Shown here in pieces: positions 1-64,000 of a DNA stretch of 64,000 bases. This DNA comes from Oikopleura dioica. Its lineage: Eukaryota > Animalia > Chordata. The stretch lies in contig OU015567.1 in assembly GCA_907165135.1 (NCBI GenBank), positions 1,364,001-1,428,000 on the forward strand, in the 5' to 3' direction. A program made the position numbers and the translations under genes. The stretch's first letter is position 1. Each line of letters starts with the position of its first letter. Below the pieces are notes generated by a model. That model worked only from the letters and a program-made list of their open reading frames with translations, was not told the origin of the DNA and made no database searches.

Positions 1-443
1 GAGGGTTATTTTTTTTCGGTTCAAATTTTTCTTACTATCGAAAAATTTCAAAATTTCTTTAAAATCGTCAACGATGCTTTGTGACCAAAATAAACCAAGA
101 AGAGTCAGTTGAGCTGCTAGAGTCAAACTTAAGTGAGATTCATAAGATGAATTATTTTTCGGGGCAGGGATTCCCTCTTGTCCGAAAATTTTGTGTCCGT
201 TCAGTGTACCCGAAAACAATGAACCTTTTTGTATGAATCAAATAGAACTGCCTTTTTTACGGAAAAATTTTCTGTCAACATACGATTTACATTATTCTTC
301 CCAAAGAAATGATCAATTGAAGTTGTATTTGAAATAGTTTCGGAATAACTCTATTTTTCGTCAAAGGTAGATCATCTCTTAATCGTCGAGAAGAAAATTT
401 TCATGGACTTGCAAATATCAAGGAGTCAAAGTCGCGCTCACAA

Positions 444-2290
444 ATGAAAATTGTCACTCTTAATATTAAAAAAGAGATGTGGCTTTTTGAAGAAAATCAT
501 CAAAAGTTTTTCAACAACTCCGAATTTAAGGAACTCACGTTTTTCAAATTCAACGAAAACAATCTTCTCGAGCTAAGAGTTGCCGTTTGGACTTCAACCT
601 TTTTTCTCTTCGTCGCTGCTGTCATTTTTCTTCTTCTCTTCGCAATTTATTGTTTGGCCATCATAAGGGGCGGAGACAATGAAATCGAATTCAATGACAA
701 TTCTGATTCAGACTTAAAATTATTTCTCGGCACAGTACTTAATTTGTTCCTTTCCATCTTGATTTTTACTTGTGGTTTGTCCTCATGGAGTTATGAAGAC
801 AGACTGTCAAAGCAAAAATTGGCATTTCCTATCATGCTTAGCTCAATAAGTAAGCTTTTCAGAAAAGACCAAATGATAAACTTAAGGCTTTCTTTTTTCA
901 TCCCTCTACGTCATACAAAGAGTCAAGAAATATAAATTTTGCAGGATAAATAATACTGAAGACCAGAGTTGTAAATTTTGTGAGATGAGCTAGCCGAGCT
1001 AGCTGAGCTGCCATCTACCTCAGCTCAGCTCAGTCATTTAAGAAACACAGTAAGCTAAGCTCAGCTCAATTTTACGCCAGCTCAGCTAGCTCAGCTAAAT
1101 CTGAAATGGAATTTTGAAATGCAGCTCAGCTTAGCTTAATGTCAGACCAGCTCAACTAGCTCAGCTCCCTTTTACTTGGTCTGATTTTGGAAGCTTCAAC
1201 TCATTTACCAATTACAGTTGACTCGCACAATTCGGACCCGCACAATTCGGCCCTTTTTTCGAATTTCGCGAAAATTAATGAAAATCGCTCAATCAGCCAT
1301 ATATGTGAATTTCAGTCGAATTTACTTGCTCAAACGTATTTTGGAAGATATATTTACGACAGAAATGCTATTTCTTACTCTTTTTTTTTGATTGACACGT
1401 AGAATTTACGGGAATAATTGACAAAAATAGTGAGATTTTTACATTTTAGGGCTCCGAAATTGATCTTTTTTGATTGGACAGCAAATTAATCCGAATTTCG
1501 GACCGGCACAATTCGGCCCTCTTTCGAGAAATCTGCAAAACGAAAAATGTCCAAATTGTGCGAGTAAACTGTATAATCAGCGCTCTCAGCTCAGGTCAGC
1601 TCAGCTCAAATAATCGTCAGGTCAGCTCAGCTAGCTCAGTTTAAAAAATTGTCTGCTCAGCTCACCCCTGCTCAATTTTTTGAAAAAAGCCAGCTCAGCT
1701 CAGATCAATTGTAATCGAAAACAGCTCAGCTTAGCTCAGCTCAATTTCGACCTAAGCTCAGCTAGCTGAGGACAGAAAAATATTTCAAAAATTTGCAATT
1801 CTGCTGAAGACCTGTCAAGTCACCACAATGAAATGCCTGGTAAGAATAAAAGCCCTTTTGGGAAGACTTGTTTATTTTGAATTCTTATATTATTCAGAGT
1901 CAGAGCGAAATGGAATTTATGGTATTAATCGGACAGTTACTGAACCAACTGCTCCAACTCCTTCTTCATTGAATGACGAACCGCCAGGTATGTGCATGTT
2001 ATTGTTAATTGTGATTTTATTATTTATTTAAATAAGCGTATGATGATTTGTTCGATTATAAGAAGCAAGACACCGAGCAAGAGTCGATCGAGTCAACTTC
2101 TATTGAAGAATCTTCAGTGGAAGATCAAGAAACAAATTTTGGTTGGACCGATTCAGCGTCACGAAGAATCTGTATTTGTGAAGGGAAAATATCAAAATAT
2201 AATGCAATGTTATTGCTCCTTGCAATTATTGAAGTTTTTGTTGATTTTGTGCTCATTACTGTTCATTTACTCGCTATCAATAAAATTTGA
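444..2290 (+). CDS. Multi-pass membrane protein, unknown family; predicted exons 444-849, 887-970, 1810-1839, 1898-1987, 2037-2290
   Basis: Several hydrophobic helices. Removing the 37-nt GT-AG intron 850-886 completes the helix KLAFPIMLSSISFLFSSLYVI. Downstream GT-AG introns 1840-1897 and 1988-2036 keep frame to TGA at 2290. One exon is interrupted by the hAT MITE 964-1803. The 5' end is uncertain. Confidence 0.6.
964..1803. mobile_element. hAT-type MITE with AGCTC/CAGCT subterminal motif arrays
   Basis: Perfect 8-bp TSD CTGAAGAC at 956-963 and 1804-1811. TIR CAGAGTTGTAAATTTT vs reverse complement of the right end CAGAATTGCAAATTTT (14/16). Many AGCTCAGCT motifs inside. Confidence 0.92.
1215..1571. 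mobile_element. Tc1/mariner-type MITE nested in the hAT MITE
   Basis: TA on both flanks (1213-1214, 1572-1573). TIR CAGTTGACTCGCACAATTCGGAC vs CAGTTTACTCGCACAATTTGGAC. Internal copies of GCACAATTCGGCCC. Confidence 0.88.
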
Positions 2291-2446
2291 ATTTTAAAGA
2301 ACAAATAAAAAGATTCATTTCTTTGAATTATTTTTTTTCCGACGCTATTAACTAGATTTCGGACTTTATAAACATTCAGACATTATAAACTCTGTTTTAA
2401 ATGTCCTTTTGCTTATAATATCCGATTGTTAATAATGCCCAAATGT

Positions 2447-3047
2447 TTATAATGTCGTGTAATCGTCACATCCATCGTCTCCCAAGCCGGCTAGGTATCG
2501 TCTCCAACCGATTGTCCTCGTGACTTTGAGTACTCCGTTTTCATCTTTTTTAAACTGCAAACTTCCGGCTCTGAAATGCGTCGCATCATCTACTGCTACT
2601 AGAATCGATAAAAATAGAAAAACGGGATTTTTAAAAAACCTGTTTATCATGCACATGCTCTCTAGTCGAATGACAAAACGGATGAGTTCTCAACAGATTT
2701 GAAAAGACTCGTCCGTATCTACGAAAAAAATATCTCCGTAAAATCAAGGCAACATCGGTTATTTCCTGAATATTGCCCATCGCTTCCGAAAATCTCCGAA
2801 TAAATAAATCACGATATCTGAATTCATCACTGCAAACTTTGCAGTGCAAAGAACACCACGTGGATCATTGACTTCGTGATCCACTATGTAGAAACTTGCT
2901 CCTTTCCGAAAACAATAGTCTAAAAAATCGGACAAGCATCTATAATTTCAATAATTTTGACAAGCGTGTCCAACCCCGCGTCATCGTTTACGCCGTTTTC
3001 TGGCAGAGATTAGCCAGTTGTTGCAGAAATTTAATGCAGATTTTCAT
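2447..3047 (-). CDS. Hypothetical spliced protein, structure unresolved
   Basis: Protein-like minus-strand segments (YCFRKGASFYIVDHEVNDPRGVLCTAK; DDATHFRAGSLQFKKDENGVLKVTRTIGWRRYLAGLGDDGCDDYTTL*) with plausible splice sites. No family recognised. Confidence 0.25.
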
Positions 3048-3392
3048 TTTTCTTCTACTCCTCTTTACCAAATTCGGGAAAACAGAATCGAAATTGAAGG
3101 ATATTGAGAGAAAACTTGAAGAAACAACTGTATCTTGCGGTAATTGGATTCATCATGCCTTTCGATGCAGGTTTCGGCCATTTTAGCCACGTGATCAGAT
3201 CTATTTCTTCTGAAATTTAGACTTAACGATCAAAAAGCTTCAAGAAAAACAGACAAGTATACCTTCCGTTTCACGAAAACTCTCAAAGATGCATTTTGGC
3301 ACCTGATTGGCACAGACAAATGCGATGCCAGAAGCCGAAGATCATCATTAAAACAACAAGAGTCTGAAGAATCAGCCCTTTTTTCGACCCAA

Positions 3393-3981
3393 TTGTCGCG
3401 AAAAACATTCGAAAAAATCTTCGACGAAGCTATTCGCACTTTTTTGAAAAGTTCTAGAGCAGCAAAAGGGCGAAATCTAGAAAGAAGTAGATATTCCGGG
3501 AAAATGTCAATTGAGAATCTGGAGAAAATCTGCAGCGGAAAACTTAATGATTTTCTTGGATCGGAGAGTTTTACTCATTGTCTGAAATTAAGAAGCTGGA
3601 AAAAGAGGAAATCTGGCCTTGTCAAAACAATCAAAAAAGAAAGGGTTCAAAATGCCGTTTTTTAATAAGCACAACAAACAAATTTGACCCCCTCGAGTCC
3701 AAAAAAGCTGCAGCGCTAGAAATTCTTCATCGCAAAAGAAGATCTCAGAGGATTCGAAAATGAGCCGAATGATGAGCGATGTGCCCTTGATTTCAGCTGA
3801 TTTGATCGCAGACAAAGTTGAAGAAAAGATTGTTCTCAAAGCAACTCATATTCCTCAAGGAAACCTTCTGAACACCGTGGATCTCAGTGCTGGTCTTTTC
3901 TATGACGATCCTGATGATGTTTATTTTGGAGATTATGAGTTGCCTGAAAACTTTGAAGAAATCATTGTTTCCTTCTACTAA
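3393..3981 (+). CDS. Hypothetical protein, partial model
   Basis: Consecutive plus-strand ORFs ending ...YELPENFEEIIVSFY*. Junctions not resolved. Confidence 0.3.
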
Positions 3982-4118
3982 ATAGCCTTTTTGTCCATGC
4001 AACCAAAATAAACTTGAAAAAAATCATAAAAGCGGGTGATGAAAATTGATACCTTCTATTGTAAAATTTCCGCCAGACCGGTGCAAGTAGATGAATGAAA
4101 AATAGTAGAAAGAGAGAG

Positions 4119-7100
4119 ATGGGAAGAACATGGAGCTTTTTGCTCATTTTTACTTTTCTCAGAGAAGGCGTGCTTGGGCAAACATTTGACTGTAGTCTTG
4201 AAGGTGTCATTCAAGATGGCCAAGATGGATCGGGACAGGATTGTACGGGCTGTGATGCAAGCACGGGATATACTGATGATGGTACTGGCGTATGTATTTG
4301 TGATGCATCTATTGGATTTGCTAGTGTTGCAGGCGGTGGAGCCTGTGAATGCGACCCGCTACAAGGATATGTTTCCGACAACGCAGGAGGCTGTGAATGT
4401 GATCCATCAGGAAACTTTGACGGAACAAAGAGCCCGCCAGATAAGTGCGAATGCGATGCGTCCTCGGGTTTTGTCGACGGAAATCCTAGTGGCGCTCCGA
4501 ACTGCGTAGAAACGAAAGACTGCAGCGATCCTGGTGTTGACACTTCCGATAACCCATGCATTAATTGCCTTACAGATGATGGTTTTATTGACAATGCCGG
4601 AATTTGTGAATGCAACGTCGATCTCGGATTTACCCTTGATCTCAATACCAATCCACCATCCTGTGTTTGTGATCCAAATGGTAATTTTGACCCCTCTGTT
4701 GCCTTTGATGGTTCAACCCGGTGCACTTGCAATGAAGGTGATGGATATTCTGACGCAGCTTCCGACCCTGCTGCACCAGATTGTCAGATCGACTGTACTC
4801 TTGATGTTTTTGATGGCGCAATCGATGACGGAAGCAATAGTGGTGTTTGCATATGTGATGTAAATAAAGGATATACTGGGTCTGATCCAAAGGCATGCTC
4901 CTGCAATTCAATTTTGCACATGGTTGATGCGGATTCATCCGTTATTTCGGATAGATGTGCTTGCGATGTGGCGAATAATTTTGAAGATATCGAGACAGAT
5001 CCAAACCCGCCTGACTGCCGCTGCAAAACTTTCTCTGACACTGCTGCCGCGGATTCAAATTTGTTTCTTATTAATTATGCTGGAGACGGATGCTTTCACT
5101 GCTATTCTGACAAAGATGCAGATGGCAATCCTGATCTCATTGGGGATACTGTCGCTTCTTATGGAACTTCCTGTACTTGTGCCGATGGATATCATCTCAG
5201 TGATAATAATGAGTGCTTTCGATGCACGGCTGACTTGACAACAGATTCAGGATGGCGAGGAATCACGAGAATCACAAGGGACACTAGTTGTGGCCTGGAT
5301 GATACCGGCGCCGGAACCACATGCGCGGTTGATACAAATGCAGATCAGCCAAACTCAGGTCCATGCCTTCCAGATAATGTGCTAAATGCTGCTTGTGAGA
5401 ATGGATACTGCAAGTGTGATACGGACTACTATGCAAATGAAGCAAGAGATTTTTGTGTTCATTGCCCGGCTCCAGGAAGATGGGATCCAAATAACTTTCA
5501 TTGTGGTGATAAAGAGTACTGGTATGGCGATGACGTTCGAGGTTGGTGCAATCGATGCGAGGTTCAGCGAGAACATGCTCAGGCAAATCTTACCTGTAAG
5601 AATACAATTAATTTTTCCATTTATTAACGATTCTAGCGTTTCATTTTATTGATGACACTCAGCAGCCAAAATGTACCTGTCTTTGCAACACCGCGAATAA
5701 GTACTGGTACAATGTTGAACGACACAACTGTTTCCTCGCTTCCGATTTTTTCTGCCCAAAATGCGCTGATTCGACAACACTCGGGCAGCTACCGAATGAT
5801 CCGGAAGGTGTGTCGTTTGATTGCTGGAATATGAACACTGTTTCTACGTCTCAATGGAATATCGACAGCGACAAGTATTTTTGCAACCCAAGTGAGGGTG
5901 GTGTCTGCAGGACACGAACATATGCGTATGAATTGAAAGATAGAAATTCGGAAGTTGTGGGAATCATCAGAGATTGCGGCGATGATTCAGTCACGATTGA
6001 TGATGTTTTCAGCGGCTTCATCACGCAAACATATCATATGTAAGAACACTTTTTCGATCAAAAAAGGCTTATTTTTTTGAAGCTTTAAAAATGATGACGC
6101 ACTTGAGACGAGAAAAACGGAAGGGCAGACAATTCCCATTCGTGAAATTTTCACACCACCAATGGAATCAACATCTTTAGGTACCTAACCCTCCTTCAAA
6201 TTTATCATTACAGTTTTTTTACTAGCGCGATCTGAGGCGGTTCCAGTAACTTACAATTCCTCTCTTGATATGTACCCGAATGAAATCGTCCATCCAGTCA
6301 TCAACATCATTAAATGCTACGAATGCTCTGGTTTACCCACCCCTCAGCTCAAATTCAATAATATTGATCATTTCAGCAATGACTGAAGACAACAAGGATA
6401 AATGCATCAAGCCCAACTCCAACACGCCTTATGCTTACTGTGAGAAGAACTCCTGTCAAGCTGTGATCAGATCTTACAAACTCGATGGGAAGAAATTTTA
6501 CTTTGCAAAACGAGGATGTACTGACAGGCCGGAAGATGGAATATCCCCTAATGCTGTTTCAACCAACCCTGCTGACTTTGATGAAAAAGGTAAAAATTAT
6601 TAAAAAATATCCGGATTCTCTTTATTGAAAGATTCGTTTCCTGAGCAAATGGTGACAAACGTTGACACAATCGTCCAAAGATCCATTTCTGACCTCGGGA
6701 ACAACTTCCAATCTTACAAAATGGATGCTGCGATTCCATTCGAGTGCATATTCTGCGATGGGGAAGCTTCTGTTACGCTCACAACGAACAGTAAGCTACG
6801 AAAAACGTTCTTTTTGTTCAAATGGCTTTCAAGCAAAATTTCAATTTGGTGTCCATCTGGACAATACAAACCTCGGACTTTGCTGGAACATCGAAACTGG
6901 CCAGACCTACAATGGTGTCTCCTGTGATTCTCAATGCTTCACAAAAGGTAAAGCTCTCTTTTCCACAAATAATCTAAAAAAAAAATCAAGCAACGATGTT
7001 TTCTCATGGAAATAAGACTCACGTGACATACACAATGTCAGCTGAACGTGGTTGTCGAGAATCCTCATCAACCTATTTGGCAGAACAAAAAGAGCTCAGC

Positions 7101-7750
7101 AAGTTTCACAACGTCAAATCAAATGTTTATGCCTGTGATTTTTCTGACGGTCAAAAGGTACTTTTCCTTTATGATTCTTTGAAAAGAAAATTTAGTGCAA
7201 TGATGAAAATTTGGACGACAAGCTTCTCGATTTTGAAGAAATGAGCCTCCTCAAGTGCAAAATCTGCGATACTAAGCTATTCAACACTGACAAGGATCAT
7301 CCTTGTATCCAGAACGCATCTTCTCTACCAGGTTTTTCCCCTCTCCCCGCAGTTCTTGACGATTTTTCAAGACACAACTTGTCCAGATGCAACTTACAGG
7401 TCTTGCGGAGTCAACACCACCGCTGCTTATTCTGGAGCAGATGCTAGATATGAAACTAACCGATTTTGTTCGAGAGACTTGCCGAAAAATAGAAGTTAGA
7501 ATCGATTCTTCTTTTTCTCTTAAAAAATTAAGTGACAAAAATTCCTCATCCTGACTACACCGGAGCCACACTTACTAGCTATCACTGCAACACAAATGGT
7601 TGCAATACTTTTGCGGGTGAAATCATTCCAGATGGAACTCCAGCGCTGACAACAACGACGACCACAACAACGTCTACTTCATCCGAACAAAAAATAAGCA
7701 TAGATCTGCTGATTTTAGGCTTGATTTATTTATTCGCGCACAATTGTTAG
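4119..7750 (+). CDS. Large secreted, probably GPI-anchored Cys-rich protein: ~13 CxC[DN]xxxG[FY] repeats, then four Ly6/uPAR (three-finger)-like domains, a Thr stalk and a hydrophobic tail
   Basis: Signal peptide MGRTWSFLLIFTFLREGVLG. The repeats fill a ~1.5-kb first exon, followed by a chain of short GT-AG introns that keep frame. Domains start DCWN, KCYEC, ECIFC and KCKIC; the last ends CNTNGCN. C-terminus TTTTTTTTSTSSEQKISIDLLILGLIYLFAHNC*. Confidence 0.85.
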
Positions 7751-7997
7751 CAAAATTGTAATAATAATAAAATAAACATGTTTTCAAAAATTTTCTTTTC
7801 TTTTCCCTTTTTTTCTCTCTTCTTTTTAATTTAAACGCTTTTTTGTGAGCAAAAATTAAAAATGTTATGATATCCTGATAAAGATTTCGCAGCTCAACGA
7901 GAAATCATTGAATCAGATTTCGTGATCTTCGAGGGTTGCAATTTATTTTCAATTGAAAAATCGAAAAGTTATTATTTACTTCCTGAATAAAAGAGCG

Positions 7998-9810
7998 ATG
8001 TCGGAAAAGATCACAAACCAAAGAGAAAAGCCAGAACAACGAAAAAGCAAGAAAAATGCACATTCAATTTTCATAATGATCATTCTCTTCGGAGCTCTGT
8101 CTCTTGGTTGCTTTTTCCCTTACAGTAATTTCACGATAATTGTGCCAAGATATATTGAAGTGATTATTCCACCCTCATCATCGAAGATACGAGCAGATGA
8201 GCGCTACTATCCCCCGCTAGGGGCGAGTTTGAACTTCGCCGATAGTTTCGGCCTTCGAAATTCTGAAAAATGGACAATCGTTGTTTCTTACAGCAGCGAA
8301 GAAATGAAGCTTTTGAATCAAGAATTTTTGAATTTAACGAACTTTCAATCAAGTCCAGTGAAATTCGAATTTTTATTCGTGAAAAAAGAAAATGACAAGG
8401 ATTTGCTGATGATTGAGGAAATCTTGCCGAAGGTTGAGTCTGACATAGTGGTCTTCAAAACTGAAGCAGATATTCTTCTCTTGCCAGAATTAGTCGGAAA
8501 GAAACCAGATCCAAAAAACGGTATTTTATGCATCAAGGATGATAGAAGCATAAATCAGAAAAATGCTGATCCGGAAAGGGATAGATTTTGCTGAATTTTT
8601 TTTTGAAATTTCTCGTAAAATAACATATCCCCTGAAGAATCCAAGTAATCTCGTCAAATTCACCTTCCGGGGCGAAAACCTCGGACCCTGCCGCTCTAGT
8701 TTTCAGCAAGGCCCCTTTCTTCTCTCGAAGGATCGTTTTCTGGAAAACACAATCACCGGTTCTATCTATTCTCCAGCCTTAACTCGACCGAATCCAGTCG
8801 ATTTCATTTCTGCCGAAAGAATTTTGCCCGAGAGCTATCAAATCATGAAGCCTCCGCCGAACTTTTTCAAGCTGGATGAAAAGGATTTCAACATTCCTCC
8901 AGCGATTCTAGCGCATCCACAAAAACCTTGTGAGATTAATGAGCTGCCGATTTTCATCAAGAGCGCGATCAACAACAAAAGACTTCGATCCTTCAATCGC
9001 CAGATCCGCGACGAGTACCAGAAGCTGCTTCCAGATCAGAAACTCAAGATTTACTTCGTTTTCGGCAAAAAAGACTCTGGCATGGAAGTTCTCTATCAGG
9101 AGTTGGAGGAGTTTGACGACTTGATCATTGCTGATTTTGATGATATTTACAATAATCTCCCGCTAAAGGTCTGAATCCATCTTTTCGAAAATAATCGAGT
9201 TTCATTTTCAGACTTTCGCTGCTCATAATTTCCTGAATTCCGAATATTTCGACGCTTGCAATATCCAATGGACAATTTTTCACGATGACGATTCTGTTGT
9301 TGACTACGAAAACGTGTCTTTTTATTCCTTTTTCCATAATTTATGCCTTTTTAGTTGATCAAAAACACCTTCAAAAGAGAATCGTCCGACACTGCTAAAT
9401 TCCGCTGCCTTTTTTGCGACATCAAACCTGGTCAGCCAGTCCGCTCGGGAAAATATGGAGTCAATGCTTTCAACTTCCCGATGGGCTACATTTTTCCTCC
9501 TTTTTGCAACGGCCCTGCTGCTTCTTTCACGAAAAAAGCCTCGGCGGATATTTTTGAAATCGCGAAAACTCACAGAAATGGCCAAAAAACACTCAAAATC
9601 ATATTTTTAATCTATTTTTGACCAATTGTGAGCCTCTCTGATTTCATCCTCGAGGATGTGCTGTTCACAGGAATCTTCAGAGAAATCTCAAACGACACGG
9701 ACATCAAAATGGTCGACGGAATAGCGCAGCATTATGCCGGCAACAAGGAAACTAATTTGAATAAACGATTGCAAATGATCAGGCACACTGTTTCTTTACG
9801 ACATCCTTAA
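7998..9810 (+). CDS. GT31 family beta-1,3-glycosyltransferase (B3GALT/B3GNT-like), type II membrane protein
   Basis: N-terminal TM segment, plus motifs IFIKSAINN..R, ELEEFDDLIIADFDDIYNNLPLK, FHDDDSVV, FPPFCNG and LEDVLFTG. Confidence 0.85.
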
Positions 9811-10067
9811 ATACTGACTGTCTTTCTGAGAGAAAAAAAATACAAAAAAGTCTCAAAACCTGTTTTTTTTTTCTTGAAATTGAAAAAAAAAAGAGCTTCA
9901 CAGGTCAAATCGGCACCAATCTCGAATCGTTGTTGTTTTAGCTTTTCTTTTTTCTTCATTCTTCGATGGCTCGCTCGCACCCAGATTGTCTTGGATACGG
10001 AACTATATTAATCGCTCTTCTCATCTTCTTCATCACTTGTTGAACTTCGACTTAATTTCTTTTGAAA

Positions 10068-11045
10068 ATGCCGATTTCTTCGGGCTTCGGAAGTGCGGCT
10101 CTAGAAGTGCCTGGTTTTGAGAGACAACGACGATCATTGCCTAACCTTGGCATTCCAGAGCATCTTAGAGACTCTCCTTATGTAAGAAACTAGAAAAAAC
10201 GATTGAAAAATATAAATTTTTGAAGCTCGAGCCGCTGCCAGTTGTCAAATCAATTTCAAATAAACATCTTTACTCCCTTGCTCATCCGAGAAAAATGAAA
10301 GGCTCAAAGGAAAGCGCCTCCAAAAATATTTTGTTTGTTTTTTTAGAGCAAAATGCTTTGCGTCGTTTTATTTCTTCAAGAAAAGCGCTTGAAAAAGGAA
10401 TCGTCAAGAATCAGAACTCCGAATTCAACTTCGACTTCGATGAACATGAGCATTCCAGATTTCCTCATAAATGATTCATACGATCCTCATTTCGTTAATA
10501 CACTTGGAAACAGACTCAACTCCGTGAATATTATTTCTGGTTTGAAAAAAACATTTTATTACCATCCTCCTTGATTTTATTTTTTTCAAAATGTTTTTGA
10601 AGGGGCCGATTCTCAAAAGAAAAAGTCAAAATGGTCGCCAGAGAAAAAGAAAATGCTTTGGCTGTGGTTACTTCTTGCTTGGCTGGTGATTTTGGGCGCG
10701 GTTTTGGGAGGTATTCACGTACGTTTGCATGAGTTTTCGCATGATTTTTCATTTTTTTAATACTTCCTTGTTACTTCTCCCTAAAAGTTCCTTCCTGTAG
10801 TTCTTCTTTGGTACTTCATCTCCGGTCCAGGGTCCGATTCTCCCGAAAATTGCCCGCTTTCGATCTGCCGCTACGGAGCGCTTTCTTGTCAAACTACAGT
10901 GAGTTCTGCTACTTGCACCTGTCGAGAACCCGCTTGGATTGACGGAACAGAAACTGACCCTTTTCTGTTTACCTGCTCAAAGCGAACTTTTACAAACTGT
11001 ACAGAAAATCAGCCTGTAGGAGACTGTACTGCAATTGACTTGTAA
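10068..11045 (+). CDS. Single-pass membrane protein with Ser-rich N-terminus and C-terminal Cys-rich (EGF-like) module
   Basis: Spliced model gives TM MLWLWLLLAWLVILGAVLGVLLWYFIS, then ENCPLSICRYGALSCQTTVSSATCTCREP...CTAIDL*, followed by AATAAA. Internal junctions partly uncertain. Confidence 0.5.
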
Positions 11046-11122
11046 ATAAATTGTCGATTACATAACATCGCCCGCAAGGAGCAAATCAGCTGATTATCAC
11101 CCTCGCTTTTTCTCCCACTGCT

Positions 11123-11745
11123 ATGACTAACCGCGCTACTTTAAAAACTCGAGAAGCGAAAGAAAATTATCAAAAAGAGCGAGAACTTGTATTGACTTAT
11201 AAAAATGGATGCGACGGTGCCGAAAATTCCAAAAACTTTGAAAGAGTTGGAACTCGAAAACAAGCTCAAAGGTTAGGTTTATCTTTTGACTCTGGATTCA
11301 GCACCCTGTGTAGGAAGCCTGAGTCAGGGTGAAATTTCAAGGAAGGAGATTTTCAAAAGGTGTTTTCACTGCCTTTTTATTTGACATAATATTTTCAGAT
11401 CTGGAAACGAAAATTCTCACTGAGCAAAAAAAGCAAATGGCCCGAAACGCCTTCTTGGGAAAACACAATCGCGAAGAATATGCCAAAATCGACGAAGCCC
11501 TCCAGATCGCGAAAAAAGACCTGATTCAAACAGAAGCTTCTCTCAAAGAGCGACAGAACGAGATCAAAGCCAAGGAGCGCCAACACCTCCAAGCGAAGAT
11601 GAAGCTCAAGCTGACGCATCAAAGACAGAATCGAGGAAAGAAGGAGAAGACAAAAGGCAAGAAGAAGAAAAATGCGAATAACACTCAAGCTGCAGCTGAG
11701 GCAAATCAGATTCAAAATCAAACTCCTGTATCCGCGACTGCGTAA
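11123..11745 (+). CDS. Small coiled-coil protein with basic C-terminus
   Basis: A GA-AG intron 11208-11244 and a GT-AG intron 11273-11398 give continuous TYKNELELENKLKDLETKILTEQ. Heptad-like E/K/L composition. Confidence 0.5.
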
Positions 11746-12252
11746 ATTTTTGATAGGCTATTTTTTGTAAAATAAAATAAAAATAATAAAAAAATTTTGA
11801 AAAATTTTCAACACATGTTGCCGAGCCAAGATTCAAGGGCAGGGAATGAGTCTCTTTCTTTGAACTTGAACGAACAGTCATTATTTCAACAGCAGCAGTT
11901 GCCAAATTTTCGCACAGAGCATCATGCATCAGCTCAATTTAGCAATCATTTTAGCGCAAATAGTGCGAGTGGCATTTCTTTGGTAGTCATGCGAAATCGA
12001 AAGAGTCGCGATTCATGCAAAAATCGCGAGCATGATAAAGAAGGCAAATATCGGCGTCTCTATGGCTTCCTTTAATACTGTCTTGATGGATGGTGAGAAT
12101 GTCTAAGTGGTGGATTTATAAGGTCTCGATGAAATGACGAAGGAATGTAGGTCAGATTTGGTCACTGAATTTGTCTCCATGAGTAAAGTTTAGAATTATG
12201 ATAAGGATGTTGGTTAGGATAAGAATAATTGATTGCCATTGGACCATAGAGA

Positions 12253-12425
12253 GGGGTTATCATTCGAGCCTAAAATTAGAGCCATCCAATATCTCTTGAA
12301 TCTGGGCTAGTGGTTATAGTTAGAGACTGGGAACTCTTAATGGGGGGTCCGGGGGGCGAAGTCCCCTGGTTTAGACCTTAGGGGGGGTTAGGGTTAGGGC
12401 TAGGGGCAGCTCGAATGATAACCCC
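12253..12425. repeat. Short inverted-repeat element containing TTAGGG-like repeats
   Basis: Perfect 17-bp inverted repeat GGGGTTATCATTCGAGC (12253-12269) / GCTCGAATGATAACCCC (12409-12425). Internal GGGGGGTCCGGGGGGCGAAGTCCCC and TTAGGGTTAGGGCTAGGGG. Confidence 0.65.
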
Positions 12426-12437
12426 CTACTACCTTAA

Positions 12438-12600
12438 GGACCCCCCATCAAGAATTGCGAAATGGGCCTTTTTCAATCATGATTTTTTCTCCGAAACTTT
12501 CTTCGATACACCCTTAGTTTCATTGGAAATTTTTAGATTCAACTCTTTAGCCGAAAAAAATTTTATGATTCGTCGCATTACATGCCAAATATGACCATTT
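12438..12600. mobile_element. Truncated copy of the TTAA|GGACCCCCC MITE family (right end not found)
   Basis: TTAA at 12434-12437 followed by GGACCCCCCATCAAG, matching the terminus at 33879. End coordinate approximate. Confidence 0.4.
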
Positions 12601-12860
12601 TTATGGATTCTTTATAATAACTTACTCTATTTCCTACGACAGCTCATTTTCTCAGCAAGAATATTTCGAAAAAGCAGCATAAAACTTCAATAAGCTGCGA
12701 AAAGAGCACGTATCAATGGCGGAAATTTCCAGTTATTCATAGCCAGTGAGGAGATGCAAACAGAATGATTGCAACGCAAACGGACGCTGCATATAATCGT
12801 CAAGTGGTCGTCAAGACCTTCATTCTCAGTTTTTGAGTTTGAAAATAAGACACAGCTAAA

Positions 12861-13791
12861 AATGGCCCCACCAGTCCCAAAGGAAGTTGTCGCCAAGTTC
12901 GCCGAACACGGCTGTAAGTAAAAGAGAGAAAATAGCAAATAAGAGACTCAAAAATCTTTAACTTTTCTTACCCCTTTTCTCTAGTCGAAGAAGCCTGGGT
13001 TACTGAGGAATGGAACCTCTTCCACGAAAAGAACCCATCTGGCAAGATTGTCAAGAAGGACGCCATGGCCAAGCTAAAGGAAGCCGCCGCCGCTCGATTC
13101 CCCAACGCCATCCCCGAGAACGTCGCTGAGGTCCTCTACCCCGCCTTCGACCCCGAGGATAAAGGCGAGGTCGACTTTGTCGCTGCTGCCCGAGGACTGG
13201 CTGTTCTCTTCTGCTCCCGAATCGAAATCCGAGCTCAGCTCTTTTTCTCGTAAGTACAATTTTAGCATAAAATCTGAGGGGGTAAATACGCGTTTTTGAT
13301 TGGCTTAGAGGCCTATTTTGGGTTTTGAACTTTTGGTCGATTTTAAATCCGGCTTTTTAGTGTCAAATAAAACTGATTCTTGATCGTTTTATTTGGTCAG
13401 ACTTTCTGGGCACTGTAAACTGCCCTGCAAACAACAAACTCTATCAAATTTTATCATCCGGCCTTTTCGACTCATCAAACCAGAAAACCCGCATGATAGT
13501 CATTATCGTCCAGGCTTTCCGCCAAGACAAAACTGCGCTGCAAATATTGCTTCCCAAATAGCAAGCCACTTGTAACCGTGTTTATCTAGCCTCGTGGACG
13601 AATCTGGCGATGGCAAGATCAACAAGGCCGAGTTCACCAAATTCTTGGCTTTCGTCAACGAGACCCAGGCGCTGGGACTCTCTGAGGCCGATCTTAAGGC
13701 CATGTGCGACGAGATCTTCACTACCCTTGGCAAGACCGAGCTCACCCTCGATGACGTCCGAGACGTTGCCGCTGCTCGATGGGGATGCTAA
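12861..13791 (+). CDS. EF-hand calcium-binding protein (calcineurin B/NCS-like fold); exons 12861-12913, 12985-13249, 13590-13791
   Basis: EF loops FDPEDKGEVDF and VDESGDGKINKAEF. Canonical GT-AG introns and strong codon bias. Confidence 0.85.
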
Positions 13792-13901
13792 GCAAAAACA
13801 CCTTTTTTCATTCTGACACTTGTCTTTTACCAATCAAATGACATTGAATAAATTAGATAATTTGATAGACGATTTTTTATTCTAGGTAATCAACATTGCA
13901 G

Positions 13902-16900
13902 TTAACAAGTAAAATCGCCTGAGACTTCGAAAAGAACAGGTTGGTGATTTTGATTTGTCTTAACGCCGATGACTTCTTGATTGATGATTTCGTCGTCAAC
14001 AATTTTGATTTTCTCGATTGGAAAAAAGTCCAGCGTGTCCCTTGATTGCGCGCCACAGACGATGAAGATGTCGTTCTCGATTCTCAACGCTGATGATTCT
14101 TTTGAAGCCTAAAAGAAGCCAATGATTTATCGGAGTTTTAGAATAAAAGAACCTCTTGAAGAAGCCCAATGAGACTCCATGCTCCATCTTTCATCAGCCA
14201 AATATCTCGAGTAAGATCGGAAAGATCATCATCGCGTCCTCCAGCCATAATCATTGCACCACTGTCCAAACCAATTAAAACATGAGTCCTAATCGATCTA
14301 AAATTCTAGTAAGTGAAGGAACCTAAGTTGAAGTATTACTTTGGATGATCAGCAAGGCTTGTCCAGCCGGTCGGAGTCAACGTTTCTACTTTCTTGAAGG
14401 GGCCAACATTCAGAGCGGTACTACCACTGACGGATGTTGGTTGGCCTTGATACATAGCCAATTTTCCAAAGTCATGACGGTACTGCGGGACAAAAGTAGG
14501 TGTTGTCGTGAAAGTATCGAATACTTCACATCTTTTGCCCTTATTTTCGTGTGTCAAGATACTTGAGACAGGGCTTGCTATGAGAGAATTTCATGTTTTC
14601 AAGGAACTTATTTTTTAGAAAAAAGTTTCCTTCTGCATTTATCTATTAGATAAAGATGTATATTAAGGAGGTAGTCCCTGCTTTTCGCGATTTCGGCACT
14701 TTTTGAGCAGCGCTCAGACAAATTTGGGCTAATGTTTTAAAAAGCTCATCCCTTCGTCTAGAGTTGCCACTAAACGAAATTCTTCAATTCTAAAAAGTCA
14801 TAATGTAAAGCCTTCGAGCAAAAATTGTGTCTCAAAATCATGAAAAAAATAGTTTTTTAAAGAAGATTAATCTTAAGGGTAGGGTGGTAAATTTGGCCCA
14901 AAGCAGAGCTCATTAACTCTGGACTTATGAATGCTAGAATGCTAGTAATGGCTTAAAATAAAGATCTATCCTAGATCTTCTGAAGTTTTTTCTGTTCTGT
15001 CAAGAAAAAAATCACTTCCGGAGGCTTCAAAGTTGGCATCTCAGCCAAAATCGCAAAAATAGCCAATATACAAGGCTCAAAAACTCCGAAATTTGGCGGA
15101 AATCTTGGAAAAACAAAAAACCTTCTGTAATTCAGAGGATCTAGGAAAGATCTTTATTTTAAGCCATTACTGGGTACTCTAACATTTATAAGTCCAGAGT
15201 TTATGAGCTCTGCTTTGGCCGAATCGACCACCATAGCCTTAAATTATCTTTATAACAGACATTTATTTTTGTATTTTCATAATCTTAAGGTCATCAAAAA
15301 TCGAAATTAAGCTATAATTTTGGATAAAATAGTCAAAAAATCTATTGATTTTGAAATTTTTCATCAAAATTACACTTTTCAAGTGCGATTTTGGGGGCTT
15401 TTCTCTAATATTTGGAAAAAATGATCAATACCAAATTTGTAGCTCTTCTAACGAGCTTTCAGAATCTTTTATAAAAATTGGAAAATTCCGAGTTTGTCAA
15501 AACCGAGGACTACCTCCTTAAATATAAATTCTAGGACTTTCCATAGCGAGCCCTTGCTATACATCTCATCGAAGCAGACAAGTGCTAAAATATTAAATTT
15601 GAGGTCATTTTAATGGTTTTGATTAAACACGAATAGAAGAAAATGCAGTTCTACGGAACCATTGCACTGTTACCTTGCATTCCACCGTCAATGGCTACTG
15701 CGGCAGCTTTAGCGCCATAATAAAAGGTGAATTTTACTGGAAGCTCAGTGAACTCGCACCCATTCAGCATCGCTATCTTTATCAAGTCATCAGACAATGC
15801 TTTACTTTGACATAACTGTACCTTTTGCGCGCTTTCCATTCCTCCCCAGCCTCCTCCGAAAACATACATTTCTCCACGAACGACCGCAAAATGGCTTCCG
15901 TGAGTGTAGAGGGCAAAGTTGTTGGTTGTTGGGTCAATTGTCGAAGGCGCACTGACCGATACATCCGTCATTTCTCCACTTGAAGAGATCGTGTAAGCAT
16001 CTGCCATGTACCTTGGGAACACCAAAATGTGCTTCTCACAACCTTTTAAGCATTCCGAATCGTCAACATGACAGAGATTTATCTTAGAATAATTTTTTCC
16101 GATATTTTTCACAAAGAATTTAAAGAGAGCATCCTCTTGTTTGTCATTTCCTTGGTGAATTATGAACAAGAGGACACATGTGTGAATTCTAGGATCGGCG
16201 CCCACCATCGACCAAATCGACATTGTCGGGTGTCGGGCCGGGTTTTGGTCGGACCGACCCGACACGACATTGAGATTTGTCGTTGGTCGGTCGATGGTCG
16301 GGTTTTTGTCGGGTCTGTGGTCGGTTTTCGCTCATTCTCGGGCATGTTTTCTGACATAAATTCACTTCTGTTATTCGAGAAGTTTTTCATATTTTAATGT
16401 CACTAGCGCCAAACCATTTAGAATTTAGGACATTTATAAAATCGAAAGTTTCATAACCCCCATCTTTCGATTTTGAAGCTTTTTCATCATTCTCATTGGT
16501 TAAAAAAAAACCGACCACCGACCCGACCAAAAGGCCGACTCGACCCGACCCGACCCGACCATGATTTCGGCCATTTCAAAGTGGCCCGACCCGACCCGAC
16601 ATTGAAAAAGGGTGGTCGATGCCGACCCTAGGTGTGAATGGGATGAACAAGGTCAACACTTATTTTTATGGATAAGCTCACCTCGCAATCAAGCGTCATT
16701 TCGGTCGTTTCAGAGCTTCCAGGAAATATAAAATTAGTATACTCAAATTGAACAACGGAATCACTCGTCGACTCGGATCGCCAACGAAAATTCAGTCCAT
16801 TATCGATGGGGCAAAAATTGTCGACAAGCATGAGACTGTAACCAGCGTCCGTGTTATCAGTGACGGTGCATCTTTTGACGATGAATTTGGTGTCATTTAT

Positions 16901-18369
16901 CAATTCTGGAGCTTCGATCTGGGCGAATAGAGTGTTTCCAACAGTGATACTTGTCGATGAAAAATCAACTTTGTTTGTGTAATCCGCACTGTCGTAGAAA
17001 TTAATTGAATAAGACAGGTCAACGAATGGATTTCCAGCGTTGATCGTTTGAGAAACGGTTACTGCGTTGCTTTTTTTTGGTTTAAAAAAATACCATGAAA
17101 AAAAGTCGTCGATGTTAATTTCAAACCAAGCCTTGAATTGTAGTGGCTTGTTGCGGTCATGGTACTGTTAAAATGGCAAGCAAAGTCAAAAGTCCGTTTC
17201 CGCCCAATTACAACGCCATTTGCAACTCTACTTCCAACAGGGCTGGCAAATTAGGGTCCCGCCAGCCGCACTAATTTGAGTTAGAACCCTATTGTTAGAA
17301 CCCTAACTCTCATTTTATAACTTTTTAGTGCGATTAGTACGAGTTGGAAAAAGCCGCACTAAAATCGTCCTAAAAGAGGCGCGCGCTTATTGGTCCGCCA
17401 ATCATGGCGGGTCATTCGTTTTTCTCATCCATTCAGCTCCATTCTTTTTCAATCTTCCACCAATTTGTCCTCCGCGCCTGGTGGGAAGCGCGCGCCGATT
17501 GGATGATGAAAAAGAGCCTCCAAATTAGTACGGTTAGGGCGGCGATTCAGTCCTAATAGACGAAAAAATATCAAGGAAAAAAAATAGGACGGGTAGGACG
17601 GGGATGCCGCACTAATTCGCACTAATTTTGAGTTAGAACCCTAACAATTTTTCGGTAGTGCGGCTGTTAGGACCCTAATTTGCCAGCCCTGACTTCCAAT
17701 ATGAAGAGTATTGCTGAAAGAAAAAGTGCCATTCTTTTCGAGGAAATTTGATTTTTTACCTAAAAAATATCCTTTTGTTGGATCCTATTTCCGTTCCTGG
17801 GTGTCGACAACAGTTCCACAATCGTAAAACGACGATGGTGTTATCTTCCAATGAGTAGTACCGTCTTCAACAGCTGAGCAGTTGTCGTGATTGAGATGGA
17901 TTGATGCTTGATCAACTTCAGGAACAACACATTTATCGAGAAAAATAGTCGGCCCCGATGCTCCACAGGTAATGTTTCCTTTATCCGGCGCAATGAGACA
18001 TGTCTTTCCGTCCGAATCTAACCGTCAAAATAAAACTTTAAAAGTAGTAAAAAAGCCATACCAAGCGTCCAGCAGTCTGGACAGGAGCAAACTCCCTCTG
18101 AGCAAAAGTGGGAGCAGCCTCCATTATTTCCATCGAAACAAGTTGCATGAACTGCACTTGCCAAAATGACAAAGCTTTTTGAGTTCCAAATTAATAGTCA
18201 AAAAAACGCTAAGTCAAAAATTTAGACAAAATTTTGGTTAAAAATTTCAATAATTTTGTTGATTTGAGCCTCCTCCCCGAAAAGCATGGAGTTGCAATAT
18301 GTTTATCAAAGACTGACCTTAAATAATTGAAACGGTTAAAATATTCGAACTTATCCTTATAGGCTTCAT
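13902..18369 (-). CDS. Paralogue B1: signal peptide + EGF + ZP-N/ZP-C module + kelch-like beta-propeller
   Basis: MKPIS... signal across a GA-AG intron (18175-18355). EGF motif CFDGNNGGC, ZP motifs FDFACHF and FIVKRCTV...CPIDN...FEYTNF...LDCE, propeller motifs FAVVRGEMYVFGG and LTPTGW. One ZP-N exon is interrupted by a hAT MITE, so function depends on splicing. Confidence 0.8.
14667..15517. mobile_element. TTAA-targeting (Kolobok-type) MITE, outer element, in a B1 intron
   Basis: TTAA at 14663-14666 and 15518-15521. TIR GGAGGTAGTCC, perfect 11 bp. Absent from paralogue B2. Confidence 0.88.
14877..15238. mobile_element. TTAA-targeting MITE nested in 14667-15517, with ~105-bp imperfect TIRs
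   Basis: TTAA at 14873-14876 and 15239-15242. GG...CC termini. The arms share CAAAGCAGAGCTCAT, CTCTGGACTTAT and GTAATGGCTTAAAATAAAGATCT. Confidence 0.88.
16188..16631. mobile_element. hAT-like MITE with CCGAC(C) motif arrays, intronic in B1
   Basis: GTGTGAAT repeated at 16180-16187 and 16632-16639. Termini CTAGGATCGGC / GCCGACCCTAG. Empty site in B2 near 22240. Confidence 0.8.
17238..17691. mobile_element. hAT-type MITE inserted in a coding exon of B1
   Basis: Perfect 8-bp TSD ACTTCCAA (17230-17237, 17692-17699) and perfect 22-bp TIR CAGGGCTGGCAAATTAGGGTCC. B2 has the empty site within codons IGSRVA near 22850. Confidence 0.95.
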
Positions 18370-18644
18370 CAGCGCTTGAAGAGCTCTTTCTCTAAAAAAA
18401 AATAAAACGCTATCAGTCAAGTACGTCGCGCTTTAACCCAAAAGAACGTGGCTGCCCACGTTTCTAAAAGAAGGAATTCTTGAATTGCACCCAAAGGCAA
18501 GTTAAAGTTCGACGTTTTCTCTCAAGTTTTAATTTATCATGTGATCATTCTGCAACGTTTACATTGTTAACTATAAAACACAGAATTTCATTTTTGATTT
18601 TTTATTTTCAAAAAAAAAAATACAAAATTTGTAAAGCAGGAGTT

Positions 18645-19311
18645 ATTCTTCAGTTTCTTCATCAATTGTGAAAAGTCCCTCTTCATACATGACTCGCTGG
18701 AGAAATTGCAGAAATTGAAACGCATGAACATAAATTCCATCTTGAATAGAAAATAATTATCATCGATTAATCGAATCATTATTTACCTTGACGATTTATC
18801 TTGTTAATCGGTTCTACAGGAAATCCGGTTCGAGGGACAGCGCTTCTCATGAACTGGCTACTTTGAAGTTGTTTCCGATCCGTTTCGAGAGAAAAACATG
18901 ATTCTTGAAATTCATTCTTCCAAGAGCACTCCTGATTTGAACACTGACACGAGTTTTCTTGTCGACTTCCTCCGCATGAGTACTCGCATGAGCGGTGATA
19001 TCTTTTTCAAATGGTGCATTTGAATTCTGCCACCGTGCTCGGAAGATCTTTCAAGAAAACGCTGAACTTTCCTGAAATATATTGATAGTCTTCAAGAAGT
19101 TAGGTTTTATCGAAATCATTGAAGATAACTTCATACTTGCGAAAATTCTTAAAATTCTTGAGTTTCTTCTTTGAGACTTCACTGAGGTCTCCGATTCTCT
19201 TTCTTTAATTTTTTTTATTCTCTATGAAATTATGAAATATAACGTCCTCAGTTTCCATCACAATCTCGCTTATTTTTGATGTTGGCTTTTGATTTTTTAT
19301 CGAAATTTTAC
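18645..19311 (-). pseudogene. 5'-truncated copy (A1) of gene A2 (23789-24900)
   Basis: Colinear similarity to 23790-24530. Lacks the 5' exons and the Thr repeat. In-frame TGA (ACC ATT TGA) where A2 reads CTIERY. Confidence 0.8.
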
Positions 19312-19313
19312 CT

Positions 19314-19735
19314 GAAACCGGATCTGACCATTACAAATTTCTTTTTCATGGAGAAAAAAACTACATGGAGCGATCTTGCCATGCCAATAAGCTCAACCTG
19401 CCGGAGAGCAAGCAAAAAGACATGATAACATGATTAGAAATTGTCATGGCCCATGACTCATGGCGAATAATTTTGGGCTTTGTTCTACGCGGTAAGGGAG
19501 TGAAAAGCGATCAAGAGATAATGATCTTTTCTAGAATTGAGGAAGAAAAGATCGACAGTCAAAATTCTTTCTTTCATTATTCAAACACAATTTGGCACAA
19601 GAACGATAATGTAACGAATGGAAAATATCCGAGAGAAGAATTTATCGCTTGGAAATGCTCCTACGGCTCGCGCTACCACATCACTCCTGATTGCAAAAAT
19701 GAAACTCATCCCGAAGAATGCCAGAAAATTCGACA
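19314..19735 (+). pseudogene. Internal fragment (C') of gene C (26346-27319)
   Basis: Matches ~26600-26995 (YSNTIWHKND...WKCSYGSRYHITPDCKNETHPEECQK). Lacks exon 1, has small duplications and a stop (ATA ACA TGA), and is cut at the duplication boundary. Confidence 0.85.
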
Positions 19736-19794
19736 AAATTTGATAATTTGACCAACAATCTTTTGACTTAACAAGGAATTAATCAAAATAATAG

Positions 19795-22700
19795 TTAACA
19801 AGTGAAATCAGCTGATACTTCGAAAAGAACGGGTTGTTGATTTTGATTTGTCTTACTGCCGATGACTTCTGAATTGATGAGTTCGTCGTCAACGATTGTT
19901 AGTTTCTCAATCGGAAAATAGTTCAGCTTTTCTGTTGATTGCGCACCACAGACGATGAAGATGTCGTTACCGATTCTCAACGCCGATGATTCTCTTGATC
20001 TCTGAAAAATTGTTCGTTAGATTGTTATTAATGAGAAAGGATTAACGTCGCTAAGAAAACCAATATTACTCCATAAGCCGTCCTTCAGAAGCCAAATTTC
20101 TCGAGTAAGGTCAGGAATATCTGGATTGTATCCGCCAGCCATCACCATTGCACCACTGTCCAAACCAATTAAGACATGAGCCCTTATATTTCTGAAATTC
20201 TAGTCCGCGTAAGAACCTTAGTTAAAGTATTACTTTGGATGATCAGCAAGGCTTGTCCACCCGGTTGGAGTAAGCGTTTCAACTTTCTTGAAGGGGCCAA
20301 CATTCAGAGAGCTTGTTCCACCGGCGGTTGTTGGTTGGCCTTGATACATACCCAATTTACCAAAGCCATGATGGTACTGCGGGACAAAAGTAGTAGGTGC
20401 TGTCGTAAAAGCATCGAATACTTCACATCTTTTGCCCTTATTTTCGTGTGTCAAGAGACTTCAGACTGGGCTCGCCACGATAGAAAATAAAATTTTTCGA
20501 AGAAATATATTCAACGAGAATTCAGCTTGCTTCCTAGTTTATATAAAATAATGATAATGATAATTATATCAATACTTAAATATTATAAATATTTTATTAA
20601 TTATAGGACTTTCTTAAGCCCTTGCTTTACATCAAGGTGAAGGGCGGCCACGTTCCAATTTGCGAACACCGTTCGCAACAAAGTTAAAAAGTGTCCCGAA
20701 TATCCACTTCGCGCATTTTCAACTCAGTTGGGTTGGCAGAAGCAGTCTTCCTCTACCGCTGGGACACATTTTGAAAAAAGTTAACTTCTCAATACACAGG
20801 CGCGCGACTAAGCGCTCAAAACACGGGGTCGGGTTAGGGTTAGGGTTAGGGTTAGGGTTAGGGTTAGAGTTAGGGGTCGGCGCGCAAAATTTGGAGTGTG
20901 ATAAAGAGCGCTCAAGACTTTTAGCTCTAACTTGCGTTTCCGGCAAGCAAAAAAGTTACTAAACATATTGCTGGAAAGCTTGAACACTCACCTATCAAGA
21001 TTTACAATTAATTCTGCAAAACACTTTTTGAATTTAAAGCTGAAGATTGAAAGATAAATCCAGTGCAAAACGCCACCACTTTTGAGAAAAGTTCCAAAAT
21101 TTCACAAAGTGGTTCGTTTCAGTCATCTTAGCTCACATTTCAAAAATCAGGTCAAATGGATAAGCACAAGAGAAATTACGGCGGCTCAAAATCGCCGTGG
21201 TCGGTTGAACCGACCACGTGTATTGAGAAGTTAAGAACGATTTTTCGATTTTGCGAACGCCCTTCGGAAAATCGCCGCCCGCCACCCGTATATCGTATCA
21301 AAGCAGACGAGAGCTAAAAACATTTAAGGATATAGTAATCGCACTTGGTCATTTGACGCTTGAATTCTTCAGTAACTTATAAATTATAATAAGTTATTAG
21401 TTGTTATAAGTTATAATGCTAGAGTTTCCTGCAATGACTCAAAATTACTTTTAGAGAAAATTTAGAAAAGTGACAAGAGCTTTTATCAAATAACCCTCAA
21501 GAACTGGTAGTCATAGTGCACATGAGGATCCCTGAAAATCACGAAATTTGGCATTTTCCGCAGAGTAGCCAACTTTGACGGGCTAGAAAAAATATTTCTT
21601 CTTTGAATTTCGAAAAAAAATTCTTGTTAATAGTAAAAACTAGGATACCCAGGAATTCAAGCTCAAAGTAGGCCTCAACGATGACTATACCCTTACTAAG
21701 CTTTTTTACGTTTTTATCAGCAAGGAGAAAGATGAAATGTAGTGGTACTGTTACCTTGCATTCCGCCGTCTATGGCGAGTGCTGCAGACTCAGCGCCATA
21801 ATAAAAAGTGAATTTAACTGGAAGCTCGGTGAACTCGCACCCATTCAGCATCGCTATCTTTATCAAAACATCAAAAAATTAATAACTTGGACATTATTAT
21901 ACCTTTTGATTGCTTTCCATGCCATAGCCTCCTCCAAAAACATACATTTCTCCACGAACGACCGCAAAATGACTTCCACCAGTATATTCAGCAAAATTAA
22001 TTGTATTTGAATCTATTGTCGATGGCGCACTGACCGATACATCCGTCATTTGTCCACTTGAAGAGATCGTGTAAGCATCTGCCATATAACTAGGGAACAC
22101 CAAAATGTGCTTCTCACAACCTTTCAAGCATTCCGAATCGTCAACATGGCAGAGATTAATCTAAAAATATTTTTTACGATATTTTTCTCAAAGAATTTAA
22201 AATTTTGTAATTTGCCTGGTGAATAATGAACAAGGGAACACATGTTTGAATTTAAGGGATGAAAAAAGACACCACTTATTTTTAAGGATAAGCTCACCTC
22301 GCAATCAAGCGTCATTTCAGTCGTTTCAGAGCTTCCAGGAAATATAAAATTAGTATACTCGAATTGAACAACAGAATCACTCGTCGAATCCGATCGCCAA
22401 CGAAAATTGAGACCATTATCGATTGGGCAAAAATTGTTGACAAGCATGAGACTGTAACCAGCGTCGGTGTTATCAGTGACGGTGCATCTTTTGACGATGA
22501 ATTTCGTATCATTTATCAATTCTGGAGCTTCGATCTGGGCGAAAAGAGTGTTGCCGACGGTGATACTTGTGGATGAAAAGTCAACTTTGTTTGTGTAATC
22601 TGCACTATCGTAAAAATTGATTGAATAAGACAGGTCGACAAATGGATTTCCAGCGTTGATCGTTTGAGAAACGGTTACTGCGTTGCTTTTTTTTTGGTTT

Positions 22701-23523
22701 AAAAAATTACAATGAAAAAAAAAGTCGTCGATGTTAATTTCAAACCAAGCCTTGAATTGTAGTGGCTTGTTGCGGTCATGGTACTGTTAAAATGACAAGC
22801 AAAGTCAAAAGTCCGTTTCCGCCCAATGACAACGCCATTTGCAACTCTACTTCCAATGTGAAGAGTATTGCTGAAAGAAAAAGTGCCGTTCTTTCCAAGG
22901 AATTTTGAAATTTGGCTTTCAATGAATGAGAAACTTTCTTATTTCCGTTCCTGGGTGTCAACAACAGTTCCACAATCGTAAAAAGAAGATGGTGTTATCT
23001 TCCAATGAGTAGTACCGTCTTCAACCGCTGAACAGTTGTCGTGATTTAGATGGATTGAGAGTTGATCAACTTCAGGCACAACACATTTATCAAGAAAAAT
23101 AGTCGGCCCCGATGCTTCACAGGTAATGTTGCCTTTCTCTGGCGCAATGAGACATGTCTTCCCGTCCAAATCTAACCGTCAAAATTAAACTTGAAAACAT
23201 TAGAAAACAATACCAAGCGTCCAGCAGTCCGGACAGGAGCAAACCCCCTCTGAACAAAAGTGCGAGCATCCTCCATTGTTTCCATCGAAACAAGTTGCAT
23301 GAACTGCACTTGTCAAAATGACAAAGCTTTTCGAGTTCCAAATTAACAGTCAAAAAAAAACGTTGAGTCAAAAATTTAGACAAAATTTTGGTCAAAAATT
23401 TCAATTATTTTGTTGATTCGAGCCTCCTCCCCGAAAAAAAGGGAGTTACAATGAGTTTATCAAAGACAAATTTTTAATAATTGAAACAGCGAAAATATTC
23501 GAACTTTTCCTTATAGGCTTCAT
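19795..23523 (-). CDS. Paralogue B2: signal peptide + EGF + ZP module + kelch-like beta-propeller
   Basis: Same exon structure as B1, starting MKPISFVILTSAVHATCFDGNNGGCSHFC. One propeller exon is interrupted by the 20634-21288 insertion, with a TAA in the orphaned piece, so B2 is either rescued by a new donor or a young pseudogene. Confidence 0.75.
20634..21288. mobile_element. Unclassified insertion carrying a TTAGGG array, inserted in a B2 exon
   Basis: Flanks TACATC (20628-20633) and TATATC (21289-21294). Imperfect termini AAGGTGAAGGGCGG / CGGGTGGCGGGCGG (10/14). Subterminal TTGCGAAC motifs near both ends. Absent from B1. Confidence 0.7.
20831..20875 (+). repeat. Interstitial telomere-type array, ~7 GGGTTA units
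   Basis: GGGTTAGGGTTAGGGTTAGGGTTAGGGTTAGGGTTAGAGTTAGGG, flanked by GGGGTC(GG) motifs. Confidence 0.9.
21328..21692. mobile_element. TTAA-targeting (Kolobok-type) MITE, intronic in B2
   Basis: Left flank TTAA, right flank TTAC. TIR GGATATAGTAATCG vs GGGTATAGTCATCG (12/14). Absent from B1. Confidence 0.8.
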
Positions 23524-23788
23524 AAGCGTTCGAAGAGGTCTTTCTCTAGAAAAAAATAAACGTTATCAATCCAGTGCGTCGTGCTCTAACCCGAAAGAAC
23601 GTGGCTGCCAACGTTCCTGAAAGGTGGATTTCTTGAATTGCACCCAAAGGCAAGTTAAAGTTCGACGTTTTCTGGTAAGTTTTTATTTATCATATGATTA
23701 TTTCGCAACGTTGAAAACACAGAATTTTATGTTTTTTTTATTTTCAGAAAAATACAAAATTTATAGGGCAGGAGTTATTCAGAATTTA

Positions 23789-24900
23789 TTATACAGTTTC
23801 TTCATCAATCGTGAAAAGTCCCTCTTCATACATGACTCGCTGGAGAAATTGCAGAAATTGAAACGCATGAACATAAACTCCATCTTGAATTGAAAATAAC
23901 TATTGTATCATTGAGTAACTGAAACATTTACCTTGACGATTAATCTTTTCAATCGACTCAACAGGAAATTCAAAGTCAGGGACAACGCTTCTCATGATGT
24001 GGCTGCTTTGAAGTTGATTCCGATCCGTTTCGATGGGAAAACACGATTCCTCAAATTCTTTCTCCCAAGAGCACTCCTGATTTGAACACAAACACGAGTT
24101 TTCTTGTCGATTTCCTGCGCATGAGTACTCGCATAAACGCTGATATCTTTCAATCGTGCACTTTAAATCTGTCGCCTTGCTTGGAAGATATTTCAAGCAG
24201 ACGCTAAACTTTCCTAAAAATATTGAAAGTTTTCAAGAAATAAGATTTTCATTCTTACTTGCGAAAATTCTTGACCTTCTGGAGCTTTTTCTCTTTGACT
24301 CCACAGAGGTCTCCGATTCTTTTTCTTTGATTTCTTTGTCTACTATTAAATCATGACGCAGAATGTCCTCAGTTTCAGTCACAATCTCGCTTATCTTTGA
24401 TGTTGGCTCTGAAGTCGTATCGATTGTTGTTGCTGATGTTGCTGATGTTGTTGATGTTGCTGATGTTGTTGTTGTTGTGGTTGATGTTGCTATTGTCGTT
24501 GTTGTCTTTTGTATCGAAATTTTACCCAAGCTTTTTGGTGTTTTTAAAAAACATCAGAAGTAAAAAATGTACTTTTTAAAAACGAGTCTTTTCCACTTGC
24601 ATCCAGAAAAAACTTTGAAAGGGCCCACATCTGTATGGCAATTACAAACTCTTTCATATTGATGAATTTTGTTAGTATCATGAAAATCAATGTCAACTGT
24701 GCATTTTGAAAATTCTGCTGAACCTTGAGGACAGTTCCACTCCTCGCAATTTGAGTCATTTTCATGCTCTTCGCAAAAACTGTTTGGGAATCATCGCACT
24801 GATCACGTGACCCAATTGAAACTGAATATTTTCTTCCTGTTTCTCGAGCAGCTTTTGTTTTCTGCGCTTGTATGAAAAATAACACGTAAAAAGCTTTCAT
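23789..24900 (-). CDS. Gene A2: secreted Cys-containing protein with Thr-rich linker; C-terminal domain possibly ZP-C-like
   Basis: Signal-like MKAFYVLFFIQA, Cys-rich segment, TTTT linker ORF 24233-24529, then CTIERYQRLCEYSC...CFPIETD...RFNFCNFSSESC. First junction unresolved. Confidence 0.6.
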
Positions 24901-25397
24901 GACAAGGAATCAAAAATTTTTCTTTATTTCTTCGATCGTGTGAAAAATTATATATTTTCACGAAAAGTGGCGCTAAAGTGCGATCAAAAAAGCTGGTTAA
25001 CTTTTAATGATAAAGCGAAAAATTTTCGCGCAAGCAGTTTCATCATCTGTTCAAATATTCGCAAAAAAGAAGTACTTAAAAAATTTAAGATTTTATGCTT
25101 TAGAATCTAAATATTAGGGTCGGCCAAATCTTAAGTTTAGATCTCGAAAATCTTTTAGAAGTAAGTTTTCTTTTAACGTTTTCGATCTTTTAGGATCAGA
25201 ACACGACATACGTGGCTTTTCATCGGGGTAAGTTACTTGCGGTAATAAGCGAAAAATATTGATCCCAAAATTAACAGTACGTTTACAGTAAGTATACCCT
25301 AGTCATTCCTCTCTCATTTTCCCTGAGAGAATCAGGGTAAGAATAAACGGGAGCTAGACAAAATTTTTATTTGAAAATTTATAATTGAGACCGTTAA

Positions 25398-25588
25398 GGG
25401 TGTCAAGATCGATAAAGTAAGGGTCTATCTTATGAGTTGACCAACAAATCTATGATTATTTTGTCATAGTCTATTTGAAATTGGCTATAACTAGCTAAAC
25501 ACGATGAAAATTGAGTTTTTTTCTCGGCTTAGAAGGGAGGGTGAATATAAACTGATGCAGAAAAATATTCAATTCGATGTTGACACCC
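25398..25588. mobile_element. 191-bp TTAA-targeting (Kolobok-type) MITE
   Basis: TTAA on both flanks (25394-25397, 25589-25592). TIR GGGTGTCAAGATCGA vs GGGTGTCAACATCGA (14/15). Confidence 0.88.
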
Positions 25589-25807
25589 TTAACTACAGAT
25601 AGAAAAACGCATATTTTTGGATTAAAATTTAAAATAATGCCGAGCGAAAAATATAACATGATATGATTTCCGCAAATTTTGAGTTGGATCACCCGTCAAA
25701 ACAACAAGCGTCATGAAGAAAGCTTGCGAGATTTAGAATGCAGCATCGTCACCGTGACTGATTTACAAAGAAATCAAACATGGTAGAGAACGTGGCATCA
25801 CTTGAGA

Positions 25808-26161
25808 GGGAGACCCTCGACTCGCCGGGATTTTCGCCTGACCCTCGACTCGCCGGGAAAAAGTATGCAGACAGAATCCCGGCGAGTCGAGGGTCACAAA
25901 CCCTAACCCTATCCCTAATCGCTAAGCACAATTCCTCAACACTTACCCTAAACCCTAACCATTAACCCAAACTATAACCCCTACTCAACCTTTTCTTGGG
26001 GAAATATTTGATAAGGAATGATTTAAAATATAAAATATTTCAGCGTTAAAAATGGGTATAATTGGTGATTCTAGCAATCTCTAGAACACCCTCGACTCGC
26101 CGGGAAAAAATATGCAAAGTCCCGGCGAGTCGAGGAAATCCCGGCGAGTCGAGGGTTCCCG
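25808..26161. mobile_element. MITE with repeated CCCTCGACTCGCCGGGA hairpin arms and degenerate CCCTAA repeats
   Basis: Direct repeat ACTTGAGA(G) at 25800-25807 and 26162-26169. Three forward and three reverse copies of the arm motif. CCCTAACCCTATCCCTAA core. Confidence 0.85.
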
Positions 26162-26345
26162 ACTTGAGAGTGTGATGTCGTCGGATGTCTCTGACCAGGA
26201 TTTTAATTACCAATGACGTTTCCTCTAACTCTCATTTTTACGATCTTCCCGTGCGCCATTCAGCCTATTGAGCCCCAATTAAACAACTTAGGCGACAAAA
26301 GAAACGCAAGAAAACATGATTTTTTCCTAAAAAGTAAAATCCAAC

Positions 26346-27319
26346 ATGAAATTTTCAAATTTCTTCTTTTATTATACCAGCTTTGTGTCTGCGAGACAAG
26401 TCGAAGAGATAAAAGCGGAAAGTTGTGAAGATAAAACGGCTGATCAGATTCCAGAATACTGTCTGAGTAAGTTTTTCTCAAGAACAATTTTTCATATGAA
26501 GATTTTTCGTTTTTCTTTGAAAAATTGCTAAATGTAGATTTTCAGCATGTGGGCCAGAGAAAATTCAAATTTTAATCAACAGCAATTATCTCAAGAACAA
26601 AACTGGCTCCGATAATCACAAACTTCTTTTTCATGGAGAGAAAAACTACATGGAACGATCTTGCCATGCCAACAAGCTCAACCTTCCGGAGAGCAAGCAA
26701 AAAGGCATGATAGAAATTGTCATGGCGAATAATTTTGGGCTATGTTCTACGCGGTAAGGAGGGGAAAAGCGATGAAGAGGTGAAGGTTTTTTCTAGAGTT
26801 GAGGAAGAGAAGATCGACAGTCATAATTCTTTCTTTCATTATTCAAATACAATTTGGCACAAGAATGATAACATTACGAACGGAAAATATCCGAGAGAAG
26901 AATTTATCGCGTGGAAATGCTCCTATGGCTCGCGCTACCACATCACTCCTGATTGCAAAAATGAAACTCATCCAGAAGAATGCCAGAAAATTCCAGAAGA
27001 TCATTTGAGCGGCTTCAATTTATCAAGCAGTCACTCAAAGAATTTATCGTCGATCCGTATTGACAGGGAAAATAAAGTAGACTTAGAAACTGATCTTTCT
27101 TTGTATCTCACGAACGAGGACATGTTCAACAGTCTGAGGATTTATGGGAAAGCATACAGCAGCCCTACATTTGAATTTGAAGGTTTGATCTCGTAAATAT
27201 AAATTTAATTCAAGCCGAAATTTAGACCAACTTGTGAAATACGATTATTTTGGCGGAAGCGAGCCATTTTATGTTTTGGACAAAAACAACCCTTGGACAT
27301 CCTTACAGGAATGGGATAA
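26346..27319 (+). CDS. Gene C: secreted ZP-N-like domain protein
   Basis: Signal-like MKFSNFFFYYTSFVSA. After GT-AG introns: CGPEKIQILINSNYL...LCSTR...YSNTIW...WKCSY, a ZP-N-like pattern. The 3' end is 27196 or 27319. Confidence 0.65.
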
Positions 27320-27387
27320 AAACAAACGAGTTTGAGCATCAAATTTTTATTGAAAAAATCATGAAAGATGGTAGACAGAGTAAATTT

Positions 27388-30300
27388 TTACTTGGATTCA
27401 AGAGCCTTGGATCGGGCCTTGTTGACGGCGGCTTCGGCCATTTCGGCTCGCTCGTTGGCCTCGTCAAGTTCGTGCTGGACCTTTCGGAATCGGGACATGG
27501 CGGAGGAGGCGGATTCGGTGGCGTCCTCGGCGGCCTTCTTGTAAGACTTGGTCTTGGAGTTGAGCTTGTCGATGGAGTCGGACAATCGGATGAGGTTCTT
27601 CTTGTCTTCATCGTTGGCGTAGTTGGCTTCCTTGTACTTTCGCTCGAGTTTTCGCATGACCTTGGTGTTGTCGCTGGTTCGTCGCTGCTCGGCTTCGAGT
27701 TCCATTTCGATTTCTCGGCACTTGGCTTCGAGCTTCTGGACGGCCTTCTTGCCACCCTTGAGGGCGACCTGCTCGGCTTCGTCGAGTCGCAACTGGAGGT
27801 CTCGGAGCGAGTTCTCCTGGTTCTTCTTCATTCGCTCAAGATGCTGGGACTGGTCCTGCTCCTTCTTGAGATCTTCAGAGAGAAGGGCAGCGGTGGTCAA
27901 GGCCTTCTTGGCAGCATCCTCGGCGGATCGAGCCTCACCGATGGCTTCCTCGACTTCGGTCTTGACGGCGTTGAGTTCGCCCTCGATCTTTCGCTTCTGG
28001 TTGATGAAAGCACCGTTCTGGGTGTGGAGCATGTTGGATCGCTCGTTGGCTTCCATGAGGTCGTTTTCAGCCTGCTTTCGGGTTCGCTCGGCCTGCTCGA
28101 GTCCTTGTCGGAGTTCTTCGATCTCAGAGGTCATGAGACCAACTCGTCTCTCAGAAACAGCGGACTGTTCTCGGAGATCTTCAGTCTGTCGCTGAGAATC
28201 ATCAAGCTTCTGGTTCAAGTCCTTGAGCTGAAGAAGGAGATCCTTGGTGTTCTTCTGGGCATCCTGGGCCTGTCGAGAGGCAGTGGCCATGTTGACTTCC
28301 AGGTCGTTAAGATCGGATTCCATCTTCTTTCGGGATCGGATAGCTTCGCCTCGGGCTCGCATCTCGTTGTCAAGAGAAGCCTGGATCTGCTCAACAGATC
28401 GGGAAGCGTTTCGTCGGGCGTTGTCGATTTCTTCGTCCTTCTCGGCCAATCGTCGGTCGATTTCCTGCTTGAGCTGCTGGAGCTCAACCTGGACTCGAAG
28501 GGTCTTGGCTTCTTCGGACTCGATGGCAGCTTCAGCTTCTTCAAGAGAGGACTGAATGTCAGCTCGCTCCTGGTCGGCGATTCGCTTGGTCTTCTCGAGC
28601 TCGTGGATGGTCTTGGATCCTTCCTGGAGCTGATCGACGAGTTCCTGAGCTTCTTCAGCGAGGTTCTTGTTCTCTCGTCGGATGGCTTCTAGGTTGTCGA
28701 CGGCTTCTTCAGTGGAGTTCTTGAGCTTGAAGAGTTCGGTCTGCTGGTTTCGGACTTCCTTCTGGGCGAACTCAAGCTCGACCTGGGCTTCCTCCTGCTT
28801 CTGCTTGGCTTCAGCAAGGAGCTTATCGAAGTTTCGCTGCTTCTTGTCCAACTGGGCAGCGGCAGAGTTGGATCGCTCAAGATCAGCGGAGAGATCTTCA
28901 ACTTCACCCTGGAGTCGGGTCTTGGTCTTCTCAAGAGATCCACATCGGCCCTGGGCGGCTTCGACCTGCTCTTCAGACTCCTGGAGTCGAGCAACGAGCT
29001 TCTTCTTGGCCTCTTCGAGCTCCTCAGTTCGCTGGATGGCGTCGGTCTCGTACTTGTTTCGCCACTGGACGCATTCATTGTTAGACTTGGTGAGGTTTCG
29101 CTGGAGCTCCTGCTTGGATTCCTGTTCCTCTTCCATCTGCTCTCGGAGCATGTCAGTGTCGTGTCGCTGAGACTGGAGCTGGTGAGAGAGAGAGTTCTTG
29201 GCCTTGGACTCTTCGTCGTGCTGTCGCTTGAGCTCATCGTGAGTCTGAGACAAGGAGTTCTTGTTTCGGACGAGCTGGGAGTTGACGGTATCCTTCTCTT
29301 CAATGTGTCGTCGGAAGTCGTTGATCTCCATCTGGAGTCGGTTGTTCTCGTTGTTGGAGTCAGAGAGAACAGAGGCACCTTCCTCAAGCTTCATCTTGAG
29401 ATCAGCAATGTTGTCCTCGAGGTTACGAGTCTGCTTCTCGTAGTTGAGCTTGGATTTGGTAAGGGACTCGACGTTGACGTGGAGCTCGTCGACTTCCATC
29501 TTGGCCTCAGACTTTTCCTTCTCGAGCTTCTGCTTGATTCGGTTAAGGTTTTCAATCTGCTCAGAGAGAGAAGTGTTCTGGTCGGTCTGCTTCTTTCGGA
29601 TGTTGGAAAGAGAGGACTCGTGATTGAGAGTGGCTTCCTCAAGCTCTCGTCGGACCTTGGCAGCTTCAGCGTCTCGTCGCTTGGAGATTTCGATCTGAGC
29701 CTGAGTGTTGGAACCGGCTTCTTCGAGTCGCTCAGCGAGCTCTTCGAGTTCTCGGGAAAGATCAGCTCGGGTCTTTTCAGATCGAGCTCGGCCGCCTCGC
29801 TCGGATTCGAGTTCCTCCTCGACTTCTTCAGTTCGTCCCTGAAGCTCCTTGATTTTCTTCTGGAGCTGACCAGCAAGAGCCTGTTCGTCCTCAAGCTTGG
29901 CATTGAGCTGAGAATAGTCGAATTCAGACTTCTTCAAGGATTCCTCCTGACCGGCCTTGTCGTTCTCGAGATCCATGATCTGCTCTTGGGAAAGTCGGAT
30001 ATCACCTTCGAGCTTTCTCTTGGCTCGCTCAAGATCCATTCGGGCCTTCTTTTCGGCTTCGAGGCCGATTTCGAGATCATCGACCTGCTGCTCGAGTTTT
30101 CCCTTGGATTTGGTAAGATTGACGACCTTCTCTTCTTCGCTCTGGAGATCTCCAAGAGTCTGCTTGTGTGCTTCCTGGAGGGCCTTCTTTTCCTTTTCGA
30201 GCTTGTGAATGTTCTCGGAGATGGAGGCAAGCTCCTCGGTGACGTTCTTGGACTTGTTCTCAGTAGCGTGCTTTTCTTTCTCGATCTTGGCAAGGGTAAG

Positions 30301-33274
30301 TTCGAGATCGTCGATGTCCTTCTTGAGTTCAGAAGATTCATCTTCGAGCTTTCGCTTCTTGGCAACGAGCTCGTTGTTCATCTCTTCCTCGTCTTCGAGT
30401 TTCTCCTGGAGATCTCGGATCTTGGCATCAAGCTCAATCTTGGCAGCGATGAGTTCTTCGCATCGACCCTCGGCGTCGTCGAGAAGGGCGTTCTGAGCTT
30501 CGGCCTTCTGGGTGAGCTCGTTTCGCTCCTGTTCAAGGGAGACGGACTGCTCTTCGAGTTCGGCTCGTCGCTTCTTCTCCTTTTCGAGCTGCTTCTTGAC
30601 CTCTTCGTAGTTCTTCTCGAGCTCCTGCATCTTCTTGCCTTCTTCGGCCTGGGAGATAAGGGGCTTGATCTTGTAGATGATCTTCATCCATTCCCAATCC
30701 TTCAAGTACTGGAAGGCTCGGATGTTGCCCTGGATGATTTCGATCGAGTCTCGTCGCTTGATCATCTCAGCGTAAGTTCGCTCAGCCAATCGGTATCGCA
30801 TGTAAGACTGGAGAGAAGTAAGAATAGCAGCGATTTTCTCATCTCGCTCATCCTCAAGGTCACCAATAACACCGGCCTTGAAGAAAAGCTTGGTGTGACC
30901 GAACTTGTGCTTGGCATCGGAAAGCTGAATACCAGCGCAGATTTCCTTGGACATGGCCTTCCAGTCGCAGAATTCCTCGTCCTTCTTGGCTTCAGCGTGG
31001 AGGATGACGTATCGCTTGGCGAATTCTTCGTACTGGACTCGAGAGGGGAAACCCTTTCGGCAAATACGGATACCTTCCAACACACCGTTACATCGGAGCT
31101 GATGGAGGACCAAGTTCCAGTCCATGTGTCCTGGCTTTTGATTTCGTTGGGGACAATGCAACGGACAAAGTGGGGCTGGGTGGATCGAAGGTTAGCCATT
31201 AATCGACCGAGAGATTCTCGATGGAGACCAGAGACAGTCTGGAAAGAACCACCCTTCTGTCGCTTACCACCTTTTCCTCCGCCACCCTTCTTGGCGGCTT
31301 CGGCGGCGTCTTCAGCAGACATGTAAGACTCCCACTGCATGATGATACACTTGTTAGAAGATTTCTTGAGGAGACCGACAACAGAGGGGTTGAGGGGATC
31401 CTTGTTCTTGAGGAGCCAATCAGTGACGTTGTAACCGACAGTACCGGCGTAGTGGTAAAGCTCAAAGTGAGGAGCTGGGACCTCAGCGTTCTTGTGGTTC
31501 TTAGGGTTGGGCTTGCCGATCTTGTCGTTCTTACCCAAGTGCTGCTGGAAGAGCTTGTCTCGGAAGGTCATATCAGTAGCCTTGGGGAACATGCACTCTT
31601 CTTCGAGGGTGGACATGATACCAAGTGGCTTCTCGATCAAGTCGATGGTGGCTGCCAAATCCATACCGAAATCGATCATCTCCCACTCGATACCTTCCTT
31701 CTTATATTCTTCCTGTTCAAGGACGAACATGTGGTGGTTGAAGAACTGCTGGAGCTTCTCATTGGTGTAGTTGATGCAAAGCTGTTCGAAGGTGTTGAAT
31801 TCGAAAATTTCGAAACCGGCGATATCCAAAATACCGATGAAGAAAGATCGGGGAGATCGGTGGAAAGAGCTCGGTTGACGACTTCGACGAGCCACTTGAA
31901 GAGTCGATCGAAGACGGCCTTGCAGATGGCCTTGAGGGCGTAGTTGACCTGGTCTACGGTCTGACCCTTGGTGACGTAATCGGCACCGACCTTGATTCGT
32001 GGAGTACAGAGGGCCTTGGTGTATTCGGGTCCAGAGATACCCAACATGTAACCAGCAAGATCAGCGGCCTCGTGTCCGTCGGGCTCGGCCTGTTCTTCTC
32101 GGGGCTTCTGCTTGAACTCCATGTTTCCGGAGTGCATAAGACCAGCAGTAATCATGTAAATACCGGCCTTTTCTTCAGCATTAAAGCCGAGAATATCGAA
32201 GGACTCGTCGGTGGCGTCGAGTTCCTCAATATCGTTGATGGACTTGACCTTGATTTCACCCATGGAGCAGTATTTGTAATCGTAGGGGTTGTGAGTAATC
32301 TGGCACATTTCGTTGATGTCCTTTCGACCTTCGCAGCAGATCTGGTAGAAGATGTGGAAGCATCGTTCGGCCTTGAGCTGGAAGACGACTCGGGACTTTT
32401 CGAGAAGATAGGTATCGATATCACCAGAGGCGAGTTTACCAGTCAAACCGAAGTGAATTCGGATGAATTTACCGAATCGGGAGGAGTTATCGTTACGGGT
32501 GGTCTTGGCGTTACCGAAGGCCTCCATAGCAGGGTTGGCAGCGACAATCTGATCTTCGAGGGTTCCACCACCCTTGAGAGCGGGAGCACCATCGTCACCG
32601 TCTTTGCCACCGGAGCCGAGGGCGGCGACGACGGCGAAGTACTGGATGACTCGCTTGGTGTTGACAGTTTTACCAGCACCAGACTCACCAGTAATCAACA
32701 TGGACTGGTTGTGTCGCTCTCGCAACATATCGTTGTAAGCGTTATCGGAAATGGAGAAGATATGGGGAGGCATTTCGGACTTTCTCTTGCCCTTGTAGCA
32801 ACCGACGACGTGGTTGTCGTACACGGAGAGCCACTTGTAGGGGTTGACGGTGATACAGAAGAGACCGGAGTAGGTGTAGATCATGAATCGTCGGTATCGC
32901 TCGTCCAAGTTGTAGACGACGGCGGCTTCGGAGAGATAGGTCATGTTGGCCAAATCTTCCAAAAGTTCGTACTTTGGAGGGTTCTGCTTCTCGACCTAAG
33001 CATCAAATCAGTCTCCATTTACTCAAATCTTGTGACTTACGTTTTCGTCCTTGAAGTCCTTCTCCTTGTTGTCGTTCAATCGTCGGACCTTGGTGGTGCC
33101 GGGCTTGTCACCCTTGCCGACGACGAGACCCTTGACGTAGCCAGTCTCGGAGAATGGGACCCAGACCTGCTTGGCACCCTCGAAGGGCTGGTTTCGGATC
33201 TCCAACATGGTGGTGTCGGGAAGACGGAGCCATTGGGCGGCGTTTCCGGCTGCCTCGGGATCCCAAAGCGACAT
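27388..33274 (-). CDS. MYH: Myosin heavy chain, class II (muscle type); exons 33041-33274 and 27388-32995, with two apparent 1-nt deletions
   Basis: GESGAGKT P-loop, [39 protein letters not shown] region and long coiled-coil rod. 45-nt intron 32996-33040. Frame breaks at GGGG 31850-31853 and TTTT 31136-31139. Confidence 0.98.
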
Positions 33275-33878
33275 CTTTAATTTTTTATAAGAAAATAGTT
33301 TGAAGAAAAGATTTAATTAAGAAATAAAGAAGTAATTATCGAAAAAAACGATAAATAGAATTTCTCTCTCTCTCTCTCTTACCTTGTTCTTAAGTTTTTG
33401 ACTTTCAGAACAGAATGGTGAAAGAACCTCGATTCCATCTTCTTTTATGCTCTTATCAAAGCTCTTCCACAGGTCGATTTCATCACCCGGACGCCGGCAG
33501 AGCTTCCCAGAGGTGCCAAGTTGCTAATTTTCCTTGTTTCTAGAGTCATCTCCTATGATACAGCACGAGTTGATTCAGTCTTATCATGCCAAAAAGGGTC
33601 ATTAGGGCGGTTTGCTGCCATAAACAGACCCGTGCGGTATCACTTTCAGCTCCTAAAACTCGCGCGATTCACACCTCGCAGTTATTTCTGGCACCCGTTA
33701 GAAGCGTTTTGCAGATTTCAAACTGTAAATCACGGGTTTGAGAAACCTCACTGAGGTACAGTCGTGCGATTTACTGTAAGATCGGTGATTCAAATGAGTA
33801 AAAAGGGCACTTTTTCGCGCAGAAACTCGCGATGAAAGCAATTGAAATGCAATTTATCAATTCAAGAATGAACTTTAA

Positions 33879-34526
33879 GGACCCCCCCGTCAAGATTTGA
33901 GAAATCCTATTTTTGAAATTTTGACCTCAGATTCGGATTCCTCGTGCTAAAAAAACAATTTTTCGCTTCATTTTTTCGGGGCCTATCTCGACTCTAATAC
34001 CCTTAAAAATTGACTTAAAGTTTTGAAAATTGAAAAGGAATCGATGCGCTCGGGAGCGAGAATGAACGACTTTTCCACCAAAAAGGTTAAAATCTAGCTA
34101 TTTTCTAAATTTTTGATATTCAGGCATGTTTTTAATAATTAATTTAATGAAAAATTTATTTTTGTAGTATATTAAAATAAAAATTTCGCCGTTAGAATCA
34201 ATTTTCCATTAAAAATAGAGGGTCATTTTTTAGGTGAATTCATGGATGAATTTTCAAAATTTCCTTATGGTGCCCTCGAGAGAGTCCCAAGCTTTATTTT
34301 CCACGAAAAAAACTTTTCGTCACTTAAGGTCATCTCTGAGATATTCGTGTTTGAAATTTTAAGTTATCGCCATGACATCCTTAAAAGGCGTCCGAGTGAG
34401 CTCAATGTTCTGGTGCCCTAGACCAACTATCGAGCTACGCAGTCGTTGAAAATTTTTCAAAAATCTTAAGGGTATCAACCCGAAATCGATGTTTGAAAAA
34501 GTCATTCCCACATGACGGAGGGGTCC
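33879..34526. mobile_element. TTAA-targeting (Kolobok-type) MITE, GGACCCCCCCGTCA family
   Basis: TTAA at 33875-33878 and 34527-34530. TIR GGACCCCCCCGTCA vs GGACCCCTCCGTCA. Internal CTATCTCGACTC motif shared with copies at 40232, 52129 and 62382. Confidence 0.9.
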
Positions 34527-34593
34527 TTAAGTTTAAGTCAAAATTTAAGACTAATCACTAAAAAGTCCTTATCCCAAACGAAAGACTTACATT

Positions 34594-35425
34594 ATGACAA
34601 CCAACGAAACACAACAAACATACCTCAGCAATTTCGTCAAAGCCTTGGCGGTGAAAAAGTGCTGGGTCTCCACCTCCCCTCATGCGGATGAACTCTTTCC
34701 TCGTGCGGTTAAAATAATCGAAAATGCCTGTCCAGTTGGTGTTTCTTCAAACGTCTATGCTTCTGGCCAGGGGCAAATTACACGAATCTCTTTCGACTCG
34801 GAAACGCCCGAGCTTGAATATCTCCAATATTCGGTACCGCTTTTAACAAAGTCTACTCGCTTACTGAAATTCTAGCGCGACCCATTTTACGTCCACTGCG
34901 ATATCACAGTCTGTTTTATCAACGAAGAATGCCCTGGATTCTGTGAGCATTCTAGAGAACACCCTGTTTGGAAAAGCTTTGTGAAAGACAATCATTACCA
35001 ACAGCTTTCCATTCACAATAGATGGGGGCCTTTTTACAAATCCGATTCACCAGCCCTTGATTTCGCAAATCTTGAGCCCCAGGAAAAAGAGTAAGAAAAA
35101 TCAGCAAATCAGATAAGTAACAGAACTCTAGGCCGGACGAAGAGGAACAGCTCTCGGCCATAAATCAGTATTTGGAAATGCTGAGCATGCAAGAAAACAA
35201 AGAAGAACCTCCCCCTGAAGAAGAAAAATTCGTTGCTCCAGGCGGATCTGGACCCTTGGTCCTCATTTTCTCCCTTGTTTTTTCATTCGTCGCGACGATG
35301 GCACTTATTTCCACCGTGTCATTCTTCTGCTCCCGCCGAGTAAGTCTCCTTTTTGAGAGCTTTTTCTATCGATTTTCTAGGGATCATACGATGTTCTCAA
35401 TCATTCAAGAGCTTTCACTACATAA
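34594..35425 (+). CDS. ZP-C domain protein with C-terminal TM helix; 5' exons may lie upstream of the MITE (~33520-33750)
   Basis: AVKKCWVSTSP...IIENACP...RISFD...FYVHCDITVC...CPGFC is a ZP-C pattern. TM PLVLIFSLVFSFVATMALISTVSFFC. GT-AG introns. Confidence 0.7.
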
Positions 35426-35698
35426 TCTGTATTCATTTTCTCCCACATTTTCTTGTACATAAGCGTCGTTTTTAAAAAAAATAAGATGTGCTACAGTCAG
35501 TTTCCGATGTGTTTGAAGTCGTTCTTGTGGTTGTTTGTTCCGCCTTGTTTCGCATGCCAAGCAAGACTAAAGTTGCTTTTTGAAGAAAAGAAAGAAAACA
35601 GAGTTTGGGTTCGAAGGACGGTGTAGAAAACCTGAGTCAGGGTTTTGAAACAGCTTAAATTGATAGATTGGATATGCGATTTGAGACCCGAACTCAGG

Positions 35699-36013
35699 TT
35701 ATCTACACAAGTTGCCGAGCCTTGGAATGGAGTACCTCATCATTGATTCGCAGCGGTATTCCATCAAAGGAAAGATAAGATTCGATTCGGAAGAGAGCAT
35801 TCCTAAAATTGGTAACAAAAGAGCAAGATCTTCAGCAGACCGTTTATTCGAAATTTCATATACAAAATATTTTCGATTTTTTGAAAACAAAAACTTACCT
35901 TGAAGACAAAGATGAAACGCATCGTGCAAATTATAAGCCGTCAGTTTGTCCGACCAGTGTCCCTTGCTCTCTCCACTTGCCAAGAAAAGGTACAATAACG
36001 AGCAAAACTTCAT
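35699..36013 (-). CDS. Possible small secreted protein
   Basis: Signal-like MKFCSLLYLFLASGES and a GT donor after HLCLQ. No family recognised. Confidence 0.25.
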   Translation of the reverse strand: MKFCSLLYLFLASGESKGHWSDKLTAYNLHDAFHLCLQGKFLFSKNRKYFVYEISNKRSAEDLALLLPILGMLSSESNLIFPLMEYRCESMMRYSIPRLGNLCR

Positions 36014-37879
36014 CTTTCCTTCTTTTTTATTTCTGGAGAAAACTCTTTTTAAAACACTTTTTTGGGATCGACGGGAGGATAATCTACTTAGGAACGAGGT
36101 GAGACGCAATTTATACAAGTGGAAATGTATTCACGACAAGATGTCAGAAAAAGGACAGTATTTCAAAAACACGTGGCCATCAAAAATTAAAAACCAGCAT
36201 GAAGCTCTCACTAGTTTTCTCATTTAACATTTTCTTGCTTCGCGAGGCTTACAGTCGTTCTAATTGACCCTATGGATGATTTTTGTCGAAAAATAACTGA
36301 ACTAAGAATCGGCAAATCTTCCCCGTGGGAAAGGCGGGTCTAACTTTGTTTCATGTTTGGCAAGGTTCCGAAAGTGTACTTGCGCGTTCCAATCATCATT
36401 TGCAATGATTGGGCGGTGGTGGCGGAGCTCGAGTGACTCACCTTGAAAAGAAAAAAAACGCGCCAAGGCGGAGCAGCGCGCATTTCGCAGCTTGCCAATT
36501 TTTTATTTCACATTTGCACCTTTTCCAAGCGCAAATCCGAAAAACAGCCAAAAATAAAGAAAAAAGTATGAAGCCGGCTGTAGAGAGCCTGTAAGAAGAA
36601 AAGAAGAAGAAATTGAAAGCAGAAGAGAAGTTTAACAGAGGTAATTATAGAATTTTTGTTTTTTGAAAGACAAAAGAAGTTTTTTTTTATTTCGACTTTT
36701 CTATTGAAAAAGAGCGAGGATGTTAATTATTGAGTTTTCTTTCTTTTCACACCAGGGCCTTTCCGTTCCAAGAATTCTAGCGCTAGAATAAGAGAAATCA
36801 GACCCTTGATACATCGATTTACAGTCGAAAATTCGGAGGTTTTTGACAAAAAAAAAAAGGTTTTTATTGATTTCCAGGCGGAAATTTATGAAATGCGAAA
36901 TATAAGCTTTTTTCGCTATCATCAAAATTGGAGTTAAAATTCTTCTTTTTTCGCACTCTTCAAGTTCCGGGTCGCGGCTGATCCGGATGAGTGGAGCGGA
37001 ATGTAACAAAAGCTTCTTTCTTCGGCCATCTGCATATTCCCCTTTTTTCGCCCTTTCATCTTTGCTTCCGAAACATTGCCCAACACTTGAAAAATGAGAA
37101 TTTGAAGAGCTCGCGCATTAATTAATTCTGTTTGTATTTCCACACCTGTTTTGAGCGGAAAATATTCTCAAGAAAAAATGCTACTGCGGAAGCTCATTTT
37201 AAGTTTGGAAGGCTTGACCTTTTGAGTGAGTGTTTTAATGATAAGCACCGGGGTCTTTTGACTGATAAAAAAGTAAATATCGGCAGTGAAGGTCGAAAGG
37301 CAAATTTTTTCTAGAAAAATTTTAGGAAGAGCAAAAAATTGCGAGAATTTTGACCAAAATTATGATCGAAATATTGGGCAATCAAATTAATGCATTTGGC
37401 CAATAGGCCAATCAGAATAAAGAAAAAATCCCCAAAAATCGTATTTTTTATCAAGAAAACTAAATTTTACTCGAAATTAAAATGCACAATTAATTTTTTT
37501 TTTAACCAGCGGAACTTGTAAAAAATGCAGCTGCGACCACTCAAAACTCGTAATAACAGTTTTCGATTAAAACCTAATTTCGTTTTGATAACAGGCCGAA
37601 ATTATCGCTGATGGAGGGCGGCAGCGGCGGATTTAATTTATCGCTCGAAAGGGCTAATCCAAAGCCAGGCTTTGATCTTCCTCTCAAACGAGAAAACAAT
37701 TTTGCTGGGCCCCTGGCAGGCCTGGCTGCCCTAGAACGCCCGTCATGTCAAAGACTTAATTAATTTTAATGCGTGAAATTCCATTTTCGAGCGTTTTTCC
37801 TTTCTTTTCGACAAACCGCAGGCGGTAACTCCGCCCTCAAGGATCACCGGCGATTTTTGCTTCTTTTGCCAACTTTAAA

Positions 37880-38200
37880 GCTGCTCCCGCATTTCCCAAA
37901 ATCCTGGATTTCCCAAATCCTGGATTTCCCCAAATCCAGAATCGGCGGAATCCTGATTTTGCGATTTGAGAAATTCAGGATTTTGGGAAATCCAGGATTT
38001 GGGAAATCCAGGATTTGGGGAAATCCAGGATTTGGGAAATCCAGGATTTGGGGAAATCCAGGATTTGGGAAATCCAGGATTTTGGGAAATCCAGGGTTTG
38101 GGAATTCCAGGATTTTGGGAAATCCAGGATTTGGGAAATCCAGGATTTTGGGAAATCCAGGATTTGGGAAATCCAAGATTTTGGGAAATGCGGGAGCAGC
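37880..38200. repeat. Foldback minisatellite element: 16/17-bp GGATTT(T)GGGAAATCCA units in opposite orientations
   Basis: Terminal inverted repeat GCTGCTCCCGCATTTCCCAAAATC. About 3 reverse units on the left and about 13 forward units on the right. TTAA close to both ends. Confidence 0.9.
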
Positions 38201-38232
38201 CCATCTTTAATTTTCTAATTCTAGAAAGAAAG

Positions 38233-39898
38233 ATGAAGGAAAAAGTGCTCCATGCTCTCAACACAACAATGGGAATGCTCTCCCTCTTGATGATCGGCTT
38301 CGGCCTCGGACTCAAAACCTTCTATTTGAAAATGCTGGAAAATCTGACGGAAGACGCGCAAGTGATCAGATACAGCTCGCTCTTCTGCTACACGATCTTC
38401 ATCATCAACAGCATGATGCTCATCTTATCGCTGATCGGCCACGTGAGTCGCTGGCTCAACCGAAAAATGGTTTATTTATTGCTCCTCATTTTCGTCTTTT
38501 CGACCGCGATTTTGTTGCTGGTTGTTCTTGGCTTGTCTGTTGGAGTGTTTTCGAATTTCATTCCGACTCTTGCGCCGCTTCCGGAAACGACCAAGGATGC
38601 GCTTCTGTCAAATGACAATATCAAAACTGTAAGTTTTTTCTATTTATTGAGAATTCTAGCCGAATCATCTGAAAATCCTTTGATGAGTCATTTTTCAGTT
38701 CATGGTGATTTACATCCTCAACTTGGGAGTTGACATCATCGTTTTGATCATCACTGGAATCGTCGCAACAATGCTCTTTTGTGGAAAGAAAATCGACTCA
38801 AAAGCCGAAATTTCTCAAATCCCAAAATCGGAGCTTTCTCGATTTGCGGTTCCAAAAGAAAAACGCGCTTTCACCAGGTACCAAGAATTGATATTTTCGG
38901 CGTTTTATTTTTAGTGAAAGTTTTCAATACACGAATTTCGGAGAAGAAAACAAAGAGCCGCTCACAGTTAATGACCTCAGAAGAAGCCAACACAACATTG
39001 TTACCTCATCAACAAGAAAACTGCCCGATTTGCCGCTTTTTAACAATTTCAAGGAAAGTGTTCAAAAAAGCGAATTTTCAAAAAATTGATAAAAAAAAAT
39101 CGATCAAAATTTGAACTCTTGAAAAGCCTGTTTCTTATTCAACCCGAAGAAATCCTTCGGCTGTCCGGTCTGCTCCCAATCTTCATCGACTAGAAAATGT
39201 GATCTTGATCAATTCCGACTCGAAAACCGATGATTCAACAGCTGATTCAAACGAATCCGCCCCACTCATCAAAAAACAATGGTAAAATTCACTCGCTCCT
39301 TTCTCCAATCACGTCTCTTTTTCAGTCGAACGAGGCATTATGACCGTCGAAAACAGTGCAGTTCGGTTACAGAAGAATCAGATGTAATCCGAGATGCCGA
39401 TTTTGCCAACCTTCGTCTTCTCACTCGTCCGCCAATTGGCGCTATTGATGAGTCGCCACCAGGTCCTTTTCGCCCCCATCATCGACAAAAGTCCCAGCCA
39501 ATACTCTCGGAAAATCTGAATCAAGCCATGACCAAATCAGATGTTGATGCAGAAGTCAACAGATTACTCTACAGCTCGCAGAACAACTCAGGAACCGGTC
39601 CGCAAAATCCTCAAAATCTCTCCTTATATCTTCTTTTGAAAAAATTGCTGATCGTTTAAAAGTTCTCTCCGTTTCTGGAAACAAAGAACTCTGTAAAACT
39701 CGGCTGATAAGCGTCCCCGAACCTTCAGAAATCGATGATGAAGAAGAAAGCAACAACAACAACAACGAAATCGTTGTCACCAAATCCTCACCTTTTGGAT
39801 ATTCAGAGATCAAGACTGCTTCGCCAGTTACCCTCTCGATTTCGATGAATTCACAAAATCAGCCCGAAATCGTTTCTGACTCGATTTGCCATGTTTAA
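38233..39898 (+). CDS. Four-TM (tetraspanin-like topology) protein with long low-complexity cytoplasmic tail
   Basis: Three hydrophobic helices in 38233-38630, a fourth after a GT-AG intron, then Ser/Pro-rich exons ending DSICHV*. Confidence 0.6.
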
Positions 39899-40082
39899 AC
39901 CTTTCCTGGTGCCTCTCTTTTCCTTTTATATTCACTGCCTGTACAAAAAAAGAAATACAAAGAAAAGACTGATTTTTTCAAGACGAGAGATCAATTTCGT
40001 CAAATTTCTTTTGGGAAAATACCTTCTGTTTGTCTACTCCACCAATTTTTATCAAAAGCAAAAAGAGTTCATAACCAAGAGA

Positions 40083-41581
40083 ATGAGATTTTTGAGTCTT
40101 TTTCCAGCTTCAATTTTCGCATACGAAAGTTGCGAGACTTTTTGCAAGAAAGAACTTGAGCAGTGTTTTTTGTCTTGCGATCCTTCCGATTTCTCTTGTC
40201 CACAAGGTAACGTTGAGCTTTTTGTCCCATTGGACCCCCCGTCAGCTTTTTCCTTTGAAAAATGTAAATTTTTAAAAACACCATATTTTTGGTTCTTGAT
40301 GTGTCCTCAGGTTAACTTGCTTCAAAACTTGATAAAAAGAAATTTTTCACCAAAAAAAATCAATATTTTTGCCAAAATAAGGGCAAATTTGTCAATTTTC
40401 GGCGAAAAGTCCAATTTTCGAATGCTTTTTTTGGGGGTGAAGGAGTCGAGATAGACCCCCAAAATGTAGCCTCAAAATTTTAAAATTCCGAAATCTGATT
40501 TTTCGAAAAAAGCTGGGGGGGTCCTTGAAAGGAACTTCAAGAGTGTCTGAGAGACGATACATCTTGTCGGCCAGAATGTGCAGAAGCTAAATTCGCGATT
40601 TTCTACCGCGACGAAGCTTGGACGACGAATTTTCGAATGGACGCTCAAGAGGATTTGACTTCCGAGTTTGACTTTGACAACCACGACGTTGACTACAGTT
40701 GCACTGTTGAGCACAAAGGCAGTTACTATCTTATTGGTGGCTTTGATGATCGAACAAGAGTTTCGATTTTCGAAAACTGCGGATTGCGAAAGGTAACGGA
40801 TTTGGAACAAAACCATCAAATGCACAGATGTCGATCGTTCCAAGACGAAATTTGGATTTGCGGAGATAAGGATCGGGCGAACGAATGCACCTCGCTCAAT
40901 ACGGAGACTCTGGTGGAGACAACAAGGCCATCCTCCGAGATTGGTCATCTTCTTGGCGGTCTGGTTGACTATCAAGGTTAAAAAGAGAAAAAAGGAGATT
41001 TTGTAGAAAAACTTGTTGAGGCACTCTTCTGAGAATCGCGGGGTATTCTAACAAAATCAGTGCTTTGAGCGAAAATGGATCAGAATGGCAATCTTGGGGA
41101 GCAAATATCGGGGACTTTATGCACAGGAAAGGGCTCTGGAATCCTCTTTCTCTTTGATTGTATTTAAACGTTCGTTAAATTTTGACTCGAAATTTTCGAG
41201 CTCTGAAATAGTTTTACGACAATACAAACTGAAGGGACAATTTTCCTCTTCGGTGGCTATTCAGATTTGCAGCAAGAATACACTCATCGGATTTGGAAAT
41301 ATCTTCCTGAATCGCATTCTTGGACGATTGAAGGAAACATGCTCGTCAATAGGATGAACTTTGCCTCTGCTCTAGGGACTCGTTTTCTTTTCTAGAGAAA
41401 AGTAAAGTCCGGTTTCGTAAAACGGGAATCAGTGAATGGTAAAGTCTTTTCCGTTGGCGGATTTTACGAGCTGAATCACGAAGTTTACGATTTTGACACT
41501 GGTTTATCGACTGCTTTGGATACGACGCTAAATTCGAAGCTTTTTGTTGAGCTTGTGCCTTTCTCTTATCTTCAATGCTGA
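40083..41581 (+). CDS. Secreted protein: N-terminal Cys-rich helical module + kelch-like beta-propeller
   Basis: MRFLSLFPASIFAYESCETFCKKELEQCFLSC...ECLRDDTSCRPEC, then YYLIGGFDD, IWICGD, IFLFGG and VFSVGG repeats. Intron 40207-40541. Confidence 0.75.
40232..40524. mobile_element. GGACCCCCC-family MITE (inverted copy) in intron 1 of the propeller gene
   Basis: Termini GGACCCCCCGTCAGCTTTT / AAAAGCTGGGGGGGTCC. The reverse complement aligns along its length with 62382-62717. TSD degenerate. Confidence 0.85.
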
Positions 41582-41636
41582 TTAAAACACTGAAGTAAAC
41601 CCAAGAAAAAAACCCTTCGAATTAGAATTTTTTCTA

Positions 41637-41747
41637 CAAGAGGGTCTTTCAACAACGACCGGGCTGATTTGCATGATTGACCAATCAGAGCACAGAATAA
41701 TTCCTCATGATGGAAATCGCCCCGGTCGTTGTTGAATGACCTCCTTG
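41637..41747. mobile_element. 111-bp hairpin MITE with TA flanks
   Basis: ~30-bp imperfect inverted repeat CAAGAGGGTCTTTCAACAACGACCGGG / CCCGGTCGTTGTTGAATGACCTCCTTG. TA at 41635-41636 and 41748-41749. Central GATTGACCAATCAG. Confidence 0.8.
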
Positions 41748-41805
41748 TAGGATCAGTTTTTGAAACAGTTTTACTGAAACAGAGAGATTTATTATTTTTT
41801 CTTTT

Positions 41806-42919
41806 TTAGTTTGTATAGATAAACATATTCAAGCCGGCGGTATTAGAGCTTCCATCCGAGTTGTAGTATTCGTCAATATTCGCATAGTAAGTGATGCAGC
41901 ATCACTGATGCTGATGTCGCCGTTAAAGGAGGTGCTTATAAACTCATCTTGACAGTATTTTTGACCTAAATTTTCATTTTTTTGTATTTTTTTCTATTCT
42001 TACCATTAACTTCGATATAAGCTTCATTGCAATTCAGGTAGCCATTGTAACCTGGTGGGCCGAAAAGCCCGAAGGAACCTTCGACTTTTTGGGAATCAGA
42101 AAATTTCATGATTAACAAAACTAGTACAGAGGTTTTCTAATAGTAAGTCTCGACCAAATTTTTGGAAAAGTCTATTATTTCGGAAAACCGCTGAATTTGA
42201 ATTTCGAATCCCTTCCGTAAACCATATTTACAGGATTATTAACCGTGATGGTGCAATTTATTTCATCTTGATAATATGGGCCGCTAGTGGGTACATTAGT
42301 TTCGAAATATTTTCAAGTAGTTCCATCTGGTTTAACCTCACTCAGTTCTGCTGCGGTGAAATTCACGTGATGAGGTGAATCAGGGGTATCCATGCTAACG
42401 AACCAGTTTTCTGGCATTCCTCGTTGGCCCTGGCCCTCCATTAAAATTATATTGACCATGAGCGGCATTACAAAGAAGAAGCAACAGATGCAGCAGCAAA
42501 AGCAAATAAAACCTTTTTCAGGTTGATTATTGATTCATATACCCGAAGAAAAAAAAACGATTTTGAAGAGAAGAAAGTTTGTATCATTTTTAAAGATTCA
42601 ACTCGAACCTGCGCCACCGCTACTGCTTTTGCTGCTTTGAGTAGGAGGAAGCGTTGTTGAACCAGGTGGTCGGGAAAAAGCTGGTGGTGGAGCTTGATAA
42701 CTCGGTGTCTGAGGAAAGGATGGTGCTGGAGCTTGTTGAGAAAATGATGATGACGGCGCCTGAGGATAGGCTTGTGCTGGAGAACTTCTGTTGGTTTCAA
42801 ATCAACTTTATCCCTTTTGAATGCGTTTTTTATCAAAAAGTAAAAAAAAGAAATTTATATTTTTGGAATCTTTGCCCATAGGACGACCCCCAGGGATCTT
42901 GGTTGTTGTAATACGCCAT
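41806..42919 (-). CDS. Type II membrane protein: Pro/Ser/Gln-rich N-terminus, Cys-rich TM, C-terminal CUB-like domain
   Basis: PAQAYPQAPSSSFSQQAPAP..., TM GFICFCCCICCFFFVMPLMVNIIL, then YYQDEINCTITV, CNEAYIE, KYC and SDGSSNTAGL. One frame break in the last exon is unresolved. Confidence 0.55.
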
Positions 42920-43054
42920 TTTTAAAACTGACTGCGATTTTTGCGAAAAAATACTTATAAATACGGATTCTAGAGATATAACTTAATTTTATTTTCAAAG
43001 TACAATTAACAGAAATAACTTTACAGTCAATAAATTAATGCTCCTCCTCGCGAT

Positions 43055-45629
43055 TTACTTATGGATAAGCTCAGTCGGATGAGCTCCCAAGACGGGGCTG
43101 TCCGCATTGACCATTTTTTCCGTCAGTTCCGCCATGTTTTTCCAATGCGACTCATCTTGTCTTAACAAAAATGATAGAAATGTCTCATCAATAAATAAAA
43201 TTACTCTGTTAGTTGATCAAGAGCGCCATGAATCTTCTTCAACGAGTCGAAAATATAAGTTTTGGCAAGTAGAATTTCCTCTTCCTTGTTTGCAGTTGGG
43301 TGTTTCTGGGCCGCAGTAGCTCTAGAAAACGATATTTACGGTGAATCGTCTAAATTCTTACCTAGATAAAACGGCAGAGCTTGCGAAAAGCTCAATCGCA
43401 GCTTCAGCTATTCTCTTGACATGAAATTGCTGATTGATGATGTCCTGAAAATTGATTTTTTTATGAATTTTTTCCAGAAAAAGTACCTTGTTAAATTTTT
43501 GAAGAATCTTTTTCGACGCAACTTCGAATCTTGTGATGGCTTCGCCGACTTTCTGTGCTTCTGGGTGGAGCGCGGGGTCGACATATTGTTTCAAATCATT
43601 CACCGCTTCAATCAATTTTGAGAACACTCTTTCTTTTATTGAAAAATACCTGTTTTAGACCCCTTTTCTTTCGCCCTCTGGTCCATTTTGAACTTGATCA
43701 AAGTCGGTGCATTCGCGATTGGGCTTTTGGCGGCTTTTGCGATGGGCGCCAATTGTTGACCTGTGTATTGAAGACCTTGAAGACCCACCATTAGTCGAAG
43801 AATGTCATTTGTTCCTTCGAAAATTCGGAAAATTCGGAGATCGCGCATCACTTTTTCCACGCCTTTTACTGTGCTCAAAACACCATAAATAGTGGAAATT
43901 TTTCGCATTAACATATTTTTTATATTTAGTTTAGTCGACTACTTGTTTTATTCAAAATGATCTCTTTCAATTAGGTGGCGAGTATGCACCATCCTTGTTC
44001 AAACATGTATCCCATTCCACCCATAACCTGAATCGTCTCATCACAGCAATGCCAGGCTCTCTCCGAAGCAAAAACTGAAAGGCTCAATAAACCCTTACTC
44101 AAAGAAATGGCTTACTTTTTCCACAAGCAGCCTCAAGATGATAGTTTTCAGTCTTGTGATCCATCGCATTTGCGACCAAATAGCTAACTGCTTCAGAGGC
44201 GTATTGCTCCGCATGCATTCTGGCGAGTTTTTCTTGAATCGCGCCAAATCTGAAAAATTATGGTCTGATGGGGCGATCTAAAATGGCGTGATTTCAGTCT
44301 TATGGCATGATTCTTTCAGTTCTACTATTTTCCCCAATTTCATTTTACAAAAAAAAACAACTCACTTGTAGATCTTATCCCTGAACTGCGTTCGATTCGC
44401 GGCAAATTCCGTCGCTTTCTTTATTAATCCCTTTTGCGTTCCATTCAGCGTCGCACCCATTCCATATCGCCCCGAATTCAACACCTCCATCGCAACTTTG
44501 AATCCTTCTCCCACTTCTCCGATCATATTCTCGGCCGGAATTCTGACATCATCAAAGTAGACCTCAGCAGTATTCGAGCACTTGATCCCCATTTTCTTTT
44601 CCGGAGCGCCGTGAGTCACTCCGCCGAAATCACGCTCGACGATGAAAGCTGTCATTTTATCCTTTATCGTTCCATCTTCTTGTTGAACGGGAACCTGGGC
44701 GAAGACGGTGAAGATGTCGGCTATACCACCGCCAGTGATCCAGATTTTTCCGCCGTTCATAAGATAGCTACCGTCTTCTTGTTTCACTGCTCTTTTCTAG
44801 GGTTAGCAAGTGGAGTTTATCGCAAATGATATATCATATTTTTTCAGAAATTCACATATTTATGGCTGGCCCACAACCATCAGGGAACACGAAAAATTTT
44901 ATTTATTCCTCAAGATCTGTAACGAAGCAAAAATCTTTACTATGTTTACTTTTAAATCATTTATGGTTTTTGAGAATTCCGATTTTTTCATTTGAGACCC
45001 TGGCCTTGTCTGAACGCTGGAGGCATCAGATCCAGTACTTGGCTCAGTCAAGCAAAACGCTGCAATCTTCTCACCAGAAGCAACCAACGGAAGATACTTT
45101 TCCTTCATCTCCTGAGTTCCGAGAATCAAAATCGCCTTGAAACCGATACTCTGATGCGCACCAATATAAATCGAAACACCAAGATCCAGCTCGCCTCCGA
45201 TTTCCGACATTCGCGCCATTTGGACGTTTGACATGCCAAGACCGCCGAGTTCTTCTGGAACTTGCATGCCGAAGAGACCAAAGTCCCTGAGCATTTGGAC
45301 CATTTCTGGGTCGAGGTCGCCGCGAAGGTCATTTTCCAGGGCTTCGTTGGTTCCGTCAAAAGCGTCAAAAGAGGCGGAAAAGAGCTCGTTTAGCTCGTCA
45401 ACTTGTTCCTTAATTTATTGAATAAAAAGATTGATCTGAAAAAAATAAGGAAAAAATTGAATTTTACCTGATTAAAAACTGACGGATACGGGAAAATATT
45501 TTTCGGGTTAATTTCCCCATTAAAAAGACCAAAAACAAACGAGTCACTTCTGTCTGGAATCGGCTTGCTTCCGGCTGCTCTCACTCCTTGTTTGAGAAAA
45601 TTACTCTTTTGCAAAATAACTCTCTTCAT
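43055..45629 (-). CDS. ACADVL: Very-long-chain acyl-CoA dehydrogenase
   Basis: [67 protein letters not shown] and [18 protein letters not shown], plus the C-terminal extension of the VLCAD/ACAD9 class. The DLGV...GAHQSIG motif favours ACADVL. Includes GC-AG and GA-AG introns. Confidence 0.92.
43863..43993 (-). other. Non-canonical GA-AG intron in ACADVL
   Basis: CAAG|GATGG...GTAAAAG|GC gives in-frame [13 protein letters not shown], as expected for the enzyme. Confidence 0.85.
44792..45004 (-). other. Non-canonical GC-AG intron in ACADVL with hAT-like termini
   Basis: ACAAG|GCCAGGGT...ACCCTAGAAAAG|A gives in-frame [11 protein letters not shown]. Confidence 0.85.
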
Positions 45630-46328
45630 TTTTTTCGTCTTTTTTGTCTGATTTTTCGAACTGAACTTTGGAAGGTGGGGCGTAAATAACTCAGAATGCA
45701 GCAAACGAACAAATATTTGAAGAAATACCCAGTCTGTTACTGCTTTCGCTTTTTCCAGAACAAAAAAATTGGTCATAACATGGAACAAATTTTGGTTTGA
45801 AAGGTCGAAGATCAAAAATCAAGGGCGAGGGTTAAAAAAGTGTGGACTTTGATATAAAAATAATCGAATTTTTTAACGGATCCCGAGTATGAATTTTTAT
45901 TATTTTTTATTTGTAAAGTTTTTTGGTATTTAATTTTTGTTACTTTTTATCATGAAAACAAGGGGAAGTTCTTTGGCTAATTTTGAATGACTGATTCATG
46001 TTAACATCCGTTTTCGTCTTGGTCAAATAGACAAAGAGTAAAAATCAAATATAACATCGTATTATCTAAGACTCTTAGTTGAGCGATTTTCAAAGGTCGG
46101 AGAATTAATGATTCAGACATCCGTATCCCACGGTGATCTTTATCCATTCCTCGGATAAATTTTCGCAAGCTTAGTTTTTGGTGAGAAGAGAAAAAAGGGA
46201 AATATAGAAGAATTGAGAAGAAATGAAACTTGGGCTTGGTTTGTTGGCTTCTTTGGGCGCAAGAAATGTTTGTCTCTAGAATTTTACATTAGATATTTTT
46301 CTTCTTCGATTTTTCATCAGTTTTGAAG

Positions 46329-47975
46329 ATGAAATTAAAGCTCTTATTGGCTTTTATAAGCATTCTTGAAAGTCAGAGAATCGGCGCTCCAACTTACACT
46401 GGAATCTCCCTCAAAAACCATGGCTACTACGAACTAACCATCGATACCCAAGATCAAGCTGATGCCTTCAGAGGAATCTCGGAAAACATAAACATTGATT
46501 TCTTCTTCCCTCACAATGGAGCTCGATTCGTAAAAGGAGAAGAAGTGAAATTCTGCATTCAGCCGGAAGATAAAGGCGCGATGGACTTCTTTTTGAAAAC
46601 GCTGGATTTCGACTATGATGATGAAAACCGGCTAGATGAGCTGATTGAGAATGAATTCGACAATAAATCCGGAAGATCTGTTGGCTTCGATTTTAATGTT
46701 TATCACACGCTTCAAGGAAGGGGTTTCAAAATTAGTCATTTAACGAAACTTCTTCTTGATATTTCAATTCAAAATCCCGAGCAAGAACAATTTGCTTACC
46801 TCGATGGTCTTGCTGACATCCCTGGTGTTACTGTATCAAGTATTGGGAGATCTGTAGAGCTTCGAAATCTGTACAAAATTTCAATTGGAGACGATAATTT
46901 GCCAAAAATCGTTGTTGATTGCGGAATTCATGCCCGAGAATGGGCAGCTCATGCGTGGTGCTATAAATTGATCGATGACTTGATCAATGGAGAGTCTGCT
47001 GATATGAAAAGGATCAAAATACAGTTCTTGAAAATTATTCCGAAAAAATTTTGATCTCTTGAAAAGAATTCCGTCAACTGGATCATCTACCCAAATCTCA
47101 ACCCTGACGGCTACGAGTACACCTGGACTGGCTACCGATACTGGCGCAAAAATCGAGCCAACAATCCTGGCTCTAACTGCAAGGGCGTCGATCTGAATCG
47201 AAACTACGACATTGAGTGGATGAATGCGGGAACAAGCAACAGCCCTTGCTCTGACATCTACGGAGGCCCAAGTGCTTTTTCGGAGCCGGAATCGCAAGCG
47301 CATCGGGATGACATGCTCGCCATTGACAATAAACTTGCCTATTTGACGTACCACGCATATTCGCAGTTCATCATTTATCCGTATTCTTCTTCCCACGCGG
47401 CTGAAGCATGGAACAAAGCTGACCTTGACTATGTTGCGAAAGCTATGGTTGATACAATCAGGAACGGGCTTATAAGATCTTTCTTACAAGATTTTTCTTT
47501 CGAAAAATATTTGCAAAGCCCCTAGGAAGTGACACTACTGGAGCATATTATCAATATGGCGAAGGAGCTCCAAGCTTTTACCCCGCTTCTGGCGGCAGTG
47601 ATGACTGGTCACACAATGATTCCGGAGCGAATGTCCCGATTTCCCTGACGATCGAGCTGCGAGATAGAGGACAGTATGGCTTTGCGCTTCCGGAGAGTCA
47701 GTTGGAGCCAATGTATACAGAAAATCTTGCAGCAATGAGAGTAAGAAAATTGCCAAAAAATAACCTGATAAACTTGTTTCTAGACGGCTTATGATCACGT
47801 GAAACCTGGCGGAACTTGTAATCCTCCTTCGTCGAGCGAATCAACATCGACTGACTCCTCATCTACAGCAAGCTCGTCTTCCACTGTCGGATGTCCAAGC
47901 GATGCAACATGCACTTGGCAGTTCAGTACCTTTGTCCCGCTTTTGGTGATTTTAGTTCTGGTGCATAGATTCTAG
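46329..47975 (+). CDS. M14A zinc carboxypeptidase (CPB-like pocket) with Ser/Thr stalk and hydrophobic C-terminus
   Basis: DCGIHAREW, NPDGYEYT, WRKNR, GVDLNRNY, GPSAFSEPE, TYHAYSQ, GGSDDW and IELRD motifs. Pro-domain present. Tail FSTFVPLLVILVLVHRF*. Three non-canonical introns, one of which needs an indel correction. Confidence 0.92.
46717..46785 (+). other. Non-canonical GA-AG intron (69 nt, stop-free, hidden inside the ORF)
   Basis: CAAG|GAAGG...GCAAG|AA gives YHTLQEQFAYLD, which aligns residue for residue with the YHTLEEIYDFLD-type motif of carboxypeptidase A/B. Confidence 0.8.
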
Positions 47976-48574
47976 AAAATATGTTTTAATCGGTGTTAAT
48001 AAAATACTATATTTTTCTTATTTCACTTAGTTCTGGTTTGAAACTGGTCTACTGTGCCTGTAACGACCCTGAACACTACATTTTCGACTCGGATGCTTGG
48101 GAATGCATTGGAAGAAGTACGACCACTTGTAAGAGCAAAACATCTGGCATAATGCTGATGTTGATATTTAAATATATACAAATAGAAGTAGTAGAAGCTC
48201 TATTTATCGGTCAAAGAATCAGAAAACAAAAATACTATTCAGAAGTTATGATAGAAAACTTCTCTTTTATGAATTCCTATGCTATGTCAGGAGGTACCAG
48301 AAAAGACTAAAAATACGCAAGTTAACCCCTATTGCGCAAATGGTCAATTTCTGACATGGACCACGTAATCATGGTCAGATTTTTACGAGACCTTGATATT
48401 ATGGGTAGGGCCGACGAGCAAAAATTCAACCCCAAGAACCCTTTTTGAATGCTGCAAGTATGGTCCATTTAGTTATTGGCAGCAAACAAATCATTTACAA
48501 TAAAAAAGAAATTCATTCATTTTTGGATCAGTAAGAATAAAAATATAAGCCACGGCGATTCCAACCGTAAAATG

Positions 48575-49147
48575 CTATTTTTCTTCTTGTTGAACAAAAT
48601 TGGAATTCTGGCCGCAGCGACAGGCTTTAACGCATTTGTCCTTGCTTTCTTCGCAAATGGAATGGCAGTAATCACTCTCACAATTTGCCCCGCATTTATT
48701 ATATTCAACAATGCAGGTTAGTTCGCATTCTTTGAACATGCCCGAATCACTTAAAATGTTATATATCTGTTTTGATAAAAAAATGATGACTTACGAGCAG
48801 TTCTCTGAAGTTGTCATTGGTAAAGAGACAGTTGGCATTGTCGAAAGCATTGTTTTTTGAGTCGCGATTGTTCTAGCCGTTGTCGAAAATATTGTGCTCA
48901 TCATATGGCTTTCTGTCCCTCCGTCGGTTGTTGAAGGAGTACTTGTGAACGAAGCCGTTTGTGTTCCGATTGTTGTTAGGGTCGCATTCTCTGGCATTGC
49001 TTCTGTCGAGAATTGATGATCATCTTTCATAGAAAACTATCTTCTGCTAAGAAAAACAGGAGTCAAGATGCTAGCTGATATCCCAAAGAAAGCAATGAAG
49101 AAGAGAGCAATCTTCAAAATCCTCACTGAACGATTTTTCATTCTCAT
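48575..49147 (-). CDS. Thr-rich stalk + Cys-rich helical module protein, possibly a pseudogene
   Basis: Hydrophobic N-terminus and Thr-rich ORF 48791-49030. After a GT-AG intron: CELTCIVEYNKCGANCESDYCHSICEESKDKCVKACRC. An in-frame TAG near 49038 is unexplained. Confidence 0.45.
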
Positions 49148-49371
49148 TATGAAATAACTTATGAAATTTCAGGAGGCAGCGGCGCGAATAAAAAATAGCA
49201 GAAGATTGTTTAATTATTTGATTTCACACACATAATCGGCTAATCAAAAGGTGCATGAATATTATTTATTCGACGGGAAGCTGTCAGAGAGGGTAACAAC
49301 GCATAGCGATAAAGTGCTTTGATGTCAAAGAAATACTGTCCGCGATTATTGCACAATTCTCACAATAGATT

Positions 49372-49542
49372 TCACGGACAAATACGGACAAATACGGATT
49401 TTGTCCAGATCGTGACAAAAGTCCGGTCTAGGCTGTCCGTTTTTTCCTCAACCAGAAGACTAAAAGTCTAGTCTGTCCGTACGGGCAAGACCGGACAGAC
49501 ACGGATAAAATCCGTACACGGACATGTCCGTTTAGAACCCTG
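49372..49542. mobile_element. Remnant hAT-like MITE end with CGGACA motif array
   Basis: Repeated ACGGACA/TGTCCG motifs ending GAACCCTG (reverse complement CAGGGTTC). Left end not found. Confidence 0.4.
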
Positions 49543-49567
49543 GTTGCAGGTTGAATTGAGAAATTCT

Positions 49568-50795
49568 TTAATTTTCGAATCTACAAGAATAAAAATATTG
49601 GCCGTAGCATTTGGCATCAGCAAAGTATCCAGGAGCTCCGTAATTGATGATAACACAAGGATCGCGACCGTCGTTGGGTTCTTTTCCATACCATTTCAAA
49701 AATGGATCTCGATTGCCAGTAACGGTAGAGTACTGAACTCTATTTGAGCCTTCTCGGACACCTTAATTTTTATGACGGAATAGCTCTTTGGAGAAATTAC
49801 CTATGTATTCAACATATCTCATCGGCAGCCTCGTGAATTCTTTCCACTCTTCTTCATTCTCGAAAAAAGCCAAATGCCCTCCTTGTTGATTGCACTAGAA
49901 AATTCTTTATCGGACTCATAAGTAATTACTTACCTTGTACTCCGCTAATTCCATCGTTGATTTCTCTTCCTGTTGAATAAAAGTGACATTCTTCGGCCTT
50001 ATTGTTGGTCCGACTCCCGAGTCGAAATTCTCTTCGAATCGACAAGTAAATTGTCTCGAAGTATAACTTTTCAATTCAAAAAGGTCTGAAGAATAAACCC
50101 TTACCAATAATCGGCTGCCCAGTCGCCTGTAGATAAATACCAGTAGTTATAAATGCATGGAGCCGCGTAGGTACTCGGGTGACCCGGGCCGAACTGATGA
50201 AAAGTCGCATTTGACCCGTCTGTGTTTCGGTAAAAATAGTCGGAGGCTGATTTCCAGGTGACTTGGCGATAGCCGAAGTGCTCAAGTCGTACTGGGAATT
50301 CAGCCAGGTACAGTTCGTATTCTTCCTGGGTTCGGAAGAATAGCAAATGACCGCCTCGGTCTTGGCAGAAATTTTCGGCTCCTTCCATGGTCAAAGCGGG
50401 ATCTTCCTCTGTTCGTTCAAACCAGACTCGAGCTTCTCTTGTCGTTTCTAAAGCAGTTGTTGTGGTGATTATTGTCGTTGATATTTGGGCAGAAGTTGTT
50501 CTCGGGCAAATTTCATTCTGACAGCCATAACAACCAAACGGGCAATATTCGCCACAGGGACAGGATTTCATGCACTCGTCTTTGCTTTGGACGCAGAGGG
50601 AGAGGCAGAAATCGGTCTCACAGAGAAGCCGACATTTGTTATAATCAAGCCTGCATTTTGCTTCGCATTCTTCATAAAGATCCGCTTCTCTATTTATCTT
50701 TTGAACGATCTCGTCAGATTTAAGTCGAATACTTACGGGCAGTTATCGATTGAAAATGATAAAGAACAAGATAAAAGGAGATAAAAAACTCTCAT
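49568..50795 (-). CDS. Secreted protein: Cys-rich helical module + Thr linker + two C-type lectin domains
   Basis: Signal MRVFYLLLSCSLSFS; module CEAKCRLDYNKC...SCPCGEYCPFGC. CTLD1 AENFCQDRGGHL; CTLD2 CNQQGGHLAFF...WYGKEPND...CV...FADAKC...YSC with an EPN motif. Confidence 0.8.
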
Positions 50796-51195
50796 TTTCA
50801 ACTGTGATTTCCTGTACTTTACATATTCCAGCAAGCCTGGACAAGAAGCTCGTCTGATTGACATTTGCAAAATTTTATAGTATTTGTATTTCGTTATCTA
50901 AATTGAGATTTTGAATCAATTCGTCAGAACAAGTCAGTTGGAACTAATATTTCCTCATTTAAAAATGGAAAATGATCATTTTCGAGCTCATTGAATAAAA
51001 TTTTTAATTCCCGACGGAAATGCGATTTTGACGGTTCGGAACATCCATAAAGGTCAATTCAAAAAGAAGCGCCATTTCGCTCTTTCGTGAGACGAGATTT
51101 AGAGAAAAGTCTGAAAATGATGCTTTTTCTGATCTGCGCGGTGGCCGTTGCTGCTCAATCTTGTGAGGACACTGATAAGTACTCTCCCCCTAAAA

Positions 51196-51838
51196 ATGCA
51201 AAATCAACGTCATTCTAGAATAAAAAAATGGCAAGCAGTTCGAGAAATAGACGAAAGCCTCCTCAACAAAATCACAGTTGCGGCGAAATTCTACCAGAAA
51301 TCAATTTCTTACGGCGAGATTGGGGACACCCTTAAAAGCTCAACCCTCAAAAAAGCTTATGAGAAAAGCCTGACACATCTGGACACGGCTTTTGAGAATA
51401 AATTTTGCAACCATTACAAGCGATTTGAACCAGTTCAGCAGCTGATCGGTAAGTCAAAGACGAAACCCGTAATTTCGAAAAATTCTCTCTCTGTTTATAT
51501 TAAACTCTATGTTTCTAAATTGAATGAAAAAACAGACCATGATAAACTCTGACAACAGAGTGCTGATTTTTATCCTTTCAAAATACAATCTTATTTTAGA
51601 GGCCGTCGACACAAATTTCGACGAAACAAAAATCGATCTTGCAATCGAGTCCCTCAAGGAACAATCTTACGGATCCGATCTCACAGAAAACCTCCGCGAA
51701 TTGCTCTGGAATTCTTTACTCTTTTGCGTCTACGAACTCCACGGAATGATTGAAGCGCAAGCTATAGTTGATGAGAATGTTGAGTACTACAAGTCGAAGA
51801 TCATTACTGGAGAGGCTTTTGAAATGAAACTCGAATAA
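51196..51838 (+). CDS. Hypothetical ~190-aa helical protein, two exons
   Basis: Two ORFs join in frame through a GT-AG intron at ~51470-51536. AATAAA overlaps the stop. Confidence 0.55.
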
Positions 51839-52128
51839 ACTTGAAATTAAAATTATTGATAAATGTAAGCAAGTGGTTGTTTAAGAACGGACTCCGAATA
51901 AGACCAAAATGTCTTGGTCAAAACGACAAACCTCAGAAGCGACTGTCGATATTTAAGTTGCCTCCGTATCATTATTCTTTCTTTATTTTCTTAATACGAA
52001 AATAATTATTTTGATGAAGGTCGTAATCGCGGCGGTTGATTTTGCCGGAAGGTAAGTATCAAAAAAAAAAGACAGAATGTGAGTTTTTGCTGATTTTCCA
52101 AAAGATGCTCAAAAACGGTTCTCTTTAA

Positions 52129-52459
52129 GGACCCCCCCCCCCGTCAACAATTTTCCTCAAAAAATCGAAAATTTCAAAAAAGCCATATTTTGGCTTCTTA
52201 GTGTTCCTGAAAGTTCAAGTTATCATAAAAACTTGTTCGGAGCACTTTTTGACCAAGAAAATTTTAGCAAAATTGGGACTTTTTCGTCATTTTTCCTCAA
52301 AAAGTACGATTTTCAGACGCGATTTTGAGGGTGTTAGAGTCGAGATAGACGCCCAAAAAATGAAGACTCAAAATCGTTTTTTGACCTGTAGAATCCATTT
52401 TCTCAAGTCAAAATTTTGAAATACCGAAAAAATTTTTCGAAAATTGTTGACGGGGGGAT
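52129..52459. mobile_element. GGACCCCCC-family MITE
   Basis: TTAA|GGACCCCCCCCCCCGTCAAC left end, degenerate right end GTTGACGGGGGGAT, internal GAGTCGAGATAGA motif. Confidence 0.8.
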
Positions 52460-52647
52460 TTTCAAGTCAAATTAATTTTTATCAACTCATTCGAAATAAA
52501 AAAAATTGCTCCTTATATTGGAAGAAATTGAAATCGAAAAACGATTTATTCATTCAAATAATGTTCAGAAAAATCGCAAACAGTGGTCACCAAGAGAAAT
52601 GATCGTTGACGGACGATTTATTGATAGCTTTCTGAAAATCAGGCTTT

Positions 52648-53825
52648 TTAGTGCTGATTGCCGCATTTCAGCTGCTTGAATTTCTTGGTGATCAGCAATT
52701 TTCTCTGTCGTTGGATGAGACGCTCGAATCTTTGCGAACCTTCGTTGTCAACGCAGACAAAGGCATCGGCGAAGGAAGCAAGGCAAGCGAAAAGTCCTTG
52801 CAATTTTACGCAGACGTCCGCAGAGTCGACCGGAGCGAGGAAAGCAGAGTGATCGTTGGAGCCAGCGGGAAACTCGCAAGCATCAGCAGAAGCTCGCCTC
52901 TTTTTTTAAGGTTTCGCAATTTCGAATAAAAAAAGGATTTTAAAGATTGATAGATGAACAATTTGCTTACCCTTTCCTGAAGAATGTCCATCTTGTTGAA
53001 AAAATTGTTGAATCGGTCCATCTTCTTTGATGCAAGTTTTGAGTTGGCGCCGAGGCCAGGAAGAGCAGCGTAAAAATCTCTAACCGCAAAGCTGATTTCG
53101 TCAGAAGCTTTTACTATCTGAGACCATGCGTCAGTTGGGGAAAGGACAGTGGACGGAGCAGAAGTGGTAGAAGAAGAAGAAGTAGTCGAGGCGTTTCCTT
53201 CTTCGAGACAAGAGTAGTCTCCGTCGTAAACGACGCATATTTCGAAGCCTTTGTATACGATGCTATCGTCGGTTTCAAAAACGATCGTCGCAGTGTTGCC
53301 CTGGACGGTGACTGTGCGCAGGCCGGTTTCGACGGTCGTGACATCTCGTCGGAGTCGAGTAGCGGCAGCATCATCGTTTGATCTTCGTCGTCGGAGAGAG
53401 GCGGGATTGACCAAGCCACAGTAGTACGTGTCGTGACCGTTCGCGTCAGAGACAAGCAAGTAGTCTTTGATGCAATTGGAGCTCTCTTCAACGGCGAAGC
53501 TCTTCGCAACGAGATCGAAGGACGTGACGGACGGGTCGAGTTGAATGTTCCAGGTGCAGTGCACGCTAGAATAGTAGAATGGCGCAGTGTCACCGTTTGC
53601 ATTGCCAACATACATCTCGAGCGTTGGAGAGACGATCATCTGTGAGCCGGTAATCGTTCCGCCGCATTCCATGCCGACGTAGTCTCCGTCGTACTCCGCG
53701 TCCGGACCCCACTGGCTAGAAGAGCTCCAACCTTTTGCGGAAGCAATGATCAGTCCAGGTAAAACCTAAAAATTTTTTTTGATAATCTTATGAAAGAAAA
53801 TATTTTAAATCTAGCGTACCTTCAT
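52648..53825 (-). CDS. Secreted CUB-domain protein with Ser/Thr linker and C-terminal helical Cys module (oikosin-like by inference)
   Basis: MK|VLPGLIIASAKG signal; CGGTIT...IVSP...YYSSVHCTWNI...CIKDYL...YCG...FETDDSIVYKGFEI. Exons 53820-53825, ~52972-53765 and the last exon to TAA 52648. Confidence 0.85.
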
Positions 53826-55097
53826 TTTCTGCGCTTGCTATCAAATTATCTGATCGAAAATTTGAATTTGGTTTTAACCCAAGTTTTCCCGTATTTATTA
53901 CCAATTCTCTTCAGCGCCGCAGCAAGATGGCGTCCAAATGATAATATGCATCTAGGTCGATCTGGTACATTTATAGACTTACCATAAAGTCTATAATAAA
54001 AACTCTTTATCTACTCAAAAAACTGACGACCAGCTCTGAAGGACCCCGATGGACGTCATATAATGGAAAATTTTGATAGAAGACGAGATTGTCCTCTTCG
54101 GAACCAAATTTACATACTATACTTACATATCCCCACCCCAATTTCATCAACTTTGCCTTCGAACTACTCTTTTTAGGTCTGAGCTTTTTTCTAGGATGAT
54201 GGCTCATTTTGAAGCTCAATTTTTAATGAATGACCTCTAGTATAGAAATATATTTTTATAAGGAGAGATGTTTTTAAACTGATTTTTGCCATTTTTATGA
54301 GTTTCTTTGCTCTTTTGTGCCTTTAAGTGGGTAGATATTTTATTTAATCTATTTTATCTAATTCTGTGGTTTCTAAGTTTTCTTAGGAGCCCTGATTATG
54401 TCGACTTTGAAAAGTCGAAAAAACTGCGAACTTTTTCGAAGTAAAATTTTTCATTAAATAAGCCATTTTCAAAGTTGTGTCAAGCTTTACCACGTGATGG
54501 ACTCCCCTTGAAATAATATATGAAAATGATTGCCAGACAACGGAGATTCCTAAAATATATCATACAAAACCTGTCGATGATATTTTTCACATCGGGAGGG
54601 GATCCCTTAAAGTAACTTACTTAGCGCTTCTTTATCAATTCGGATTTTTCGCATTTTGCGCTTTAGACTAAAGCCAAGTCAGCAGGAAAAATTTAGACAA
54701 ACTCAAGAGGTCAGGTATCGTCGTGGAATATTTAACAAAAATACAAAACATTTCGGGGCAAACCGACCGGCGATCGAGAAAAAAATATTAGTACTATTCA
54801 CTCATGTCTATTTTCTTGAAAGACAAAAAATCTTCAATTTTTGTAAAAAAGAAAAGCAAAATAAGCGTAAAATTTTACAATTTGAATAAGTTGCATGATT
54901 TCGGTATCAAAATTATCATGGCTGAGGGACTGAACTTCGAGGTAGAACTAGATTTTTTTGATAAAAGCGTTAATTTCGACCGGTTTTCATGGTAAACTTA
55001 ACTAAGATGTTTCAGTTTGTATAAAAGTAATCTGAGAAAATGCAACGGATATAATTTTTATGTGTGAACTTGGTCGAAAACAACCCTTTGTTTTTCC

Positions 55098-55250
55098 CTG
55101 AGTCTGACCTGAGTACCTGAGTCCGAGCAGGCCTGACCTGTTTGCCTGAGTACCTGACTGAGTGAAACCCTGACCTGAGTTCCTGAGTAAATCTCGAGAA
55201 AAAATTTACGAATCCTGACACTGAGCCTGACCCTCTACTCAGCTTGCCGA
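55098..55250. repeat. Array of CCTGA(G/C) motifs, probable MITE remnant
   Basis: More than 10 CCTGAG/CCTGAC motifs in ~150 bp. No matched termini found. Confidence 0.5.
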
Positions 55251-55812
55251 GCCAACGCTCCCTAGGTCCTAATATTCCGAGGTCTAGTCGTAGGTAACTT
55301 AGGGTTATAAGCGGTGAAGACGAATATCTTAGATACTATACCTACTAATAAAATCATATTTCAAGTTTATCTTCAGCTCGGCAAAATCCAGACAATCAAA
55401 ATAGGCCAAGTATTGTCGAGGAAAATTTATCAAAATATAAAATATTTTGGATCTTGTTTTTGCCGACCGGCGATTCATGAAAAATGATTATTAATTAATT
55501 TTGATGTCTATTTTTGTAACAAGACAGAGAATTTGGCCTTCTAAAGATTGAGGCACCACAAGAAGGAAAATTGAAAGTTTTTGAAAAAACTTCTTTCTTT
55601 CAAAGGCCACAATATTAAATTTTGATGTCAACTTAGGAAAATCTAAATTTAGGGTGCCAAAAGAGTCCTAAATCAAACTCATATTTTCGCGCAGAGGCCC
55701 TTACGCGCGCATTTTTTGGAAGAGAACTTATTGGGTTGGCGGGGCCCAACCCTCGCTCTTGTTCAGAACTATTTCCTAGGTCAGGATTTGGTCGGATGAG
55801 ACCCGGAAACTC

Positions 55813-57571
55813 TTATAAAACTGAAATTGCGATATATTGATAGGTGGCATAGTCAAGGCAGCTACTGATTCTTCGAGTGAAGGCACAGTCGTATTTGTTG
55901 ATTGAAGAATTGATACAGGTGAGTACAGAAAAGAGTTGTGTTTGAGTAAATATTGCACTTCTACGATTTTTCCGATTTTTCATTCGCACGGCTCCACATT
56001 CGGATTCCACCAACCAAGGCACCATAGAAGCTCCGTTTTCTCCTTGAAAAGGGGTAGATATTTTACGTTTGATGAAATAACTTACGGTTGTGATTTTTTG
56101 TTTTATATCACTCATATCGCGTCCAAACGATTCCTTCACGTCGAAAAGTTTGAATCCTGAAAACACCTTTTAGCGATTATCATTGATTTTTCCATACCAT
56201 GTTCTTCAAGAGCCTTCATGACGGAATACTGCAGTCTGATGTAATTTGCATCTTTTGCGGGTCCAAAAACATGGAGTTCCAAGCTCAATTGTCTGATACA
56301 CTTCCAAGCACCTAAAAAATTTCGAAAATTTCGAGAGGGCTTTTTGAGAGATGAAATTACCAGTTTCGAGAATGCTTCTGATTGTTTTATCTTCGTAACC
56401 GTGTCTTGGGCCTTCGATGTCAATTTTGACCGCGTCGATGATTCTTCCTCTGTGGCCGAGTTCGTCGATGATGGAAGGGAGTGTTCGAACCTTCCATTTT
56501 CTCAATTCGTTGAGTTTCGCATCGCTAAAAACAGCTCTCGCAGTGAAGAATATGGAAGAACCTACCCATATTTCTTTCTGTAGGCGTAATCTCTAAGGGC
56601 AGTTTGATAAAGCGCATCAGAATCGACATCGCCAAGGCCATATCTGTGGAAGAAAATGTTCTCGGTATGCTTCGCATGTTCCGGCTCATCGTACATTCCA
56701 GGGTCGAAACTGTGAACTGAAAATGTTGCGCTAGAATCGAATTTGAAATCGAAAACTTACCTTGGCATCCAAGAGCTTCCATCCCTTCATCCCAGCTCCA
56801 CTCGTAATCGATCCCGAAACTATAGCCCAAACATGGCTCTCCTTTTTTTGGCCACCAGCCGTCAGCAAGGCATCCGGCATAAGCTCCATCCTGGTATTTG
56901 CCCTTGTTTCCAGGGGTTCCGACGTAGTGAAGATCTGGGCACTCGATTTGCTTCGTCATGTAATCGTACAGTCGGTCGATTTCTTCCTGAAAAGATAGAT
57001 GAATCGAAGGTAAAGAGAAGACGAAAGGCCTCATTTCTTAAAAAAAAAACTTTCTTTTACCTGAGGCGTCCCAAATCCAGCTTGAGGTTGAAGAGCCATG
57101 GGAATATGAGGAACATTTCTTCGTGGCTCAAGTTTCGCTTTCTCTTCTACTGGAGCGGGCGCTGGGACTTCTTCTTTGATTTTTGATGCTTCGTCACTTT
57201 TGGACTGCTCTTCGATAATTTGCCTTACTTCGTCTACTGCGTTGTGAACTTGAACTGCTTCGACAGGTTTTTGCGGGGCGAGATTTTCAGCGTGAACTTC
57301 GGATTTGCCCGATTCGAGATTTGCGAGTTTTTGGAGGGCTGCGATTTGCTCGCTTTCTTGGATCATATTTACCCATTCATGCTCGCTAAGAAATAAAATT
57401 ATGAAAATTGCCATTTTTCTTCTTTTCAAACCTTATTTCTTGCATTCTCTTTCTTAAAACCTTCTTCATCTGTTGCTTCAAAACCGACTCGGGAAAATAC
57501 CAAAATATAAGCGTCATAACGACAAATCCCAGCAACAAGTGTCGACATTTTATTTGCCTGGATATCCTCAT
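55813..57571 (-). CDS. METTL24: METTL24-like (FkbM/Methyltransf_22-type) methyltransferase with N-terminal membrane anchor
   Basis: CLGYSFGIDYEWSWDEGMEALGC, IDAVKIDIEG and QLSLELH motifs. TM LLLGFVVMTLIFWYF. The 3' end is uncertain and the symbol is family-level only. Confidence 0.75.
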
Positions 57572-58555
57572 TCTTCTCTGTTTTATAATATATTTTTTGA
57601 AAATACAAAAATTATTATTTTGAAAAAGCTCGTAATCGCGGCGGTAGATTTTGCCCGAGGGAGGGTTTGGCGACCTCAGAGCCTTTCAAGCCAATTTTGG
57701 GCAAGGTTGACAAGCAACCAGAACTTGATTTACATAACTCAGAATCGGTAATGGCATTGGCTGAAGGAAAGGCAAACTTGTTATTAATTTTTAATGTTCA
57801 GAAATTTCCTTTTTTTATAAAAAAATTTAAAACATTCAATTATTAAAAATTAATATTAAATTATTTTTATTGTTTTTATTTTTCAATCAAACTGTGGTGA
57901 AAGTATCTAAAGATCAGCAAATTGAAGCTGAAGCTCATCAAGATCTTCACCATTCAAAATTTGAGCCAGGTTTGGGAACACTGGAACGACGCGTTTTTCA
58001 ATCGGATATCGGCGGAGTGGAAAAACATGAGCGAAAAGAAGCAAAAGAACCATCATCATCTCGGTGAATCGTAAGAGGACAAAGGACCAGTAGCTTTTTA
58101 TAAGGGTCGACTGTTATTATCAATTCATGATTTTGTCGGTTTACCTGTTGATGTTGAGTTGTGTAAGTAGCAAAATCATTGTGTCGTCAAGTGAAAAGTT
58201 CTGCGGTGAGTAAATAGGTCAGTACTAATGATATTCAACAAGGTCAAAAACAAAGTGCAAACTTAATTTATCTAGAACATCGACGTAAGCTCGAAAGGGA
58301 CACTGAAAAATTGAGCCATTTCGCAAAAGTTCTGTTAACTGCCACGTCATGTTTGATTTGATAAGATGGATTTGGTAAAACCGTTTGGAGCACCCAGCAA
58401 TTTCAAACCAAAGATCCAAGATTTAAAAACACTTGTTACAAGTAGTAATTTCCAAATAATACGCGATTTTGAAGATTTAAGATCTCTAGCGCCACATGAA
58501 CTTTCAATATAAGATTTGAAATTTTCAAGAAACAAATCAGATAAATGAAAAGAAA

Positions 58556-59872
58556 ATGAAGAATATCTTTATCTTTTTTGTTAAAATTGCACTTTGCGAT
58601 CCAGCTTGGGTAAGAAAGATCTCAATTTTACAATCAAAATGACCGTTTATAGACACCGCCAGCTCGAAATGCAACTTGCGAAGATACTTTGATCGGAAGT
58701 TCTCCCCTCCGTGCGACGGATCTTCCACCTTTACCCTCGCCAGACATAGGCGCATTCAAACAATTTGAAACAGATTGCGAGACTATAGCGGACGAAGAAT
58801 TTGAAATAAAAGTGAAAGTCGAGTGCGACTTCGCTAAAATTCGAACACAGGGAGCTCATAAGTGGTCTTACATTGTTTCCACTAGCCATGTTTTTACCGT
58901 TAGAACCATATCTGAAGGTTCCCAAACTGATCCGGACTATCTTTTCCAAATTTTTATCAATAAACTTAATTGGCAAAATGACACGATTCATGTTTTCGGG
59001 GATGATGTCCGCCCTGCCAACAACCCTTCTGCTCTATATTTCCACGAGAACGATTGCACCGAAGGAGGATACATGGAAATCGTGGTCAATCAGGTAATAT
59101 CATTCTCAGACCAGAAAATAATAAAAAATGTAAAGTGGATAAGCGAAGACGGAAAAACGTACAAAAGAATGGACATCGACGGAGTTTTACGGTCGATTGT
59201 AATTTCTGATGGCAGCGAATTTTGGCTGACTTCAGGACACATCGTTGGAGGGAGCAATTCTGGATTCTTTGGACCCGACAAGGAAAAGTATGCAGTTTCG
59301 GATCTTGGAATCCAGGACTATGAGATCAGAACATTCCGACCGACGAAGCCACCAACAACGACAACCACAACAACTACGACTGCGACTACGACGAGTACGA
59401 CAACATCCGAATCTTCTACTTCAACGAGCACAACAACAACAACTACGACGACTACGACGACAACTACGACAGTTTCGGATAGAATCATAATTCTCCGTGG
59501 TCATGCGGCTGTAAGCAGAAAAAAATATTTTTTTAGAAATATTTTTTTCAGAAAATTTACAACAAAATTGCTGGCGCCGGTTTCGCAAGACGATTCGAAG
59601 GAAGAATGACCAAAATCTTCGACAAACTTGAAAGGTCCGCTACAGGAGAGGACTGCTACGAAGAAAATGGCTTTGGTGAGGAAGACGAAGACGCAGCTGA
59701 TGTCTCTGTTTTCGACGCCGAGAACATCTGCAAACTCAACAAGCAAATCAATTCCGCAATCAACAGTCAAGCAAGACATTATGCTTGCAAAGGAAGAGGC
59801 AAAGTATACCGTCAAATCATCCGATCCGCCAGAAAAGTCAAAGCATTCTTTAACGAACGGAATAACTGTTAA
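58556..59872 (+). CDS. Secreted protein with beta-rich domain, long Thr stalk and C-terminal helical Cys module
   Basis: Signal MKNIFIFFVKIALC, GT-AG intron, ORF 58689-59510 with a poly-Thr tract, last exon ...ICKLNKQINSAINSQARHYACKGRGKVYRQII...NNC*. Confidence 0.7.
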
Positions 59873-60945
59873 AAAAACTTCCCGGAATTGTCGATAATGA
59901 ACAGCATTTTCTGCTTTTAAAATTAATAAAAAACTGCATATTTCGAGTCTCTACTTTGATCAAATTCTATCTTCTATTCAAAGGTATGTTTGGCGAAACT
60001 ATGTGACCAGCCGAAAAATGGCCTTATTTTCATGCTTCTTTGAATCCCTCACGCCTGGTCTGAAAAACTCAAAAATGGCACCATGTTCAAACTCACCAAC
60101 ATTTCCGACCTTATTTTGACTTGATTGTTGCAAGATCTGGCCGGTGTCCACTATCTCTTGAGTCACGTGACTCTTCTCGAAAATACAACTCAACTATAAA
60201 AATTATGCTTTGAAGTCCTTCTCGAAGCTTTTAAAAAGTCTCATTTTATCGTCCTTAAAAATAATTATGCCAAAAAGAGAGCGAAAATCAAGAAGATCAG
60301 AAATCGTCATTGACGGTATCGAAGATGTCCTCGATAGATTTAAAGGTAATGACACTATTTGTCCCATAAAAAAAATCCGTTTTTTTCAGTTAAATTTCAA
60401 ACAAGTTCGATCTTGCGCTTGATATTAATAGTTGTCGAGAAAAGCGTATTTTAAGAGTGTTTAGCTTAGGGCTATTTTTCTCGTGATGTTCAAAGCATGA
60501 TGAAAACGTTCTCTGAGGAGAGAGCCGGCTCAGCTCGTAATTATGTCTGAAGCTGAGACGCTCACTTGACTTTTGAAGAAATTTCGTTTCAGAGATAATT
60601 TTTGAGAAGATGAGATTCAAAGGTAAAAGATTGCATTTCGCGGTCAATTTATGCCATTTGCTAGCAAACCTTTTTTGATTGTTTTTTTGTTAAGTTGACC
60701 AAGAAAAAGAACCGTTCATGAAAAATGTAACGAATCCCAAAAATTAAAGTCCCTTACTAAAGGCTTTAGTCTAAAGCTTAGTAGAGAATTGAAAGCAGAA
60801 AAATTTTATCAAGCTCAAATAGTCTAAGTTTGATAAGATACCCTTAAATTTTAACTAGAGCGAAAAACCTAACCGACCCCGACCTAGGGTGGCGATACAT
60901 AAATCGAGCCATGACTGCTTTCGACAAAATCAAATATTTTTGCAA

Positions 60946-60985
60946 CCCTAGCCCTAACCCTAACCCGAACCCTTAGGGTTAGTAA
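60946..60985 (-). repeat. Short degenerate telomere-type tract
   Basis: AACCCTAGCCCTAACCCTAACCCGAACCCTTAGGGTTAG, with CCTAACCGACCCC ~75 bp upstream (reverse complement of the GGGGTCGG flank at 20873). Confidence 0.6.
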
Positions 60986-62252
60986 CCCTGCATTTCAAAA
61001 ACACTGTCAAATTTTCAAAGAAAAATTTTTATTCCGTCTGTTGTAAATCTAGTGAGAATATTAAAGGTGAAGTGGTTTCAAGGCGATAAAAGAGGATCAA
61101 AAGAGAAAAAAGTGATTCCTCATTGTTTTCTTGTTTTCGCGCAATAAAAGCGCTCGTTGACGAGAAAGTGCTGAGTTGTCTTTAGCTCAAGTTCAAGTGG
61201 GTCTTTGGGCGATGAAGGGTGACAGTCCAAGTTTTCGAGTGTGGCGTTTAATTAGGCTCAATCGAGCTGCTCTGGGCAACGTTGGCGCCCGGCCAACATG
61301 AGTCAAAGGCGGAGGGAGAGACTCTGATCCCACTCCTCGTTTTACTTTTTCGTTTTTCAAATAGATCGATTTGACAAAAAGAGAAAAGAAAAGGAGAGAG
61401 ATTTACTGAAAAAAAACAGAGCACGGGAAAATACATATAATAACGCGCTGGGATCGATAAGAAAAAAGAGAGAGCCAATAGACAGTAAGTGAGAAACAAA
61501 TGATAAATAGTGTTAAAAATCGGCTTATTGTATTTCCTTGCTAAAAGAAACTTTCATCAAAAATCCTGAAATAAGAGTTTATTTTTAAGGAAATTTTTGA
61601 AAAAAATGCCCAAATTAAAGGACAATTTTTTTATGAAAAATAGGCCAAAAATGTCCGAAAATCGAAAAATTTCAAAATCCATTAAAATATTTAAATAAGA
61701 AAAAATGAGCGGGAGATCTCTGAAATTTTTTTCGTGAAAAAATTTTTTTTAGAAATGAACGATCAAAAAAGAACGAGCAGAGAATCTTCAATCCAGATCA
61801 CGAACAATTATCTTCAAAATGTAAGTCAACTTTCAGAAAGCTATTTTCTCGAAAAAATGCAGATTCCTATGTCGATAAAAAAAATAAGAAAAAAGCGTTG
61901 ACCTTTGAAAAGTGACCTTTTTCGAAAAGGCCTTGAAAAATTCTTGTTTGTCTTGTTTTTGACCTCAATAAAAAGTCGTCTTTTCGCCTTATGGAATGCA
62001 AAGTTAACCCAACTGTCTGTGCAAATTTGCGCAAGTTCCAGTCGCTCTCAAGGACAAACAAAAATCGCGAGAAAAAAAAGTTGTGTCACTTTTTTTTTGC
62101 TGCGACAATTTCCTAAGACGCAATTTCCTCCGAACGCGCCGCCGAGAAAATATACTGTTTATCTCACGTGACTCGAAGAACTCGAAAATTTCCTTCCTCT
62201 ATTTGAGATTTTAATTTTTGATTTTTGAAAGAGAGAATTTATTGGAGAAAAA

Positions 62253-64000
62253 ATGGTCACGGAAAGGCAAAGATCCGTTACTTTTTCTGAAGTAAGTTTT
62301 TGTCAAATTTGTCGTTTTTATTCGTATGAACATAATGTTTGGGTTATGGTTAGGGTTAGGCTTGTCAACAGGTTTTTTTAAGGACCCCCCCCGTCAGCTT
62401 TTTTCGAAAAATCAAATTTCAGAATTTTAGAATTTTGACCCCGGAAAAGGATTCTTTGGGTCGAACAACGATTTTGAGGCTTCATTTTTTGGGGGTCTAT
62501 CTCGACTCCTACACCCTCAATTAAGCATTTGAAAATTTGACTTTTAGCCGAAAATTGACGAGTTTGCCCTAATTTTGGCAGAAATATTGATTTTTCTTGG
62601 TCAAAAGTTCCTCTTATCAGTTTTTTGTAGCAAGTTTAACCTTAACGCATTAAGAACAAAAAATATGGGGTTTATAGAAATTTTCATTTTTCGAAGGTAA
62701 AAGCTGACGGGGGTTCCTTAGTAAACATGCCGACACCCTTATTTTTCATTTTTGATTTTTAAAAATTTGCTAATTGGAACCAGTCTAAAATTTAGAATCT
62801 AAATATAAGATTCTATAAATAAAAAAGATAAAAATAAATAATCGCTATTAATAAACACTCTGAAAATAAAACTCCAATAATCTGGGAAGTAATTCGTCAT
62901 TCGAGGAGACAGTAGTCTTTTGTCAAAGTCAATAAAATCGGACACTGGACGTCAGACAATAAAATAACTATTTGCTTATCAACTCATGGCCAATTTCAAA
63001 ACGTCAATTTTTTAATTGGACTTTCATCATTTTGTCTGGACAAATCTTTGAGAAGATTCAACTTTTGTCTCGTCTGATTTTAGAATGGTGAAAGAAGTTG
63101 ACCGCTCAGAAAATTCATGAAATAAACTTTCTTTTCCGGAATAATTCAAAAGCAGACTTTCAAAGCCGCTTTTCCTGAATATTTCATTCCGTCCAGACAA
63201 TCGGGCTTTGAAATAATTTAACAGTAACTGTAGCTAGTCTTCGCAATATTGCTCCCGCTCCCCAGGGAGCTCGCCCCGGGCAATGATCTTCATTAACAAC
63301 GCTGCTCCCGAAGAGAGAAAAAAATGAAATTGGTTGTTTGAAAACTCGGGCTAAATCGGCCTTTTTTGTACTTTTGAGAAAAGAGACAAAGGCGACTCTT
63401 TTAAACGAAGATTTTCAGGTCTCGACGCACAAGAAGATGACGAATGATGAGAGCGCCTCTTTGAGTAAGTATTTTTTATGATTTTTTTCAATAATTATTT
63501 TTGAAATAATGATTTTTTATGAAAAATTTGGATTTTAAGTTTTCGCGATTTTGATTCGTTGATTTTACTAATAAATCCTTCTGATTGGCTTAAGGCAAAT
63601 TTTCCCCAATATTATCGTCTCAATTTTTTGTTCAGTGCCTCCAGTCGAGCGGCAAGCTCTGAATTTGAAGAAAGTTGACAATCGCGAAAGTCCTTACAAA
63701 TTCAACCATCTTCCGAAGCGGCATCCCTGCACAATCGAATTTAATCAACTCAGTTATTTCGTCCCTGAGGGATCAATCTTTCACGACAAGGGATTCAAGG
63801 TAACTTGCCAATTAACAATTGTCAACGCCTCTTTTGAACTTCACAAATGACGTAGTTCGAAATTCATTTTTCAGACAATTCTCAAATCCGTTTCTGGCTC
63901 CTTCCGAGCAGGAGAACTGACCGCGGTCATGGGTCCTTCCGGCGCTGGCAAATCGACTCTTCTCAACATCCTAGCCGGCTACAAAGAGCTCGGCACTCGC
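62253..64000 (+). CDS. ABCG1: ABCG1/ABCG4 (white-family) ABC half-transporter, 5' part; runs off the window
   Basis: [10 protein letters not shown]...[39 protein letters not shown] (Walker A). In-frame exons from ATG 62253 via GT-AG introns 62292-63418 and others. ABCG1 and ABCG4 cannot be separated. Confidence 0.9.
62382..62717. mobile_element. GGACCCCCC-family MITE in the first ABCG intron
   Basis: TTAA|GGACCCCCCCCGTCAGCTTT ... AAAGCTGACGGGGGTTCC|TTAG, with internal TCTATCTCGACTC. Confidence 0.88.

Follow-up and report, generated by a model that had tools for sequence, protein, structure and literature searches.

The closest described systems are introns that arose from transposable elements. 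Huff, Zilberman and Roy (2016, as cited in PMC13326754) described introners in Micromonas and Aureococcus, and Gozashti et al. (2022, PMC9860276) reported introner families from across the eukaryotes; the supplementary data of the latter study score O. dioica as introner-positive and include two such families from an Oikopleura Tara MAG. For the non-canonical introns of Fritillaria borealis, a MITE origin was described (Henriet et al. 2019, as summarized in the review PMC11282704). In O. dioica, G[ACG]-AG introns account for approximately 11 to 12% of the introns (PMC8008620), and the non-canonical introns begin with GA, GC or GG, follow an exonic AG and have an A at position +3 (PMC8008620; Frey and Pucker 2020, PMC7072748). 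The accessible literature on these introns describes neither a fixed-register terminal inverted repeat nor a transposon origin, and it gives no settled reason why O. dioica keeps thousands of GA-, GC- and GG-AG introns and no settled source for its many lineage-specific introns. In the nonconventional introns of euglenids, a short helix joins the ends by pairing positions +4 to +6 with −8 to −6 (PMC11282704).

The window analyzed here is a stretch of 64,000 nucleotides of O. dioica DNA. Multi-copy non-autonomous DNA transposons are active in this genome. They comprise hAT-like elements with 8-bp target site duplications (TSDs), one TTAA-flanked element and one TA-flanked element, and their insertions interrupt two coding exons and touch the edge of one mini-exon. 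The hAT-like MITEs of the window range from 443 to 840 bp; they are too small for a transposase, and the DNA depth shows those at 17238, 16189 and 20636 to be multi-copy. Perfect 8-bp TSDs flank elements 1 and 2 and the MITE at 16189. The first-pass annotation had placed three young elements inside coding exons. This description holds for elements 1 and 2, which have terminal inverted repeats (TIRs), TSDs and empty sites, but not for element 3, which is composite and lies at a mini-exon edge.

Element 1 (964-1803, plus strand; 956-1811 including the TSD copies at 956-963 and 1804-1811) is a hAT-like outer element, within which an inverted-repeat element flanked by TA is nested (~1215-1571). 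Its TIRs are CAGAGTTGTAAATTTT and CAGAATTGCAAATTTT, the starting CAGAG fits the hAT-type YARNG, and the TSD is CTGAAGAC. Two related contigs (L004 and L005, ~87% identical) preserve the empty site, with one copy of CTGAAGAC. The host coding exon of gene 1 (887-1839, plus strand) is split by the element into 887-963 and 1812-1839, and all four substitutions between this exon and L004 are at third codon positions. On its 5′ side lies a 37-nt GT-AG intron (850-886, plus strand) with a 1-nt indel and high divergence relative to L004, and positions 900-944 are perfectly conserved. Because the related contigs place the intron at 850-886, it is of the GT-AG type, and a GC-AG intron at 887-944 was ruled out. 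Candidate GT donors at 968, 971 and 980, combined with the AG at 1808-1809, add 6, 9 and 18 nt, respectively. The predicted junction 970/1810 is in frame, and the element could be removed via GT(971)...AG(1809), leaving 9 nt.

Element 2 (17238-17691, minus strand; 17230-17699 including both TSD copies) is a hAT-like MITE in a coding exon of the ZP-domain paralog B1. It has a perfect 22-nt TIR, whose CAGGG start also fits YARNG, and the TSD ACTTCCAA. The empty site is located within the open exon frame of the tandem paralog B2 (22849-22856, minus strand), and the omega value of 0.18 between B1 and B2 indicates that the host exons are coding. A DNA contig without element 2 was considered as an empty B1 allele and rejected because it corresponds to B2. 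Elements 1 and 2 thus share with introners an exonic insertion and an empty site in relatives. The DNA contig depth of element 2 is ~12x single copy, and the ends of other copies coincide exactly with its boundaries. The predicted junction 17690/17230 is in frame, but the element is removable only via GG or GC donors. In addition, the upstream Cys-rich exon of B1 contains an in-frame TGA (19007-19009, minus strand), which stems from a 3-nt insertion that B2 lacks. On account of the restricted donors and this earlier stop codon, element 2 is more likely to be a null lesion than a new intron.

Two introns of B1 also hold MITE material. The GT-AG intron between the ZP-C exon and the next exon (K1) contains a further MITE (16189-16631, minus strand; 16181-16639 including the TSD copies) with the TSD GTGTGAAT, which is missing from B2. 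Its DNA depth is 5 to 8x single copy, 16189 and 16632 are also the exact end points of other copies, and its start, (T)CTAGG, fits YARNG only partially. The intron after the mini-exon (14562-15562, minus strand) is filled by an old MITE-like element and nested repeats, with 12/13 matches in the TIR AGGGCT[C/T]GCTATG (15542-15554 and 14570-14582). Its in-frame donors are GT at 15562, CA at 15556 and GG at 15553. The intron had been drawn as 14562-15553, and this GG donor is indeed in frame, but a canonical GT alternative exists.

Element 3 (~20636-21286, minus strand) combines an older outer MITE, situated on the 3′ edge of the B2 mini-exon (28 nt, 21286-21313, minus strand), with a younger nested element. 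The outer TIR is 21 nt long with 76% identity and a subterminal TTTGCGAAC; no clean 8-bp TSD was found at this element, the flanks matching only at ~6/9 positions. The nested TTAA-flanked element (20781-21234, unstranded) has a perfect 17-nt TIR and contains (TTAGGG)n at ~20830-20875. Joints in DNA contigs reveal other copies of the outer MITE without the nested element, and the DNA depth is 20 to 50x single copy. The first bases of element 3 form a donor G|GT at 21285. The junction 21286/20458 preserves the frame, and no other GT solution exists; element 3 would supply the only canonical in-frame donor of B2.

The frame-preserving splices proposed earlier for the three elements are all in frame, but other solutions exist for each of them. 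Because several in-frame solutions are available per element, finding one is weak evidence. The net-zero geometry of the first-pass annotation (donor at TSD bases 7-8 and AG at bases 5-6), which is equivalent to a register pairing base +k with base −(k+4), occurs in none of the three young elements (0/3). In the region 16000-21999, two metatranscriptomes and one RNA run left the exons of B1 and B2 uncovered; the metatranscriptome contigs match only MITE bodies from other loci, and the RNA run gave 37 partial reads.

Among older introns, four firm and two tentative non-canonical cases were pinned down in three gene families, fewer than the at least eight fixed ones claimed before. The firm four, established by homology or related contigs, are a GC-AG and a GA-AG intron in ACADVL and two GA-AG introns in a carboxypeptidase gene. 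In agreement with the earlier assignments, intron 2 (GC-AG, 213 nt, 44792-45004, minus strand) and intron 5 (GA-AG, 131 nt, 43863-43993, minus strand) of ACADVL are unique solutions by homology, and carboxypeptidase intron 1 (GA-AG, 69 nt, 46717-46785, plus strand) is real, as its lengths in related contigs differ by non-multiples of 3. The ends of ACADVL intron 2 read CAGGGT... and ...ACCCTA; these are hAT-type termini, with CAGGG at precisely +3 and TAGGG at precisely −7. Carboxypeptidase intron 3 (GA-AG, 68 nt, 47462-47529, plus strand) has a closing helix GGGCTT/AAGCCC. Its end had been set at 47525, and a GG-AG version ending there is also in frame in the window, but the related contig L002 has only the acceptor at 47529, which is most likely the correct one. 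In carboxypeptidase intron 2 (47001-47066, plus strand), the acceptor is fixed and the donor is uncertain, with in-frame candidates GA 46995, GA 47001 and GC 46998 giving 72, 66 and 69 nt, respectively. The 9-bp stem GATCAAAAT/ATTTTGATC inside this intron belongs with the donor AAAAG|GATC, which is out of frame. Overall, two intron boundaries of the first-pass annotation were off. No further homology-fixed introns could be added because a Pfam search of 30 further open frames yielded nothing beyond ZP-N, CUB and a weak match to galactosyltransferase. Protein searches retrieved no annotated proteins of this genome. Our own gene finder was dropped, since it shunned non-canonical introns and chained the entire window as one gene, as was an all-against-all listing of open-frame junctions (2,170 pairs), which was too noisy.

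The first bases of these introns had been said to pair with a segment near the acceptor, and such pairing is real and of fixed register in all four firm introns. Base +k is complementary to base −(k+4) at 5, 4, 6 and 7 of 8 positions, compared with a mean of 2.93/8 for 15 GT-AG introns in the same register (Mann-Whitney p 0.003). The five best registers all lie on this diagonal. Carboxypeptidase intron 3 reached 7/8 once its acceptor was corrected from the related contig, a fit that the first-pass annotation did not predict. Across six non-canonical introns, the end-to-end duplex energy averages −7.7 kcal/mol, compared with −5.1 kcal/mol when partners are mismatched (permutation p 0.006); for the 15 GT-AG introns the corresponding averages are −3.3 and −2.8 (p 0.15). 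When 5′ and 3′ ends of different non-canonical introns are combined, they still match at 4.17/8 positions in register, although the matched ends do better (4 of 720 permutations). Part of the pairing signal is thus a motif common to the entire non-canonical class. In the ZP paralogs, a candidate GA-AG intron separates the ZP-N exon from the exon with the element 2 site (22891-22950 in B2, minus strand; 17734-17796 in B1). Treated as GA-AG, both copies have 6/8 matches in register, whereas the GT alternatives have 1/8. A second B2 GA-AG intron (22686-22726, minus strand; B1 counterpart 17070-17107) has no GT solution and carries a T9 run at one end and an A9 run at the other.

The expected excess of non-canonical over GT-AG introns in the window was seen in terminal pairing but not in TSD-like repeats. 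The junction AAG/CAAG had been regarded as a TSD trace, but the AAG repeats do not exceed the splice-site consensus. Outside the AAG consensus, no TSD remnants were detected, with in-register junction repeats of 1.67 against a background of 1.50; this figure used a wrong span for carboxypeptidase intron 3, and correction by hand left the result unchanged. None of the old introns resembles any repeat of the window, and extended TIR tests were negative for both ACADVL introns; the sole positive in these tests was the B1 intron after the mini-exon. Likewise, RGGGCTY is not enriched (17 found, 19.8 expected), and an annotation-free, window-wide stem scan gave no excess at offset 4, with ~25 hits at every offset and a high background. 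Whole-intron folding does not set the two ACADVL introns apart (z +1.06 and +0.26). In related contigs, the arms of the introns are kept, and the interiors diverge with indels.

On these data we tentatively favor, with a confidence that falls just short of even, an origin of the older G[ACG]-AG introns in ACADVL, carboxypeptidase and ZP genes as relics of transposon insertions with 8-bp TSDs, the exonic elements representing the active layer. The 8-bp TSD would supply both splice sites, with bases 7-8 of the left copy as the donor and bases 5-6 of the right copy as the AG, and offset 4 is what such an arrangement predicts. The element ends would then begin at +3 and stop at −7 and would persist as a short helix in which +k pairs with −(k+4); this helix may now hold the weak 5′ site beside its 3′ site. 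A G at position 7 of the TSD is at odds with the usual hAT target preference, nTnnnnAn. The earlier proposal of MITEs as the source of the non-canonical introns is partly supported, by the exonic insertions and the net-zero register, but not by TSD remnants or likeness to window repeats. A wider version seems rather unlikely to us: the G[ACG]-AG introns of O. dioica as a whole would be a fossil record of 8-bp-TSD transposons in NNNNAGG[ACG] targets, the former TIR would be a helix needed for donor-acceptor pairing, and the present exonic insertions would be the process caught early. With both splice sites taken from the two TSD copies, excision would be scarless.

Another possibility, which deserves serious weight but which we consider on balance doubtful, is that the two layers have no connection. 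The exonic insertions would be either ordinary recent alleles, probably deleterious or heterozygous, or lesions of a decaying duplicate, as the premature TGA of B1, the lack of RNA over B1/B2 exons and the multiple in-frame solutions would suggest. The end pairing would be a selected splicing signal that was never transposon-born, composed of a G-rich element after the weak donor and a C-rich element before the purine-rich 3′ tail. Because mismatched ends pair nearly as well, such a class-specific signal explains much of the pattern without a transposon; the conservation of the arms beside decaying interiors suggests function rather than a relic, no TSD remnant is visible, and conserved flanks of O. 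dioica GA-AG sites have already been described (PMC7072748). However, a protein-binding signal alone predicts no intron-specific pairing over and above the shared motif, and matched ends pair better than mismatched ones; nor does it predict an offset of exactly 4. Furthermore, a MITE-like element with a 12/13 TIR plainly makes up the intron that follows the mini-exon in B1/B2, and therefore MITE-filled introns do exist here. We regard it as improbable that stems and register are an artefact of small samples and forking paths, arising from permissive donors, flexible boundaries and GC-richer ends. Only four introns are firm, three of which the first-pass annotation had chosen for their geometry, the stem scan was flat, and the folding of the ACADVL introns was unremarkable. 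Against this, the boundaries came from homology and related contigs rather than from stems, carboxypeptidase intron 3 joined the register only after an independent correction, the top registers share one diagonal, and the two ZP paralogs agree.

The introns fixed here, with a donor after an exonic AG, an AG acceptor and a position required by alignment, fit the published description of O. dioica G[ACG]-AG introns (PMC8008620, PMC7072748). Several non-canonical boundaries in the window could not be placed by sequence alone, and the register, which separated rival solutions, would also be of use for annotation. With euglenid introns they share non-canonical borders and a short end-joining helix, but the organism and the context of removal are different, and the euglenid pairing is not of offset 4. 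In introners, a DNA transposon enters a coding exon, its end and the TSD provide splice sites, and the element becomes an intron, much as proposed here. In contrast, both splice sites would here derive from the TSD, the donors would be G[ACG] rather than GT, and the candidate introns are known from sequence, with no family of near-identical introns in the window. Fritillaria borealis, as presented in the review, is a larvacean whose non-canonical introns occupy lineage-specific sites with TIRs and TSDs and are handled by a permissive U2 spliceosome. Its non-canonical introns, which account for >90% of all its introns, are mostly AG-AC or AG-AT with recognizable TSDs, whereas those in the window have G[ACG]-AG termini and junction repeats at the consensus level. 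If true, the fixed-register inverted repeat would offer a concrete rule open to genome-wide testing, together with a mechanism, a TSD-born intron stabilized by a helix, and it would tie O. dioica to Fritillaria and to the algal introner cases.

The window contains tiny introns, numerous G[ACG]-AG introns and a TTAGGG array. The genes considered here are a plus-strand gene at 444-2300, whose exon 1 has weak similarity to the final helices of a rhodopsin-type receptor; two minus-strand tandem paralogs with EGF-like, ZP-N and ZP-C parts, designated B1 (about 13850-19290) and B2 (about 19736-24410); ACADVL (43006-45629, minus strand); and a carboxypeptidase A-like gene that starts at 46338 on the plus strand. 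Protein searches returned no annotated protein from this genome among the matches. Four copies of an unclassified dispersed repeat family (about 340 bp) occur in the window (33874-34008, 40232-40530, 52137-52457 and 62376-62717; 70 to 87% identity), and self-comparison located palindromic, foldback-like segments at 37880-38200, 25808-26160 and 41634-41750. Both strands of 27250-33280 carry very long open frames (up to 1257 aa), which probably represent a low-complexity or repeat-coding gene and were excluded from every statistic.

The transposon insertions are real. The first-pass annotation proposed that MITE insertions are converted into introns in this region, and listed three young elements in coding exons. 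Element 1 (964-1803) has 16-nt terminal inverted repeats (TIRs) with 88% identity and a perfect 8-bp target-site duplication (TSD). Two public contigs from a relative that is about 87% identical, L004 (Logan assembly) and L005 (marine metagenome), cross the site uninterrupted, with CTGAAGAC present once. The host exon (887-963 plus 1812-1839, plus strand) is coding, because all four of its differences from L004 are at third-codon positions and the following exon has an in-frame 15-nt indel relative to the same contig. The insertion into a coding exon was thereby confirmed. Three GT donors within the left TIR (968, 971 and 980) are each in phase with the AG at 1808-1809, so the proposed splice with a net gain of 9 nt is in phase but is one among three solutions. 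A GC-AG intron reading just upstream of the element was rejected because the stretch is exon; the actual intron there is GT-AG (850-886), with a 1-nt indel in L004. A segment nested in element 1 (1213-1573), which has a 25-nt inverted repeat (92% identity), a CAGTT start and TA flanks, looks Tc1/mariner-like.

In element 2 (17238-17691), both the 22-nt TIR and the TSD are perfect. It interrupts the coding frame of B1, and B2 holds the empty site (22849-22856), where the frame is open and conserved between the paralogs. Its in-frame removal is limited to GG or GC donors (after 17690, 17684 or 17675), and the CA|GG donor proposed for it lacks the exonic AG that normally precedes GA donors in O. 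dioica (PMC7072748). Element 2 is a confirmed coding insertion, and its conversion into an intron is unlikely. A fourth young MITE (16189-16631, 443 bp; 16181-16639 with the TSDs, GTGTGAAT), which was not among the elements listed previously, lies within a B1 intron and is missing from B2, and it provides an intronic control for this burst of activity. In the contigs of the DNA run X1, the depth over the elements that start at 16189, 17238 and 20636 is 5 to 50 times single copy, and contigs from other loci stop exactly at 17238, 17691, 16189 and 16632; the exact breaks and the raised depth confirm the element boundaries and the multi-copy status. One DNA contig seemingly without element 2 was read as the B2 paralog because several of its differences from B1 are common to the contig and B2.

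Over nine blocks of exon sequence, the two paralogs differ at 36 first, 32 second and 116 third codon positions, and omega is about 0.18, which indicates that both were constrained during most of their history. B1 contains an in-frame TGA (19007-19009) in an upstream Cys-rich exon, caused by a 3-nt insertion relative to B2. The TGA and the exonic MITE together point to B1 having been disabled recently, either as a copy or as an allele. The sequence upstream of B1 (19315-19739) is repeated upstream of B2 (26600-27001, 86% identity), which sets the tandem unit at about 5.9 to 7.3 kb, the second unit holding about 2.2 kb more.

Element 3 (about 20636-21286), in B2, is more complex than a simple young insertion. 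The outer TIR has 76% identity, and the flanking sequences imperfectly duplicate a sequence that is single in B1. Nested in it is a TTAA-flanked element whose 17-nt TIR is perfect and which carries a (TTAGGG)n array and is missing from other copies of the outer MITE. The element adjoins a mini-exon of 28 nt at its 3' edge, and the first bases of the element make the G|GT at 21285, the sole GT donor in frame with the acceptor at 20459. The former donor, 650 nt downstream, is still present as GAT|GTAAAG. An old element (TIR 12/13) that predates the B1/B2 duplication forms the core of the B1 intron following the mini-exon. The in-frame donors of this intron are GT 15562, CA 15556 and GG 15553; the GG donor chosen in the first-pass annotation is in frame, but GT 15562 is most likely the donor. 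Further nested repeats in this intron are a TAAGGAGGTAGTCC inverted-repeat pair (14664-15520) and a foldback of 426 bp (14843-15268, 72% identity).

Run searches with words of this locus gave no match in any O. dioica RNA run, and reads of two metatranscriptomes and one RNA run mapped to 16000-21999 gave zero cover of B1 and B2 exons. In the RNA run X12, 23 reads match only 40 nt of the EGF-like exon (18102-18141) and diverge into unrelated sequence at either end of the match; X12 contains transcripts of a related gene with this motif. The conversion of the young insertions into introns is unproven.

The boundaries of several old introns could be fixed independently. In ACADVL, homologous protein fragments fix ...SSVQT|R|AVKQ... 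and ...GYMFEQ|G|VEKVMRDL..., and each of the two introns proposed to be non-canonical, GC-AG (45004 to 44792, 213 nt) and GA-AG (43993 to 43863, 131 nt), is the unique solution. The remaining eight or nine ACADVL introns, compared with the protein by eye, are of the GT-AG type, with lengths from 40 to 116 nt; most are far shorter than the two non-canonical ones (mostly 40 to 61 nt, one 116 nt). The carboxypeptidase boundaries were determined by alignment of three related contigs. Intron 1 (46717-46785, GA-AG) lies within an open frame, has different lengths in relatives (67 and 58 nt), and splits a YHTL|QEQF stretch that carboxypeptidases conserve. Intron 3 was taken as AG|GAACGGGC...CTAGGAAG|TGAC (47462-47529); the end at 47525 favored earlier gives a GG-AG intron that is also in frame in the window itself, but the related contig L002 offers 47529 as its sole acceptor. 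Intron 2 has a 9-bp stem, but the adjoining donor is out of frame; three candidate in-frame donors (46995, 46998 and 47001) are 11 to 17 nt upstream. One junction of the ZP genes allows GA-AG solutions only, in both B1 and B2, and at another GT, GA and GG solutions compete. A candidate GA-AG intron of 85 nt (41127-41211), shortly after an ATG at 41076, has the ends GAAAGGGCTC and GAGCTCTGAAATAG, with base +k in register with base -(k+4).

The ends of the non-canonical introns pair with each other. Duplex energies were calculated between the first 16 nt and the last 24 nt of each intron, with mismatched partners and permutation as the control. The six non-canonical introns gave -7.7 kcal/mol for matched and -5.1 kcal/mol for mismatched ends (permutation p = 0.006), compared with -3.3 and -2.8 kcal/mol for 15 GT-AG introns (p = 0.15). 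The register in which base +k is complementary to base -(k+4) was scored by comparing +3 to +10 with the reverse complement of -14 to -7. The four firm non-canonical introns (two of ACADVL, and carboxypeptidase introns 1 and 3) scored 5/8, 4/8, 6/8 and 7/8, in a small sample of which three had been picked in the first-pass annotation for this geometry. In carboxypeptidase intron 3 the complementary arms are GGGCTT and AAGCCC. The GT-AG introns had a mean of 2.93 (Mann-Whitney p = 0.003). In an 8 by 13 grid of registers (mean 2.1), the top five all share one diagonal, along which the 3' overhang equals the 5' overhang plus 4; this diagonal is absent in the GT-AG introns. The disputed ZP intron (22891-22950 in B2) scored 6/8 in both paralogs with the GA-AG solution and 1/8 with the GT alternative. 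In the related contigs, the arms are kept at 4/8 to 5/8 and the intron interiors diverge.

An 8-bp TSD whose bases 7-8 became the donor and whose bases 5-6 became the AG would give precisely this offset of 4 (6 minus 2). Mismatched ends within the non-canonical class still scored 4.17/8, indicating that a shared motif, GG near +5/+6 and CC near -9/-10, carries much of the signal. The last six bases of the six non-canonical introns are nearly all purine (one T and one C among 36 bases), whereas GT-AG introns are T-rich there; this tail fits both a copied exon end and a separate signal. In register, junction identity outside AAG is at the background level, also with the corrected span of carboxypeptidase intron 3 (3/8). 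An annotation-free scan of the whole window showed no excess at offset 4, and none of the old introns matched a repeat. When complete introns were folded, the two of ACADVL were unremarkable and two carboxypeptidase introns reached about z = -2.1; the best fold of one of the latter uses an internal partner. Within this small sample, the old non-canonical introns share an architecture that is a real and testable pattern, and it fits the proposed conversion of MITEs into introns without proving it.

In the literature accessible for search, we found neither an inverted repeat in fixed register described for the G[ACG]-AG introns of O. dioica nor a TSD origin proposed for their splice sites. Non-canonical introns make up 11 to 12% of the introns in O. 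dioica (PMC8008620), and the exonic AG and the A at +3 are conserved at its GA-AG sites (PMC7072748). O. dioica is scored as introner-positive in the supplementary data of PMC9860276, which also record two introner families for an Oikopleura Tara MAG. A MITE origin has been described in Fritillaria (review PMC11282704; PMC13326754).

Follow-up and report, generated by a model that had tools for sequence, protein, structure and literature searches.

Introduction

What becomes of a gene when a transposable element lands in one of its coding exons, and can the element be removed from the transcript as a new intron? This question is raised by a 454-bp insert in the gene B1 of the larvacean tunicate Oikopleura dioica. 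The window analysed here was the whole stretch of 64,000 nucleotides (64 kb) at positions 1,364,001 to 1,428,000 of contig OU015567.1 (GCA_907165135.1), and all positions given below are counted from its first letter. B1 (approximately 13900-19000, minus strand) lies next to its tandem paralog B2 (approximately 19800-24150), with a DNA identity of 82-94% between the two. The original prediction for this locus, made from the letters of the sequence, placed a hAT-type MITE in a ZP-N exon of B1 and proposed that the insert carries a built-in splice solution, in which a GG donor after the first two bases of the inverted end and an AG in the distal target duplication leave exactly 3 nt, a rule which would apply to any such element landing on a target with AG at positions 6-7. 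The features of the locus are collected in Table 1. The OKI2018_I69 assembly of this species comprises 64.3 Mbp in 19 scaffolds, the longest being 17.1 Mbp, with an N50 of 16.2 Mbp (PMC8008620).

Table 1. Features of the B1 locus and of the empty site in B2. Slashes mark splice junctions, which are written on the sense strand.
Feature	Position	Strand	Details
First ZP-N exon of B1, intact	17797-18024	-	protein 95% identical to B2; 5' limit taken from the start of the B1/B2 protein match and not from a mapped boundary
Putative 63-nt GA-AG intron, CCCAG/GAACGG ... CGAAAAG/AAT	17734-17796	-	between the two ZP-N exons; removes an in-frame TAG
Host exon, second ZP-N exon of B1	17094-17733	-	inferred boundaries; 178 nt once the insert and one copy of the duplication are subtracted
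Target duplication (TSD), proximal copy on the sense strand	17692-17699	.	direct repeat; its final GT (17693-17692) gives a canonical donor, GGAA/GTCAGG
hAT-type non-autonomous MITE, 454 bp	17238-17691	.	inverted ends and target duplication; absent from B2
Right inverted end (TIR) of the MITE	17656-17691	.	36 nt; inverted-repeat pair with the left TIR
Left TIR of the MITE, starting CAGGGCTGGCAAATTAGGG	17238-17273	.	36 nt; 92% complementary to the right TIR
In-frame TAG after 16 insert codons	17641-17643	-	read-through translation
TSD, distal copy on the sense strand, TTGGAAGT	17230-17237	.	direct repeat; contains the AG of the proposed acceptor (17231-17232)
Proposed GG-AG intron, CA/GGGCTGG ... 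TTGGAAG/T, +3 nt	17231-17689	-	putative; from arithmetic only
'Fixed intron' of B1, 992 nt, TE-filled, old, common to B2	14562-15553	-	bounded exactly by 13-nt inverted ends, AGGGCTTGCTATG
Empty target site in B2, TTGGAAGT	22849-22856	-	B1/B2 alignment

Structure and age of the insert

TIRs of hAT elements begin with YARNG, and those of the insert begin with CAGGGCTGG (CAGGG), in agreement with this start. A perfect 8-bp direct repeat, ACTTCCAA, was found at both flanks, which is the length of a hAT target duplication. The 19-nt end of the MITE occurred at two sites in the 64-kb window, both of them at the insert, where 0.01 would be expected by chance, and the longest open reading frame within the element did not exceed 66 aa. 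When aligned with B1, the tandem paralog B2 lacked the 462 extra bases and carried TTGGAAGT only once. The empty site was also present, reading NTLHIGSRIANGVV, in L021, a genomic contig from a related lineage with 87% protein identity. The presence of a hAT MITE within the ZP-N exon of B1, as originally predicted, was therefore confirmed by its TIRs, its TSD and the empty site in B2.

A genome-wide search covering 64,281,565 bases in 19 contigs recovered approximately 16 further full copies of the MITE with 8-bp duplications, nearly all of them perfect. Among the resulting 17 copies (approximately 0.3-3.7 kb), 14 had a perfect 8-bp TSD and two a TSD with a single mismatch. The remaining copy, L009, was located in a nested or rearranged cluster. 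Mean pairwise identity of the family was 97.5%, and the B1 copy differed from the family majority at three columns, none of which was private to it. Because its 8-bp duplication is perfect, its differences from the majority number only three and the site is empty in both B2 and L021, the insertion in B1 is, as judged by these comparisons, very young.

When duplications of this family were tallied together with those of a sister family (36 duplications), the target consensus was nTnnnnAn, with T at position 2 in 26/36 and A at position 7 in 22/36; in the B1 target the base at position 2 is C and that at position 7 is A. At least seven genomic copies were recovered of a 6.1-kb element that gave a Dimer_Tnp_hAT match above cut-off; its ends read CAGGGTGTCAAATCGCGGG, its duplication has 8 bp (GTGTTAGC), and alignment of its ends to those of the MITE gave approximately 14 matches over 19 positions and a single gap. 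The 3654-bp MITE copy L018 was considered as an autonomous partner and rejected, as its open reading frames had no Pfam match and resembled a nested reverse transcriptase rather than a transposase.

The host gene and the consequence of read-through

B1 is a member of a very large O. dioica family of ZP-plus-Kelch-like proteins, the Kelch-like module having at least 150 genomic matches. With respect to the position of the insert within the protein, the B2 counterpart of the first ZP-N exon gave a Pfam ZP-N match (E 1.7e-4) to profile positions 1-60 of 101, while in annotated paralogs ZP-C is found some 50 residues downstream of the site homologous to the insert, so that the insert is placed in the second ZP-N exon. 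The open frame of this exon, NGTFSFSNTLHIGS running into RVANGVVIGRKRTFDFACHFNS, was 98% identical to B2 and conserved in L021, and at the homologous position the annotated paralog P0003 reads FSNTLHFGRVISNGIVIGR. Variants within 17090-17800 that distinguish B1 from B2 include CATATT (CACATT in B2), GTAATT (GTCATT in B2) and GCTTGCC (GCTTGTC in B2). Removal of the putative 63-nt GA-AG intron would leave 13 residues between CG and NTL, the same number as in the paralogs P0003 and P0008, and a 32-nt GT-AG intron lies downstream of the host exon. An annotated paralogous protein is Oidioi.mRNA.OKI2018_I69.chr1.g69. The introns of the annotated paralog gene comprised six of the GT-AG type and one of the GA-AG type (CACAG/GACTGA). 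Exons were searched one by one, and joins were only computed for frame and stop counts.

If the insert is read through, NGTFSFSNTLHIGS is followed by 16 insert codons and then by TAG, as had been stated in the original prediction. The B1 protein would then be truncated, with loss of the last ZP-N cysteine and of both the ZP-C domain and the Kelch-like part.

Our preferred explanation, to which we assign a probability of approximately 0.55, is that a recent hAT-type MITE insertion disrupts a redundant gene, B1, and is possibly polymorphic. Under this reading the second ZP-N coding exon would have received a non-autonomous hAT-type MITE only very recently, and the young allele would most likely lower or abolish B1 function, perhaps as a polymorphic or heterozygous variant. 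The persistence of such an allele would be explained by its recent origin and by the redundancy of B1 with B2 and the many other paralogs. Heterozygosity of the insertion is possible since OKI2018_I69 is a merged haplotype of one cultured male with approximately 3.6% heterozygosity (PMC8008620). No uninterrupted second allele or haplotig was found in the assembly, either for B1 or for the locus of a HUWE1-like gene which also carries a copy of the MITE (see below). For a B1 transcript or gene model, a word search based on the open frame of ZP-C returned only a genomic Logan contig from another lineage, an HMMER search of representatives for B1 returned only that related-lineage fragment and distant paralogs, and a protein search with P0003 returned only P0003 itself. 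A word search for a transcript or gene model with the flanks of the HUWE1-like copy gave no match.

Candidate splice sites at the ends of the insert

A second explanation is that the insert is a nascent intron, which a permissive spliceosome removes by means of a frame-keeping pair of a donor with G at +1 and an AG acceptor (hereafter GN-AG), the insertion being near-neutral and able to become a new intron. This we regard as possible but rather unlikely. Within approximately 10-12 nt of the MITE ends there were eight donors with G at +1 and four AG acceptors, and 9 of the 32 pairs were in frame and stop-free. For the B1 copy these allow in-frame removals of +3, +15, 0 and -6, hence at least four in-frame, stop-free products. 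The candidate pairs are CA/GG with CCAG/CCCTG, which is target-independent and gives +15; CA/GG with GTAG/, or AGG/GC with AGAG/, which give 0; GGAA/GT with AGAG/, which gives -6; and the +3 pair of the original prediction. The genome itself offers precedents. O. dioica introns have a median length of 49 bp and 11% of them are non-GT/AG (PMC8008620), a fact which also speaks against the disruption reading; a GA-AG intron is apparent in B1 and another is present in an annotated paralog; and MITE-derived introns are known in the larvacean Fritillaria borealis (PMC11282704, PMC13326754).

Against this explanation, the abundance of in-frame pairs is what chance would give. As controls we used 22 contexts, namely the family copies on both strands and in all frames wherever these were locally open, and at least one in-frame, stop-free GN-AG pair was found in 21/22 of them, with a mean of 3.8 pairs. 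Since such pairs are expected by chance, the existence of an in-frame +3 pair in B1 is not evidence of splicing. Nor did any one donor-acceptor pair give a stop-free, in-frame product in every exonic copy of the MITE; the target-independent +15 pair (2 + 5 + 8 nt) meets a TGA in the duplication of the HUWE1-like copy.

The donors which best match the consensus CAG/GTRAGT also mostly shift the frame. GGAA/GTCAGG, which arises where the final GT of the duplication meets the CAGG end, is a canonical GT donor with 5/9 matching positions, and CAG/GGCTGG likewise matches at 5/9 positions. Combined with the first acceptors, these two donors gave products of +11, -1, +16 and +4 nt, with stops in all of them, and the only in-frame product obtained with the better donors was the -6 join of GGAA/GT to the fourth AG (AGAG/). 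Were the spliceosome to act on this transcript, the sequence would favour GGAA/GT or CAG/GG as donor and CCAG/CCCTG as acceptor, giving mostly frameshifts, and the weak CA/GG donor which yields +3 would be disfavoured. In addition, the sense-strand RNA of the MITE was predicted to fold into a hairpin (-197 kcal/mol, z = -8.7) with a basal helix of 23 bp starting from the C of CAGGG, so that the ends of the MITE would be locked in a long helix, with base pairing at the CA/GG donor as well as at the CCAG acceptor.

Copies of the family in other exons

Three other copies of the MITE were located in coding exons confirmed by Pfam, those of a Kringle gene (E 1.8e-12), a galactosyltransferase gene (E 8e-23) and a HUWE1-like gene with UIM/WWE domains, the last of which is single-copy in the assembly. 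Their positions are 562924-563361 on genome contig C1 (Kringle), 4994097-4994916 on the same contig (galactosyltransferase) and 7820421-7820874 on contig C4 (HUWE1-like). At least 4/17 family copies are therefore in bona fide exons, one of them in a single-copy gene, without strong depletion, and this favours the nascent intron. Null alleles in the HUWE1-like, Kringle and galactosyltransferase genes as well as in B1 would amount to a heavy load, which hints at tolerance, perhaps by splicing. When all open frames of at least 100 codons were considered, 6/17 copies were in such frames as compared with 51% of random window positions. Depletion from coding sequence is thus at most mild, and it fits either a very recent insertion that has not yet been subject to selection or harmlessness. 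In its TSD, its CAGGG ends, its small size, its lack of coding capacity and its many near-identical copies, the family resembles ordinary hAT MITEs whose insertions cause polymorphic exon disruption, and no essential difference from these was seen. The one oddity, that about one third of the copies are in open frames, is about what a very high coding density gives. Orientation of the exonic copies (5 vs 2) was examined for a bias and was uninformative.

The general rule of the original prediction, that exonic copies should be enriched for AG at TSD positions 6-7, found no support in this small sample. The sense-strand TSDs of the Kringle, galactosyltransferase and HUWE1-like copies, TACTGCCC, GTCTGAAT and ATCTGATC respectively, had AG at these positions in 0/3 cases, so that B1 alone of the four confirmed exonic copies (1/4) has it, or 1/7 when uncertain open reading frames are counted. 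With the sister family added the count was 2/12 (P = 0.17). G at target position 7 would in fact be disfavoured, given the hAT preference for A at that position noted above.

Selection on B1

A third explanation holds that B1, situated in a TE-rich spot, had begun to decay as a pseudogene before the MITE arrived, so that the insertion hit dead DNA and was without consequence. B1 does contain two more TE-derived segments (a MITE at approximately 16189-16631 that is absent in B2, and the intron 14562-15553), and B2 has also been hit by a TE, at a small exon. Against this, every exon block shared by B1 and B2 was open in both genes, and over 336 ungapped codons the comparison of the two gave a dN/dS of 0.22 with a dS of 0.32. 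From the open shared exons and the low dN/dS it follows that purifying selection has acted on B1 throughout most of its history and that the gene, by this measure, was functional until recently. The other B1-specific insert, at approximately 16189-16631, is intronic. We consider it unlikely that the gene was dead when the MITE arrived.

The proposed +3 splice and its precedent

The specific proposal that the insert is removed from the CA/GGGCTGG donor (17689) to the AG of the distal TSD, the exon resuming at 17230, was correct in its arithmetic and frame. Joining 17690 to 17230 gives ...IGS-H-RVA..., an open, in-frame product with one His added (+3 nt). The loop concerned tolerates changes of length, P0003 being one residue shorter there, and the proposed acceptor, being in the duplication, is just outside the predicted hairpin helix. 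The remainder of the proposal was not supported by the splice signals, the hairpin or the family copies. The donor, TCA/GGGCTG, matched the consensus CAG/GTRAGT at only 2/9 positions and would be base-paired in the predicted helix. In GA-AG donors of O. dioica both an AG at the exon end and an A at +3 are reported to be conserved (PMC7072748), and the proposed donor has neither. Both the putative GA-AG intron of B1 and that of the annotated paralog have the exon-end AG, the paralog having C at +3. Furthermore, an earlier acceptor, CCAG/CCCTG, is found 12 nt upstream of the proposed AG and is closer to consensus; with the CA/GG donor it gives +15 in place of +3.

The original prediction had also pointed to the intron 14562-15553 as a fixed GG-AG intron of the same geometry, a precedent that is doubtful. 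A canonical GT is located 9 nt upstream of the GG, at 15562-15561, and is also in frame (AT/GTATAG in B1, AT/GTAAAG in B2). The 13-nt inverted ends and the nested foldback repeats within this intron indicate that it is probably TE-derived, and no target duplication was recognisable. A choice between GG and GT by means of intron-less paralogs was attempted and abandoned, since the loop from ALICF to KxCExFD varies from approximately 4 to 15 residues and neither donor was favoured. Taken beyond its arithmetic, the +3 splice of B1, together with the family-wide rule for AG targets, is very unlikely.

Comparison with known transposon-derived introns

Introners are introns derived from DNA transposons (Huff et al. 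2016, as cited in PMC13326754; Gozashti et al. 2022, as described in PMC9860276). Like them, the B1 insert is a non-autonomous DNA transposon with TIRs and a TSD, located in coding sequence, and its TSD could supply one splice site. Introners, however, are defined by splicing and by good signals, whereas the B1 MITE has only weak or non-canonical donors at its ends. Consensus-like splice sites which work at every insertion, a mark of introners, were not seen in this family, in which the proposed donor matched at 2/9 positions and no pair was universal.

In Fritillaria borealis, MITE-derived introns with inverted ends and TSDs are removed by a U2 spliceosome that tolerates non-GT/AG ends (Henriet et al. 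2019, as summarized in PMC11282704 and PMC13326754). According to the same summaries these introns are mostly AG-AC or AG-AT following an exonic TAC, and the system depends on U2AF duplicates specific to that lineage. Both species are larvacean tunicates and both cases involve TIRs and a TSD, but the B1 proposal is a GG-AG intron with exonic GTCA and so is unlike the Fritillaria type.

In contrast to F. borealis, O. dioica has been reported to have mostly canonical introns, with GN-AG exceptions. The B1 proposal resembles these exceptions in its G at +1 and its 3' AG. It differs in that TCA/GGG lacks both the AG at the exon end and the A at +3, the form found in the gene family itself being AG/GA. 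As a more general proposition, young hAT-type MITEs may be tolerated in O. dioica coding exons through imprecise but in-frame removal by a U2 spliceosome permissive for GN-AG introns, although we hold this to be doubtful.

If it were true, the birth of introns would be under way at present in the genome of an animal, the splice geometry being set by the TIR hairpin and the TSD. Carriers found to splice such inserts out in frame would make O. dioica a laboratory animal for watching the conversion of transposons to introns, a process with a bearing on the massive intron turnover of this species and on how its non-canonical introns arose. On the present evidence, the B1 insert is a further case of a recently arisen MITE allele, and the gene that carries it is redundant. 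A by-product of the analysis is a short list of exonic copies of the same MITE family, one of which is in a single-copy conserved gene, the HUWE1-like gene.

Exonic copies of the B1 MITE family

Exons of other genes are also split by copies of the 454-bp MITE that interrupts the second ZP-N exon of B1 (Table). The copy in the HUWE1-like gene divides a 330-codon open frame with UIM and WWE domains. This locus is present once in the assembly, and the only in-frame removals of the element by splicing would be those which lose 2-11 codons. The copy within the galactosyltransferase (PF01762) exon is a variant of the element.

Coordinates of inserts, introns and elements (G000, O. dioica assembly; C, contig; L, locus)
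Feature	Position	Length	Strand	Remarks
HUWE1-like exonic MITE copy	G000:C4:7820421-7820874 (L015:501-954)			
Kringle-domain exon split by MITE	G000:C1:562924-563361 (L001)			
Galactosyltransferase exon split by MITE	G000:C1:4994097-4994916 (L005, L038)	820 bp		
MITE copy with long ORFs	L018:501-4154 (G000:C3:450391-454044)	3654 bp		
Element encoding hAT dimerisation domain	L040:2492-8567 (G000:C5, about 13843991-13850066)	6.1 kb		
Extra B1 insert	window about 16189-16631	~440 bp		intron after ZP-C exon; absent from B2
B2 insert	window about 20640-21295			CCCTAA telomere-type repeats; small exon and donor region
B1 intron between two ZP-N exons	window 17734-17796	63 nt	minus	best read as GA-AG, AG|GAA
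chr1.g69 intron	L039:1833-6072 (G000:C4, about 607732-611971)	4,240 nt		GT-AG

Related elements and a possible transposase source

A sister family of the B1 MITE, with ends CAGGGCTGGTAAATTAGCG, occupies about 20 sites in the assembly (L043-L062). Its members are larger, at least 1.0-1.5 kb where both ends were found, and the seven copies with both ends all have perfect 8-bp duplications. An open frame of at least 100 codons extended to the junction in 5 of 20 left flanks. A candidate source of transposase for the CAGGG-ended MITEs is the element encoding a hAT dimerisation domain, which is present in at least seven copies of 88-98% identity. Its inverted ends read CAGGGTGTCAAATCG, its 8-bp duplication is GTGTTAGC, and tandem repeats occur in its interior. 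In the 3654-bp copy of the B1 MITE (L018), two long ORFs (394 and 459 aa) show a reverse-transcriptase-like motif and gave no match in Pfam; this copy looks like a retroelement nested within the MITE.

Inserts, introns and domains of the ZP gene family

The extra insert of B1 has ends CTAGGGTCGGC / GCCGATCCTAG, is bordered on both sides by the direct repeat ATTCACAC, contains abundant GGTCGGG repeats throughout, and is probably another hAT-type MITE. The insert of B2 has ends GGTGGCGGGCGGC / GGCCGCCCTTCACC and diverged flanking repeats (GATATAC versus GATGTAA), and it lies at a site whose homologue in B1 is the donor region of the intron ending at 15553.

As judged from sequence, the proposed GA-AG intron of B1 would remove an in-frame TAG; GA-AG is a non-canonical intron type that has been reported in O. 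dioica (PMC7072748). The intron of the annotated paralog chr1.g69, set against a genome median of 49 nt (PMC8008620), is probably filled with transposable elements.

The Kelch-like module of B1 (…KxCExFDT…GWxxLxDHP…), with at least 150 matches in a whole-genome search, belongs to a very large, lineage-specific family, and modules of this type are often joined to ZP, EGF or CUB domains.
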